Part shown: positions 1-64,000 of the stretch, in pieces | How the letters are laid out: each line of letters starts with the position of its first letter | Numbering within the stretch: position 1 is the stretch's first letter | From: Ruditapes philippinarum | Taxonomy: Eukaryota | DNA length: 64,000 bases | NCBI RefSeq assembly: GCF_026571515.1 | Contig: NW_026865813.1 | Span: 124,001 to 188,000 of the forward strand | Direction: 5' to 3' | Translations under genes and position numbers: made by a program | The notes under the pieces: model-generated | Database searches by the model: none | Told to the model about the DNA's origin: nothing | What the model saw: only the letters and a program-made list of their open reading frames with translations

Positions 1-142
1 AAATTTTAAAATGTTTGAGTAATGGACTACATTAAAGTTTTGGCATGATAACGAAAAAGCAGCGATGATAAGAGCTCGACTTTTTCTTCAAAACAGATAA
101 GCTAAAAATAAGCTCCAAGTATGAGCCCTTAAGTAAACTTAC

Positions 143-3100
143 CAGTATATTTGCCATGTTCTCCCAAGAGATGACCACAGAAACATTTGGACATGTCATT
201 CACCCGTTGACAGTCATGTTTGAAATCAGGACATCTCCATCCAATATAAATACCTGCAAAACATACAAGGAAAATTTAAACAAAGAATGTCATGTAGTGC
301 AGGATTTTTCTTGCATGCCTTATAATTTTGCAGTTTGAAAACAAGAAATTTGACTGCTAGTGTAACTAAAATCATTTCATAACAAGAAGAAACAAATATT
401 CTGTCTCATCCGGAATGGATAAATCAATACAAGAGCCTACATTGTTACAGTCACAAGCAGATAGATCTATGGACTTAATATAAAACATGCTTGATAACTT
501 TATGACATGAGTAACTGAGATGTAAATGGCGGGGTTGTATCCAATCTACAAAGTAATTGAATTTGTTCAAGAACATTGCTGTTTTTTTATTTGCAGTTTG
601 GCTTCAAGTCGTACAGTACCAACACTGGTATGGTTATATGAAAACAACAATTTATCAAGCATTTATCCAAATCAATATCTAAGATTTTATCCAAACAAGA
701 GTAAAACCACCAATCTATAACTTTGCTAGATTGCCATGTCACATCAAGTTCAATAAAACTTGAGGTTTTAAACCCCACAGTGTAGAGGGACACATGATTC
801 AAAGTCATCAGGTTAAGCCATATATGCCACTAAAAAGATAATTACCTGTCTGTTGTGCCCTGACAGCTGCTTCTGTTTCTGGATCAAAGAGTTGTTTCAA
901 CCGTGGAGCAAAATCTGGGTTCATAGCACGTGCAAATGATTCCACATCATAGTTTTTGGCCGGTTCAATTTTCCTCATTGTATATCCTGTTACAGACAAA
1001 TAAAATAATTCAGCCGACTCAGAAATTATTCAAAATAATTCAAATACATGTATATTTCTTTTATTTTCTGTGACATAATTGTGTTGTTTCCAAAGTTACA
1101 TTTAAGTTCAAGTATAAATTAATTTTTACATTGATCATGTACTGTTAGGTCACCTAACAACCTCTTTGGTTGTATATAAATGAACAAATGATAAAATCAT
1201 AAATTTTTAATCTGTTCCTTTTGTTTACAAGCATCAAAACTGTAAGTACTTATCTGGATGTGTTTATTAAAATAATAAATTAATGAACCCAACCTTACTA
1301 AAAATCAAGTACATGTACATGTATTCATAAAGTTGTATTGAAAAATTGCATTCAAAACAGAATTAAAACTAATACTCAAAGAACCAATCACATTGCTCTC
1401 AGAAAATATCTACATTATAAATAGATATAAGCAAGGAAAGCAATACATACTTATGCAAATTATAATAAAATTAATGTATCATGTTAACACATGATACTTC
1501 TAAATGCAAAACAAACCCTCAGGTACAAGCATTCCATCCTGTTTTTTCATTGCAATAGGTCCAGGCATACCCTTGGGAACCATAGTTCCAGACCCTCTTG
1601 GGACTACAGCTTTACTTGAGGCAGCTCCAGGTGCTGGCTAAAAATAAACAATCATTACTGGCTAAAATAAACAATCACATTACTGGCTAAAATAAACAAT
1701 CACATTACTGGCTAGAAATAAACAATCATTACTGGCTAAAACTAGAACTGCCACTATCATGGCGTGAATACCCCCGCATACCACTTTGTCAGAATCAACA
1801 GTGGCCATTTAGAACTCAAGGACAACCACCCTGCCAAATCTGAGGTGACTAAGCCAGTGCATTGCTAAGTTATGTATTCTACATGCTTCAAATGTGAAAA
1901 TGTCAAAATCAATACACTCTGGACAGGCATTGGGGAAAAGCTTTATTTTGACAAGGTCCCTGTGACCTTGACCTTTGGCCTGGTGACCTCAAAATCAATA
2001 CGGATCATTTACTAATCATGACTAACCTCCATGCCAAATATAAAGACTGTGGGTCATAGGAACCTTAAGTTTTTGGGCGGACAAGCTTTTTGAAGTCAAG
2101 GCCCCTGTGACCTTGACCTTTGACCTGGTGACCTCAAAATCAATAGGGGTCATCTACTTATCATGACTAACCTCCATGCCAAATATGAAGACTGTGGGTC
2201 AAAGGAATCTTAAGTTATTGGGCGGACAAGCTTTTTGAAGTCAAGGCTCCTGTGACCTTTGACCTGGTGACCTCAAAATCGATAGGGGTCATCTACTTAT
2301 CATGACTAACCTCCATGCCAAATATGAAGACTGTGGGTCAAAGGAATCTTAAGTTATTGGGCGGAAAAGCTTTTTGAAGTCAAGGCCCCTGTGACCTTGA
2401 CCTTTGACCTTGTGACCTCAAAATCAGTAGGGGTCATCTGCTAATCATGACTAACCTCCATGCCAAATATGAAGACTGTGGGTCAAAGGAATCTTAAGTT
2501 ATTGGGCGGACAAACTTTTTGACGTCAAGGCCCCTGTGACCTTGGCCTTTGACCTGGTGACCTCAAAATTGATAGGGGTCATTTGCTTATCATGACTAAC
2601 CTCCATGCCAAATATGAAGACTGTGGGTCAAAGGAATCTTAAGTTATTGGGCGGACAAGCTTTTTGAAGTCAAGGCCCCTGTGACCTTGACCTTTGACCT
2701 GGTGACCTCAAAATCGATAGGGGTCATATACTTATCATGACTAACCTCCATGCCAAATATGAAGACTGTGGGTCAAAGGAATCTTAAGTTATTGGGCGGA
2801 CAAGCTTTTTGAAGTCAAGGCCCCTGTGACCTTGACCTCCATGCCAAATATGAAGACTGTGGGTCAAAGGAATCTTACGTTATTGGGCGGACAAGCTTTT
2901 TGAAGGCAAGGCCCCTGTGACCTTGACCTTTGACCTGGTGACCTCAAAATCAATAGGGGTCATCTACTTATCATGACTAACCTCCATGCCCAATATGAAG
3001 ATTGTGGGTCAAAGGAATCTTAAGTTATTGGGCGGACAAGAAAAAACCGACGGACGCCGGACGGCCAGACGGCCGGACGGACAATCTGATTCCAGTATAC

Positions 3101-3546
3101 CCCCCTTACAACTTTGTTGTGCGGGGGTATAATAAACAATTTTATTTGTACCGTAAATACCATTAAAAAACACTATATTATTTTTCCTTCCGTATATGTA
3201 CTAATTACATACATTGTATTTACTTTGGATACAAAAAGTCAATTAAAATATATTTTCCAAAACTGATTCATTTAAATGACTTTTGTGAACTAAAATTAAG
3301 AACATTGATCAAACTTATTATTTAAACTTCATTTTTTACAACAAATTATATGGTTACAGGGATTTCCTCTGCACAGAATTAAAACATATTAAAAGTTTTT
3401 TTTGTTTTCTTTTTTTCAAAATACAAAAATGTAATCTCTGTCTGTTTATCAATTTAATATAAAAGGTATCTAGACAGTAAGAAGTGCAGAATATTTACCT
3501 TTTTAGAGCCTACAGCCATCTTCCCTGTTGGTTGTTTCTTACTCAT
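143..3546 (-). CDS. FAM221B: FAM221B-like protein (DUF4475 family), 5' part; gene continues beyond position 1
   Basis: Coding exons 3546-3499, 1637-1517, 986-846 and 253-143, all GT-AG and phase-compatible. They give MSKKQPTGKMAVGSKK/PAPGAASSK...MLVPEG/YTMRKIEPAK...LFDPETEAAVRAQQTG/IYIGWRCPDFKHDCQRVNDMSKCFCGHLLGEH. GIYIGWRCP..DC.R....KCFCGHLL.EH is the FAM221B signature as I recall it. Confidence 0.88.
1635..1740 (-). repeat. ~24-bp tandem array (5 copies) containing the FAM221B exon acceptor
   Basis: ctggctaaa(a)ataaacaatca(ca)tta repeated. On the minus strand each unit is ...ttgtttatttTAG|CCAG. Confidence 0.9.
1741..3131 (+). mobile_element. Non-autonomous Helentron/HINE-type element with ~7.5 internal 145-bp repeats
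   Basis: 5' ACTAGA end; subterminal inverted repeat ATACCCCCGCA / TGCGGGGGTAT; 145-bp monomers (gaagactgtggg at 2326, 2471, 2761); GGAC-type microsatellite ~3048-3082; terminal palindrome. Confidence 0.8.
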
Positions 3547-3889
3547 CTTGTTTTTTCGTAATAATTAACCAATTAAGCTGTTAAGTTTTATTGTCGGAAC
3601 TACAAAACATGTATTTTAACTAAACGTTAAAAATCTTCATGACAAGATTTCTACTAAATAATTCATATGTATGTCAATTTTTTTTATCACTGTCCAAAAT
3701 GTTCATTGAACCATATCTGATGAATACAAAATTGTATTGAATGACTCAGTAAGAATAATATGAGCAATATGAAAGTTTTATTTAAAACCAGTAAAAGCTG
3801 CACTTGTTATTTAACTAAATAATTATTTTTTCCCTCTTACATTTCATTTTTATAGTATGATAGGAAAAAAAATTAGCAGTTTTTTTTTT

Positions 3890-4062
3890 CCACAGGTTGG
3901 GGAAGCAGCCCTGCCCTTAATTTTGGGGAAAAATTGCACAGTATATTGGCAAAAGGGGAAGAAAAACGTTGATGTAAATTCAATTTTTGGGGAAAACTGC
4001 ATGAATTTTTCTTTGGGGAAGCAGCCCTATAACAGCCCCAGCTATAGAAGAAAAAAGCCCTG
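3890..4062 (-). mobile_element. Small hAT-like MITE remnant
   Basis: CAGGGCTTTTTT end on the minus strand and repeated ttgggga motifs. Same style as elements at 4113-4877 and 41151-41489. Confidence 0.4.
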
Positions 4063-4277
4063 ATTAGACTAAACTATATATTGTATACATACAGTGATTT
4101 TCACCTTCTTTAACAGAGGCCTATAAAAAGCCTCTTCCCAATGGAAATTTTCTTTAAAAACATGCAATTTTCCCAAAAATCTTGTGCTAGCTTTTTTACT
4201 TCCCGAATTAGCAATTCTAATGATACTTTTTCCCCAAATTAAGAGGCTAAAGCCTCTTCCCAATTAACTTGAATTAA

Positions 4278-4854
4278 CCCTTTACCACATATATACGCGA
4301 AACAACGCACTTTCGACCCCCCCCCCCCCTTTTTTAGGCCTCAAATAGTGAAAAAATGTCCTATTTGGGCCCCCAACATAAGTTTTCGTTTGAGAAATGT
4401 AGCTTTAAAAATTGAGCACTTTTTCGGCGCCGCCCCCCATCCAAAAGATACATCAGGGGGTTGCCAGAAGGGGGATGTGCCAAGAAAATTTTGGACTTGT
4501 GAGAGGCTAAAAATGACCCCAGGTCGATCATAATGTAACGTTAAACCAACGCTGAAAAGCCTTTGACTCTATCTCAATCCCTTGAGCAGTTACAGCACTT
4601 TGAAATAAATTTTGATGGAAAAAATCGAGGCAAAATAGTGATTTTTGGCAATTTTGAGATGTCCCCTCGTTGCCATGGTAACAGGAAATTTAAGACTGAG
4701 CATGTCGTTACAAAGGCAATGGTCCAGTCAACATTGGTGCCAAGTTTGATTAGTTTTGAAGCATTTTTCATAGTTTCATAGCAGTTTGAACTTGTAACAG
4801 GAGGCTTTTCAGTGAAAACGGCCATTTTTCACAATATGCTAATGGGGGAAAGGG
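4278..4854. mobile_element. piggyBac-like MITE nested in an older MITE (~4113-4877)
   Basis: TTAA at 4274-4277 and 4855-4858; termini CCCTTT(A/C)CC...GG(G)GAAAGGG. Confidence 0.75.
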
Positions 4855-5118
4855 TTAAGTGAGAAAAAAATACCGACATAATTTTTATTTTGGACAGTAT
4901 CTCACTAGAAATGTAAGTGTGTACATGTATAATACAAGTTGTATTTCAGTTCACCTGTCAGGTGTCTTCTCTAAGAAGTTATAGTACATTTATGCTTCAT
5001 TTCAAAGTGCTATCCAATCATAAAACATGATACATGTGCACTATTTTTTGATAGCCTTTAAATTATCTCACCCCTTTTTTACTTCAGCTGTTCTTGGCAT
5101 ATTAATAAGAATTTACTT

Positions 5119-6183
5119 AATTGACCTTTTCGAAAACCTAGCTAAACACCGTTTTCCGGTACGTTACGGATTTAGCTCTGGGGAATTAGACCAAATGAAG
5201 TACATAACACAGTTACATGATATTTCTATCATTATTTTACCGTTTAAGGTGAAAAAAATTGATGTATTTGAAAATTATCAATATTCCTTTAATATCTATT
5301 GCAAATTTTTCAAAAAATAAATTGTTTATAATAAAAATCAAAATGAAAATTAAAATCAGTTAACATTTACATGTACATTGAAACTTAGTAGATAGATATT
5401 TTGTTCTTAACGATTAACTGGGTCTGTACAAATCATTTTTTCAAGACTTGTTCTGGGTTTTCAATTCTAAAATATAATCCAAGTATTTCCAGACTGGTTC
5501 TGGACAGGAAGAATTAATTACTGTTCAGAACAAACATCCAAGTGGTTCAAAACTGGTTATGTCACTGTTCCTGCTACTCCACCTCCTTTGCCAGACAGAA
5601 AAAATTGTCCAGTACACTGGGATTGGGTTCTGATTTCTGGACCACAATTCACGAATTCGAAAACCTAGCTAAACGCCGTTTTCCGGTACTTTCTGAACAT
5701 AGCTCTGGGGAATTCACCTAATGGAGTGTAATAGCGAACTCGATGTTTTCGGCCTTTTTTTAAAAATTAAATGGAAATAAAACAGTTATTTCTTTATAAG
5801 AAAATAATTGAATATCATTGTATGAATAATTCAATACAAAAAAAATAAGTACACAAGTTTACGCAGAAAATAACCTTATTTATTATGGAAGATTCCACTA
5901 CGTCAGTTTAAATTTTACTGATTTTCATTATAAACAATTTATTTTTTACAAAAATTTGCAATAGATATTACAGGAATCTCGAACATACGATACGTACATC
6001 CCAGCAGGAATATTGATAATTTTCAAAAACATCAATTTTTTTCACCTTAATCGGTAAAATAACGATAGAAAAATAGAAATATCATGTAACTGTGTTATGT
6101 ACTTCATTTGGTGTAATTCCCCAGAGCTAAATCCGCAACGTACCGGAAAACGGTGTTTAGCTAGGTTTTCGAAAAGGTCAATT
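5119..6183. mobile_element. Foldback/MITE-like element with ~220-bp inverted arms
   Basis: 5119-5340 (aattgaccttttcgaaaacctagctaaacaccgttttccggtacg...) is the reverse complement of ~5919-6183. A third partial arm copy sits at ~5657-5723. Confidence 0.85.
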
Positions 6184-6553
6184 CGTGCAGACCCTGGAGA
6201 TTTATTTCAAAATATCTTTTTGATTGACAACACAATTACCCAGCTTTGTTTTTCGACTAACACTGTTTATCCTTAATACTGTTTTTTTCATGACAGTGCC
6301 TCCAAATCAAAATCTTAATTCAGGAGAATTAAGAGTAGAAGTATAATATTATTTGTAGTTAGCTAATTCGGTACGAATTGATTTAGGGACGAGTTGACTG
6401 CATTAATATAATTTTAATGCCTGACACTTGTTAAGGTCGATTCTAAAACTATTCTCGTTCAAATAATAAAATAGAAAATTAAATAAAAGTTTGCTAGCAT
6501 GATATTTTCTTCTTTTTTTCAATAAAAACTAGAGATCTATCATAACATTTCAC

Positions 6554-6676
6554 CTGCAACTACGCGCAAAGGACCGCCATTTGTAAACAATTATTCGGGA
6601 CGTTCCGGTAATTTACGTTTCGTCCGTAACGCGCACCTGCTACTTGTGCGTCAAAATGGCCACCAATGTTTCCAGG
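6554..6676. promoter_or_regulatory. Compact bidirectional promoter, FAM221B (-) / CCDC112 (+)
   Basis: CpG-rich patch. The minus strand has AAATGGCGG...TTGCAG|GTGAAA (putative non-coding first exon, donor at 6554). The plus strand has AAAATGGCC...AGG|GTAAAT. The two ATGs (6580 and 6656) are ~75 bp apart. TTCCGG (ETS-like) and TGTAAACA (forkhead-like) motifs lie between them. Confidence 0.65.
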
Positions 6677-9600
6677 GTAAATATTTCACATTTTTAAAGA
6701 AAGTAGAAAGTATTGTTACTTTTGACATTGATTTTGTCCTTTGAATAACAAAATAAAATGAAAATTCATGAATGACACTAAAATATAAGTTAGATTAAGT
6801 AATGTTAGAAGCAATTGTCATTTTGTAATATGTTTTCGCGAATATCTTTAGAAAAGTTGGCTATGTATTGTTTTTGAAAACATCCGTAAGAGTGTTAGAT
6901 TGAATTGTTAAACTGGTTTGAACCCCAGACCTCCTAGGCAGACATTCAGCAACCTTGCTAAAGGCCAAAAGGGTTATTCATTTAGACTTAACCCACAGAA
7001 TCTTCTTACACATATAGGTTATTTCCAGGAATCTTGCTGTTGGGTTAACTTTGAGTGTCCATCTTGTAATCAGGTGGGCATGGTTTTAAATCAAGAGTCT
7101 AAGGAATTTTAATTTTTCAGGTTTGTAATTATGGTGACAAGGTCACAAAGCATAATGACAATGCACATTAATAATGAATTACTGCAGGCACCAGAGCTTC
7201 AGACAAGACAATCTGACATGTTTTTTGCATATGTACTCATCTAAAATGATGAAACATGCACCAAAAATCTAGGAACAAGTATAAGAATCTTACACCTGCT
7301 GCCGGTACAGACCGGAATATCTAGCTAGAGGGTAACTGTTTACGGCGGTAACGAGGCTCTGCAGAGTTTCCACTAAACAGTTACCCGAGAGCTAGATTTT
7401 CCGGTTTGTACTGGCAGCCAGTGATTCTTTTTCTTGCATATTGCATATCAATTATTTTCAGAACAGGAAATTACAAAAACTAATATTCTCATTACTCACT
7501 TTTTTCTTATAGTAGCGTATGAACTTACAACTTCATTCATAACTGTAAAATGACGTCATCCTAAGAATGCAATTCATTCATAAAAGGCGCGGCAATGACG
7601 TCATTTAAAACACGCGACTTGTCTTACATGGGGGGTGTAAGACAGGGTTTTCTAGCACCGGTGTTAAAGGTAGATAATCCTGTCTGACATGCAAGAAAAA
7701 TTTATCTTGCCATAGCATATTTATCACCACAATTATCTTTTTTTTTTTTAAATGAAAACATATTTTTGTATCTAAACGCACCAAAAAGGCATGATAGATA
7801 GTTGGCAAAACTATGAGCAGTTAAGAATTTCTGAAGCTAAGAATTTCCATAAGGCAATTCTTTTACATAAAATAAGATCCATGAATTTCCATTGAAAAGT
7901 TTCTGTTTGGAAGCAAATGATACAGTTACAGTTACGGTGATACACATCAGCTATTAAGGGGAGTGGTGGCCTAGTGGTTAAGGTGTCTGCCTCTCAACCC
8001 AGAGATCATGGGTTCGAGCCCTACTCTGGTCAAGACCATGTTTCTTCATATGACACCAGTACTGGTTGGTTCTAGGAAGCAGACTTGAAAGTGATTAATA
8101 TAAGTTACAAGAACTTGTTTTGCAATCAAGCTTAAATAAATATGTTTAAACCATCCATCATTTAATAACTTAAAATCAGTAAAATTAAAAAGTTTTTTGA
8201 TTAACTAGGAATATTTGGTCACATATTTAGAGTTTATAGAAAAAGTAGCACCACCATTCTACCTAGAATCAAATTTTTATCAAGCAATTACATGTATAAT
8301 TGTCATATACATGTTCAGTATGTTTTGCTTTGTTAACTTAATTGCTCAGTTGGATAAATTAGCAGTTTCCAGTGGACCACTATACAGCTCTAGTCACATT
8401 CACTTCTCACTGTGACACATAATATTTCCTTGTTATCATTGTGTAGATTAACTGAGCACAACAATATAAATGCAGTAAGTAATACATTTAACACCTATCT
8501 CATAGTAATGTTTCCACAACTCAACAAGGAATTTTTTCAGGATGAAGAAAAGGAAAGAGCCATTACATCATGGAGAAATAAGACAGAAGCCTCAAAGAAA
8601 GGGGAGCTTCTCAGAGAGATACACAAGCTCAAAGTACAGTAAGTACAGACTGTTTCTGATCATCTTTTTAAGAGTAGCAATAATTTAAATTATAAATTTC
8701 AGAAGTTTCTAAAATGCTTTGTTAACCTAGTACTACATTGTATTTCTTACATCAAAGACTGTTCTTACTACAAATTAGGGAAAAAAACTGGAAAAAAAAC
8801 ATTATATTACTGTTTACAGACTTTGTTTTGTTAATGCTGTTAAATAAATTAATAAATTTAATAAGCTTTTTGTAAAACTAACAATATTAATTCTAATACT
8901 ATTCAACAGAAATGATGCAACTACCAGCAGTTACAGCATGAATGTCTGACTTGCACCTTAATGTTTGCATCTAAGTGACATTATGACAATATTAACTGTA
9001 TTTTATAACTTCTTAGATTTTCAGTATTAGCTCGAATGTCATAATACTATTTTTATGATAGCAGATATTGTAAATTATTTTATTATTTGACTTTGTAGAA
9101 TTTCACATCAGACAGTTAATTCATGATTATATTGACTGTTAATGATTGTTTTAGGATTCAAGCTATGGAGAGAGAGAAGTGTACACATTTATACAGCAAG
9201 CGCAGTGACTTCAGACATGATTATTGTCAGCTCGACGAAATGGAATCCAAAGCTATTGGAGAACGTAAATCAGAACGTGAGTCATCATTGTTTCTTTGTT
9301 TATAATCCAGTTCAAAAACAGCTGTTGTTGATGGTTATATTTTTTATTATTTCAATAATTTAGTACAGAAATTAAAATGCTTTTGTCTACTATGTTTGCT
9401 AATGTATAGTTTATATTGATTAGTTAATTAATCTTTTAATTAGATCAAATTGAATCTGCTGCAGTTTCACAATATCTCTAGGTAAATTTAGAAATAAAAT
9501 GTTGTAACACACATATATACTGGTAGGGACTCAGGAGAGTGATTTAGAGCCAAGACTGACCCTCTTGTTTATTGTAGATATTTTCTTTTTCAGAGATAAA

Positions 9601-12600
9601 ATTGAAACATCAGCTAGAGAAGATAAGTCATATGGTGAAAAGATTCCACAAGGAATTGAGAGACGTCCAACCAACGCCTGAATGTAAGACATAGATAATA
9701 TTGAGTTTTTTTATGGATTGTAAAATAAAGGGATATCATTATTGTTTATACACCATTTCCTAAATAATGAATTACATAAAAAATGGTAAAGTTGAAATAA
9801 AAACTTTTTCAATTTCAAGTTTTAATCATGTTTTAATTGGTATGTTAAAAGAGCATATTTGTAGATTTAATTTAATATGAATGTAGGTAATAGTGTTTCA
9901 AAATTAGTTTCTCTAGAGTCTACATGATTTTGTTTTGAAATGAAAAATTTAGCCACCATGTAAGTAGTGGTTTTATTTGAAAATGACACTGACTAAGTTC
10001 ATATGCATGTTAGTTTTAGGAATGTACATGTGTTGAGTTCTGAAACTATTAATTAATTTATTTACCAGTATTTAAAGTTGAAATATGATAGCATTATTTT
10101 ATTAATTTATTTACAAGTATTTAAAGTTGAAATTGGATCGCATTATTTAAACACCACCAAAATATTGATACCAAATGTTATTGGAAATATTAAAAATGAT
10201 TCCTAAAGTTACTGTAAACACAGCATATAAACAAGTCTACTTTTTGTTTTGTAAAAAGGAAACAAGTTAAAATATATAGGCTCCTAAGAAAGGTACAGTG
10301 ATTGGAAGTAACAGGAGCTAGACATGAAGCATAGATAATTGTATAGGCTTGGAAGACATGGTACAGTGATTTGTTTATCCACTGCAGTAAGTTGACAACG
10401 GTTTTTTCATGTAAAAGATAAAAACACATATTTACAGTATATGTCATATTAAAGTAATATATTTTGATTGTTAGTTGTAGAGAGGTTGAAAGTGATTATG
10501 GAGGAGATAGAAGGAACTATCAATGCATTTAAAGATCAACAAAGAAAGCAGTAAGATCTTTTACAAAATTTTTGTTGTTGGTTTTTTTATGGCTTCTTTC
10601 ATAAGAAATAGTAAATTGGTTATATTACGTTATGCCTAAAATTATTCTCCGTAATAAATGGATTTTTAATTGAACTCATTCATTTCTAGGACAGTTTTAA
10701 ATGACTTTGCTAAAAAATATATGCCATGTTGAGACATTGAGGTTAACTTAGAGTTTAAACAAATCTCTGGATTTATTATTACTGCAGACTTATTATCCTT
10801 GATACAGGTTTTTTCTCAAAGGTTTTTGCTGAGTTTAGATGATTACTCTAATAGATATTCTAAATTAAAAGATTGGGAGGGGGGGGGTGGCAACACATCA
10901 AAATACCAGGTCGGTTTATGTATTTATTATAACTATTGGTTTCGAGAACTATATACCCTTCTTCAGGTTAAATATAAATTCTGTCATACAAAACATGACA
11001 TATTCTACTGATGTTTTACAGTGAATTGATAAAATATCTTTTAATACTACATGTATGTGTCAACTTTGCTACATCTCTCCTGTTTCTACTTTAAAACATT
11101 GATAGTTTGACATATACGTTTTGTATAATGTATTGGTTATATGTAGTGTGATACTTATAATAAAAAGTTATAAAATAAAAAATTCATTTGCTTTTTTCAT
11201 TTCATTGTATTTTTCAATTGAATATAGCATTCTACTGTACATATTATGACTATTATATTAGACCTTCTTGTTTTAAGGTATGAATCTATGTTACTAGAGG
11301 AAAGGACTTCTTGGCTGGAGATTCAAGCTTTAGAAAAAAAGTTTGATTCCTGGTCACAGATAGGGAATGATAGTACACTGACCAAAAGAAACACAAGTGC
11401 TAGTAAACCACTTGCTAGTGCTAGAGATATTACAAAAGATCTGCCACCAGAAGTTGCAGCATTTGAGGTATGTTAATATGATTGGTCTTTTTTTCCAAGT
11501 TATTGTAAATTCGGTTAAAAAAATTACATTCATCAAGGCTAAACACTTGCTGTTTATTTTCTCAGGCAAAAGGCTTGTTTCCACCCCACCCCCATTTTGA
11601 AATGATAAATTTCTAATTTTAATAAGTTTTTAAATAAAAATCAGAAGAAGGAGACATAAGTATTTTTGTAAAAGGCAGAATACCTTTTTGTGGAATTCTA
11701 AAAATCATGAAAATGGGCATAATTAATCTTTGTTATTTAGGTATAACAATACAAAAGTTAAAGTTAACCACTTACAGAATTTAATATTTAAATTATTGGT
11801 ACCAATTTGCATGAATGCCAGAGACTTTACAAGCTTCAATTGTAATGTTTCACTTTGTCTTGACTTTGATTTTAAATCTTAATTGCTATCACCTAAAGTT
11901 GTTTCATCTCTTAATATAACAGATATTTACGAAATTTATTGATGGTTATTGCCAACTTAAGTTAGGTTTGGTTTGAATAGATTACTATATTCACTAATTT
12001 TACGACCTGATTTCAGAAATTTGTGGAGCAAAATGGTGGTGTGCGAGGTGGCTGGGATGAATATGATCATCAAACTTTCCTGAAATTTAGACAGCGCTAT
12101 CAGGTTTGTGAAATAGTTATTTTTGAAATATATAAAGGGCTTCTAGGTTTGTTTAATCATTTCTGAAACACTGAAAGCACTGTCAGGTTGTTCCTTGGTT
12201 TCTAAAAAAATCTTTAAATACTTAATACTATTTATTATTGTAAGGTAAACCTGTTTTCTGTCTATTTATTATTGTAGGGTAACCTTGTTTTCTGTCTATT
12301 ATTGTAGGGTAAACCTGTTTTCTTCCATTTACATTTAAAGATTAAACCTGTCATCAGTCTATTTATTTTTGCAGGGTAAACCTATTTTATTCCATTTATA
12401 ATTAATTGTTAACCTGTTTTCTTTCTATTTATAATTTTAGGGTAAACCTGTTTTCTTGCAACATTTACTGCCAGCATTACCAACAAGGACAGAAGAGGAG
12501 ATAAATTCACATGAAGAATGGTACCAAGAGTATTTGTTCCTGAATGAAACAAAGAAAGAAGCTATTAAAAGATGGCGCGAAAGAAAAGAGGTATGTATGT

Positions 12601-15600
12601 ATTAAATGATATGAGCTGTACTGAAATAGCTGTCATTGTTAGCTCGACTATTCGCAGAATAATCGAGCTAATGCAGTCACCAATTTGTCAGCGTCGGCAT
12701 CCCTGTGGTTAAGTTTTTGCGTGTAAGCTGGTATCTCCATAACTACTGAAGGGAATGGATTGAAACTTCACACACTTGTACTCTGCAATTATCTAACATG
12801 ACTGGCACAAGTCCCATAACTCTGATTTGCTTTTTTGCATAATTATGCCCCATTTTCGACTTAGAAATTCTTGGTTAAGTTTTTGCATGTAAGCTGGTAT
12901 CTCCATAACTACTGAAGGGAATGGATTGAAACTTCACACACTTGTTCTCTGTGATTATCTAACATGATTGGCACAAGTCCCATAACTCTGATTTGCTTTT
13001 TTGCATAATTATGCCCCTTTTTCGACTTAGAAATTCTTGGTTAAGTTTTTGCGTGTAAGCTGGTATCTCCATAACTACTGAAGGGAATGGATTGAAACTT
13101 CACACACTTGTTCTCTGTGATTATCTTACATGATTGGCACAAGTCCCATAACTCTTGATTTGATTTTTTTTTCATAATTATGCCCCTTTTTCGGCTTAGA
13201 AATTCTTGGTAAAGGTTTTGCTTGTAAGCTGGTATCTCCATAACTACTGAAGGGTTTGTGCCTTTTTTGGGACAATTTTATGCATTCATAATAATAAAGC
13301 AGTGATTTACTCGATAAAACATCTTAATAACAAGCCTTTGTACCTTTTCGGACAATTTTATGTATTCATATAGGTAAGCATTATTATACTCGATGAAACA
13401 CCCTTGTGACAACTTTGTGTCGAGCATAACTGTCCTCCAACAGTTCTTGTTATTTTAATAGGAGGAAATACAGGAGAGATTATTGATTCAAACAAAATTT
13501 GGCCTGTTTCAAGAGGTCAAGATTACAGGAAACAAATACCTTTGTAACATTTTTGATTCCGTTTTTTGTTTATGGGCAATATCTTCAGTAGTGATGCTGT
13601 AAGGAGGATGTGTCTTTATGAATTCTGCAAGTGACAAAAATTTGTCATCATTTTAAAAATTTACAGTTAACTATCCATTACTGAGTAAGTGGGATATGTT
13701 GCTTTTTTAGCTTGACTATTCGATAAGAATAAGTAGAGCTATTGCAGTCACCCGAGCGTCGGCGTCGGCGTAACCACTTATGTTAAAGTTTTTGTAATAG
13801 TTCAAATATTTTCAAAGTCCATTGACATATGGCTTTGAAACTTTGCACACTTGTTCACCATCATGACCCCAACCTGTAGACAGGAGGAGGTAACTCTATC
13901 AAGCATTTTGACAGAATTATGCCCCTTTTTCGACTTAGAATTTACGTTAAAGTTTTTGTAATAGTTCAAATATTTTCAAAGTCCATTGACATATGGCTTT
14001 GAAACTTTGCACACTTGTTCACCATCATGACCCCAACCTGTAGACAGGAGGAGGTAACTCTACCAAGCATTTTGACAGAATTATGCCCCTTTTTCGACTT
14101 AGAATTTACGTTAAAGTTTTTGTAATAGTTCAAATATTTTCAAAGTCCATAGACATATGGCTTTGAAACTTTGCACACTTGTTCAACATCATGACCCCAA
14201 CCTGTAGACAGCAGGAGGTAACTCTATTAAGCATTTTGACAGAATTATGCCCCTTTTTCGACTTAGAATTTACGTTAAAGTTTTTGTAATAGTTCAAATA
14301 TTTTCAAAGTCCATTGACATATGGCTTTGAAACTTTGCACACTTGTTCACCATCATGACCCCAACCTGTAAACAGGAGGAGGTAACTGTATCAGGCATTT
14401 TTTTTTACTATCAAGCACTAAGAATAGTCGAGCATGCTGTCCTACCGACAGCTCTTGTTAACAACTCTTGTTTAAAAATATTTGATTTGAAGGTACTACA
14501 AATGTATATTTTATTAAACTCTTCCAAATGTGAAGTTCAAGGTCATATTATGAACTGCATATAGGTCTAGTTTTCTATTATTTTATAAGCTTGTTATAAT
14601 TTTATTCCAGGAAGAGAAAGAAGAGTTACTTGCAAAGGCTGGGGAGGAACCAGAAGAAAAACCTGATGTAAAACAAGAAATGTTAAAGGCCCAGATAGAG
14701 AAAGAAAGAATGGAAAGAAAGTCTCATCTTAACGCATATAAAGTACAGAAAGAACTGGAGAGGGCACAAAAGGAGGAGAGAAAGTTACGAGAACAACTAG
14801 ATGAACAAAAGAAAAAACAGGAATGGAAAAGGAGACAGGTCTGTTGAATATGGAGCACTTGTATTATATAGAGCACTTGTGAATACTAGTTACTGGTTCT
14901 AATTAATATAGAAATGTTTTTAGTAGTGCCGAAATTGTCTAGGTCATGAAATCCTTATGATTTTTTTAGAACATATGAAAAAATCAACTCTAATTTTAGT
15001 TTAATAGTCAAATGTTTTAAGATTAATAAAAATTTGAAAAGATCAGGTGTGTGATTTAAGTTTAAAGTTTTCTGTAATTTAAAGAAAATTAGTTCATTAC
15101 TGACACATCTACAAAGACACTGCTTGCATATTTTGATATGCAAAGCAGCATGATAAAGTATACCTTTTCTTGGCTCTTGGCTTTGCGTTTTACATTTTCT
15201 TAACCTCGTTTCAATTTATTATCATACTGGTTTCCTTATTTGGAAAATAATAGTTTTCCGTAATGTGAAGATTTTCTGTACAGATTATAATATTTTAGTA
15301 ATTTTTTGTTTTTTAAAGATTAAATAAACTATGGGGTTATGGTTGTTGATTTCAAACCACTCACTGATCATCGTCACAGGTTTGAATTCTGCCATAGACT
15401 TTGGATTCTTTTGTGTGTGGAAGCTATCCAACAAGCTTACAGAGAGTTGATAGTTCTACTCCAGTGCCTTCTTATGCCTGGAATAATACACGGTGGGGCA
15501 CCTGAGGTCTTCCTCCACCAGTTAATCTGGTAAAGTGGCCATTTGGCCTTTAGTGTTGATGTGACGTAAAACCCAAACAACAACATTAAAAGCTATCAAA

Positions 15601-17692
15601 TATGGTGTTTTATTTATTCAAACAGGAGGAGTTGAAGGCCAAGGTCATGGTTCATAAGAAACAAAGAGAAGAAGAGGAATCTTACTTAGAAATGCAGAAG
15701 AAAATGTGGGAGGAGGAAGAAAAAGAGAGACAAAAACAAATATCCTCGAGAGAAATTGCTAAATTTAGACAAAGGGTTTGTAGAATAACTTCTTATAAAG
15801 ATAACAGATGAAGGCAATGATAATTTCACTGTTAAAATGAAGAATTATACTAATATCATGTAATAAAAAATGACTTGTATTTTTAATAGGGTTACTTCAG
15901 ATGCTTAGACTTTTACTTTGATAAAGAAATCTGTTTTGACAATAACCATTGCAATGCTTGATTTGGCGTGGTATGATCTGTAATGTGTCAGTATGTTGTT
16001 AAACCCGAAGAAACAACCAAACAAAACATGAATATGGACTTGTTCATTATGTTTTATAAAAGATTGCAGTATCATAAGTACTTGAATTCAGCAGGTAAAT
16101 ATACATTTTATCACCACAAAAAATCAAACTGTTCCATAGTTTTAGATTATTTTTTAAATTGAATTGTGGATTTGAAACCAATAGTTCACATAGTTCAAAT
16201 AATTTATAGATAAATTAAATAAACAACATCTTTTTATACAGGATGAAACTGCATTGTATCAAAAACTTGCAAAAGAAAAAGAGAAAGAAGAAGCCTTGAA
16301 AGAAAAGGAGCGCAGACTTGCAATGTTAAAAAGTCAGGTACGGTAGAGTTATTTATTTTTCTCTTGTTTTGAGAATTTTACAATTATTATAACATATGTA
16401 AATACTCTAACCTGTGCTTTAAAGGCATTTTTGTGGATGTCCAACTTATCCTGGACTTTTTTCACTGATAGAGGAAGAGGCCCTTCACTTTTAGTTCGGA
16501 AAAAATAATGTGGTATTTTTGCAAATAGGGACAAAAAACTTGTTTTAAACAACTGAAGAATATAATGCTGCTATTTTAAGCAGGGTTTAAACCATTTTAC
16601 AATGATATTGGCACTTTTCACTTTAAAGGAAATAAACTAGCATTTTTTTTTCAATATTAAAACAATAACAATAATTTTTGCAGCAAATATAAAGCTGCAT
16701 ACTCGTTATAGACAACAAAAGTCACTTTACAATTATTTTGTATCCTGACAAAGGTATGAACTGAATACTTGTACTGATGTATAGTAAATAAGTAACCTGT
16801 ATAAACAACTCTTTATATAACAGGTAGAAGTTGAGGTGGAGAGAGATCCTAACAGATTGTTAAAGCCGACAGCTGGTTGGAAAAATCGTAAGAAGGATAA
16901 AAGTTCAGCTGGAGGTCAGGTGCTACCCAATATGATGCCTCACAGGTAGTGGCTGTTTTATTTCTAAGTGTAGAAAATACTAAAGTGGTGAACTTTTGTG
17001 AATGTTGTATCGCTTTTATGCTATCTTTGACCTTTTATATCCACAATTTTATTAAACAGCATCTCCTCTCAGACTATTTGGAAAACTTTAAAACCCTCAA
17101 AATCTGGAAGTAAGAAATTTTGGCATGTATCATATATAGTAGAGCTTCACAAAAGTTATTTTTCTCATGTTTCTAGTGTATTTTATATAGTCTTTATATT
17201 GTAAAAGCAACTTGTAATATTACTGAATCTTAAGTTCAGAGAAAAGACACATTTATAAAATGACCCTGCCTTTAAAGTTTTATGTTGACATTGTATAAAC
17301 ATGTATTACAGTAGAATCATTAATCTTACATAAGCTTCCTGGATATATTCCTCACATGAATAAGTCCTCGGTGCCTAGTGGCATTTGAACCTACATTTAA
17401 GAGAGGCCAGTTATTTGATGTCCAAGACCATATGAACATGGCCACAAAGAGTGCTAGCTTTTTCTTTAGGAAGTATTCTTGTATTGAAGGGAAAATACCA
17501 GAAAAGAAGCGAAAATGATGTGTCAGAGAAAGATGTCCCGACAACATTTTATTTAAACACCTATAAATATATATAATTTTTTTGTGAACAACATAACAAC
17601 ATCTGAAATAAATAAGCATCTTTCAGAATGTGTATTGAGTGAGTATTTCTATCTATTTCAGAGCGGTTCCAGCATGGAGACAAGGTCCTTGA
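6656..17692 (+). CDS. CCDC112: Coiled-coil domain-containing protein 112, ~486 aa, 13 exons
   Basis: Exons 6656-6676, 8541-8638, 9155-9276, 9594-9683, 10475-10550, 11278-11467, 12017-12103, 12441-12590, 14611-14838, 15626-15775, 16242-16337, 16824-16945, 17662-17692 (1461 nt, continuous frame). Motifs SKRSDFRHD, LRDVQPTPEFVERLK, GGWDEYDHQTFLK, HEEWYQEY, RDPNRLLKPTAGW and PHRAVPAWRQG match CCDC112 as I recall it. Confidence 0.92.
7280..7700. mobile_element. Putative non-autonomous element with long subterminal hairpins (Crypton-like, tentative)
   Basis: Imperfect inverted arms of ~50 bp at 7293-7423. A second hairpin, cttgtcttaca...tgtaagacagg, lies near 7618-7646. No TSD evident. Confidence 0.45.
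7958..8150 (+). mobile_element. tRNA-derived SINE (family A)
   Basis: A box TGGCCTAGTGG, B box GGTTCGAGCC, and a body (ggttggttc.aggaa...aatcaa..aaataaat) shared with 26441-26646. Confidence 0.8.
12229..12456 (+). repeat. ~33-bp tandem array (~7 copies) containing the CCDC112 exon-8 acceptor
   Basis: Unit ~tatttattattgtAG|GGTAAACCTGTTTTCT; the last copy is the true exon start at 12441. Confidence 0.85.
12638..13451 (-). mobile_element. HINE-type element with three 166-bp repeats
   Basis: Terminal palindrome agctcgactattc..gaataatcgagct; ggttaagtttttgc at 12707, 12873 and 13039; other end gtcgagc..ctgtc...acagttcttgtt. Confidence 0.8.
13703..14459 (-). mobile_element. HINE-type element with four near-identical 164-bp repeats
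   Basis: Same termini family as 12638-13451; (gcgtcg)n microsatellite; ttatgccccttttt repeated at 164-bp spacing (~13917, 14081, 14245). Confidence 0.85.
15335..15582 (+). mobile_element. tRNA-derived SINE (family B), degenerate
   Basis: Body gtg.ggaagc.atcca...aataa..cacgg.ggggcacctg.ggtcttcctccacca is shared with 22606-22830 (-) and 60702-60976 (+). Confidence 0.7.
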
Positions 17693-18266
17693 GAGCCTAG
17701 ACTTGGCGCATTCAATCTACTTTAGGATATTGGAGCCAGTTGTCACACTGGAAAAAGAAAGACCAGAAGATTAGCATTAGCAAAAACTCGGCAAAGGTTT
17801 TACTGCACAAAGTAGAGGCTCAAAACAGAGCTCTGTTCAGGCATGGAGACAATGCCATTGAAAGCTTCAAAATTGAACATCGTGTGAACAATAGTAAAAC
17901 ATAGTATAATAATGTCTTGTGATCTTTATTCTCAAAATACAATGTACGTCAGAATGTTAAAAAATGTTGACAAGCTTATCACATTGAATAAAGTAAATAT
18001 GTTGAGAAACAGGGCTGAGTTTGATCAGAACAGGAACAAGACAGTGGACACAGTGTTGGGTGTAGCATTCTTTAATCGGTGAAGTGTATTCACAGATGTT
18101 GTACTGCAAGAGTAGTATTATTAATTTAACATGTCATATGGTTATTTATTTCTTTTTCTTCTTTTTTGTCGAACTTATTTTCATTTGTACATACAAGGAT
18201 GTAATTAATTATCTATAAATGCTTGAAACAAAGTTTTAACTGTAAAAAATTTAAAGATTATGCTTT

Positions 18267-18770
18267 TGTTTCTATTTAAATTTTACACAATTGAAATAGG
18301 ATATGGTTATGCTTAATTTATTCCCTAAATTTAATGTACCTATAAGATTTCCTCTATTCCAAATTTCAGAATTAGACATATCTGTTGAATTTATATAAAC
18401 TAGTAGTTTGACCAAATGCTTAAACTGATTTAACATTTTTCCTTGAATCAATGCAATTGAATTGTGTTATAATAAATTTTTTTATTACAAATAGGGCTTT
18501 GTTATTTTTCGCTTTCGAGCAAATGTTAAAGATAATAGATATAGTTTCTATTAAAATTACCAATTGAAATAGGATCATGGTTTAGTCATTTTATTCCCTA
18601 AAATTAATGTACCTATTAAGACTTTACCTCTATTTCCAACATGTTCTAGAATTGAGACAATATCTGTGTTTAATAAACTAGTAGTGCCATAATGCTTGAG
18701 AACTGATTTAACATTTTTCCTTGAATCACATAGCAATTGAATTTTTTAATAATTTATTTTATTACATACA
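18267..18770 (+). repeat. Imperfect ~280-bp tandem duplication downstream of CCDC112
   Basis: ~18267-18492 and ~18545-18770 align, differing mainly by 1-2 nt indels. Confidence 0.75.
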
Positions 18771-20909
18771 TTGTTTTGTTGAAATATTAAGATTCTTTGA
18801 TTTTAAAAGGGTTACTTCTGTTCTAAAATGCTTAAGGAAATAAAATCAATTGAAAAACTTGAATTTGTTAGTATTTTGAGTATCGTCATTTATTAGGACA
18901 GTATGAAACCAGATCAAGCAGTCTTTGACTCAGACCAGCTAGATATGTATGAGCTCTGATTTAAACATATGAAATGGTTACGACCATATTTATTCCACCG
19001 ATGTGGAAGTATTATTGCCGTTTCTGCCAGAATCTACTAGCAGAAATTTCAACTGCTTGAATTGTAATTTAGTGGACTTGTCCTGGTCAAGGCAGTGTAG
19101 TTAATCTAATTTTGGTACCAAACGTCCTGTATACAAGGTATAAACACGTTTGACATCTATAATATGTCACATTAAAGCCATTTTCGTCCAACACCTCTGA
19201 AAAGCTTGGAACATCTACACAAATGCCCAAAAGGTCAGCGTCCCATATAGAACGTACATCCATGACAAATCCCTTACTAGTATATTCTAAGAAGTTTATG
19301 TTGTAAAGAACAACAACGTAAAGAAGAAAAATTTCAATTGGTATTGTGCTTCAAAATCTTTTTAAAATTCACCATCCTGTATGCATATGGAAAATTCACA
19401 ATGTAATTTGAATAACTATCATATGCTTGTATATGTAAAACATGCTTAAATAAAAACCAGATAAGGACTTCAAAGGATAAAATGTTCGCTTATGATAAAT
19501 TTGCAACAGGACTGATATTACATACATACAAACACGTGCAATATTTTTCTCCTTAAAAAAAATACATAGTAGTCATGGCGATTTGGAAAACGTATCAAAA
19601 ATTAATGATTTATGAATAAAGCACGCTCTATTTGAATGGAATTGGATCGAGTGCCAAAAAAAAAAAAAATCACCGCAACCTCTGGGTCAATGGAGTGGTT
19701 CCAGATATAACCGAACCTGCATTAAAGAGGGGGGCGGGTAACGGATAATAGGACCTACTTCATCCTTCATGGTATATTTTACCAAAGTTTTCCTAAATTT
19801 AAAGCCTCCTCTATTCTCCGGGGTTGCATAGGTTTGAAACGTCAGGTGTTTCAAATATAAGTGATTCCCAATTTAACTATGAATGGTAAAGTGCATAGAA
19901 AACTAACTTACTAATATGCTGATCTCCACTTAGTAGTATTGTCCAGAATTTATCCGTACAAAAAATACAGTTGGAAAGGAGCTACACCGAGCCAAAAAAA
20001 ATCTTATAACAACTGGAGCACTTTGGGAAAATATGAAAAGGATGATAAAGAATTATACCAAAAGTCAATTTTAAGTTCGATTGAGTTAAAAGCGTTCAAA
20101 CGCTTATCATTTAGGTCATTTTGCACAAATAAAATTATTCTTATCATTCTGGAGAATGATCTGAACCTTTCCACGCATGCAGGTTATCGGAACAATTCAA
20201 ATACATATAAACACGTATTAAGTCCCGTCATGTCGGAGCCCTTTTACAGGACATAACTTTGGTAGAAAAAGCACTGAATATGAACATAACGCTACTATAT
20301 TGGTAATAAATCTTCCTATGAGTGTTAGTTTGGGCACTTAGAAAAATTCGAGATAGACAGACGAAAGGGTGGACGAGAGTCCGGCGAACGTAAGAAGCGA
20401 CAGCTATATTCATCCCCACTGTGAGGATTTTATTTTATTTATAAAAACTGATTTTATATACATCTAGTATTTAGCGCTACTTGCGATGTACAAAACCCCA
20501 TCAATCAAAGTTGTGATTCGTTGAATAATCTTAATTTGTCACATACATTGGTTAAATTAATTTCAATTCTGATTCATATATAGTTCATCATCATGAAATT
20601 AGTGACCATTATTGAATAAAGTTTGTTTACTTGTGTATTTGAATGCCTTTCGGCAGTTTTTATTGAATATATGTAATAACCACTTCCGCATACATTGTAC
20701 AAGTAAATGAAGACTTGTTCTCGGCAAATACTAGAATTTTTTTCATGTTGAGTTTAAACTCTATAAGTCGGGGAAATAAACGTGTGACATGAGGTGTTAT
20801 ATGAATACATTGGAAAATACTTAATATTGATTTAAAAAACTAAACGATAAAACTAAAACATTCAAGTAGCATCTTTCGCTCGTACATAAAAAAATAAGGA
20901 CTTACAATT

Positions 20910-22077
20910 ATGTGGATAAAATTTGTAGCGTTTCTCTCTTGTTGTATAATAATTTCTGCTTACCCTAACGGACCACCAAAAAGCGTGTGTAAAGACGGGA
21001 TGCCAGTTCATGTAAAAGATGGACGACATATATCCTCCTCAAAATATATCTAGCCCTTTCATCATAGACGTCAATACGACTGTTATTCGACCGGGAGAAA
21101 CCATTCGGGTCAAAGTTCGCAGCAACAAGGGCGAAATGTTTCGCGGTCTTTTTCTCCAGGTTCATCCGATTCCAAATTCCGCAAATGACGAAGTTAAATA
21201 TGAAGCCGCTGGTCTTTTCGATAGAAAGTTAAAAAATGTGAAGATCATGACGTGCAGAATACTTTTAGACACGTTGACTCATAAAGATCCATTTATGAAA
21301 ATAGAAGCTTCTTTTGATTGGAGAGCTCCCTTATATCTTACACGGAATCTTGTTGTCAGGGCGACAATTTTGAAGAATTTCGACACATATTGGCATAATG
21401 TTATGTCGCCGAAAATAACTGTGATAAAAGACGAAATATCCGAAGTTAAATCTTTGGAGAAACCTTGGCTAAAAGAAATTATTAAAACTATTAAATCTGA
21501 ATACGACGTCAGTGCTAGACGTGATATTGTAAGAGCACGATTTGAACGCGGTTTCAGACAAGCCATAGATCGTAACGGTATTGTTATGGTTAATTTTGTA
21601 ACCAATTTACTACCGTTTGAAGACAGTCATGTCCCTAGAGCTCTAAATTCTAATCAATCTGTATATTTGAAAGGTGAACCCATACAAGCAGTTTCGTTAA
21701 GTGATACTTCAAATGTTACACTGTCAACGAATGATACTAATGACATATCTCAATCAGCAGAAAATGAAAATACTACTGACATAAATTCTATTGAAAAAGT
21801 CCCTGTCGAGGAGGCTGGAGAGAATATAACCGCCGCTGAAGTTGCAACAAATGTTGAGAGTAGCTTAGACTGGGATACCGACAACGGAGAGGAGTTTAAT
21901 GATGAAGATATAGATTTTGATCACAATGTTGCGGGTTTATTTAACGAGACATTTGACATGTCTCACGAGAAGAATACGCCCATGATGGAACAATATTATG
22001 AAGTTCTTGTGAAAAGTTTGTTAAAAGGGGACGAAATGGTGGCGGATACACTAAGTGAACTCTTAGAAAATAACTAA
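20910..22077 (+). CDS. Intronless secreted Reeler-domain protein with acidic/Thr-Asn-rich tail; one frameshift near 21012-21034 in this sequence
   Basis: ATG 20910 gives a signal peptide plus Reeler start, MWIKFVAFLSCCIIISA-YPNGPPKSVCKDGMPVH, then stops at 21051. The +1 frame (ORF 21019-22077) continues PPQNISSPF...FRGLFLQV...AGLF...C....TLTH...FDWRAP...VRATILKNFDTYW, which is typical Reeler. Confidence 0.85.
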
Positions 22078-22605
22078 AACCCTCCATTAATATATTTGTC
22101 AAATAAATGGAATATACACGCTATAAACATTTTTTCTCTTGAAAATTTAGCCAGTGGAATTGCCTCTCGAACTATCTATGGTAACGTAAAGGGATTAGAT
22201 AGAATTGAAGTTGTGATATAAAATTTACTGATTAAAGTTTTAAAAGTCCAATCATACCGCTGGAATGTAACAGACTTGCATGTCTCCATCTATACTAGGG
22301 ATATGGGCCTTTCATCATATTGTTGAAACAGTAATTAACAAGCAATTAAATGTCTTCCTCAAGTAAATATCGTTCTTGTCACTTAAACCAGTCACATCAA
22401 TATACATGGATAATGTTCTATTTCTAACTGAAACTCACTGCTTCAAAAATGTTTTTTTTTCTACTCATCAAAATGAATTAACTTTTTTTTAAATGGTACG
22501 TTATAATATCTTGTTACTATCATTTATTTTATTTATTTTTTTGTAATAAACGACATTGGACAATGCAATCTGATATAAGATCAGATCTTCTTATAAAGTG
22601 TTTTT

Positions 22606-22830
22606 GTTCGGTTTTACATCGCAGCAGCACAGAAGAGATCAAAAGGCGAGTTTCCAGCTTTACTGGCAGAGGAAGACCTCAAGTGCCCCTCCGTGCATTA
22701 TTTCAGGCCCGAGTAAAACAACTGACGTTCCGTTAGCTAGCTGGATAGCTTAGATTCCTAACATGAAAAATTCCCTTTCCAGACGGGATCTGAGCCCACA
22801 GAGGTGTGGGGCAAATTGTTTGAACTCAAC
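22606..22830 (-). mobile_element. tRNA-derived SINE (family B)
   Basis: Reverse complement of the family B body (gaggaagacctcaagtgcccctccgtgcattatttcagg). Confidence 0.7.
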
Positions 22831-23815
22831 GGTCAAAAGGCACACATGGTATCTATATGTAATTATTTTAAGGACACACGGTAAGTTTTAATTAATATAT
22901 AACAACCTGAAAAGCCTGTGCGTTTGAAATTAAGAGGGTACGTAATATAATCCCGATACAACACTGGCCAATCCTGCATAAGATTTAAGAGGAAAAAGCA
23001 CGACCTTTTTTGGCACATTTGTTTAAGTATGATTTATTAAAATTTTTATTTAAGATCCATATTGTTAAAACCACATTCGGATCAGTTTCCTGGAATTCAC
23101 TAGAACTGGTGGGGTTATTTTCATGACCCATCTGACTTAAGTTCAGATTTATTTTAGTTATTTCTTGCATGTAGTGTCTTAAGAGGCAGACACCTCAACC
23201 ACCAGACGACACTTTCCTTCTACTGGCCTACCAGTATTTTATCATGCTTGACACTTTGTTGGGAAAAGAGGAAGCTGACTTCTTTAGCTAAGGTATTCCA
23301 TGTATTAAAAGAAATGGCCACATGTACCAGCTTAGTAATAAGCTTACTCTTTATCAAAATTTGACTATACATGTATATAAATAGACTGCTTACATAATTT
23401 GGCCTGGAAAAACTAAACTTAATGTCAGTGGGGAATGTGTTTAAATCTTAGCATTCTAGTGACAAATATATGAGAACATGCTGCAACATTCAACTAGCAT
23501 TGAAAGACGATTTGTAATAGTGTTTTTGAAATTATAAGAAATTGTTTTAAATAAATAAAATGATGGCATTGATGATTTGACTTTTAAAACTTCAAAAACA
23601 ATGAAAAACACTTAATCTTATTATTCAACTTTAATTATATTTGTTATGCATTTGATAATTTATTACAATTATAATGAACACTGCTAAACTAATTAAATTG
23701 TTTTTAATGATAATTTGGTTGATAATTGATCTGAACAAATAAAAAAAATGTCTTATCAAACTTATTTCAAACTTATTTACTTATAAAGGTTAATTTGATA
23801 CATAATTATAAATCA

Positions 23816-25250
23816 AACAAGAGCTGTCGGTAGGACAGCATGCTCGACTATTCTAAGTGCTTGATAGTAAAAGAGCCTAATGTTCAATTTTTTAAGTTCA
23901 CAAAAGGGCTAATTTTTTTTATAAATTCATGTTTTAGGCCTTTGTCTAATTATACAGTATTGGCTTGACTATTCGGAAGGTAATGTCACAAGGGTGTTTT
24001 ATTGAGTATAATAATACTAATTACCTATGAATACATAAATTTGACAGAAATGGTACAAAGGCTTGTTATTAAGATGTTTTATGCAGTAAATCACTGCTTT
24101 ATTATTATGAATCCATAAAATTGTCCCAAAAAAGGCACAAACCCTTCAGTAGTTATTGAGAAAACAGCTTACAAGCAAAACTTTACCATGAATTTCTAAG
24201 TTGAAAAAGGGGAGAAAAATCAGCCTAAATGCAAGATAGAATTATGGATCTTTGTCAGTGACCTACAATTATGACCCTAAATGCATATGTGAAGTTTTAA
24301 ATAAATATCTTTAAAAGTTATTGAGATATGTAAAACTTGCATGTAAACATTAACCAAGAGACTAAGTAGAAAAGGGGATATGAATCAGCCTTAATGCAAG
24401 ATAGAGTTATGGAACTTGGTCAGTGACATACAATTATGACCCTCCAATTATGACCCTAATTGCATGTGTAAAGTTTCAAGTAAATATCTTTGAAGACCTT
24501 TAACCAAAATTTCTAAGTTTCAAAGGGGCAAATAATTCTGCAAATATTGCTGGCAGAGTTATGCAATTTTGCAAACTGATGTACATTGTTACTATGAAAA
24601 AGTGTTTTAAATTTCAATTGAATATCTCAAGCAATAATTGAGATATTTGACTTTACAAAAAAACTTTAACCAAAATTTCTAAGTTCCAAAGGGGCATAAT
24701 TCTGTCAATATTGTAGGCAGAGTTATCCAACTTGTCAATCTGATGAACCTTGTTACTATAAATAAGTATTGTAAGTTTCAATTGAATATCTCAAGCAATA
24801 ATTGAGATATTTGACTTTACAAAAAACTTTAACCAAAATTTCTAAGTTAAAAAGGGCCATAATTCTGTCAATATTGTAGGCAGAGTTATCCAACTTGTCA
24901 ATCTGATGTACCTTGTTACTATAAATAAGTATTGTAAGTTTCAATTGAATATCTCAAGCAATAATTGAGATATTTGACTTTACAAAAAAACTTTAACCAA
25001 AATTTCTAAGTTAAAAAGGGGCATAATTCTGTCAATATTGTAGGCAGAGTTATCCAACTTGTCAATCTGATGTATATTGTTACTATAAATAAGTATTGTA
25101 AGTTTCAATTGAATATCTCAAGTAATAATTGAGATATTTGACTTTACAAAAAACTTTAACCAACGCAGACGCCGACGCGGACGCTGACGCCGACGCCGAC
25201 GCCGGGGCGACTACAATAGCTCTCATATTCTTCGAATAGTCGAGCTAAAA
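23816..25250 (+). mobile_element. Composite HINE-type element containing several monomer types (last four ~164 bp)
   Basis: The 5' end is the reverse complement of 14405-14459. 23985-24160 is the reverse complement of ~13240-13412. It ends in (gacgcc)n and the palindrome agctctcatattcttcgaatagtcgagct. Confidence 0.85.
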
Positions 25251-25314
25251 ACAAAAGTTCATTATTCATCAATTTTAATGGAGCATAATAATACATTAGA
25301 AACCTATGAAACAA

Positions 25315-25451
25315 GGGATTTTGTCCGGGTAGGTAAGGGGATTTTTTCCAGCCTTGCAAAAACATGAAGGGGATTATGTCCACCCATGGAGGGGATTTTG
25401 TCCGGGTATGCGAAGGGGACTTTATCCGAAGGGGGATTATGTCCGTACACC
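25315..25451 (+). repeat. Short-period GGGGATTTTGTCC array, probably subterminal repeats of a DNA transposon remnant
   Basis: About 6 copies of ggggatt(t/a)tgtcc ending in gtacacc. Confidence 0.5.
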
Positions 25452-25888
25452 GATACAACATATACTTGAAATAAATGTAAGGAAATAACTGTCATGAAAG
25501 GAATGACTGACATATAAATACGAATTTCATTACGCACAGCAAATACCATGACATGTATTAAATATACAAATATATGTTGAATAAATTCCTTTTAATGCTT
25601 CAATTGTAAACTAAATAAAAATATAAAAACATACTGTAACTTGTTATCTTTCTCAAATGTACAAAAACGACTATCAAAGCAGCCTTATTTTTGTTTCTTA
25701 GTAAGTTTTCTCAGAGTTGAAAAATTATGAAGTAATCTCCTGGGTGAATTCTGTAGGTGCATGACCTAGAGATAAATTCTATACACTCGTGTGACCTGGA
25801 TGATTCTGCAACATCACTGTGGCATGGATAAATTTTGTACCCTCATGTGGCCTGGATAGATTCTGTATACTCGAGTGATCCTTAATTT

Positions 25889-28800
25889 TCATTTCCAGGA
25901 GAGAAGAACAAAGTTTCTTGGTGAAAGTTCTGGGTCAAATACTGGCACTAAAGCACTTACATGTCCTGAAAAAGATTTCAAATGCATTATTTTTGACAGT
26001 AAATATAACAGGAATTTGAAATGAACTTAATTTCAACAAATGAAGAAATGTAAATCAAAACAAAATGTACAGAATTTTATATACAAATGTACAAAAGAAC
26101 CTAGAAAACTCATTTAAGTAAATTAAATCCCTGGGAGGTCTATTTAGTCAAAAAAGGGGCCTATACCAATCAACTGAATAAATAAAGGCAGAGGGTGGGG
26201 CTAGGCACTTTAATAAAAGAGATAAAAAAAATTCAATCAGCCATTTTTTATACAAGTATGTATATCAGTCATATGCATTTATAAAATTTTGGGATTATTC
26301 TTATGGGGAAAACTAACAAAATCTAACCAGATGTTTAAGACCAACACATTTAAACACAATTTATTACTGACAGCAAATATAAGCCAATCTCAAACAACTG
26401 AAAATAATTTTAGAACTATCACATAAAAACTTAAATTTGTGCATGGCCGAGTGGTCAACACGTCAGATTAGTAATCTAATGATCGCAGCCTCATAGGTCC
26501 AAACCTCGTCAGGGGAAAGTTTGTTTCCTTGAGCAAAAACTTTACACTTATTGCTCAGTATGGTTGGTTCCAGGAACAGATTCAAAAGTGTGTCTATAAG
26601 CTTATAGCTTCCTACACAATCAAATCAAATAAATCCTGTATGAAACAAATTTATCTAATATTTCTATAATCTGTACAATAAGTGTAACTATTAGAAGAAT
26701 GTTCTACAAATATTTCTTACTTCTACCTTTTTCAAATAAGAACATCATCCTGTCAAGAAGGACTAGTGTTTCTACAACAGGGGCTAAAGCAAGACGTATT
26801 GTATAAAATGCCACCACATCTTTCCATCTCTCTGTCATTCTTTCTGCTTGATGGAATAACTCCTCTGTTAACTGGTCTTGTGGAATATTCAGTTTTTGTA
26901 GACCAAGTTCAACATATCTGTTTGAGCAAAAAAAATACAAGAATAAACATTGGACCAAATTTATTTCAATGTAACAAACCGATATATCTTAGAATATCTA
27001 CTAGAACATCGTTCTTCTATAACAGTTATACTTTATTCTTGCATAAAAACTGCTCATGCAGGTATACATCAACAGAAAAGAAAACATGAATAAACAGATA
27101 GATTCTTGTGTCCATGTGCTGTTGTTGCATTGTTTTGTTAAATGAGACTAAGGGCCACATATCAAAAAGCTTAATGCAATAATGACCCCAGTAGTTGTTG
27201 TATTTTTGTTTTTGATAAGCATGACTAAAACAGCTTAATGAAATAACAGCCCCAGTAGTTTTTGGTTTCAAGTCATAACTAAACTATCAAGGTCCTATGG
27301 CTAACTTTAATTTTTGAGGATGAGAAAAGCCCTCCAGTAACCTTTCCATCCTTTTATTCACAATGGGCACCTACATGTATGTAGGACAAAAACCCTGAGA
27401 TAGCTGCAGCTTAAACATTCTGACAAAATAGAATTTCAACATTCCTGATAGATCTAGACTTTTAACTCAAAGCAGTTATGGGCAAGTACAATAATTCAAA
27501 ATTTGTAACCTTATAAAATCAGTTATGAAGGTCCCTAAATTGATAAATGTATATTAGTTTATCAGAATCATCCATACTTTTCAAACTGTAGATCTTTCAT
27601 CTTCCTTGAGGGTATTTGCACTGCAGTTCTTTTAAAATCTGGACATAATTTATTGGCAATCCATTCAAGAGCAGCTCGGTAGCTGTGAATCTTCAACAAA
27701 GGTGGACTTTCTGAAATTTAAGAAATCTTGGTGAATAAAACAAATACATCTTACCAGAATAGAAGTTATTTGAGAAATATTTTGGTTGTTGCTAAAGTAT
27801 GTGAATACATATACATGTACTAACACTGAAAAGAAAAAAAAACAACTAGAAATACATGTATGCTCACATGACATTTATTCCCCACTCTACATTTGGTGTC
27901 ACATTGCATGTGAACATACTTATGCATATTTTAAGTGTTATATTTAATTAAAACATAATATACATATATGATGATATTATCATTAGTAAGTTTCAAAAAG
28001 GGTCTGACCGAAACAAGGCGGTGATATGCACATCTCCTCATGGTATTGAAGGAATCCATAAAGTTTAATTGAATTACAGCCAGTAGTAGCAGAGAAGTAG
28101 CCCAGAAACAATTATTGCTCTATATGCATACTGTATAACTAATCAAGGGCCATAACTCTAAGTTATATTTTATATTTTCATAATCTGAAGACATGCTACT
28201 TACCTACAGGTACCTTTAAAACATTATCTTAGTCCTCAAAAACCTACCTTTTAATCTCTGTGAATATGTATCAGCAAAGTGACAAGCCAATTCCCTGCTG
28301 GCATAAGATTGCTGGTGATGAGGTAATGATATACAGAAATTACTCATTGGATAACCAACCATACCAGTCTCACAACTGTTAATGAAATAAATATAAAAGT
28401 TATTATAACTTATTATGACTAAGCAAGGACTTATCAAGGACAAATCATGCTAAACTAGGTATATTTAAGATATTTGCTGACACAGATGAAAACTGTATAT
28501 AAATCAAATAAAATGTTCCAGAACATAATATGATGCTGCTATTTCAAGAAAAATTTTAACTGATAAGCAATGATTTTCTGCATGCACCTTTAGATGAAAA
28601 GGAAATGTAACAACATATTTCTTTAATACAGGCATTTTGGAATTACATGTATTTTCTTTTCAAAAATTCAATCAAAAATTGTGTAAACGGCAGGCAGCAG
28701 ATGTTTAGCTTTATTCACTTTAAATATTACTAAATACAGAACAAGCTCTGCGGGACAACACCCTTCGCGAGACAAAGATTTTGGTTGCTGCATAGAGGTG

Positions 28801-31800
28801 TTGTTCTGGTGCGGTCAAACTTATTGTGAAGCCTTACTTTTGGAAAAAATGACTGTTGTACAGAGGTGATTTCTCTACAGAGGTCCACTCTGTCGAGATT
28901 GTACTGTAATTACTACTTTATAGAATAATACCTTTCATCTGATATCTTCATATAACAACAGCCAACTGATGCCAAACCAACTGCTGCTTGGCAATTAACA
29001 AAGAATCGTAGAAATGTGGGTGTCAGATCACCACATGCATGTAACCCCGTCAGCATAAACTTCCAGTTGTCAACATCAAGATGACCTGTGACCTCTGACT
29101 TACAAGCAACAGAATAATCTTGACCGGTACTTAGCTGTGTATTATGCCGGCTTTTGAAATCATTGTCATCAAATGGATTCACACAACTGTCACATCCTTC
29201 AGTAGTCGTTTCCACAGAATTACACGATAAAACATGGTCATTCTTTATATCACATTTTATTGATTGAGTTTTTGATTTTTCATTTTCATTAAAGTTTGAC
29301 TTAGATGTTGTATCACTTATAGTAACAATGTTTGACTGAGTAACAGATTCTGAACAGTTTTCTAACTTCAAACAACCATCTTGTGCAATTTGTGATTCAA
29401 CTTTAGCATATTTGATATCTTTAATTCCTTCAAGTAACTGACTGTTATCCTGTGTTCTTTTATTACATTCATTTAAACGATTGATCATTTCATGATGAAC
29501 TGGTTCATTGTTGGATTCTAAATCATCACAGCTGGCATCATCTGGTTCATTCTTATGGTCAATCCTTAATGCAAGATCTTTATTGGTGACATCATAAGCA
29601 CATACCCTGTTTATTTCTGAGTCTTTATCTCTGACATTCATAGAGTTTGACACAAAAGGTTGTCTAATAGTTTCAGTGTCATAATTTTCCTGACATTGTG
29701 ACGTTATTATGGCTATAAATTCCTCGGCAGTCATGTTAGGGTAAATCATGCTCGTCACGTGGCATGGAAGAGGAACCTGTTCACTACTTTTCCCTTTAGC
29801 AGCCTGAAAAAGATATTTTACAACAAATCCCCTATTTTACTCTATAAATGCTAGGCATAATAAGGATTAACCTACACTACCAGTTTAGAGCCAGGATACG
29901 TGTTCACTAAGTGGGGTTGAGGAGGGGTAGGTTAATCAGGCTATAAATTATGAGCTATCCATTGTTAAAGATCCTGTAACACATTTTTTTCATGGTTTTA
30001 TTTCATGATATGATGCTCAAATTAAGATATTTCAATATTGTAAGTTCCAATAAGCATTATTTACAAAGATATTACCCAATTTAACATTTCATGTAAATAA
30101 AGGGAGGTAATTAGAAATTTATTTTCTATAAATTCTAAGTCAAATTTTCCAATAAGAAATGAATGCATGTAATTTATTGATTAAATATAATGTGCACAAA
30201 TATTTGCAGTACACATTTTACATATTCTTCGATGTTTGAAAATTGTTTTATTTGCATAATTATAAACATATATAATTTTTTGCAAGTGTGGTATACACAC
30301 TTATGCTCGCCCATATGGTCTCTTTTCGGTGGCGAGGGTAAACAAACCCAAACACACACACGTATACACACAGTAACAATATCAATCACAAAACATACAG
30401 GATCTTTAATATAAAGGATTTTAATATATACAGCAGAAGACAACACTGCATGATTCATTAACAAAAGAAATAAAAACACTTGAATATAGATTATTCAAAA
30501 ATTTATTATAATTCACACTACCAAAAAAAAAAACAACAACAAACAATCAAAAGTGATTTCTTGAATAAATTATGAAATATGACATAACAATATCAGAATA
30601 AATATTTCACCGGTTTGTAGAAATAGATATGCAAAAAGTGTAACACAATTATTACTTACCAATATTTTCTTTTTTATCTCTCTATCAATTTCCCTGAAAT
30701 ATTAAACTGCTGAAGTATACTTGCACTTCAAGCACAAATTTTTTTTAATTGACTCTTTAACTCTTAATATAAGCATGTTTACGGTGAAAATGCAATATGA
30801 CATTTAACTATATCGTCTTACAGCAATTCAACTACATTATTATTATCTACAGACAAGCTTGAACAACTGAGAGGTCTTACCAGAGTTTATACTGTTCATG
30901 TTGGCTGCTAAAAATTAGTATTTTGTCTTGTGTATTTAGTCTCGCGATCTATTACCGACTGAGATATGCGGGCTGGCTATTAAATTGGCAACATATAGTA
31001 AATAACTTTTTGCAACAGAAATTATGCACTGTAGCTTACCTGTCATATTTGGTGGCTTTAGGTGCATGTGTCCCTGCAGCCTCTACAGATGTTACGTTCA
31101 AGTTGTAGCCAAATGACAGCAACCTAGCCAGATGTCCTAGACCTGAACCCACATCAACAACATTCTTACAATCAATATGCTGGCTTAACATATACACAAC
31201 CTGGCATAAAAATAATATGCTGACTTAACATATACACAACCTGGCATAAAAACAATATGCTACCTTAACATATACACAACCTGGCATAAAAACAATATGC
31301 TGGCTTAACATATACACAACCTGGCATAAAAACAATATGCTGGCTTAACATATACACAACCTGGCATAAAAACAATATGCTGGCTTAACATATACACAAC
31401 CTGGCATAAAAACAATATGCTTGCTTAATACAGTTGACTCTCGGTAACTCGAAATCCAAGGGACTAGGTATTTTACTTCGAGAGAAACGGAATTCGAGTA
31501 ACGTGGGACTATCGCCATTACGTTGACTTCGTACATGTATATACATGTACCTGATTGAATGTGCAAAGAAGTAGGTTTCTTATTGTTGTTAGCGGCAATG
31601 CTGCAATATTTAACCATTGAAATGACGGTAAATCACTTTCAACTACAAATTATAAATGAACAAAAATATATCATTCAAAATTTAATACATGTATATTAAT
31701 AGTGAAACATAAAACACACAATTATATTTGATTTAATTGATCATCGGACGAAAACGAAATTAGCAACTATCGTGAACCGGAAGTACAAAATTAATGTTTG

Positions 31801-34800
31801 CAATATGACGGAACATTAATTATACAAATATCATTTACGTTGATAATACACATCAATACCTAGGCTGTTATTTGACTAGGCTGTTATTTGACTAACACCC
31901 GTCAGACTGGCACGAGTAAACTTTTTTAAAGAAATGTAATTAAATTTTAATTTAGTTATCTAATTGTTAAAAACCAATTAAGTCGTGAAACGGATTAAAG
32001 ACACTTACTTTTACGACGTGTTAATAATACATGATGACCGGCAATTAAAAATTACTATGAAACGTGTAAATCACGAGTGACAACATCTCACCTTGATGTC
32101 GCCGACCTTTGATCAGTCGGCTGTTTTCACCACTTCGACTAATTGAGATGAAAAATATGTGGACTTTAATTGACGGGACCAAATTTTCTTTTCGACTAAA
32201 CAGGAGTCTCGGTAAGTCAAAATTTGACCTAAGCGGAGTTAAAATACAAAGATAAAGAAGGAAATTTGACGGGACTTTAGAAATTATTCGACTAAGGCGG
32301 AATTTTGAGTAAAGCGATTTTGACTTATTGAGAGTCAACTGTATATACACAACCTGGTATAAAAAAACAATATGCTGGCTTAACATATACACAACCTGGT
32401 ATAAAAGCAATATGCTGGCTTAACATATACACAACCTGGCATAAAAATAATATGCTACCTTAACATATACAACAACCTGACATAAAAATAATATGCTACC
32501 TTAAGATATACACAACCTGGCATAAAAACAATATGCTTGCTTAACATATACTCAACCTGACATAAAAATAATATGCTACCTTAACATATACACAACCTGG
32601 CATAAAATCAATATGCTGGCTTAACATATACACAACCTGGCATAAAAACAATATGCTACCTTAACATATACACAACCTGGCATAAAATCAATATGCTGGC
32701 TTAACATATACACAACCTGGCATAAAAAATATTATGCTACCTTAACATATACACAATCTGGCATAAAAACAGTATGCAGACTTAAGATATACACAACCTG
32801 GCATAAAAACAATATGCTGGCTGAACATATACACAACCTGACATGCAAACAATATGCTGACTTAACATATACCGTAATAATTCTATTTAGCGCCCATCCT
32901 CTAATAGACGCCCACCCCCCATATTTTGGACAAAAAACGGCCATTTTTCAGCCCAAAGTTGAAAAATTAACTGTCCCTTTTAAACGCCCATTCCCCGATT
33001 TGAGTACAATTGAGCTTACCTTTACAATTCAAGTTTCCTTATTTCCATTTTCACGTAGGAACGAACTTCCCTTTTCTTGTCTTTTTTTCCGTAAAGTTTA
33101 TATGTACACAGTATTTCAATGCCACCACCTTTTACAAAAGTTCCTTTTGATGATGAACGCGGTTCTCCAAGTATTTTGGCACTGATTTCTACAATAAGTC
33201 CATCTTTGAATAACTTTGTAAGAGGCTGACATAATCCCTCCGGTACTGTATATGTCCAACAAGAAATCCATTTATTTTTTACGATAATTGCGCTATCACT
33301 ATGTTCATTTTCTGGTTCCAAATTACACTGAAGTATAGTTCCGACTGGGCATGTATATTTGTAAACGTGATATCCCTTAATAACAGATTTTAATAGACAC
33401 AAGCATAGGGTTTGCCATAATTCAATGTGTTTTGTGTATAAGATATATATACATGTATAAAAAAATAACCATTCCGAGATGCCAAAAACTCACGCGCCTA
33501 TTTCATTACGTCAGCAAGGTCAACGTGCGGGTTCAATGTATTGGGGCCCAACATGGAGATTAGTTCTGATTAAAAATTAATTTTGAACAATAGACGATAG
33601 TCTTTTTATATCAAAATCCCACATCAATCCTTTAAGAACATATATGCTTGTGTCAGTAAAATCGGTCAGAACTATTCTTAACTTTTTATATCTTACAATT
33701 ATATTGGTGGGTATAAAAAAATGCATAATGATCGGACTCGAAATATTCCATTGACTTTTGAATTGTATAGAACATCCCCAGATTACAGAGTTAATTGGTA
33801 CCTTTACATAATATTTCGTTGGGAAAAATCATAATATTTTTGCAGGCTCATTTTTTATTCCCCTTGCTCGGATACCGGACTCTACATGCATCGGTATTAT
33901 AAGTGCGGAAAAAGAACAGACTTTAGCCGGTACGTTACGATACCGAAATCCGACTTTAGCGTTGTCTGCAATTATAAATCAACATCCGCTCTATCTTCGG
34001 ATTCGATTTCTTCTTATAGTTATGAGGGGCGAGTGGATTTATAAAGCCTTGCTTAGAAAATTAGTTTGTCTTATGAAGATGCGTCTCCAATTAACGCCCA
34101 TCCCCAACTTTCGAAAAGTCTATGATTATAATAAAAGCCCGGGCGCTAAATAGAATTATTACGGTACATGTGTACACAACCTTGCATAAAAACAATATAT
34201 ATACCGATTGAGCATTCATACAGCCTGGGCTTAAAACATATAAGATGGCTCTATGTCAGTTGGTACTCTGGTTATAAATTAAAACAATGCCATTTATCAA
34301 GGTCATCTTGACTAACTTACTAAGTCAAAGAGTTTCTACACAATAAGAGCAATCATCTATTGAAATTTGCTGACTCTCTGTTTAATTAATGTCATATAAT
34401 AATCATAATCATAATACTGTTTGGAAAACAGTTTTCACATAAAAAAATTCTGTAACTTTGACCTATCATACCCAAAAACCTGCTGGGTCTAGCTACCTAC
34501 TAAAAAACTTGGTAATCTTCCTATGAAGTTTGAAGACACAGTGTTCTCTCCAGTTATCCATTGAAATAAAATGCTCTAATGATTAACTGACTGAGAACAA
34601 ACATTTGCAGAACAATCCCGCCTCTTCTAAATCATTATGCACAATTGTCTTTCTATAAATAAATTACATTTATCTTCACTTTTACTCCTGACATACTTTT
34701 ACTACAAACTAACTTTATTCCTTAAAAACAAACCTTTGCCAAGTTTTTAATTTCATGCCGTTTCTTTGGTTTCACGTGTTTCTTGAAAAAAGCATGTAGC

Positions 34801-37800
34801 TCTCCATTGTCATCTGCAAATGCCATCAATGAAACAATAATAATCGTGTGAAAGAAAATAATCTTATCAAAGATAGTACATCATGGTTTAGCAAACACAA
34901 GCGCGGCGTGGGGTGTTAGTGCTTGTCTGTTCAGGGCAACAACAGACCTGGGGATGATAACATTGATCAGTAATTGATTTAATTACAATTAATGCCGCAA
35001 CAATTATAACAAGAGGGCCATGATGGCCCTGAGGTCACTCACCTGTATATAAGCCCCCGGAGCGGGGCCAGTTTAAACCCCAGGGCTTTTATTTGAACAA
35101 ACTTGGAAAACACTCATTAGAAGATGTTTCACAATGTTAAGTTTTTACTACACACATGTAATGAAAAACAATGATCTCACCCGCACCCCGTCTTCCCCCC
35201 CCCCCCCCCCCCCGGGCAGGGCCAATTTTCACCCAAGGGCATTTTATTTGAACAAACTTGGTAGACATCCATAAGAAGATATTTCATGCTAAACATCAAA
35301 GCTTAAGCTCATTGGGTTTTTTAAAAGAAGATTTTTAAGTTTTTACTACACACAATATAGTTAAAAACAATGAACCCCTGGGGCGGGGCAGTTTTGACCC
35401 AGGGCTTTTATTTGAACAAACTTTGTAGACGTTTACTAGAAGATGTTTAATTTGCTTAATATCTAAACCTCTAGCTATTTAGGTTTTTTCAAAGAAGATT
35501 TTTTAAGTTTTTACTATATGCTATAGGGAAAATTTCAAGACCCCCCGGGCGGGGCCAATTTTTGACCCCAGGGCTATTATTTTGAAACAAACTTGTAGAC
35601 ACTCACTAGAAGATGTTTCATGCGAAATATCTAGACTCTAGCTATTTGGGTTTTTTTTCAAAAAGATTATTTAAGTTTTTTTGCTAACACATACAAAAGG
35701 AAAATCACAATGGACCCCCGGGGCCCGGGGCGAAATTTTGGACCCCATGGGATTTTTTTGAACAAACTTGTAGACACCCATTAGAAGATGTTTCCATGCT
35801 GAATAACTTTAGCTCTAGCTCTTTTAAGTTCTTTTCAAAGAAATTTTGTAAGTTTTTAGCTATATGCATATAGGGAAAATCAATTGACCTCCCTGGGGCG
35901 GGGCTCAATGTTTGACCAGGGCTTTTATTTGAACAACTTGGTACACACTCATTAGAGATGTTTCATTGCTGAATATTTATCTCTATAGCTCTTTGGGTTT
36001 TTAAAAGAATGAAATTTTTACCGTTTTTACTAATGCACTATAGGGAAAATCAATGATCCCTGGGGCGGGCCAATTTTGACCCCAGGGATTTTAATTTGAA
36101 ACAAACTTTGGTAGAGACTGCACTAGAAGATGTTCCATGTCCAAATTTCTAAGCTCTAGCTCTTAGGGTTTTTTAAAAGAAGATATTTTAAAGTTTTTCT
36201 TTCGGTTGCCATGGCAACCAGAGTTCTGCATGGAATAATTACTTTTAACAGTCCTTTTTAAGGTGACCACCAAAGGAACATTCCTGTGAAGTTTGGATGA
36301 AATTGGCTTAGTGGTTTATGAGGAGATGTCATTTAAAGTAAAAGTTTACGGACGGACGGCCGGACGCCGGACGGACGGACGCCGGTCGAAAAGCGATCAC
36401 AAAAGCTCACCCTGTCACTTTGTGACACGTGAGCTAAAAATAAAGTTCCAGAGTGTTTAGTATTATCACTGTTATGCATTTCTCAAAAAGGTGAATAGCT
36501 GTGCTGTGTGTTTCGTGTTGATATCTTTAAATTGTTTAAGAAATGCGCTACATTAAAGATTTAGCATGATGATGATGATGACGCCAATACAGGGATCATA
36601 ATAACTAAACTTTTCTTTAAAAGACAGATCAGAAATGACTACAGAACTGTTTGTCGGTTAGGAATTTATATTTATAAGAATGATGACTCTTGACTTTCAG
36701 GAAACACAAACTATGGCTCCCTGGGTAATGGTTACATTTTTGTGCTGTAGTAGATTTAATTTCCTTTCATTTGTTCAAAAATTATAGGGAGGACATCAAT
36801 TGCTAACAGACAGATGGATGGCATACCAGGTGCACAATATTGAAACATCAAATTTTTTAGTTGTATAAAAAAATAACCAAACAAATAAATAAACCAGATC
36901 AAATCTTTAGTATACAAAAGACTGATTTACCAGTCATGTAGGGAAACAGTAATCTGGTGAGTGAAATGGGTGTACACATCTTAAAGACTGCAAAATGTTT
37001 ACACAACTAGACATGGTAACTTACCTAATGGATTAAACTTTACATCTGCATCAATATCATCATTGTCATCATCAGATCTTTCAAATCTCCCTTAAATAAA
37101 ATCATAAAAGATAAAGCTTTGATACATTTTAAAATTAAAGTCAAAATGTAACTATATAATATTTTAAAGTTTCCTGTAAATAACTCGAAACCATCACTAA
37201 GCTCCTCTTTCATCAATCACTAACATTAATAATCTCTTTGATACTATTTCTCAATTACATTTCTGATGAAATTTTACACCTGGACTGCCAAATTTTCTCA
37301 CACATAAAATAAGTACCAGTACGAGTATACAAAACTACTATAATTAAAGGATCCAAATGAAGTGTTTTTTTTTGTTTTTGTTTTTTTCAGTTCACGTATT
37401 CATGAATTAAAATGCTTTGAAAAATTTATTTTAATTATAAAGGTCAGGTCCATTTATCATTATAACATTATTGAGAAGCACACAAGACTAAGTTAAACTT
37501 GCCATTCCTCGGGTGGGCTTTTGCCTACTTACATTGTTTACATGTCTTAATAAAACCTCACATACACCCATAAATGGGATCTACAGGTATAAAATTAGAG
37601 CTTGTAAAAAAAAAAAGGTCAGAAAATCAGGACATGATTAATGCATTTACCAGTAGTGGAAAATCCTACTTTCAGTTTTAAAAAGACAAATAGTTGAAAG
37701 TGATCTTACATTATTTTGTCACAGTATGGTTTTAATCGAAAGTTAACAAAAAGTCATTATTTAGAAGTTGATATCATAGCATTTACAAATTGATCTTCAA

Positions 37801-40798
37801 CTATTATTTCATTTGAGCCGCGTCACGAGAAAACCAACATAGTGCGTTTGCGACCAACATAGATCCAGACCAGCCTGCACATCCACGCAGTCTGATCAGG
37901 ATCCATGCTGTTTGCTTACCAACCCTATTACAAGTAGAGAAACTGATAGCGAACAGCATAGATCCTGATCAGACTGCCCGAATGCGCAGGCTGGTCTGGA
38001 TCCATGATGGTCGCAAACATACTATGTTGGTTTTGTTGTGATGCGGCTCATTTATTTTTTACCATGAGCAACAAATACACAACATTATACTGTGACAAAT
38101 ATAATTTACAATAGATAATAACAAAACATGATTTTTATTACAACTACCTGTACTTACCTGTATCATTTTCATTAAACAGTTTACATAACTTGTTAGTGAT
38201 GTCCTCACATTGTCTATCCAATGAGTATGAATCACAACATGTCTTGAAACTTAGCAACGACAAAGGAACCACTTTCCTGAAACAATACTCAGTAGAATCA
38301 GTTTCTAATAACTGCCACAATTCTATTAGTATCAGACAAAGTTTTAATTAACACAAATAGAAAAAACAAATCTGAATGGATTTAACATGATGCTGCTTTA
38401 TTTCATCACTACAGATATCTCTCTTCGGAAATTAAGTTTAAATTAAACAGCAGGTTCAATCTTCAAAACCTGAAGCAAAATATACTGATAAAGAAAATCA
38501 AAGACAGCAGCAGATTTACATCAGATGGAATCTTAGTCACATGTATGAACAATAGTAAAAGTACACATCCCACTTGAACTCAATAAGGAAAAACAATTTT
38601 CAACAAACTTAACAGAGGATTACCTGACTAACAGTGCTGTTATAATTTTCTGGTCCTTCTGGATCATCGATTTAGGCACGTTTAAGTGTAAAAAATCGAG
38701 TACCGCTCAAGCCGGTGCCAGGGGGCCTGAGGGATATGTTGCACTTTTTCATTATCCCCTATATAAAGACTCAATCAAACTGAGTCTGCAACTTCCCAGG
38801 GGTCACACTTTTTCCAGATTAATTTTTACAGTATAACAGCTATGAGTTAACCAAGATACTCTTAACATAACAACCACCATCAACAACAACATTACATTCA
38901 AAAGTAGTGGTTGGAAAGAAAATAAACATTGGTAAATGAAAAGGGCTTACTGTAATTTCACTGGCCTTTTGTCCAGCAAAAAACTTAACTCTTCTGTTGT
39001 TAGTTCAGACAATGTTGTACACCATGATTTTGGCAATTTATCCCAGTGATTTTTGAAATAAAAATCCTGAAAAATCCAAAAGAAAACATAAGTAGTTTTC
39101 ATATAAAAAAAAACAATGATGAATTATTCAAAACATTACAGATTTACTATACAGTATAAGTCCAGTTGATTTGGGCAATCACCCTTCTTATTTCTATAAT
39201 AAATGTCAGTATATTTTACATCATTCTTATTCCCAACTAAATGTTATCATATATATTCAGATGATCAAATGATGATGTTAAATGCATATTAAAGATTTCT
39301 ATTTAGACTGATCTTTAAATTGGTGTTACTATCATTCTATAAATGAACAATATCTGGATAACATTCAGTAAATCATATTCAATGAAATTTTTGTATAACT
39401 GTACTAAGGAGTAAAAATCTATATTATACCAGATATGTTTTACTGTTGAGTCTGAACACTGCTTTTGACCACTTTAAATAATATATCAAAGAGGCATACC
39501 CTATTTTTCAATCTGGACAAAGCTGCTCATCTTGATTAAGAAAAAAGTTCAAAATAAAAATTACAGAGTGATAACTACCAGTCTCTCAGAGAATATTAAA
39601 AGATTTGGCTTGATTTTTTTTTTCAGTTTGATGTTTGTGTATATAGTATAGCATAACGTACTTCCATGTTAACCCATACATTTGCAGAGCAACAGATAAT
39701 GTGCATATTTGCATATTCACGCAATTAATTTTACAAAATATGCAATTGATTATTTTAAAATGTGTATCAAGACCCATTTAAAAATAAATAAAATACCCAA
39801 TTGTCTTAAATATCAAGGCATATTGTCATTTTCATCACTAAAGAAAAGTACATATGGTCTAGTGCACTGGAAGTGCACACTGTCTGCACTTCTTGTTCAG
39901 CTCTAGAAGTACAGAAGGGTGGGAAGTTTAGTGTGAACTCAACTGTAACCTGTTGTCGCTCATTGTTCTTGGACAAAGGTCAAATGCATGCTCTCAGAAT
40001 ATTACCAAATGTAAATCAGGTCTTACTTATCGACAGTCCCCAGTCTCCAAAGACTACCATTTAAAGTTGAATCAATTAAGCACTAAAACTGCCAGTTTGT
40101 ATAATTATCTACTAATTGACGGTCTTTACTGACCCGCAAAGAGCGTGAATGTGTATATGAATGTCCCATCATGGGCATGTGAATCATTTGTATCAATAGA
40201 CGCCCTGAAAGAAATATGGCATGCCATCATACAAGCGGGGACGAAAGAAGAAAAAAAAGATTTGAAACAAACAGAGCTCTAGTTTAATTACTAAATTAAA
40301 ACAGTTGTGAAAAGTTCTAGTAAATTGGTAAGTGAAGTAAGTACTATCTATAATTTTTTTAAAAACATTTTCAGCTTTACTGATATTGAACCATGAAATT
40401 CCTATCTTCATAAATGAATACCCAATTGTGAGATCTAAAATCATAGGGTAATGAAGGTCTGAATGAAATGATGGATACCCATTTCAGTTTCAAAACTTAT
40501 CTGTTGCTCTGCATTTGTGTTGAATAACTTTATCTATCCGAGTAAAACATCCTAATGTGAAATGTTTCGTTAAGGAAACGTCTGTCATCTGTTAAGGATA
40601 AAATGCTAAATTTATATATCGCGAATACTAGTTACAAAAAGATATATGAATCGGTCTGAACAAAGTTATGCAATAAAATACATAAATAATTACTGAAACG
40701 TAAGCATCTAATATCCATGTGTACTTGTGTAAGAAAGTTGTGAGCTGCTGAATATACAATTTCACTTTTTCAAGGTTTTCTGGCGATAATTTGATCAT
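25889..40798 (-). CDS. METTL25B: Methyltransferase-like 25B (RRNAD1), ~693 aa, 12 exons
   Basis: Exons 40798-40694, 39066-38951, 38276-38158, 37090-37025, 34813-34734, 31200-31040, 30693-30660, 29803-28932, 28375-28248, 27710-27578, 26917-26727, 25965-25889 (2082 nt, continuous frame). Motifs WILDAYV, HWDKLPKSW, FKKHVKPKKRHEI, VVDVGSGLGHL (SAM motif I), LTGLHACGDL, SVGCCYMK, RELACH, LAPVVETLVLLDR and PVFDPELSPRNFVL. Confidence 0.93.
26441..26646 (+). mobile_element. tRNA-derived SINE (family A-related)
   Basis: A box TGGCCGAGTGG, tccttgagcaa core, and a tail shared with 7958-8150. Confidence 0.7.
28736..28906. mobile_element. Degenerate Tc1/mariner-type MITE
   Basis: TA-CAG(A/T)ACAA...TTGTACTG-TA termini and internal cagaggt repeats. 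Confidence 0.4.
31431..32341. mobile_element. Tc1/mariner/pogo-type non-autonomous element, 911 bp
   Basis: TA on both sides; ~26-bp imperfect TIR CAGTTGACTCTC..TAA.TC.AAATC; internal subterminal repeats. Confidence 0.88.
32872..34164. mobile_element. TA-flanked TIR element (pogo/Tigger-like ends), 1293 bp, carrying a HIRAN-like ORF
   Basis: Perfect 24-bp TIR CCGTAATAATTCTATTTAGCGCCC with TA on each side; subterminal acgcccat repeats. Confidence 0.9.
33022..33402 (-). CDS. HIRAN-like domain protein inside a transposon (probably decaying; two compensating indels)
   Basis: SVIKGYHVY...LQCNLEPENEHSDSAIIVK..[VGHIP in the alternative frame]...GGGIEILC fits the HIRAN pattern (G...Y, L.REP.N.hD..A+.V, VGH+P). 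Confidence 0.65.
   Translation of the reverse strand: MCLLKSVIKGYHVYKYTCPVGTILQCNLEPENEHSDSAIIVKNKWISCWTYTVPEGLCQPLTKLFKDGLIVEISAKILGEPRSSSKGTFVKGGGIEILCTYKLYGKKDKKREVRSYVKMEIRKLEL
35007..36440 (+). mobile_element. HINE-type element with ~7 indel-rich ~160-bp repeats
   Basis: AACAAGAGGGCCATGATGGCCCT 5' hairpin; subTIR ctcacc / gtgag; (ggac)n microsatellite; terminal palindrome agctcac..tgtcac..gtgaca.gtgagct. Confidence 0.8.
37811..38053. mobile_element. Palindromic MITE (~240 bp)
   Basis: ~105-bp inverted arms (tgagccgcgtcacgagaaaaccaac...). Second copy at 49333-49573; degraded half-copy at ~43480-43585. Confidence 0.85.
38646..38791 (+). repeat. Dispersed ~145-bp element with two conserved hairpins (copy 1)
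   Basis: Homologous to 62371-62518 (-). Both share GAGTACCGCTCAAGCCGGTGC and AGACTCAATCAAAC(T/A)GAGTCTGCAA. Confidence 0.75.
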
Positions 40799-40847
40799 GG
40801 TTACTGAGCGCTTGAACCATAAATCCGTACCGGCTCGTCATTTATCG

Positions 40848-40860
40848 CGTCCGTAACGCG
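40848..40860 (-). promoter_or_regulatory. Candidate promoter motif CGCGTTACGGACG upstream of METTL25B
   Basis: Identical 13-mer at 6621-6633 in the FAM221B/CCDC112 promoter. Confidence 0.5.
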
Positions 40861-41150
40861 GGGATTTTGAAATGTATTTTTTTGCAATGTAATCTGTTGT
40901 AGAATATATAACGCATCAAATATCTGCTAGTTAAAAGATACAGTTGTCAAAAAGTAAAGTTTTCTATAACCTTTAATATATGCAGTTTTAAAGTTATTGA
41001 GATTTATTACGTTCAGGGCTAAATTCTGTTGACCCGTATGTTAAATTTCGCCTGGGACCAATCTTCTGCATATCTGTAGACGAGAAACTATTCCAAATTT
41101 TACAATCATAGAATGCACGAGTTTTCTTGGTGTGACTTAATTTCAAAATT

Positions 41151-41489
41151 CAGGGATTTTTTTGGCTTATTTTATAGCCATTATTGGGTCATATTCTCAA
41201 TTGAAAATAGTATATTATTTTCCCAATCCACAGGAAAAAAAATCCCAATTGAAAGTTACAAAATAAAAATATCGAATAAAAATTTTAAATTCTTTGCAAA
41301 TAAAGGCTTCTTCACTGTAATAGTGCTTAAATGTTTGAAGATGCCATCATAGACAGTAATTGTTTGATTCCAATTAATCACTGCAAAATTTCAGTCATGC
41401 ATTTTTCCAAATTTTTAACAAAACACCACTGAAATTCCCAATTCCATGGGTATGAGTCATGTTCCCAAAATCCTGAAAAAAATTCCCTG
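41151..41489. mobile_element. hAT-like MITE
   Basis: Termini CAGGGATTTTTTT / AAAAAAATTCCCTG and repeated ttccca motifs. Confidence 0.6.
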
Positions 41490-42857
41490 AAATTATGGGA
41501 TCCATATCAATATGAATATGAAAGCTCAACACTTATAATTAACGTACCGCGTAATGCGTTCCAACATGTTCGGTCAGTTTTCAGAACTACATGATGTTGA
41601 AAATTTTCTTTGATCACTTCATTCTTTAATCTGTTAATCTGAATGGCTGTCGATTGGCTCGTATATTTTTCATTATAAACAATGATTCCATACTTCTTTA
41701 CATTGCAGCTACATGTACGTATATCTCCACTAACGGGAATATAATTAGTGAGATGATTTATCGAGCATTTTGTCAATACCACACTTTGACAAGGAGACCA
41801 AGGCACATATATCACCGGCCGATGAAAATTTCAGGTCATATACACACATTCCTCATTCTTTTTACTTATCCACCAATAAAGAACAACAAGATAATGGCTA
41901 CAACCTTTTTTCCTCTTGTCTAGTTCCTTGTATTGCTTTTATACCATGGTTGATACTTCACTCACTCACATAACTACATGTGGTCACTCGTTTAGACATT
42001 TCCGCAATGGACTCACTAGAGAAGGACCAATCAATCAAATGGAGAATATTGTTGTACGTTTTGTGAACTTCACATTGCATCAATGTATAACATAAGACCA
42101 AATTCCCTTGTCGAAGGTTTGACGTCTGTCGGGAAACAATATGCTTTCATGAATGCAATAAGAATAAAGTCATCAAACATACAAATTTCTCCTGAAACCC
42201 TTTGTTGCGTAAAATATGTTCATATTTTTAACCAATAAAAAAATTATGACTGTCCCCAAGTACAATTATGCGTGCGTGCACGTGTTCGAAAAACTATATA
42301 ACTCGTGTCCGGTTCATAACTTAGTAAATGTGTTGCATGCTAGACTTAGGACTCTAGCACAAAGGTCAAGCTAGGACATGGCTTAAGATAATTATATTCT
42401 TATATTTCCTGTAATTTCCTGATAGTGCAATGGGCCAGCAATAAAGATTAATTTTTATGGTTTAATGGTGTTTGGGCGGTTAATAGACCCACATTTCATT
42501 ATGTAAAAGGTCAATTTTCAGCAGTGTTGGGCCTGATTATATATTCTTCGGGTTTACTTGATTTTTTTTTTCAAAACACATTGTATTACAAACAAACTCA
42601 TTTTTTAGTACGTATCACGTTCATTTTTTGGTCACTGCCTTAATTGTTCATATTGACACTATAAAAGATAATTTTAAAAGCTAAAGTTTGCCATAATGTG
42701 ACGTTTATGACATTTGCGATGGGATCCGTGTCCTCTGAAAATGTCCTTCATTCTTAGTCATTATATATCATAAAAATTTATATATCCATTATGATGGCAT
42801 TGATTTCAAAGATACCAAGAGTTTTTTCAGTACATGTAGTAGTGTGGTGGTTGAACT

Positions 42858-42905
42858 ATTGTTGTTGTTGTTGTTGTTGTTGCTGCTGTTGTTGTTCTTC
42901 TTCTT
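42858..42905. repeat. (TGT)n/(TCT)n microsatellite
   Basis: Direct inspection. It explains the poly-Cys in ORF 42791-42994. Confidence 0.9.
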
Positions 42906-44939
42906 ATTTCTTATCCTCCTATCTCCTTTCGTCTTCTTTTTCTTCTGTTTCCTATTTTCCAGTTACAATTACACCGACGTCTACTGTAAAATAAGAAGTC
43001 CTCATGTGCCCCTTTGTGAATAACAAGACTTGAGCGGACACTCGAGTAGAACTAACGCCCTTCAGTAAAGCCATACTTCATGAGCTTTTGGAAAACAATG
43101 CCCTATTTATATTCAAAATCTAACGGTTACAAATTCAAATGTTAACGAATCAAAACCTGTTCTTCAGATGGCAAAGGAAAATACCTTTCACCATTTCTTG
43201 TACGACATTATTTAAATCTTTAAAGGGGGCCATTTTAAAAACCAATGCAAAGACATTTTTGCTACGATTTTTATAACGTAATCGGCGTCCGCTTTTTTTT
43301 TTTTATTTTTTTGGGGGCCGCGCCCCCACGGACAATAAACCACATTTTAACATGGGTTTTGGCGACCCTAGGATCGAATCCAGACCTACTCGCAGCATTC
43401 CCCGGCCCGCCGCCCTCCCCGAACGAAGCGGAATGATGCTTTTTGGGGGGCTGGTCAGTTTTTCTACCTTGCCAATAGGGTTTTAATTGCGAACCCCAGC
43501 ATGGAAAACCTGATTAAGACTGTTTCGAAGCGCAGGCTGTCTCAGATTCCATGCTTTGTGTAAAAACCATTTAAAAATTGGTTTTGTTCATGAGCGGCTT
43601 CAAATTTTTGATTATTGACAGAAAACTAGTAAGTAGAAAAAAGAGAGAAAGAAAATGAACGCAATTATGGTAAAATTAACTAACAATAATTACGGTTTTA
43701 TGAGCGTAGGTTCAAATAGAAACACACGCTAAGTTTAACAATCAAATCAACTTAGGAATATGTAGTGAAAAGCAATTAAAATATCCTGACTCGGATTATA
43801 AAGTCAACGATAATCTTTGAAGATTATCCGACTGTTCGTTAATCTAAGCATTCGAGGTTACTGCGCTCTTTGTCCGTCGGAAAGATAATAACATTGATTT
43901 CTATTATTTACAAATCTTTCATTATACAAATGCTTGGCTAACAATAAACAAACAAAAAACCCTCCGTTATACAATACACAACAAGAATAGAATTGTTAAA
44001 CAATAGTACAGGGCATGTTGTGTACAAAGCTACCTATTAATCATATCAGTTATTGTGAACAGTCGTTCCATATTGATTCAAATTGTAAAATAACGCAAGT
44101 GTTGGTTTTATTTAATACTTAAAACGTTTTTAAACTTGTTTCATAAATGGAGTATTGAACAGGCATGATTCAAACATAATTGGTATTTCTATTGAACATT
44201 TGTTCTTTCATTATATTTCTATTACAAGATGTGTTCAAATGGTTTTCTATTTCTTACGCGGAAAATGGGCAAAAAAAGTGTATAGATAATAGCTGCAGTT
44301 TTGAATAGTGCATTATTGATGGATTCAACAAAATTTATTGTGGTAAAATTATGCGTCATTGCATGCGATGTTTTGTTAATATAATTAAAGATTTGCGACC
44401 AGAAAATTTATGAGATATAAAGAAAATGGGATGATCAGTTTAAAGAAAATGAATCAAGGATTTTATTCACAGCAAACACACATCTGTCAGTAAGTTCGGA
44501 TTATTTCAAACATCTTTAATTGAATTCACATTATATCAAAATATATTAATTCTATTGATTAACATTCAGAAATAAAGGAAACGTTTTATCAAAAAACATT
44601 TTAACTTGCATTGAAAAAATCCGACTGAGGTTTTGCTACTAGTATGTCAGATTCAATCGCAATTTTTAGACCCTAAGGACTATTATCAATAATAAGCGAG
44701 GAGTTCCGATTGTATCGGATTAAAATATTTTTGAACGTGATACACGACATTACAATCTGAACGAGAATCATTGAAAATACATGTATAAACACACTGTTTT
44801 GCAAACAATTGTAAAAATAGACAGCGAACTGGAATATTTACGGAAGAGGTAAATCGTGCCTAGAATATCTACACTTGTATATTCTTTAGGTAGATTAAAA
44901 CAAAAACAAAAACAAAAAAAAGAAAACAACTCAAACGTC

Positions 44940-47900
44940 ATGGCGGACTTTGAGTCTCAGTCATGGAAAGATCGCTGTGACAGATACTTTACATCTATTT
45001 CTGATACAGGAAAAGATCGTGATCAAGAAAAAACGGCGAAAAATGACTCAGAAAATTCGCGAGAAAAACGTGCAAGTCTAGATGATTTCTTCGATGATGG
45101 AGAGAAAGGTTGGAAAGATCTTTCAGAAATAAAGAAGGCTTTCTCTGAACATTGGTTTTTACGTCATATCAGAAATGCTCTTTCAGTGCTGGATATACAC
45201 GGCTCAAATATAGCCAGCAAAGCGAAAAACACCGTTGGATTTACAATTTGGGCGATTCTTACTTTAGTGTCTGTTATCACGTTTGGAATTTTATTATATT
45301 TTATGTTGCAGGAATATTTAAATAGGCCCTCTAGTTTTCGTGTTACTAGTTTATCAACTTCAGAACGAGTAGTTTCATCTGACATCTCACTGACAGTGTG
45401 TAATTTGAACGTAATTAAAAAATCTAGACTGCCTGACACAGGATTAAACGAGTTGCACAAATTCGTGTCTGGTGAAACTAAAGCTGCACCAAGAACAGAA
45501 AAAGTCACCGTCAAAGAAATGATAGAGAGTAATGAAAAACTGACTGAGTTTGTTACGGAACATAACCCTGGCAAAGTATCAGAGTTAGTTAAAAGTATTG
45601 AAAATGATGTTATTGTGCAGGAACTTATACATTCGTCGGAAGAATCGTTATTGTTCCGTCTTAGTAAATATGCAAGACCGCAGATATTAAGAGAAGTAAC
45701 TCATATCACTAAGGATGATGTAGAAAGAGCTGGACACGTGACTAATGAGACATTGGTCCAATGCTGGAGAGATAACTCAGAATGTCAATTAAGGTAAGAT
45801 ATTTTATTACTTATTTTATTCAACATTTCAGGGAAGAAACGTTTGCTAATGTTATGAGAACTCGCGATGAGCGGCCAAGTGGTTAACCACAAACTATAGG
45901 CACGTGTAAAGAATAGTACTAAATACAAAGTACCTTGAAATAGTGGAATGGAATTACATGTACAAGTCTGGCGATCGAATTATTTTATGGAATACATGAA
46001 ATAAATTTTGTTTATCACATACTCAAAATAAGAACAGTTAACAGTAAAAAAGATTTTTTTCCTTCAGTAGTTAATACTGTAACGCTACAACTAGCATGTG
46101 TTGACGCTATGTACATTACATTTGGACGACCGTGACTTTCCATTTTTTACGGAGTCGTAAAACTGCACGGGCATATCTTCAATATTATAGACCATGTAAT
46201 GATAATTAGAAAAGCTTAAAGCGAAGCATTTTTTCTGTAGCAGGGACATTCATACGGACAGTGATTCTGAAGAAGGCAATTGTGTTGTTGTTGGTGGTCT
46301 TAGAAATTCTACACAAGGTAAGACTCTTAGACCATTATAGAGAAAACTTTATTCATTTTGATAACGACTCATGAACCAACTTTTTCAGACCCGCCACTAA
46401 CCCCCTCCCGGCAAACACTTCATATAGGTCCGATGTCATCAGTATCGGACTGATATCGTCATCTGATGTCAGTATGTCTATTTTGGATAGATATCGGTCC
46501 GATATCGGAAGACCGACTGCAATATTCCGACTTATAGCCGATATAGGTCCGATAGGTATGATTGCTAGGCTGCCACCCCATCCACTCTACCTACAATTAA
46601 AAAGAGTTTAACTAAGAACTAATTACCTTTTCCTTTGATATATTGTTACATCCGTCTTAATGCACGTTCCGCTTCTTTACAGCTAGAAACTATCCGAAAT
46701 ATCCATATATTTGAACGACAAAATTTGTCCTTACGTTCGCATACAAATACAAATGTAGCAATAGGATATAAATTTATAGTATAACACGTACAATAAAGTA
46801 ACTGAAGTACAAAGAATTTGTATAATCCACATGTAATCCGCACCATCTGTCTACAGAAACTGTACACATCTCAAATATCAGTTAGATATTTATGATGAGC
46901 AAGTATTTGCATAAATAAACCAGCTATAAATGATTTGTGTATCAGTTCAAATACACGAATAGCAAAAAAGAATATCAAAAGCAGTGACATTTGGTGGGTG
47001 CAGAACGATAAAAAATATGCTGTTTTTCTTTTCATTTTATCATTATCCAACCAGTCAAGTCTTTTTCTTACCTTCTATAAAAGCAATCAGACGGATCATA
47101 ATGATTCAAATTGAATATAAGTATTAACTTGCAATTCCTATGTACTTATTTGAAAAATACTGATCTCCCTTTTGGATTTTTTTTCTTGTTTTCAGTAGAC
47201 ATTGTCTTGAATGCCCAGACAGACGAGTACATACACCAAATAACTCCTTCAGTTGGATTTAAGGTGTATCTAAGTGACAGTGATGGCACACACTTGTTTT
47301 CAAGTTCAGTGATAGAGATATCACCGGGATTTCGTTCAACAATATCCCTGAATAAGGTACGTTGTCACTTCCAGCATGCTTAGATAGCTAGACTTCTTTT
47401 ACTTTGTACATGTGTTAAACAAATAATCAGTTTTTTTTTATTTTGCTCACTAAGAACTAGTTCTTGAGAATGGTTTTCGCTCGTGGGCCACAAATGGCGA
47501 CTCAGATTAAATGTAAATTTCATTAAAAAGATACATACAGTCCAAGAATGATACCCATTTGGTCCAAGTAAAACGGCAACTAAAAGTATGTTTCGGCAGA
47601 GTGCCATAATTATATTGATCACACTGTCCGTTCGTAACATACATGTTACATTTACAACTATGACAATAGGAAAAAAACTGTCGCTGAGTGAACGTTTTGT
47701 TGTTTCCAGGTGACAACAGTTACGCGTTTGGAGAGGTCTTGTAGCTCGTCCAGTGGTAGCAAAGCGGTAAGTACGTATTACTAATCTAACTTGTTATATA
47801 TTTATGATATTACAATGCATATAAATATTTTAGTGGAATATGAAAAGCCTGATAAAAAAGTACTCTGCAACTTAAGAAAATTACGAACATACTCAATGCC

Positions 47901-50900
47901 AGTTATTGGATATACATTTCCTAAACAAGTTCTTTTTTAATACAAATGAAAAAATTGTGAAATATTTTATTTACCATCTATTTCAGGAATGTGAATTGAA
48001 CTGTTTGGAGAGTCATGTTGTTAACATATGTGAATGTAGCACAAATAGACAAACAAGCAATACGAAGCTGTGTATGATGAACTTTGTGTCCGACTGTACG
48101 TACGTTTACAACATGTATATTAATCTTGCTCATATAACAAATTCTCTGCATGATTGTATTTGATGAAAGTTTATGAAATCTTGCACTAAGATAAATTTAC
48201 CATTTTCTCTTGCCAATAAAATAAAAATAGTTTTTCTTGTTTCAGATTTTAAAGATTTATAGGGTGTTTTTTTCTATTATTTTTATTATTTCCGACTTGA
48301 AATTGAATTTATTATCAAACATGTTTTCAGATATATGCGTACAGTCTATCAAACAATTGCAAACACAAGGACACTTGCCGTGCCAGTGTAGAGAACAATG
48401 CAGGTAACACATGATTAAATATAATTATAACATTTAATTCTTAAATACATGTATACATGATATTTTAGTCATGTACTTGTCTGCCATAGTAAAGGAAAGT
48501 AAATATCACATGATAGCTATATATTATTCACATTATTCTATTTAACTGAAATGTTTTTTCTATCCACCATTAAAGATCTTGCCAAAAATCAAGGATGCTT
48601 TAGGAAGAATAACAATTATAGCTCTTTAAAATATTGCACTTTAACATGAAAACGTGATAATATTCGCAGCGTGGGATAAAAGAAGGGAAAAAGTGTGTCA
48701 ATACTCTTGTATGAAACATGTTCGCTTTGAATTTTCAGAGAAAAGAAATTTGACTTGAAAATGTCTACAGTTGGATGGCCACATAAACAATATATGGTAA
48801 CTATGAAAACCTACTGTTATAGCATTACGGTATATATATGCGTCTTACAATATCGACCATGCCATGGAAAAAATCTGAGACAGTTGTTTTAAACTGAATT
48901 CAATCATAACCTTCTATAACACATTTTGAAACATATAAGAATCAAACACAAAACATTAATTTCCATTAGGGAGTCCTTTGCTAAATTGGTCTTCAAATCA
49001 TATTTAATGTTTTATAATTATTATGCCAAGCCTTTTTAATGTTACTCTGGTTGCCCCTCTTTACACAAATTGATTTCCAATGGGAAGATTTATTGCAATT
49101 TTGATATACATTGTATACCATATAAGTAAAAGTTTTTGGTAAGTTCATAAATGATAAGATTAGTTAATAATTTATACAAATATAATCCAAACATGAACTC
49201 ATTTTACTTCTATTGTTATTTAAATGATAATCATAAGCAAATGATTTACAGGAATTATTTGGAAGTCGATTGTTACCTGGTCACCAAAATCTTAACGAGA
49301 GCTATCTAAGGTAATTTCTATCCTTCAAGTTAAATGAGCCGCGTCACGACAAAACCAACGTAATGCGTTTGCGACCAGCATGGATCCAGACCATCATGCG
49401 CATCCGCGCAGTCTGATCAGGATCCATGCTGTTCGCTTATTTACCCTATTGCAAGTAGAGAAACTGATAGCGAACAGCATGGATCCTTATCAGACTGCGC
49501 GGATGCGCAGGCAGGTCTGGATCCTTGCTGGTCGCAAACCCATTATGTTGGTTATGTCGTGACGCGGCTGAAATTAAGAATTCACGTCTGCATACGGAAT
49601 TAACTTTTCGTTTATTTTATCAAGGAAAAACCCTGGCTTTGTGATGAACTATAAATTAAGTTACATGTCGGGCCTCGACACTAACTTTTTTAGCAGGTGG
49701 TACGCCGGACCACTAGATTTGAAAGTTAGGTGGTCCTTCCAGAAGTCAGGTGGTCAGTTATCATTATTATATCATTTTATTGCAAATGTAGAAAAAATGT
49801 TTAAACTTTATGACAAAGATGTATTATTAACCTTTAAAGAAAACAGATATTTTTAGATATATATTTTTCATCTAATCAGAAAAGGGAGAGCAAGTCAGTA
49901 GGTATTTTATCGTAGAGTTATTTGTTTATTTGTTTTTATCTCAGTCAAAAATACACAACAGAGATCTTATTTATGTTAACTTATATATTAAAGTGATTTC
50001 TCCCTCAACTCAAGTTACAAAGTTAGGGAATAGTGAAGCCATTTGTGTCTGTGAAGTGTTATTTTCTTACTGTTATTCAAATATTCATTGCTGATACGTG
50101 GTACATCTTATAATCATGATAATAACATAGCATTTTTTAAAGATTAACATTTTTAATGGAACTAATAAATTATCTTATTCTTGTCTTTGAAAACAAGGAA
50201 ATATCTAAATTATTAAAATAATGACAACATTATTATTTACTATAACTTATCTTATTTTTCTCACAGATTTATAATACAGAATTTTACCTCCCTGTTGCTT
50301 GTTGGTTGATATTCATTTTTGACATTGGGTATTTTTAACCTTTTAAAATAATTTTAACTCTAGAAGAAACAGATCTCTTATCGTTAAACAGTTAAAATAA
50401 AGATAAATAGCATAGAATTACTAGATGTATTTTTCCAGTTCCTTTCGTTTGCTGCCATTATTCAAGTATCTGAAATTTAAGTTTATTCAATATCATATAA
50501 TTACCATCATCGGATACTCACGGTTGATTAACATGTAACATAACATAAATGTTAATGGTTCCGCTGTGGGTATCAGACGACGCATAATTACTAGCACCAT
50601 TTGAATGAAATTTGTACCTAAATTAATATCACAAATTCTTAACTCTTTTAACTTGCATAAACAAAATTTTAGCGACTTAAAATGACAGTTATTGATGACT
50701 TAAGAACTTCTTTAATTAATCAGAGATTAATGAACCATATACATGTACATCGGACATAGATTAATGATTTTAAACAAAATCTTATAACATGTTTTTGACC
50801 AAATCGCCATTCTCCCAAATGAGCCTTGCATCAACCAGAAAATTCAAGTGGTCCCACGGACCAGTGGGTTTTAAAATTAGGTGGTCCTTGCCAAAATCAA

Positions 50901-52829
50901 GTGGTCTCGGACCAACGGACCACCGCTAATGTCGAGGCCTGATCATGTATAATACTTCAATTCTTTTATTAAATTATCGCAGCATATTTTGACTTATAAA
51001 TCCATCATTTTACACTTGTAATAAATAACTTAATGGGTAAAACTTAAAAAAAGTTAAAACATCATAACATAGCATCTGAGATCTACATGAGTTCAAGTTG
51101 TTTCTCTCCATGCAGCATAATTTGCATGAAATCATTTTTTGAAATAACTTAGAATGCTTTATTGCAGACTGAAGCCAAATTAACGTAACTTTATAATTTT
51201 CAGTTCTAAAACGTGTTTTGTTTTGTTTTTTCAGAGAAAATATCGCTTTCCTGACAATCAACCTTCAACCAGCGTTAACTGAAGATATTGAGGAAATCGA
51301 GCCGTTTGAGGTAAATGAATATTCAATGAATTTTAAATATATATATGTAATAAATAAATTTCGAGAGAGAAATCTCACTTTTTCAAGTACACGTCAGAAT
51401 GGTTATGTTTCAGAAAAGAATGCACATGTTCCTTAATTAAACGCTTTGAATTTACTAAAAATACTAGAAATAATGATAATTGAAATGTAATTAATGATAC
51501 AGATAGTATTTAAAGTTAATTTACTACCGAAAAACGATTTTGTCCCAAAAATAAAATTTGTAATAATAACAATAATAATACTAATAGTTTATTTGTTTAT
51601 AGATAATGGACATGCTAGCAAGAATAGGGGGCCTCTCGGCAATTATTGCTGGGATTTCTGTTATCACGGTTATAGAGATATTATATATAGCGCTGCAAAG
51701 TCTGATCCGATTTATGCGGTATATCCGAAAAAGGTAAAACATCAAGCGTTTTTCTTTGAGTTTTAAATAAAAGTATCAGTTTTGCAAGGTTTAGAAAGAC
51801 CAAACACGAGTTTTATAACTTTCAGGCATGTTAATTAGATGCCGTACCTTTTACCTGAAGTAAGATGTGCTGAATGCAATAAAAGTAGCAAAATGAAAAT
51901 AAAGTTTTACGACTTCCATACAAAATTCTAAATCACTATAACAGTACTAACTGCCAGAAGCAGCAGGTGCAAAGGTTGGTTCTGGCAATTGATCGGTGGT
52001 TAACTATTTGGAAACTAGTAAGACAACAAAACAAGAAAGCTATAAAAGCAGTTCCAGGGTATACTGGGCCTTTAATATTCGAGACATTTACACACTTTAT
52101 AACAATACCTTAATGTGCACGTCTGAATTAAAGTGGTGTTTCAATTCATTGTTTAAATATACTTTGTAAAATTTGAGTGCAACACCTTATCCGATAAATT
52201 CAAAAGCATAATGTTATTCAAAAATATTGTAAATGCATATTTGTTTTACTTTGCGTAGGTCAGGAAGCGTTGCGTCTCAAAAAAGGTTAAGTGACTCAGA
52301 AATAACGTCAATCACTTGGGCAGTGTACCGTCAACGACGTCGATTTGAAGAAGTCAACAAAATGAAAGCTGATAATCTCGCAAACAATGTTGGCGTGAAC
52401 GCTATTGGAGGCAACGTACACGCCCGCATATCAAAGAGAAGTAGCTACGACAGAGAGCCAAATAACGAGCATGTGGTCACTAACAATCATAAACAATATC
52501 GACCAAATGAATATTCTAGAAGATATGATGGGAAGAACCCTTTTTATCAGCCGAGGACACGCGATAGTTTAGTGAAAGACCCTGATTTCCCTAAAGAAAA
52601 CAATGGTGAAAGTTACGCAGTTAATGTAATTCGTCCTCATCGTCCAACTGATTACATTTATGACAGTCGCCCCGATCCCGTTCATACTGGACATGCTTTA
52701 TACAAAAATGGAACTAAATATAAGGAAACCAATGCTGGCGACAGACATCAACCACAGAATGTCTTCCTTTACGATGGTGCCGTGGCTTATTTCAATCCTG
52801 CCAATGTTTCTGAACCAGTCTATTTATAG
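44940..52829 (+). CDS. Divergent DEG/ENaC/ASIC-family channel subunit, ~740 aa, 11 exons
   Basis: Exons 44940-45793, 46244-46317, 47196-47356, 47710-47766, 47987-48095, 48331-48403, 48739-48796, 49252-49310, 51235-51310, 51603-51733, 52259-52829 (2223 nt, continuous frame). Pre-TM1 HG (LDIHG), TM1, LTVCNLN, GNC, EY...GFKVYL, ISPGF, Cys-rich thumb (C..C....V..C.C; C.C...C), S..GWP, RENIA, and TM2 IGG......GISVITVIE. Confidence 0.88.
46406..46569. mobile_element. Small MITE with internal atatcggtccg-type repeats
   Basis: Ends CCCGGCAAACA...TGATTGCTAGG; interior made of direct and inverted (ccgatat/atatcgg) units. Confidence 0.5.
49333..49573. mobile_element. Palindromic MITE (same family as 37811-38053)
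   Basis: ~105-bp inverted arms with high similarity to the first copy. Confidence 0.85.
49669..50941. mobile_element. hAT-like non-autonomous element, ~1.27 kb
   Basis: TIR C(G/A)GGCCTCGACA(C/T)TA; subterminal ggtggtcc/ggacca motifs at both ends. No clean 8-bp TSD. Confidence 0.7.
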
Positions 52830-53559
52830 ATTTATTTTATTTTCTTTAGAATACAATGCAATAACATGAGTAACTATAGTTGTATATTTTAAAGTTTTGA
52901 TCTTTGTAAAACTTTTATCCAACTTTTTGAATCATGGTAAGCGAAAGTGCATAGAACTTCAAACATTATAATAAAACTGGTTCCCTCATATAAGTGCATT
53001 GCTTATCCCACATTGAACCAGGGTCTTTCAAATGTTCTGGTGTGCTGAACATTGTCTCAATTACAGACAGAAAGACCAACCTTCCTGAAAAGATTACATC
53101 CTCTACTGTACTGTATTATAGACCTTCCATTATAGACAAATTCACTTTAATCTACAGAACACTCTCACCCGAGATATAGTTTATTTACTAAATCAATCTC
53201 TAAACCTCAACATACACAACAATAATAATTTTCCACACTCATAATGATCAATCAATAAGTTATATCTATTTACTATTATACTTTACTCATTCTATACTCT
53301 ACTTACGCAAGTTCTTAAAAGAGTTCCATGCAAAGATGATATAATCTGAATTTAATTGGAAAAAGTATTTTTAAGTGCAATTCTAAGCCAGCTTGATTCT
53401 TAGCCTGCTCGGAGTTCATAGAACTTAAATGCTTTTCATTCTTTGGTCATTCTGCACAAAAAATGAATATTCTTGAAAAACAGAATGAGCAAATGATTTG
53501 ATATTTTGTACAAAAGTAATTTGTCCAGACATTAATAAATGTTGAATAATTCTTAAAAA

Positions 53560-54794
53560 ACTAGAAATGTGTCATCATGCCACGGATGCCCCCGCATGCA
53601 GCCAAAATTTCAAATGTTATTATATTTAGTTCCAAATTTGTTTGCACAAATTATTTTTTTCATTCTAAGTTCAAAGCCCTTAAATCTTTTCAATGTTAAC
53701 ACAAACCATTTTTATACAATGTTCAAGGCACTGAAATTATTCAGTCTTAACCTTTTGAATATAGCATATTGCATACTTGTAGCCAAAATAATGGCTATAT
53801 ACATTTCCACAAAAGTATGGTGCTAAAACTGTAAGTTCAAAATTTCAAAGATAAGTTTGTCCAAAATCATTGAACAACGACCAAATTCAAACTTAAACTG
53901 CTTATCCCTAAGATGTATCTATATTATTTTCAAAGTGAAAGGGACATAACTCTGCCAAAAAATCATCGAACCATGACCAAATTCCAACTTGACCTGCGCA
54001 TTCCTTTGACATATCCATATGTCAATTTTGAGTTGAATATGTAACACTGTTGGCTTGATAATGAACAGAAACTGTAAATTTCATATCATTTTCAAAGTGA
54101 AAGGGGCATTACTCTGCCAAAAATCATTGAACCATGACCAAATTCGAACTTGGCCTGCGCATTCCAAAAACATATGCATATGTCAAATTTGAGGTGAATG
54201 TTTAATACTGTTGGGGAGATAATAAACGGAAACTGAAAATTTCATATTATTTTCAAAGTAAAAGGGGCATAACTCTGCCAAAAATCATTGAACCATGACC
54301 AAATTCAAACTTGACCTGTATTTTCTCATGACATATCCATATGTCAAGTTTGAGTGGAATTTGTTGTACCGTTAGGGAGATAATGAACGGAAACTGAAAA
54401 TTTCATATTATTTTCAAAGTAAAAGGGGCATAACTCTGCCAAAAATCATCGAACCATGACCAAATTCGAACTTGACCTGTATTTTCTCATGACATATCTA
54501 TATGTCAAGTTTGAGTTGAATGTGTTGTACCGTTAGGGAGATAATGAACGGAAACTGAAAATTTCATATTATTTTCAAAGTAAAAGGGGCATAACTCTGC
54601 CAAAAATCATCGAACCATGACCAGTTTCGAACTTGACCTGTATTTTCTCATGACATATCCATATGTCAAATTTGAGTTCAATATGTGCAACGGTTATTAA
54701 GATAATGAACGGAAACTGATGATGACGGAAGGACGGAATGACGGAACAGGGTAACACTATATGCCCCTGCCATTATATGGCGGGGGCATAAAAA
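53560..54794 (+). mobile_element. HINE-type element with ~5 repeats of ~161 bp
   Basis: ACTAGA start; subTIR atgcccccgc / gcgggggcat; aaaggggcataactctgcc monomers; (gacggaa)n microsatellite; terminal palindrome. Confidence 0.82.
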
Positions 54795-55502
54795 TTAATT
54801 CATGTCAAAACACCTCAGTGCAGTCCCTTTAAACAGCATTATATTCTCTTTGCACTTGATGGCTCATTCAGTTCACATTATATCAGTGAAAATTTTAAAT
54901 AACAAGAAAGAACTGTCATAAAATTTATTCCTAGCATTATAAAACATTCACCAACAGTTCATACTAACACACATATGATGAAAGCTAGTTAGTATTAACA
55001 CTATCTCTGACAATACAAAGGGTATTTCCCATAAAATTTAATTGCCTAAAAATAACCTGTTATTTCATTTAATATGTAAATAATTACTATGGAAATAATT
55101 TTTTGACATAAATATTCCATTTGTAGGTCTAGACCAATAACTGAAGTGCAAAATTTCAGATCATTCCCTCCGTTTATCCATATTTTTTATAAATGTGGAA
55201 ATGACCAAAAATTTCAAATTGGGCAAAAAATAGCACAAAATACAACTTTTAACTAACTTGTTTTGTAGTATATTTCTTAATAAAAATAATTATCTTTTAC
55301 ACATCTTTCTGTTTTAAGTGTTTATGCTGATATTTGTTTAAATTTTATGCTTTTGGACCTCAGTGGAGTTCCTTTAATTTAAATCTATTTTTCAAAAGTA
55401 CATGTACATATAATGAGATTGGGACACAATGTATAGTCAGAAATCTGTCAATACCGCTGTTATATTAAAATGTAAGTGTCTATATGTTATATGATAATAT
55501 GT

Positions 55503-58500
55503 CTATTTCTTCTTCTTTGGTGTATGTTTAACTTGTACAGGTGCAGCAGCTGCATACTTCACTTGTGATATTTTGTTAATGTAGAACAATGCAACCAGCG
55601 AGAATATCAAACTGGAAAAGAAAAAGAGAAAACCATCTAATGTTAATTTCAAAATATCTTAATTGGAATTTTTTTTTCATACATGTACATACAAACTTAC
55701 TTCAAAATATTTAAATCAATTAGTGAATTTACTATTTGATGCAATAGTTTCAACTTACAATAAATAATAAAGTACACTATCTTTATAGTATTCTTGATGA
55801 ATAAAATTATTTCTTTTATTCCCCTCAAGCACATAATATTTATAAAATTTAAAGTGTGATGTTAATAAAACAATTATTATGTAACAGTCATTTGTAAGCC
55901 CTAAAAAAAACACACACACATAATGGCAGGTGAGCTAAGTATTAAATAAGGTGTTATTACCATAAAGCTTTCTTGGCACTGCTAGGTCTTTGTTTTGTTT
56001 GGTTTTATGGCACACCAACACAATTGAGGTTATATGGCACCAAAGCTGTAGACAATTTTGGCTCACCTCAGGTGTTTCAACACCAAGAGCCAAAACCACT
56101 TCACCTGCTGGAGCTAAGAGATGCGTAGACTCCAGTAATTCGGATATTTAGTCGCCTCTAACAATTACGCCAGGGCATTGTTATGTCAATGCAGTAGTTT
56201 TATTTATACAAATTACATAGCAGTAAAAGCTAAAGTCAACATCTGTGATTTCCTACAGGTACTAAATGTGGGGTTACTTGGTTACAAATGACTGGTACAA
56301 AAAGCATTGGGAAGCCTAGATTGGTCATATTGATGTTAAATCTCTAGCTGAAACAAGATATGTTTGTAAAACATGTATGCTCCCTATCGGCAGCCAATTA
56401 GTCATGTGATCAGGTTATTATGCATGACTTCTGACCCAGTGAACAAACAATTAATAAGGGTTATCTAGTATCTACTGGTCATGACTAGTCGCAAGGTAAT
56501 AATTATTGTGACCCCATAGGTTGTGTGCAGCAATTTAAGTTATTACAAATCTTACCAAATAAAATATGCATAAATTTTATGAATCATGTAGGCCTCATTA
56601 ATGACAGCCAAGTTGTTATATTACATAAGACCTTCAAATGTGTATACCAAAAGCATTTTTAGTTTAATATAAAAATATCAACCAAGGCAACTTGAAACCG
56701 TCATTAAGTACAAGGTCAATATGACATTGACCCCTTGACCCCAAAATCAATAGGGGTCATCTACTGGGAATGACCAATCATCATACCAAGTTTGAAGTTC
56801 CTAGGCCTAAGCGTTCTTTAGTTATTGATCAGAAACTGTTTTTACCTACAAGGTCAATGTGATCTTGATATTTGACCCCTTGACCCCAAAATCAATAGGG
56901 GTCATCTGCTGGTCATGACCAATCATCAAACCAAGTTTGAAGTTTCTAGGCCTAAGCGTTCTTAAGTTATTGATCGGAAACCGTTTTTACCAACAAGGTC
57001 AATGTGACCTTGACCTTTGACCCCAAAATCAAAAGGGGTCATCTACTGGTCATGACCAATCACCATACCAAGTTTGAAGTTCCTAGGCCTAAGCGTTCTT
57101 TAGTTATTGATCGGAAACCTCTTTTACCTACAAGGTCAAAGTGACCTTGACCTTTGACCCCAAAATCAATAGGGGTCATCTACTGGTCATGACCAATCAC
57201 CATACCAAGTTTGAAGTTCCTAGGCCTAAGGGTTTTTTAGTTATCACTCGGAAACCATTTGGTCTACGGACCGACAAATGCAAAGCAATATACCCCCTCT
57301 TCTTTGAAGTGGGGGCATAAAAAGTTCTGATAATTTGTCAGTCAAATACTAATATATTATATTATAAAAGCTTACCATGTTGTTACACACACTCTGTGTA
57401 CTAGACCAGATGAAATCATTGCTACCAAAAGGCTAAATATAACTGAAAACAGAATAAAGTAAATATTTCTTAAAAATGTATTTTGTTGAAGACCATGATT
57501 TAAAAGATGTATCAATACATGCATGATGTGCAATTGCAAATAAGCTTAATGTCTAAAAATATTGTAAAAAATCTGAAAACTCAGTAATAAAACCAACAAC
57601 TCTTCCACATTTTTTGTTATTTTTTTCATGAATGAATCATCAAATAAGCATGTAAGGCTAAAGTTATATTTAAAGCACTGTAGTGTAAACTTATAAAACA
57701 CCTTTCATTTTTATTTGTTTGGGTCGTCAGACCAAACAAATAATGGTAGCGAAATTTCAGAGTCTAATGCTGTTAATTGCAAATGCCGAAAGTAGTTCCC
57801 TTTATATGTACACTAACGCCGAAAAATTCAGGGGAGATCACTGCGTAAAGATGGTCAAAGACAGGCACATTAATTTTCAAGCAAAATAATTCCCGAATGG
57901 TCGAAGATTTCTAATATTGTTTTATTGTATTTTCTGATCGAAAATAAGTAAATACAAAGCGGACAATCTCTGACACAGAAGTTTACGACAAACCTAACAA
58001 CAAGTAGTTCTCAAACAGCTTTAAACTAGCGATTTAAAAAGAAAGAAATATTTTTATTTTGTTACAAGTATCCAACAAATTACAACGCATTCAAAGTTTT
58101 AAAAATAGCGTTGGCTTATAGAATTGTCAATAAATGCACAATCACAAATTACGCGGATGAAATATGATTTTATCAATGAAAATACTATTTTTAGCGATGT
58201 CGATTACCGAATACTACACAAACCGATATAGATTCTACATGTCGGACTGTTTGAGCGAGAAGATTTTCGCTAAATTATTAACTTCAATTTTAAACAAAGG
58301 TTTATCCTGAACAAAAAATACCTCGAAATTAATAAGGATTATAAACCCGAAATGCAATGGAAGTTCTAAATTTAGAATGACTTGATGTTTTCAGACATTG
58401 CTTGTATAACTTCTCCGTGGTGCAGGGTAACGCGCTCGCTTAGTGAGTGAGAGGTCTGGAGTTCAAATCCCAGTCAAGGAAACTTTTTTTTTAATTCTTT

Positions 58501-60486
58501 TTAAGTGTCTTTGTTAAGGAAGTAGCCATGATATGCAAGGATAAAGTGTGGCTGTTGTAAAAAATGAACATAAATGATTTTTTGATGCAACTCTAGTTAT
58601 GCAGAATTCCGTATGTATCAAACTCTGGTGCCTTGCAAAATGAATTATAATACATAAAAATAAACTTATACAGGAAAATACATACAGATATACAGTGCGA
58701 TTTAGATTGCAAAGATCAGAAAAATACCACAGAACTTGCAGCCCTTGATTCTTTATAAAAATATACATGCTTATAGTAAGCTCCAGGATTATTTACATCT
58801 GTGTTAAACAACAGTTAAAGTCGTTACAAGCCCTAATTTAGATCGAATAATATGGTTTTCTTCAGGCCGTACACATATAAATTCACCGTGGCTGAAGGGT
58901 TTTCGCACTCGCTTAGGAAGCGAGAGGTCTGGAGTTTAAATCCCAGTAAAGGCAACTCATTTTTTTCAATTTGTTTAAGTCAAATAATCATTGGATTGAA
59001 TATCAGTGTTGCAATTAGTCTTATAACCAATTTACTACAATTAAAACGCTGGAAAGCATTGGTGGCACTATACATATAATCTCACAACCTGTACCTTTCT
59101 TACATTCTGAGACCCAAACAAATTCAGCGCCTTCTGTGCTTTGATTTTATTCCTTAGCATTTTGCTGTAGGAATCTTTTTACATGCATTTAATTCTTTAC
59201 GCATTCAACAGTTGTACAGTACAGTACTCATTATAATTATTAGTCAATTACCAAGAATATTTTATTCTACACAGCTCATGCAAATGAAGTTTGAAAAATT
59301 ACTGGAAAATATGTATAAAATGTGAGGCAATAGTATATCATAAGAAACATAAATTCATTTATTACCTTCTGGTACTTTGCTATGGAAACCTTCTCCAAAC
59401 ATCAAGCTTTCAAAGTTGTTTACTGCCTATTTTTATAGTCAAGGAAATGCATTTATTAAGAAGTGCATGTACAAGACATACACACTTCTTTCTCCTCTGC
59501 CATATAATAACAAGATTAACCATTAAAATGCAAGATTTTGTAACTTTCTGACGTTTACTTGTGGAGAAAATGATAAAATGATTGAAGTCAAAAAAGTTTA
59601 TGCGATATTAATTGATACAAGACTCACTTTCTGCAGGAAATTTGAAAAGTAATTTTAGGGGGGAAAAATCTGCACAATCAGTTTTGTTTCATTTTCTGAA
59701 TTGACAATGAAATGTGGTTTAACCTTCCTACTTCCTAAGGCTATCATCATAGCTCACCCTTTGAGCATTTCATGCTCAGATGAGCTAAATAGAGAAAAAC
59801 CCAAATGCAAGGAAATTGAAGTAAAATGCTGAAAGGATACAGTTAGAACTAAAATGAAGACAATAGATCCTATGAATCCTCCAACAATGGTCATATATTC
59901 TGCTCCACCAAGTTGCTGTCTAAACATCTGCATACCAGCAAAACATAAAACCATCAAAGTGGTTGACAACATCAGTGAGGCTCCAGTTGATACAGCTGAA
60001 ATATAAGTAAGTATTTTCTTTTATTTTATCATGTCACTATCGTATTAAGTTCCATTGTAGCACTCCCAACTCATTCAACCTATTTGTCTTTTGACATATT
60101 GTCCACAGACAAGTAAACTGCAAAATTTTACTTGCCAATGCCCGAACTTACAATTGTACGATTGGGCAACTCGGACAATTGATTTTGCAAGCGCTGCATA
60201 CCACAGTACAGTGTAGCAATTTGTAAATGAATGTGTGCATAAAACAGATAATTATTGTCTGACAAAGGCCGTGTGATTTCATGTTGAGCGGTTCTGACAC
60301 TCGGGTATCTATAATTTCATTACTTATCCGAAATGCTATTATCCGATTATAGTCCTTTTCCCGTTAATAGTTCTACAAGCTTCATATTATGTATTTTGGC
60401 ATACAATACATGATAGTTCATCAGAGTTTAAATTTATAAGGAAAATAAACAAGTAAACAATAAATGTTAAAGCATTATTTACCCAT
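55503..60486 (-). CDS. KRTCAP2: Keratinocyte-associated protein 2 (KCP2, OST complex subunit), 131 aa, 5 exons
   Basis: Exons 60486-60483, 59995-59841, 59426-59366, 57442-57376, 55611-55503. They give MAVSTGASLMLS...FAGMQMFRQQL..E.MTI.GG..GS..F...LTAVNNFE...FG.GF.SK.PE...[27 protein letters not shown]...PKKKK*, with a C-terminal dilysine ER-retrieval signal. Confidence 0.95.
56352..57322 (+). mobile_element. HINE-type element with four ~137-145-bp repeats
   Basis: AACAAGA start; tgaccttgacctttgacccc monomers related to 1741-3131; terminal atacccc...ggggcat palindrome. Confidence 0.75.
58411..58492 (+). pseudogene. tRNA-Pro-like sequence 1 with oligo-T terminator
   Basis: CTCGCTTAGTGAGTGAGAGGTCTGGAGTTCAAATCCCAG resembles the tRNA-Pro anticodon and T arms. 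The acceptor stem is poor; T9 follows. Confidence 0.6.
58882..58967 (+). pseudogene. tRNA-Pro(AGG)-like sequence 2 with oligo-T terminator
   Basis: Perfect CTCGC-TTAGGAA-GCGAG anticodon arm, then AGGTC..GAGTTTAAATCCCAG; T7 follows. Confidence 0.6.
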
Positions 60487-60701
60487 TTTGTCGATATTTC
60501 TTTCTTTTCGGCAAATTGCCACTTGTTTCCGGTAGGGATAAATTTCTGACGAATTCTGTCTGATGAAAACGAAATATGTCAGACTTCTTCAGGTTGAATA
60601 CCGCTAAATACTATTCCTTCCAACTTGTTCACACCTAGACTATAGTCTATAAACTTTATTTGAAAGTATAAATTGAAACACTTCGTCAATTATGAGTTCT
60701 T

Positions 60702-60976
60702 CCCTCACCGCTGTAGGTTCGATCCTCACTCGGGTCGAAATCTTTCATGTGAGGAAGCCATCCAGCTGGCTTACGGAAGGTCGGTGGTTCTACCCGGGTG
60801 CCCGCTCGTGCCTGAAATAATGCCCGGAGGGGCACCTGGGGTCTTCCTCCACCAATAAAGCTGGATAAAAAATCGACGAAAAAATCTCGGCGGGACGCTC
60901 TAGGATGGCCCGACTTGACTGTACGGTCGCCCATATGGGCTTTCCGGCGGCGACCTTAAATAAACGCATTAAAAAA
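60702..60976 (+). mobile_element. 5'-truncated SINE (family B) with 14-bp TSD
   Basis: B box GGTTCGATCC, family B body, A-tail, and TSD AATTATGAGTTCTT at 60688-60701 and 60977-60990. Confidence 0.85.
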
Positions 60977-62370
60977 AATTATGAGTTCTTTTCTCGTTGA
61001 AAAAACCATTAAAACAGAGGTTATTGTTTGTATAACGAGTACCGAATGTACCTATTTAACATATGTTACATTCGTTACTCGTTATCTTTTCCGGAAACAC
61101 TATGATATTTAACAATCGAATTTAATTATAAAAAACATACAATTATAATCAAATCCTAAAATTGTCAACAGGTATGTCATTTTAACTTTCAGTTTCTAAT
61201 ATCATATGATATTATTATTAGCCAAAATGATATTTATTACTTTTACAACTTTTGATTTACTTAATTTAAACCGACATTTCAACGATATCATGAAATAATC
61301 TTACACAAAGAAACAAATCTCAACATTTACTTACAAAGAAAATTGGGGGAAAACCTTTCAGAAAGGAGATTGCGTTTTATATATGACTATTCTTCAGATT
61401 CATACGATGATTTAGTAAAAAGCTCCAATATCTTAATGTTAAAAGAATCAAAATTGTTGCTTAGAAACTTTTTAAATATTCAGTAAACAGGAACCAAGTT
61501 CATGATCGTGTTAACTTTTAATACTCGAAATATTAGTTAAGATGTTCAAACAATGTAGATATCCAACAGTCTCGAAATGAAAAGTATGTAAAAATATCCT
61601 TTTGCGACTCGGGGGAGGGAGTCGGGGGTGGGGGCAGTTTGTGCAACATATTCAGGCAGTGCTTATCTTACAACCAGTTCAAGTTTCATTTATTCTAATA
61701 CATGTATTAAATGATAATTATGAAACATTACTATATGCAAGAACCTTTGCAAGTTTATACACGTACCTACCTGTTTCAAAATATAGTCTGATATATTCTG
61801 ACTGTATAAATTACCTGAAATAATTACAAGTATACGATTTGTTTACAGGAGCTGTGGAAGCTTGCCATTGAGTATTACATATTTTGCTGTATAAATGTGT
61901 CTTCAAAAGGAAGTGTAGACTGCATATAGACAGACCCTGGACATATCGCCAGTCATGCATTAGAATTATTTTAAGCACGAAGATATATGTGATTTTCCAC
62001 AGGGAATTAGCCAAAGACAAACTAAGGTCTCTGTCCAGCGAGCAATGAACACCTATACGTACATGTAATCTCGTCGTCAAAGTCTACTTTATAGGACCAC
62101 CTCCCTCGATTATGGTCATGGCATCGGTTGTTCGTCCGCAGAACGTTCGGTTTTCATTTTCGTCGTGCGTGGTTCTTCAGACCTTCTGCCTTCTGCTGAT
62201 ACCCTATGCGAAGGCGTTATACACTTAAAAACTGTTATGCATTGATTACAATGTATATTTTCTAATCCATCTATACCAGATATTGACTTGTTTATATTAG
62301 TACAGGCAAAAAAAATCTGGAAACAAAGTGATCCCTCTGAAGCATTAATCACAACAAAATTACATGAAAA

Positions 62371-62518
62371 TTGCAGACTCTGTTTGATTGAGTCTGTACA
62401 TGAGGGATAATTAATGAATAAGTGCAACATTCCTCACGCCTCCTAGCACCGGCTTGAGCGGTACTCAATTCTCAACACTTAATAGCGCTTGCATCAATGA
62501 ACCCGAAGGACCAGAAAA
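62371..62518 (-). repeat. Dispersed ~145-bp element with two conserved hairpins (copy 2)
   Basis: Reverse-strand homologue of 38646-38791. Confidence 0.75.
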
Positions 62519-63519
62519 TATGACAACACTGAAGTTCAACACAAGTATGGTAATTGAAGATGAAGAATCTTTTATTTCAAAATTAACTCCAAAAGAGTTG
62601 CATGTATAATACAAGCTTTCATGATATACACAATTACATGTATGCATCATAAAAGCTTGTATATGACTATTATGTAAATTATCATGACTGTTTAGTAAAG
62701 TGTCATAAATGCAGACTTCTAAATTGATGACTGACTGTAGTATGATACAGCATATTGGAGTCTTCATCATCATATCACACCAACCTTTCAACGTCAGTAC
62801 ATCTTATAGTTGTACACCTTAAGCACCATCAGTGCTTTGTCTTAAAAAAGATAAATTGCTTTGGTTTATAACATAGTTTCAGTAGATTAAGAAATAGACT
62901 TGAAGCAAACACTTACAGAAGTCATCCAGTTTGTAGCGTTAGCTGTAGTTCTCAAATTGAGCATTACTAAAATTTCTAAATGTATATTCTTAAAGGTTGA
63001 GAAAATATTTATTTATCATTTATGAAATAAATAAATAAATAAAATAAAAGAAAAGAAAATAGTTAGATTGTTTAATGTAACAATCATCGGTGTAGCAGTC
63101 ATATGTTTTACATATCTTTATTTATTTATAAGTATTAGTAATATTTTCAGGATACTAAAATAGTTTTCACTAAATTTTATGTTCTCAGCTCATTAGATTT
63201 TATGTTAAAGCGCAAAACTTTTCACCACGTTTCGTTTGAAACAGTGTGCACGAACGTACACACGCACGCACACGGGGGCGCGCACACACATATGCATATG
63301 TTCCGCAGCATTGGTATTTAATTCCTTCATTTTGTCTTGTGTGGCATGGGTGTGCGTCGTTAATTGAATACAGCAATGCTGTTAATTGTCTTCATGCAAA
63401 CTTGAACTCTTGAACTTTTGAAATTTATGCATTGTTAAAAATTGAGTTTACAACATTTTATAAAAATTATACTGATCTTATTCCCATATATCCTCGCCTA
63501 AGGTTCTGTAATACATGTA

Positions 63520-64000
63520 TCATAATTGAAATCTAACCGAATTCTTTCCATAGGATAATGTATTGTGAGCAGCTGTTTCTTTGTCTTCTTTTGGAAGGTT
63601 ATCATTTCCCAGATCTTCTGGAAGGTTATCATTTCCCAGATCTATAGAAGATGACCTTATATCTCCATTACCTGACTCTGTGATTGATGGATTAAATTTA
63701 GTGGACGTCCCTTCTGGAGTTATTTCAACTGAAGACTGTTCCTCATTTAATGTTTCTATCATATCTTCATTCCTATTTGTTGCCATTTTTTCATCGTTCA
63801 TTGATTTATACTTTGAAGCTTTTGCACTTTCGGTTTGAAATATATTGCTGTTGTCTAATTTAGCAGAAGCAGGTGTCATTTCTACAGTCATTTCACTTGG
63901 ACCGACAGCATTTTTCTTTGTCGTAGTAGCAAGAGTTTGACCCGTTTTAGTATCAGAAGCACAGGAAGTGGCTGGCCCTACTTTATTTGTAAATGGAAAC
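63520..64000 (-). CDS. Terminal coding exon of an unidentified gene (Ser/Thr/Glu/Asn-rich, likely disordered tail)
   Basis: The frame is open from the window edge (FPFTNKVGPATSCASD...) to the stop at 63520, about 160 codons. It has an internal duplication, DLGNDNLP(E)DLGNDNLP, and ends NSVRFQL*. Confidence 0.6.
   Translation of the reverse strand, partial: FPFTNKVGPATSCASDTKTGQTLATTTKKNAVGPSEMTVEMTPASAKLDNSNIFQTESAKASKYKSMNDEKMATNRNEDMIETLNEEQSSVEITPEGTSTKFNPSITESGNGDIRSSSIDLGNDNLPEDLGNDNLPKEDKETAAHNTLSYGKNSVRFQL

What the first reader, a model, noticed from the sequence alone, without database searches (positions are those of the whole stretch)
1635..34199. Recurrent tandem amplification of splice acceptors: three genes carry arrays of decoy 3' splice sites
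Seen: three unrelated minisatellites have a unit made of the last intron bases, AG and the first exon bases. They are in FAM221B (1635-1740, ~24 bp x5), CCDC112 (12229-12456, ~33 bp x~7) and METTL25B (31174-34199, 40 bp x~20). In each case the array extends into the intron and only the 3'-most copy gives the conserved protein. The decoys I translated all hit a stop. Established: AG choice normally favours the first suitable AG after the branch point, and tandem duplication across AG|GT is a proposed intron-gain route. Inference: three of the five spliced genes in 64 kb is more than I would expect by chance. It suggests either a mutational process focused on acceptors or a copy-number-tunable route to NMD. 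I know of no description of this as a genome-wide system.
Basis: partly seen in the sequence, partly recalled or inferred. Interest (0 to 1): 0.82.

Follow-up and report, generated by a model that had tools for sequence, protein, structure and literature searches.

The report
Splice-acceptor minisatellites in three bivalve genes
Three neighbouring genes of a bivalve-like genome each carry a short tandem repeat built from the end of an intron plus the start of the next exon; such repeats are already known from amphioxus as 'mirages', and nothing here shows that the extra splice sites are used or regulated.

Summary
The sequence observation holds. Three unrelated minisatellites found only at their own loci (25 bp x4.4, 33-34 bp x6.9, 40 bp x~20) each end on the 3' splice site of a real coding exon. 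The genes are FAM221-type, CCDC112-like and METTL25B. Every unit copies the pyrimidine tract, the AG and 4, 17 or 28 exon bases, and every upstream copy I translated runs into a stop.

The system-level reading is not supported. This kind of repeat is already described: 'mirage' minisatellites at both kinds of exon-intron boundary in amphioxus, and the human F7 IVS7 repeat at a donor. In both, the extra sites stay silent. Other first readers' unchecked notes on this same genome list donor arrays about as often as acceptor arrays.

Three of four minisatellites at acceptors is nominally rare under uniform placement (about 1e-5 to 2e-4 per window). After allowing for the 802 windows read, and given at most two doubtful cases in the 200 kb around the window, chance is not excluded. 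RNA coverage was too low to see any junction. The genome-wide test could not be run.

Most likely these are tolerated tandem duplications that straddled an acceptor and then expanded. This would be the first bivalve case in the literature I could search. Interest is moderate.

The parts
1634..1741 (-). Array A1: 24-25 bp x4.4. The gene-sense unit is CCAGTAATG(TG)ATTGTTTATTTTAG. It holds four decoy TAG|CCAG acceptors plus the real one.
   Evidence: TRF; sequence; decoy table; unique in the genome
1517..1637 (-). FAM221-type exon (PAPGAASSKAVVPRGSGTMVPKGMPGPIAMKKQDGMLVPE+G). The acceptor AG is at 1638-1639 and the donor is GAGG|GTTTGT. An in-frame TAG lies directly upstream.
   Evidence: The exon is phase-compatible with the next exon. 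BLASTP to FAM221 orthologue P0084 gives KAVVPRGSGTMVPKG against RTVVPKSKGLLAPKG, which in P0084 directly precedes YTMR.
846..986 (-). Next FAM221-type exon (G)YTMRKIEPAKNYDVESFARAMNPDFAPRLKQLFDPETEAAVRAQQT. Further exons lie at 138-257 and beyond the window's left edge.
   Evidence: P0084 and P0102 hit Pfam FAM221. tblastn maps the exons.
12017..12103 (+). CCDC112-like exon KFVEQNGGVRGGWDEYDHQTFLKFRQRYQ. It ends in phase 0, with donor CAG|gtttgt.
12228..12457 (+). Array A2: 33-34 bp x6.9, unit ctatttattattgtag|GGTAAACCTGTTTTCT. Five decoy AGs are kept. The copy next to the real site has lost its AG and reads TTAAC 29 nt upstream of the real AG. The array fills most of a 337-nt intron (12104-12440).
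   Evidence: TRF. The intron is AG-free from 12375 to 12438. Unique in the genome.
12441..12590 (+). CCDC112-like exon GKPVFLQHLLPALPTRTEEEINSHEEWYQEYLFLNETKKEAIKRWRERKE. The real acceptor AG is at 12439-12440.
   Evidence: Exon-level ORFs of relatives keep (L)QGKPVFL at the same start and show no unit-like sequence upstream.
31173..31428 (-). Array A3, exon-proximal block: 40 bp x6.4. The gene-sense unit is tttttatgccag|GTTGTGTATATGTTAAGCCAGCATATTG.
   Evidence: TRF; found only at this locus
31040..31200 (-). METTL25B exon VVYMLSQHIDCKNVVDVGSGLGHLARLLSFGYNLNVTSVEAAGTHAPKATKYD (SAM-binding motif I). The real acceptor AG is at 31201-31202. A second in-frame AG lies at 31180-31181.
   Evidence: Pfam Methyltransf_32. 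The upstream exon ends in phase 0. Relatives keep V(I/V)Y.LSQ. Relative contig L025 has ttacag|GTTATACAC at the same place.
31429..32342 (.). Transposon with terminal inverted repeats, inserted into array A3.
   Evidence: Inverted repeat arms 31428-31456 and 32316-32344; sequence
32343..32872 (-). Array A3, distal block: 40 bp x13.1, with a 241-bp higher-order period.
   Evidence: TRF; decoy table
32873..34165 (.). Second transposon with terminal inverted repeats, inserted into array A3.
   Evidence: Inverted repeat arms 32865-32895 and 34141-34171, 97% complementary
34166..34199 (-). Last, degenerate copy of the A3 unit, beyond the second transposon.
34734..34813 (-). METTL25B upstream exon ...DNGELHAFFKKHVKPKKRHEIKNLAK. 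Its donor is AAG|gtttgt, phase 0.

Best explanation
These are three independent 'mirage'-type minisatellites, each found only at its own locus.

Inferred origin: in each gene a short tandem duplication of 25-40 bp happened to straddle a 3' splice site. It copied the pyrimidine tract, the AG and the first 4-28 exon bases. Slippage or unequal exchange then expanded it upstream into the intron.

Why this would be tolerated: only the copy contiguous with the rest of the exon can give an open frame. All other copies lie inside the intron and are removed with it. Each unit is a self-contained branch-site-like, pyrimidine-tract and AG module. The choice among identical acceptors must therefore come from the exon side, through exon definition by the downstream 5' splice site and exonic enhancers. 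Rare use of a decoy would give a premature stop and be cleared by NMD.

Shown: the arrays, their uniqueness in the genome, their exact relation to real exons, stops after every decoy, and the absence of the A3 array in a relative.

Inferred: the mutational route, the silence of the decoys and the neutrality of the arrays.
For: - The arrays are real and each is unique in the genome. They are therefore local duplications and not a dispersed satellite or transposon family.
- The direction of copying is clear. The A2 unit carries codons for the conserved GKPVF. The A3 unit carries 28 bases of the conserved V(V/I)Y.LSQ segment.
- A relative with 72% identity in this exon has the same acceptor position and no array within about 430 nt upstream. 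The A3 array is thus a lineage-specific gain.
- The three arrays differ in age: 92%, 72% and 88-96% unit identity. A3 has taken two transposon insertions and shows a 6-unit higher-order period typical of unequal exchange.
- The splice site falls at 4/25, 17/33 and 28/40 of the unit, so no fixed register points to an AG-centred mechanism.
- All decoys give stops.
- In the known analogues the extra sites do not disturb splicing (PMC3087553, PMC3902484, PMC1557585).
- The adjoining 200 kb shows no clear further case among 14 arrays.
Against: - Three of four minisatellites in one 64-kb window on acceptors is nominally improbable under uniform placement: 1e-5 to 2e-4 per window, or 0.01-0.16 expected among 802 windows. 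A real bias towards junctions cannot be dismissed.
- The silence of the decoys is not shown here. Depth over the CCDC112-like locus was 1-3 reads and no junction was seen.
- In A2 the decoy nearest the real site has lost its AG and gained a TTAAC. This could reflect selection against a competing site, so the array may not be strictly neutral.
Confidence: 0.6

Rival explanations
1. A real mutational bias. In this genome tandem duplications would arise or expand preferentially at exon-intron junctions, both donors and acceptors. Possible causes are transcription- or splicing-coupled fork stalling, or slippage in pyrimidine tracts. Junction minisatellites would then be enriched genome-wide without being functional.
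For: - The window's cluster: 3 of 4 arrays, P of 1e-5 to 2e-4 per window.
- About 20 further unchecked first-reader notes of junction minisatellites in this same genome, and in no other genome of the scan under those words.
- The authors who described amphioxus mirages also suspected a more general phenomenon (PMC3087553).
Against: - The notes are unverified. Their number, about 20-25 in 802 windows, is below the 50-210 junction-spanning arrays that uniform placement would give for about 3,500 arrays.
- The adjoining 200 kb has at most 2 doubtful cases among 14 arrays.
- The position of the junction within the unit is scattered.
- No genome-wide test could be run.
Confidence: 0.25
2. A regulatory decoy system. 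The acceptor arrays would divert a copy-number-dependent share of transcripts to stop-containing isoforms and NMD, tuning gene output.
For: Every decoy keeps a pyrimidine tract and an AG as good as the real site, and every decoy leads to a premature stop. Nothing else supports this reading.
Against: - No junction read supports decoy use (the coverage was too low to exclude it).
- The known analogues are silent (PMC3087553, PMC3902484, PMC1557585).
- The arrays differ in age and are decaying. A3 tolerated two transposon insertions.
- The A3 array is absent from a relative.
- The three genes share no function.
Confidence: 0.06
3. Raw material for changes in gene structure, such as intron gain, intron sliding or alternative 3' splice sites, as proposed for amphioxus mirages. 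A unit could become a new exon, or the acceptor could shift.
For: - The A2 and A3 units formally begin with GT and end with AG (AG|GTAAAC, CAG|GTTGTG).
- A3 has two in-frame AGs 21 nt apart at the real exon.
- The model is set out in PMC3087553.
Against: All decoy-derived insertions carry stops. Units of 33-40 nt are probably too short to be spliced as introns, which is my inference. No isoform evidence exists.
Confidence: 0.05
4. An artefact: assembly error, or a dispersed satellite that merely abuts the exons.
For: None specific. Highly heterozygous bivalve assemblies can contain errors.
Against: The units occur nowhere else in the genome. Copies have diverged and carry transposon insertions. 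The units contain conserved coding sequence of the adjacent exon.
Confidence: 0.02

Closest known systems
Amphioxus 'mirage' minisatellites: Adh3 (Canestro et al. 2002, NAR 30:2871, cited in PMC3087553), globins BflGb6/BflGb9 (PMC3087553), TnC and PGBD5 (PMC3902484)
   Same: - Minisatellite-like tandem duplications whose unit spans an exon-intron boundary.
- BflGb6 copies the 3' end of an intron plus the 5' part of the exon, exactly as here.
- The units carry AG/GT signals.
- The authentic copy sits at the edge of the array.
- Unit sizes of 10-160 bp cover the 25-40 bp seen here.
- Turnover is by unequal exchange.
   Different: - The host is a mollusc-like genome, not a cephalochordate.
- Undisturbed splicing and length instability were shown in amphioxus and could not be tested here.
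- Here there are three cases within 33 kb, one with about 20 copies and two transposon insertions.
Human F7 IVS7 37-bp VNTR, whose first unit spans the exon 7 donor (Borensztajn et al. 2006, PMC1557585)
   Same: A junction-spanning minisatellite gives a row of identical pseudo splice sites. These are functional in principle but normally silent, and the exon-proximal site is the one used.
   Different: It sits at the donor side, not the acceptor side. Its mechanism (5'-to-3' scanning for the first donor) was shown by mutagenesis. Nothing comparable is shown for the acceptor arrays here.
Intron gain by tandem duplication across AGGT (Rogers' model; potato RdRp case, PMC4974935)
   Same: A tandem duplication includes AG|GT, so that GT...AG-bounded units arise. 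The A2 and A3 units have this form.
   Different: In that model the duplication lies inside an exon and creates a new intron. Here it straddles an existing acceptor and only lengthens an existing intron.
NAGNAG and other tandem alternative acceptors
   Same: Several AGs compete at one exon start.
   Different: Those lie 3 nt apart, give in-frame isoforms and are not minisatellites. Here the spacing is 25-40 nt and every alternative leads to a stop.

Membership tests
Mirage minisatellite (tandem repeat spanning an exon-intron boundary) | The repeat unit contains the end of the intron and the start of the exon, or the exon end plus the intron start | tested here: met
   A2 has 16-17 intron plus 17 exon bases. 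A3 has 12 intron plus 28 exon bases. A1 has 21 intron plus only 4 exon bases.
Mirage minisatellite (tandem repeat spanning an exon-intron boundary) | The authentic junction is the edge copy contiguous with the rest of the exon, and the other copies lie in the intron | tested here: met
   Only the exon-proximal copy keeps the frame. Exon starts are fixed by the phase of the upstream exon and by relatives.
Mirage minisatellite (tandem repeat spanning an exon-intron boundary) | Many units keep AG/GT signals that could act as cryptic sites | tested here: met
   4 of 4 (A1), 5 of 6 (A2) and about 17 (A3) decoys keep the tract and the AG.
Mirage minisatellite (tandem repeat spanning an exon-intron boundary) | Regular splicing is not disturbed | tested here: inconclusive
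   Four raw RNA runs gave a depth of 1-3 and no joint over 11100-12700.
Mirage minisatellite (tandem repeat spanning an exon-intron boundary) | Length instability between haplotypes or individuals | not tested
   No DNA reads were laid.
Dispersed satellite or transposon-derived array | The unit recurs at many loci in the genome | tested here: not met
   Each array matches only its own locus in 1.41 Gb.
Regulated poison-exon or NMD switch | The stop-containing isoform is produced, responds to NMD and is conserved | tested here: inconclusive
   No junction reads. The A3 array is absent from a relative, which argues against conservation.
NAGNAG tandem acceptor | Alternative AGs 3 nt apart that give in-frame isoforms | tested here: not met
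   The spacing is 25-40 nt and all alternatives give stops.

The most novel reading that the evidence does not exclude
Junction-spanning minisatellites, at both donors and acceptors, are enriched several-fold genome-wide in this bivalve, as suspected but never measured in amphioxus. This would reveal a tandem-duplication process focused on exon-intron junctions, for instance one coupled to transcription or splicing, in highly polymorphic marine invertebrates. It would also provide hundreds of natural experiments on how the spliceosome picks one of many identical sites.
Probability: 0.25. Interest if true: 0.65.

Novelty: new member of a known kind. Interest (0 to 1): 0.36.

Why it matters
If these arrays are only tolerated duplications, they are still useful. 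They are natural constructs with 4 to about 18 sequence-identical 3' splice sites in a row. They could show how an acceptor is chosen when the sequence cannot decide, the mirror image of the human F7 donor model.

They also extend 'mirages' from cephalochordates to a mollusc-like genome. That hints that the phenomenon goes with minisatellite-rich, highly polymorphic genomes more than with one lineage.

For annotation the point is practical. Gene predictors can pick a decoy and truncate the protein.

A proven genome-wide excess at junctions would point to an unknown mutational mechanism.

Tried and rejected
- RNA evidence. Depth was 1-3, mostly unspliced, with no joint, so nothing can be said on decoy use.
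- Genome-wide enrichment test. Exon-centred loci from a kinase search could not be cut out either. The test was therefore not done.
The contigs of the relatives' ORFs P0028-P0030 could not be read. One relative's locus was reached instead through the metagenome scan.
- An annotation-free test based on the length of the open frame running outward from each array end does not separate exons from background in this AT-rich genome. I dropped it.
- The Pfam FAM221 search of the genome listed no hit on the window's contig, and Pfam and the protein atlas were blank for the window's FAM221-type exon. I rejected 'not FAM221' after the full protein search and tblastn mapped the gene across the window's left edge.
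- For A3 I first took ccag|CATATTG (exon start 31179) as the acceptor. I rejected it in favour of 31200. Pfam scores could not decide between them.
- PDB search with the CCDC112-like exon gave nothing relevant.
- Two flank arrays (contig C14300 102511-102626 and 285854-285927) were examined as possible further junction cases. They are left as doubtful.
- Exons were searched one by one by reference.
Full report
**What is there**

- A1: 1634-1741, 25 bp x4.4, 92% matches.
- A2: 12228-12457, 33-34 bp x6.9, 72% matches.
- A3: 31173-31428 (40 bp x6.4, 96%) and 32343-32872 (x13.1, 88%, with a 241-bp higher-order period), plus a degenerate last copy near 34166-34199.

A3 is interrupted by two elements with terminal inverted repeats. 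Their arms lie at 31428-31456/32316-32344 and at 32865-32895/34141-34171. The array is therefore older than both insertions.

The window is G000:C14300:124001-188000 of a 1.41-Gb assembly, and its GC content is 33%. Named relatives of its proteins are molluscan, from Saccostrea and Patella. Each array matches only its own locus in the whole genome. They are local duplications, not members of a dispersed satellite or transposon family.

**Are the neighbouring exons and acceptors real?**

I searched exon by exon, by reference.

A3 (METTL25B, minus strand):
- The exon carries the SAM-binding motif VVDVGSGLGHL and hits Pfam Methyltransf_32.
- The large downstream exon finds METTL25B relatives.
- The upstream exon (34734-34813) ends ...KKRHEIKNLAK with donor AAG|gtttgt in phase 0.
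- Two in-frame AGs are possible, giving an exon start at 31200 or at 31179.
- Relatives' ORFs keep V(I/V)Y.LSQ upstream of the second AG.
- A marine-metagenome contig from a relative (L025, 72% identity) reads ttacag|GTTATACAC...AATGTTGTGGACGTTGGATCTGGA at the homologous place.
- The real exon start is therefore 31200, and the unit is 12 intron bases plus 28 exon bases.
- L025 has no tandem repeat in the roughly 430 nt upstream of this exon. The array is a lineage-specific gain.

A2 (CCDC112-like, plus strand):
- The upstream exon 12017-12103 ends RQRYQ in phase 0.
- The exon 12441-12590 begins GKPVF directly after an in-frame TAG whose AG is the acceptor.
- Exon-level ORFs from three other assemblies keep (L)QGKPVFL at the same start. 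What they read upstream is unlike the unit.
- The name CCDC112 rests on my memory of the human protein. No tool named it.
- The intron is only 337 nt, and 213 nt of it (12228-12440) are array.

A1 (FAM221-type, minus strand):
- Pfam and the atlas were blank for the window's exons, and the genome-wide FAM221 scan listed no hit on this contig.
- The full protein search with the next exon found proteins of 380-415 residues that hit Pfam FAM221.
- tblastn maps the gene across the window's left edge.
- The A1 exon (1517-1637) is phase-compatible with the next exon (...LVPE G|GA YTMRK).
- Its KAVVPRGSGTMVPKG aligns with RTVVPKSKGLLAPKG, which precedes YTMR in orthologue P0084.
- The 5' end of the exon is inferred. 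An in-frame TAG sits directly upstream, and its AG follows the best pyrimidine tract.
- Only 4 exon bases (CCAG) are shared with the unit, which may be no more than slippage microhomology.

**Decoys**

Translated in the phase set by the upstream exon, every decoy runs into a stop.
- A1: after 3-7 codons.
- A2: after 8-23 codons.
- A3: after 6-116 codons for about 17 decoys.

The decoys' pyrimidine content equals that of the real sites.

In A2 the copy next to the real site has lost its AG. Its exon-derived part reads TTAAC 29 nt upstream of the real AG, and no AG lies between 12375 and 12438. In all three arrays the branch site of the real acceptor must lie in a copy of the unit. This last point is inference.

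**Use of the decoys**

Four raw RNA-seq runs of the same species label were laid on 11100-12700. Depth was 1-3 reads, as high in the intron as in the exons, and no joint was reported. This says nothing either way.

**Is it more than chance?**

The window has four minisatellites with period 12-80 and at least 3 copies. Three end on acceptors.

With 40-60 acceptors in 64 kb and units of 25-40 nt, uniform placement gives 1.6-3.8% per array. That makes P(at least 3 of 4) about 1.5e-5 to 2e-4. This corresponds to 0.01-0.16 expected windows among the 802 read so far in this genome. It rises to about 1 if arrays arise only in the unique half of the sequence.

As an independent sample I fetched the 200 kb around the window. 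Fourteen further arrays were found. None shows a unit contiguous with a demonstrable exon, and two are doubtful.

Other first readers' notes on this genome, unchecked, include 8 titles with 'acceptor' and 'minisatellite' and 11 with 'donor' and 'minisatellite', among them MCM6, KTI12, PPT2 and KIZ. About 20-25 such notes in 802 windows is no more than the 50-210 that uniform placement would give for about 3,500 arrays. The near parity of donors and acceptors argues against an acceptor-specific process.

My conclusion is that the cluster is unusual, but an excess is not established.

**What is known**

The kind is described.
- Ebner et al. [quoted passage not shown] One copies the 3' end of an intron plus the 5' part of exon 2.
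- They cite Canestro et al. 2002 for Adh3, with units of 10-72 bp and somatic instability. They note that splicing is not disturbed, although many units hold AG/GT.
- Pavelitz et al. 2013 (PMC3902484) add PGBD5 and TnC.
- The human F7 IVS7 37-bp repeat spans the exon 7 donor. Its pseudo-sites are functional but silent (PMC1557585).
- My searches of the held library found no such report for molluscs.

**Verdict**

The idea of a new genome-wide system, focused on acceptors or tuned through NMD, is not supported. The most likely reading (0.6) is three independent, tolerated junction-straddling duplications that expanded: a bivalve instance of mirages. A real junction bias (0.25) remains the interesting open possibility. 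It needs the genome-wide overlap test and deep junction counts set out under next steps.

Noticed in passing
window 31429-32342 and 32873-34165: Two different elements with terminal inverted repeats (914 and 1293 bp) landed inside the same 40-bp array.
   Followed up: partly
window 12612-12700: RNA-seq depth jumps to about 200-280 reads where the 166-bp tandem element (12706-13254) begins. Many variant bases and loose ends are seen. This looks like transcripts of a dispersed repeat family, not of the CCDC112-like gene.
   Followed up: no
window 1952-3040, 12706-13254, 13778-14401, 24498-25163, 35208-36198, 53921-54719, 56694-57260: There are seven arrays with 137-170-bp units, probably transposon-associated satellites. 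They make up most of the window's tandem-repeat content and are unrelated to splice junctions.
   Followed up: no
contig C14300:111616-113153 (L013/L014, outside the window): A 30-bp x51.5 minisatellite whose unit is open in one frame (GDNAGDIIVN). I could not tell whether it is coding.
   Followed up: no
contig C14300:285740-285927 (L024, outside the window): A possible first coding exon (METATVESQQEMTGPEDVK, donor AAAAG|GTAAAT) is followed 14 nt into the intron by an 18-bp x4 array (AAATTTTACAATTTAGGA). The array is close to the donor but does not clearly include it.
   Followed up: partly
window 12228-12457 and 31173-32872: The A2 and A3 units formally begin with GT and end with AG (G|GTAAAC...TTGTAG; GTTGTG...ATGCCAG), so each internal unit looks like a 33-40-nt mini-intron.
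   Followed up: no
window 25771-25867: The fourth minisatellite of the window (28 bp x3.5, 70% matches) ends 29 nt before a good acceptor-like site (tttccag|GAGAG). It does not include that site, and no exon could be shown there.
   Followed up: partly
L025 3794-3988: The relative's METTL25B contig ends in a CT-rich 21/36-bp array with repeated CTCAG, about 640 nt downstream of the exon.
   Followed up: no
window 1517-1637: The FAM221-type exon seems to hold an internal duplication (VPRGSGTMVPKG / KKQDGMLVPEG) where orthologues have a single ...LLAPKG before YTMR.
   Followed up: no

Follow-up and report, generated by a model that had tools for sequence, protein, structure and literature searches.

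A mirage-type minisatellite repeats the exon 6 acceptor of METTL25B in the clam Ruditapes philippinarum

Minisatellite-like duplications of intron-exon boundaries, called mirages, have been described in the amphioxus genes Adh3, troponin C, PGBD5 and those of the globins BflGb6 and BflGb9, where they are reported to vary among haplotypes and to leave splicing undisturbed (PMC3087553; PGBD5 and troponin C also in PMC3902484). Somatic instability has been reported for the Adh3 mirage. In humans, VNTRs over donor-side boundaries are given for F7 IVS7 (37 bp), CBS IVS13, 6-16, LMNB2 and PDGF (PMC1557585), and repeats at exon-intron boundaries are treated in PMC2812944. On the acceptor side, human CBS c.844_845ins68 is described as a duplication that takes in 52 nt at the end of an intron and 16 nt at the start of the exon; the downstream copy is spliced and the upstream one excised (PMC7490669). 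A search by titles and the opening parts of abstracts, in which few subscription papers were covered, returned no boundary-spanning minisatellite from a bivalve among the papers listed.

The array described here lies in a gene of R. philippinarum, within a window (the whole stretch of DNA analysed) of 64 kb. The gene is METTL25B, identified by its Methyltransf_32 domain and by an exact RefSeq protein match: 12 GT-AG coding exons form a spliced model that translates exactly to XP_060572310.1 (P0001; 693 aa plus stop), in agreement with the gene name and the exon number 6 that a sequence-only reading of the region had proposed. The Pfam domain (PF13679) was matched by exon 8 at E 6.6e-12 and by exon 6 at E 3.3e-05 (below the cut-off). 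A 53-codon stretch of exon 6 (31200-31042) is 100% identical to the same protein, methyltransferase-like protein 25B, and the exon encodes VVDVGSGLG, which we take to be SAM-binding motif I. Across the joint of exons 5 and 6 the RefSeq protein reads ...NLAK|VVYMLSQHIDCK, and it is matched exactly only when acceptor 31200 is used. The function of METTL25B is uncertain, rRNA adenine dimethyltransferase activity being inferred from annotation only (PMC8662637). The gene is laid out as follows.

25889..40798, minus strand: METTL25B coding region, spliced model identical to R. philippinarum XP_060572310.1
40798-40694, 39066-38951, 38276-38158 and 37090-37025, minus strand: exons 1-4, exact protein match
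34813-34734, minus strand: exon 5, donor AAG|GTTTGT, matched by the loose end of a spliced contig from run X6
34733-31201, minus strand: intron 5, 3533 nt
31200-31040, minus strand: exon 6, 161 nt, phase 0, opening with VVYMLSQHI at the last acceptor copy
30693-30660, 29803-28932 and 28375-28248, minus strand: exons 7-9, exact protein match
27710-27578, 26917-26727 and 25965-25889, minus strand: exons 10-12, exact protein match

Twenty copies of the exon 6 acceptor were counted: that at 31200 is real, and the other 19 lie upstream of it in intron 5, which bears out the earlier estimate of about 19. AG is kept in all 19 upstream copies and AG|GT in 18 of them. The consensus unit of 40 bp comprises 12 intron-only, 22 exon-only and 6 shared bases, and within that ambiguity it agrees with the 13 intron plus 27 exon nucleotides read previously; 14 units measure exactly 40 bp, and these deviate from the consensus by 0-5 bases. 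Tandem Repeats Finder reported period 40 at 31173-31428 (6.4 copies, 96% matches, score 477) and at 32343-32872 (13.1 copies, 88% matches, score 779). The ATATTG microhomology that had been placed at the junction was found at exon positions +23 to +28 (31178-31173) and in the upstream flank (34198-34193), where it joins the top unit to unique intron. Among the unit variants, GGTAGC occurs in units -2, -9, -10, -12, -14 and -16, and GCAAGC in -6 and -11. The upstream copies are discontinuous, being split 5 + 13 + 1 by two inserted elements, A and B.

31173..31428, minus strand: exon-proximal block, real acceptor 31200 plus five decoys at 31240, 31280, 31320, 31360 and 31400
31431..32341, unstranded: element A, 911 bp, TA on both flanks, terminal inverted repeats perfect over 12 bp and imperfect to about 25, in unit -6
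32344..32869, minus strand: middle block, 13 decoy acceptors from 32353 to 32837, more diverged
32872..34164, unstranded: element B, 1293 bp, TA flanks, 24-bp perfect terminal inverted repeats
33025..33432, minus strand: open frame inside element B, HIRAN-like features, a lead only
34165..34198, minus strand: top (most upstream) unit, acceptor 34180 reading AAG, with extra CATG-containing bases beside element B

Homologous animal-like exons on metagenome contigs had the identical acceptor position in 6 of 6 cases and an upstream copy in 0 of 6; these came from eight loci after L007 and L008 were left out (partial matches, residues 14-40), and they are not independent, L002-L006 being near-identical and three of the six having less than 400 nt upstream. 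Because these exons keep the acceptor position without an upstream copy, the METTL25B array looks lineage-specific.

The array is a mirage minisatellite, a class already described. Its unit lies over the intron-exon boundary, the terminal unit is the authentic one, and the splice signal persists in 19 of the 19 upstream copies; one X6 contig shows the major form regularly spliced, and the allele in run X6 departs from the window in its top units and in lacking element B. The units of the amphioxus mirages likewise keep their splice signals, and their alleles are reported to differ; the mirage of BflGb6 repeats the 3' end of an intron and the start of the next exon, as in METTL25B (PMC3087553). 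The 40-bp unit is within the range of 10-72 bp given for the Adh3 mirage. The clam array differs in its bivalve host, in having 20 copies against the 3-7 reported for the globin and PGBD5 mirages, and in its two DNA-transposon-like interruptions. As in human CBS c.844_845ins68, the downstream copy is spliced and the upstream sequence excised, but the CBS variant has one extra copy rather than an array and is described as rescuing a pathogenic variant (PMC7490669). The human donor-side VNTRs also set identical pseudo-sites beside an authentic one, with the exon-adjacent copy used; their mechanism, oriented scanning, is reported to have been tested by mutation, whereas METTL25B concerns the acceptor side and a mechanism that we infer (PMC1557585).

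The sequence-only reading had implied that such an array is rare, for which we find no support: the class is a named one (PMC3087553) and has two further cases in the same window.

12228-12456: CCDC112 exon 8 array at the acceptor, 33-34-bp unit, about 7 copies, 72% matches
1741-1634: FAM221B exon 2 array at the acceptor, 23-25-bp unit, 4 extra copies

In both genes the RefSeq protein corresponds to use of the last copy, and an early stop follows from every upstream array AG (6 of 6 in CCDC112, 11 of 11 in FAM221B). At exactly modelled sites in the 64 kb, arrays were found at 3 of 26 acceptors and 0 of 27 donors, and with hand-called sites added at 3 of 36 and 0 of 36. With METTL25B excluded, a splice site was contained in two of the three arrays of at least three copies (p = 0.049 under uniform placement, 0.12 within gene spans) and in two of the six arrays of at least two copies (p = 0.12 and 0.27, respectively). 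In a junction-word test 2-3 of 26 acceptors were positive, compared with 79-94 of 1200 random AG sites, no clear excess. Since the permutation p values are marginal (0.049-0.27) and the junction-word test lacked a clear excess, we do not claim enrichment of minisatellites at splice sites; three arrays are too few.

Elements A and B, both of which the sequence-only reading had missed, are each inserted in the TATA patch of an array unit. We read them as non-autonomous, TA-targeting DNA-transposon-like insertions and liken them to Tc1/mariner-pogo-type elements, which they presumably resemble in their terminal inverted repeats and TA flanks, an empty allele being seen for B; they differ in that no transposase match was found, Pfam matching 0 of 6 ORF pieces in and around A and B. 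The frame inside element B gave an Atlas feature score of 0.91 to a HIRAN cluster, a lead only, and had no Pfam match and no match in a PDB sequence search. Within the 64-kb window, BLAST found no copy of A or B beyond the elements themselves. The sequence TACATGTA is enriched in the window (28 occurrences against 2.1 expected) and might be an excision footprint, an unproven reading for which a literature search gave no support among the papers listed.

Unit variants occur on both sides of A, so the array is older than A. It is very improbable that transposons, and not boundary slippage, produced or carried the array. Both elements do lie within units, and the top unit is marked in three alleles, those of the window and of runs X19 and X6, by CATG inserted at the same place between TA dinucleotides. 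The unit, however, is gene-derived and ends in the 6-bp microhomology, its variants are common to both sides of A, the array is present in an allele without B, and neither element has a second BLAST match in the window.

Sequencing reads indicate that the array is real and polymorphic, given its similar copy number in run X19 and an X6 contig without element B in which the units differ. Run X19 comes from another animal; its even coverage of the intron marks it as DNA-like, and 18 differences from the window are listed for it. Its unit contigs reached depths of 925 and 635 against 158.6 for the exon, or 5.8 and 4.0 times the exon depth, where 31-mers counted in the window give 6.6 and 3.4. Run X6 keeps, beside a spliced contig at depth 20, an unspliced intron contig at depth 2.26 in which element B is missing: the top units, differing from those of the window, are joined directly to the flank at 34199. 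An assembly artefact, which had been named as a possible refutation, is thus largely refuted and can be practically discounted: although tandem arrays are often mis-assembled and no read piece covers the whole array, its units differ among themselves by 0-5 bases, X19, with its 18 differences, holds the unit at about equal copy number, and in X6 the array top is joined to the identical flank.

The major METTL25B mRNA joins exon 5 to the last acceptor copy at 31200, as the sequence-only reading had claimed and as the RefSeq protein agrees. Four runs were mapped to 30661-31260, so acceptor visibility ends before copy -2. A 790-nt X6 contig at depth 20 contains the exon 6/exon 7 joint, skipping 346 nt, and at 31202 has a loose end of 30 letters, 29 of which agree with exon 5; this is one contig from one run, among the pieces listed (four more exist), and contigs drop rare variants. 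None of the runs that a run search listed as carrying the sequence was recorded as RNA; that X6 is an RNA run is a guess for which its spliced joint argues. None of the four loose ends listed was an exon 5 end at 31242, the position expected for copy -1. From 12.9 million raw RNA reads each, runs X23 and X24 yielded just 7 and 9 that mapped, none of them spliced or on exon 7, and carry no weight either way.

Splicing to any of the 19 upstream copies leads to a premature stop, which falls at residue 168-278 of the 693-residue protein. From copy -1 a TGA is met after 66 nt, and plain read-through of the units meets TAA after 93 nt, both as anticipated from the frame shift, and the GGTAGC variant puts a stop at the seventh codon in five copies. 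Copies -1 to -5 would give exons of ordinary size (201-361 nt), and the remaining copies exons of 1.3-3.1 kb. In-frame extension of the protein through the array is ruled out by the early stop in 19 of 19 copies. The AAG|GTAGCA variant could also define a micro-exon of 17 nt, which was set aside because its donor scores 3.2 and it is out of frame.

Splice-site matrices were trained on the window's own 26 acceptors and 27 donors only, and on these the real acceptor scores 9.3 bits and each of the five nearest copies 9.5. Local sequence strength therefore cannot select the last copy, since the near copies score like the real site. Of the 19 upstream copies only 5 are 200 nt or less from the real acceptor, and because the two insertions push the other 14 more than 1.1 kb away, the practical competition is among 6 sites, not 20. 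The exon 6 donor scores 10.0 bits, above 23 of the 27 window donors.

We consider it probable that the array is a neutral mirage minisatellite whose last copy is used, with exon definition and nonsense-mediated decay as the likely mechanism. A 40-bp piece over the intron 5/exon 6 boundary would have been duplicated at the 6-bp ATATTG microhomology and then expanded by ordinary minisatellite turnover to the 20 copies now present. Such expansion would keep a complete exon behind the last copy, leaving all extra copies intronic, and because the protein would be unchanged the array needs no selective benefit. Elements A and B inserted later in the TATA patch of two units, B being polymorphic. Exon definition is most likely what chooses the acceptor, as the last copy is nearest the strong exon 6 donor and is followed by uninterrupted exon. 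In a transcript spliced to an earlier copy, six or more introns follow the premature stop, and nonsense-mediated decay would be expected to remove it; such decay probably acts as a backstop and might conceal leakage.

The last point bears on whether the near decoys are silent. Copies -1 to -5 may truly be used, their products degraded and METTL25B output tuned by the array allele; we hold this to be unlikely. The five near copies match the real site in score, the exons they define would measure just 201-361 nt, decay would keep such products out of contigs, and for human CBS intron 13 and 6-16 nearby pseudo-donors in such arrays are reported to be used, so that silence is not guaranteed (PMC1557585). 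Against leakage, no exon 5 joint to copy -1 appeared in the listed pieces, though the unspliced contig at depth 2.26 was retained, and the amphioxus mirages are reported without splicing disturbance (PMC3087553, PMC3902484).

A recursive ladder, in which exon 5 is joined first to an AG|GT decoy, the donor AAG|GTTGTG is regenerated and re-splicing leads to the last copy, would yield a final mRNA indistinguishable from that seen, and if true it would explain how acceptor arrays are tolerated without transcript loss to decay. The AG|GT junction expected of a recursive site is present in 18 of the 19 upstream copies, but the regenerated donor is not strong: on the same small matrix it scores 4.7 bits, above 5 of the 27 real donors, compared with 9.3 for the real exon 5 donor, and GTTG begins none of the 27 real window donors. 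Moreover, the GT is simply that of the first Val codon and recurs in all six homologous exons, none of which has an array, and the FAM221B array reads AG|CC while its RefSeq protein still uses the last copy, so no ladder is needed there. We regard the ladder as highly improbable, and exon definition remains the preferred account of acceptor choice.

Taken by itself, the METTL25B case is one more mirage, of modest value in a gene of uncertain function, yet it adds a bivalve to the hosts of mirages. With three acceptor arrays present in 64 kb, counting such arrays across the clam genome seems worthwhile, chiefly to look for an acceptor-versus-donor bias; a real bias seems to us conceivable rather than expected. 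In the work cited here, choice among identical splice sites was tested on donor arrays (PMC1557585). Natural METTL25B alleles that carry or lack the 1.3-kb spacer lend themselves to testing how the spliceosome selects one of several identical 3' sites.

Beyond METTL25B, the window holds further acceptor mirages, minisatellites with a unit that spans an intron-exon boundary and a last copy that is the authentic site:

12228-12456, plus strand: second mirage, at CCDC112 exon 8; unit 33-34 bp, about seven diverged copies, spanning the acceptor at 12441
1741-1634, minus strand: third mirage, before FAM221B exon 2 (1637); four extra copies, unit 23-25 bp

The CCDC112 array takes up about two thirds of its 337-nt intron, and all six of its upstream AGs lead to an early stop. 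The FAM221B unit ends in AG|CCAG, and the authentic exon 2 acceptor scored lowest among the 26 acceptors of the window under the matrix trained on them.

Around the METTL25B acceptor array, a CATG insert flanked by TA dinucleotides marks the top (furthest upstream) unit in three alleles, those of the window and of runs X19 and X6. TACATGTA is enriched across the window, with 28 occurrences where 2.1 would be expected; this word and the CATG insert between TAs may be transposon excision footprints. The only two occurrences in the window of the 11-base word TACCGA[TC]TGAG are on the plus strand, at 30953 (intron 6) and 34202 (directly above the array top). Element B, one of two TA-flanked inverted-repeat insertions inside this array, contains a 136-codon open frame (33025-33432, minus strand) with putative HIRAN-like features (Atlas feature score 0.91) and no match in Pfam or PDB. 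Downstream, METTL25B exon 8 (29803-28932, minus strand) carries a long, poorly conserved insert within the Methyltransf_32 domain; in Mercenaria and Mya this insert has a different length and a different sequence. A diverged tandem array (25771-25867; 28 bp x 3.5) begins about 20 nt past the stop codon.

Elsewhere, the window contains:

21016-22077, plus strand: uninterrupted 353-codon frame with an acidic tail
44940-52829, plus strand: gene of ten exons; its relatives are about 740 aa long
1952-3040, 12706-14401, 24498-25163, 35208-36198, 53921-54719 and 56694-57260: short satellite arrays, period 137-170 bp

The start of the 353-codon frame is presumably Reeler-like, and by its motifs we take the ten-exon gene to be DEG/ENaC-like. 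CGGA-type microsatellites follow several of the satellite arrays, which we assume to resemble satellite-bearing non-autonomous elements, a class common in bivalves.

Follow-up and report, generated by a model that had tools for sequence, protein, structure and literature searches.

Background

The prevailing view of pogo elements is that they are one-gene transposons, and animal cut-and-paste elements in general are held to leave the protection of their ends and the repair of the donor site to the host. Excision of the Tc1/mariner type leaves 3' overhangs of 2–3 nt. MITEs have no coding capacity and are shorter than about 800 bp. The Passer family within the pogo superfamily is reportedly the subject of papers by Gao et al. 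in 2020 and Wang et al. in 2023, and the multi-gene Mariner and Fanzor-only elements of giant viruses are said to have been studied by Bao and Jurka in 2013; Cael-PasserC of C. elegans is presumably identical to Tc2.

In the portion of Table S1 of PMC7386202 considered here, Passer elements have CCGTA ends, TA target-site duplications, a DD35D transposase, and terminal inverted repeats (TIRs) of 23–29 bp; elements of the pogoR type have CAGT ends. Passer is described with a single transposase ORF; for pogo elements as a whole, the number of transposase-encoding ORFs is given as one or two (PMC7386202). According to the excerpts of PMC9976928 used here, Passer is active in human cells and leaves footprints of 0–4 bp, and the supplement lists 24-bp TIRs that end in CGCCC for Dendronephthya and Plectus.

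In the HIRAN domain of HLTF, residue D94 reads the 3'-OH, and the two 3'-terminal bases are pinched between Y72 and Y93 (excerpt of PMC5773155); HLTF removes Cas9 from cut ends by means of this domain (excerpt of PMC11237066). With respect to mobile elements, the sole remark on the domain in PMC3417536 is that it originated in phages. A search of titles and the beginnings of abstracts, with Repbase, Dfam, FASTA supplements, and most subscription papers outside its scope, yielded no description of HIRAN in pogo/mariner elements or any other eukaryotic transposon; for the term "HIRAN", the count is 0 both in the main texts of PMC7325037, PMC7386202, PMC3627910, and PMC6431247 and in the PMC9976928 supplement.

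The window, i.e., the entire 64,000-nt stretch of Ruditapes philippinarum DNA that was analyzed, contains an element with a broken copy of a gene for a HIRAN-fold protein. The explanation that we favor, with moderate confidence, is that it represents a non-autonomous Passer-type pogo transposon that descends from a two-gene ancestor and whose HIRAN protein is a selected accessory factor.

A multi-copy element with Passer-type ends

The element (32872–34164; 1,293 bp) has TIRs that are identical at 24 of 24 bases and is bordered by a TA outside each end (Table 1). No perfect inverted repeat in the region is longer than the one formed by the TIRs together with these TAs (26 nt); the best of 200 shuffles reached 14 nt. 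Alignment of contigs to positions 32850–34260 (four runs, each from a different study) revealed, in runs X1 and X8, an empty allele in which the left flank (32856–32869) is joined via one TA to the unique right flank. The TA is therefore a true target-site duplication, and the earlier note, which had described perfect 24-bp TIRs and a TA duplication, was correct on both counts. Loose contig ends with differing flanks start at 32865–32870 and at 34166–34171, that is, at both termini. The sequencing depth of the element relative to its flank is ~115 vs 5.7 in run X8 and ~1,000 vs 23–65 in run X1, which amounts to roughly 20 copies if depth is read as a rough guide and not as a copy number. No second copy was found within the 64-kb window. 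The runs that contain the element include mollusc metagenomes and, with a small share, one echinoderm metagenome.

Table 1. Features of the element and its insertion site (positions refer to the window; L001 is a divergent family described below).
Feature	Position	Strand	Evidence or remark
Host 40-bp minisatellite; element inserted at array end	32359..32869	+	One further unit at ~34173–34198
Left TA of target-site duplication	32870..32871	.	Single TA in empty allele, runs X1 and X8
Left TIR, 24 bp, Passer-type; starts with CCGTA, ends with CGCCC	32872..32895	+	Inverted-repeat match; Passer tables in the parts of the PMC7386202 and PMC9976928 supplements considered
Subterminal region with repeats of the TIR inner motif; conserved in L001	32896..33021	+	77% identity over terminal 60 columns
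Putative splice-donor-like site AG/GTAAG just past the stop codon	33014..33021	-	GGTAAG also after the stop in L001 (1460–1466)
HIRAN-fold gene, pointing outward to left terminus; pseudogene here, intact (129 aa) in the family	33022..33418	-	
5-bp insertion, TA to TA-CAG-TA (minus strand), ORF-breaking	33244..33250		Bases absent from the dominant contig in 4/4 runs
1-bp insertion found only in this copy, within a homopolymer run (either a mutation or an error of the assembly)	33271		
1-bp insertion in homopolymer run, separates Met from main frame	33392		
Non-coding internal part, presumed promoter	33419..34140	.	0 Pfam matches in six frames, 0 Rfam matches
Right TIR, 24 bp	34141..34164	-	Inverted-repeat match
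Right TA of target-site duplication	34165..34166	.	Flank sequence and empty allele

The nearest TIRs are those of Passer elements from Dendronephthya, Plectus, and Amphimedon in the tabulated rows considered, and the Plectus row of the PMC9976928 supplement also shares the subterminal unit GGGCGTCTATTAGAG with the window element. Of the features that define Passer, the element has the TA duplication and TIRs of less than 30 bp (24 bp) with a CCGTA end; a DD35D transposase that contains HTH_Tnp_Tc5, be it alone or together with BrkDBD, is missing from its interior. The earlier observation that no DDE transposase is visible holds up, as a Pfam scan of all six frames of 33419–34164 returned 0 matches and no transposase remnant. 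Weak plus-strand matches to pieces of HIRAN between 33480 and 33790 are non-collinear and were rejected as chance. Because of the 0 Pfam matches in six frames, the element is no autonomous member of Passer and is filed as a Passer-type non-autonomous derivative. A transposase with exactly this TIR was not found in the sequences searched. Among the read pieces listed, none reaches past the element, and joints were not observed. The subterminal repeats of the TIR inner motif are probably binding sites of the transposase.

The insertion site lies in an intron of a minus-strand host gene with a Methyltransf_32 domain, which we take to be METTL25B-like; the flanking exons are located at ~34.73–34.85 kb and 31.04–31.18 kb. 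The 40-bp unit of the minisatellite is similar to the sequence found where the following host exon has its acceptor end (31170–31200), and the array may derive from that intron–exon junction. At 34165–34174, the empty allele already contains extra bases relative to the minisatellite unit (TA-CATGTG-TA), which may represent a footprint left earlier at this TA. Two further observations concern run X8: two contigs diverge from the element at position 33687 (median of 127 unlike letters), possibly due to an insertion or a junction to a longer form, and a second subfamily, ~84% identical, spans 32919–33261. Other host genes in the window are represented by a Reeler-domain ORF (21016–22074, plus strand) and an exon of an amiloride-sensitive sodium channel (ASC; 44853–45794, plus strand).

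A HIRAN-fold gene that is broken in this copy

The cargo of the element had been described as an ORF of 126 aa with a HIRAN-like pattern. In the window copy, the frame is not open. Three insertions disrupt it, two of 1 bp each (at 33392 and at 33271) and one of 5 bp (at 33243); the Met codon (33416–33418, minus strand) is out of frame with the main frame, which comprises 155 codons from stop to stop, and ten codons in the middle of the ORF are out of register. The dominant contigs of all four runs lack all three frameshifting insertions. Both 1-bp insertions could be assembly errors; the 5-bp insertion alone destroys the frame, and its form, TA-CAG-TA, is presumably the usual shape of an excision footprint of Tc1/mariner/pogo elements. 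The intact family products P0028 and P0002 comprise 129 aa; their identity with the broken frame is 85% and 82%, respectively. Among the private substitutions of the window copy, three of the five tested are non-synonymous. As part of the favored explanation, the family would probably have amplified with the HIRAN gene intact, and the window copy would have lost its frame later.

Evidence for the HIRAN fold comes from the intact members of the family. All 10 intact relatives match PF08797 (Pfam), six of them above the curated cut-off (P0002, 27.8 bits; cut-off 24.7), whereas the window copy's own frames gave 0 Pfam matches. In a Foldseek search with an AlphaFold2 model of the family protein (pLDDT 72, 13 sequences), the top 13 matches were HIRAN domains of HLTF (best E value 7e-5, TM 0.66). 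VIA-align superimposed 113 residues on HLTF's HIRAN domain (4XZG; Z 10.7, rmsd 3.0), followed by lp_0118 (PDB 3K2Y; Z 8.9) and Rad5 (Z 7.7), with unrelated entries at 5.6 or less. The neighbors in the ESM Atlas are HIRAN clusters at 0.92–0.93; an unnamed diatom cluster ranks first. The fold suspected from the sequence pattern is thus matched by the model, in which the family protein is a HIRAN fold consisting of an OB-like β-barrel with flanking helices.

A splice-donor-like GGTAAG is situated within 2–5 nt past the stop codon in both the window family and L001. Since the window copy lies in sense orientation in a host intron, transcripts of the element could splice out into host exons. RNA contigs X15 and X17 cover the ORF of this intronic copy together with the TIRs and flanks and are therefore no proof of a transcript of the HIRAN gene.

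A remodeled binding pocket

When mapped onto HLTF by a weak sequence alignment (E value 0.07) and not by structural superposition, the pocket of the close group differs from that of HLTF at four positions: D94 is replaced by S (68/68), K113 by E (61/63), Y72 by V (62/66), and R71 by H (64/66). The pocket that accommodates the 3'-OH in HLTF, with D94 and the stacking between Y72 and Y93, is not present in this group. Because of these changes, binding of 3'-OH ends is doubtful for the close subfamily, and its substrate may differ from that of HLTF; we rate the binding of DNA ends by these proteins at slightly less than an even chance. What survives of the earlier proposal of a transposon family with an accessory DNA-end-binding protein is the HIRAN fold and the conserved, multi-copy ORF; the end-binding part is weakened by the altered pocket residues.

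The same element could contain a HIRAN fold that now serves as a protein- or metal-binding module and no longer binds DNA ends, for instance as a cofactor of the transposase or as an anti-silencing adaptor like the HIRAN-Ulp1 fusions. The acidic and serine substitutions in the pocket, the near-invariant residues His17, His55, Cys31, and Cys102, and the presence of an Ulp1-like C48 domain in 56 of 119 long relatives are consistent with such a role. However, N91, Y73, and H110 are kept in the close group, and the position of Y93 is occupied by H or Y in 67 of 68 sequences; the C-terminal helix of the family protein is strongly basic, and the distant group with the long forms retains D94 (118/119) and a basic residue (R or K) at K113 (116/119). 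We consider this alternative rather unlikely, and return to the reading of the HIRAN protein as a selected accessory factor.

Conservation of the gene and its terminus

A total of 1,140 clusters (50% identity) match the HIRAN profile; of the best 150, 147 are no longer than 186 aa. Close relatives number 25 (35–90% identity), and one 90% cluster has 72 members, of which those listed are located on separate long contigs. Families at 55–87% identity keep one open frame of ~129 aa. A search of metagenome contigs yielded two loci; one of them (L002), a GC-rich match of 27 residues, was dropped. The other (L001; MOXH01003663.1) encodes a protein with 57% identity and shows, ~150 bp past the stop codon, the same terminus ending in TA, on a contig that lacks the other end of the element. 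Between the window ORF and L001, the identity is 0.67/0.80/0.37 at the three codon positions (122/124 codons), with a pN of 0.28 and a pS of 0.76, which is saturated. Outside the gene, the identity decreases from 77% in the terminal 60 columns to 66% between stop and terminus and 42% upstream of the ORF. The HIRAN ORF is therefore conserved at the protein level, with ORF and terminus traveling together across 57% identity; in the terms of the earlier note, it is neither restricted to this copy nor neutral in its evolution. Upstream of the HIRAN ORF in L001 (780–970), a donor-like GTAAGT and several box motifs, which we take to be CCAAT-like boxes and YY1-like and ETS-like motifs, suggest that the ORF is preceded by a promoter and by a first exon of small size.

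Among 365 predicted relatives, the tails of four are frameshifted and run into the subterminal motif of the window element (the best, P0123, with an E value of 3e-6 to the element's left end), and that of a fifth runs into another TIR-like motif. A presumed relative of 2,620 aa (P0168) turned out to be a false match to a repeat protein. At least 120 of 173 long relatives consist of HIRAN with or without an Ulp1-like C48 protease domain; the C48 domain was detected in 38 of 60 at E ≤ 0.01 and in 18 of 59 at E ≤ 0.001. Among them is a large multi-copy family (P0212–P0331) of HIRAN fusions with an Ulp1-like (C48) domain, 300–460 aa in length, which has kept the D94 pocket and may represent accessory genes of transposons. 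Neither the viral contigs, searched with three profiles and the exact TIR pattern, nor the genome contigs, searched with the close profile, contained related loci.

These data also bear on the idea that TIR elements picked up a HIRAN gene of host or viral origin as a passive cargo, useless for transposition and still intact only as the family is young. Proteins of DNA transposons act in trans, and a non-autonomous element gains little from the upkeep of an ORF; the window copy decays freely, as seen from its private substitutions, and many TIR elements carry no HIRAN. Against a passive cargo speak the frame of ~129 aa, which has remained open at 55–87% identity, the joint conservation of ORF and terminus, and the recurrence of HIRAN in elements with Passer- and pogoR-type ends. 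A single capture followed by drift is unlikely because the frame has been kept while synonymous sites became saturated. Overall, passive carriage is very unlikely, and selection on the accessory gene of a pogo transposon remains the preferred interpretation.

HIRAN genes in other pogo elements

A Passer element that apparently carries both genes is Amqu-PasserB of Amphimedon (ACUQ01001047.1:4648–6854), for which the part of PMC7386202 Table S1 considered here gives four copies, a length of 2,207 bp, and a DD35D transposase of 459 aa. By visual inspection of its first 400 nt, it contains an unannotated HIRAN-type ORF with an ATG ~145 nt inside the TIR; within this displayed stretch, the ORF may be either separate from the transposase or joined to it. 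Its motifs include SVIRGHHVYK, NPHD, and GHMP, and at the invariant columns of the HIRAN-family alignment (A8), it deviates only by one V-to-I exchange. In most other Passer rows considered, visual inspection of the first 400 nt, and hence of a single end, revealed no HIRAN, so that HIRAN seems to be a feature of a subset of Passer families, judged from the displayed ends. The autonomous partner to be looked for according to the earlier note, encoding both transposase and HIRAN, thus has a counterpart in Amqu-PasserB, although no transposase with the TIR of the window element was found.

Further cases come from the eukaryote-like contigs in the bin of genome G001, which contain ten HIRAN matches at eight loci. 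A HIRAN fragment (L026) lies inside a TA-bounded CCGTA element of 392 bp with identical ends. At L024, the HIRAN gene is followed after 325 bp by a pogoR-like TA/CAGTG terminus and preceded at a distance of ~160 bp by a C-terminal fragment of DDE_1 on the opposite strand (divergent orientation). Such an arrangement would be expected if a two-gene element had undergone an internal deletion, and it matches the outward-pointing gene in the window element. A similar terminus is present 352 bp downstream of HIRAN at L031, and a Passer-like terminus 81 bp upstream at L022. No partner TIR was found within 10–18 kb for L024, L022, L031, L029, and L032.

In a first rough test against 340 kb of control DNA, HIRAN was next to a terminus at 3/8 loci of G001 (P ~0.09), but this test failed to recover the termini present in the window itself, and tandem repeats raised its background too far; a second rough test gave 1/8 loci (P ~0.2–0.3). 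A general link between HIRAN and TIRs is therefore suggested, with no statistical proof. The notion that stand-alone HIRAN ORFs of invertebrates are cargo of TIR elements is borne out by several clear cases and not by a significant overall association. Elements with the same type of TIR at L013 and L017 have no HIRAN, nor do many TIR elements in G001. A loose TIR pattern recovered nine viral and ten genome loci, none of which (0/19) has a HIRAN match; most of the viral loci look like chance, and eukaryotic contamination that bears Passer-type ends is the apparent source of L012, L013, L016, L017, and L020. As a side observation, bacterial and archaeal genomes in GTDB (G001 contigs C41, C51, and C64; L012, L013, L016, and L020) contain eukaryote-like contigs (as long as 1.6 Mb in G001) with pogo elements and MITEs, i.e., binning contamination.

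It is extremely improbable that the HIRAN ORF is a detached N-terminal exon or domain of a HIRAN–transposase fusion, as might be suspected from the position of the ORF in the displayed 400 nt of Amqu-PasserB (a possible start of the transposase) and the conserved donor-like site after the stop, given that the genes of the window element and L001 end in a stop codon ~150 bp from the terminus and point outward, that 0 of 7,999 candidates are longer forms of the close profile (in itself weak evidence), that 0 of 120 long relatives among those listed (of 173) have DDE_1 or HTH_Tnp_Tc5, and that HIRAN and DDE_1 lie on opposite strands at L024.

Proposed origin and role of the accessory gene

The descent of the window element from a two-gene Passer-type transposon builds on observations made at the locus itself (TIRs, target-site duplication, empty site, and many copies); the identity of the partner family is deduced from the likeness of the TIRs. 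A DD35D transposase acting in trans would recognize the CCGTA TIRs and insert the element at TA. The element would have arisen by internal deletion from an ancestor with a transposase and a HIRAN gene, which is a better reading than the class defined by the absence of a transposase that was proposed earlier. The HIRAN protein might act, with a probability we place just below one half, at the short 3' overhangs that are left by excision, either on the element or at the donor site. There it would cap the overhangs or act as a competitor of HLTF or other HIRAN proteins of the host; as a result, the ends would survive, or the repair of the donor break would favor the element.

The predicted fold, the conservation at the protein level, and the recurrence in pogo ends indicate that, in some pogo families, HIRAN is a cargo under selection. 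Autonomous ancestors with two genes are the most likely stage at which this selection acted, and the intact ORF in a family without transposase may simply reflect a recent derivation. Some animal pogo transposons may therefore carry a helper protein that is not described in the literature searched.

A more far-reaching extension, which we put forward tentatively and consider somewhat doubtful, is that the stand-alone HIRAN and HIRAN-Ulp1 ORFs of invertebrates (the 1,140 clusters) are mostly accessory genes of pogo elements (Passer and pogoR), constituting an overlooked second gene whose product caps 3' overhangs or acts as a decoy for HLTF and thereby raises transposition or steers donor-site repair. 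If true, this would provide an origin for many of the "uncharacterized HIRAN proteins" annotated in invertebrates, a part of which may belong to transposons and not to host repair, and the addition of HIRAN could alter the efficiency or the footprint of Passer-based gene-transfer vectors. The activity of Passer in human cells makes a helper role of HIRAN directly testable.

Comparison with known systems

Like MITEs, the window element is non-autonomous, has short TIRs and a TA duplication, and is moved in trans; it differs from them by its size of 1.3 kb and a conserved protein-coding gene and is not a MITE. With the Passer family (pogo superfamily, DD35D; portions of PMC7386202 and PMC9976928), it shares the TA duplication, TIRs of less than 30 bp, the CCGTA start, and subterminal repeats of the inner motif. 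By contrast, Passer elements have one transposase ORF, in place of which the window element has a gene for a HIRAN-fold protein.

The multi-gene Mariner and Fanzor-only elements of giant viruses, as presented in the part of PMC3627910 considered here, are likewise TA-targeting TIR elements with accessory ORFs, and one of them, PUl-4, resembles the window element in having no transposase and keeping only the accessory gene. Their cargo, however, is a Fanzor, an endonuclease, or a methyltransferase, and not HIRAN.

Among the known HIRAN proteins (HLTF, Rad5, and the stand-alone bacterial lp_0118), the likeness of the family protein lies in the same fold and the retention of N91, Y73, and H110. 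Compared with the HIRAN domain of HLTF, it has a conserved GxF/WxxGGGxEIPC insertion and a basic C-terminal helix, and D94, K113, Y72, and R71 are replaced. It differs from all of them as a stand-alone protein of 129 aa that is encoded inside a transposon.
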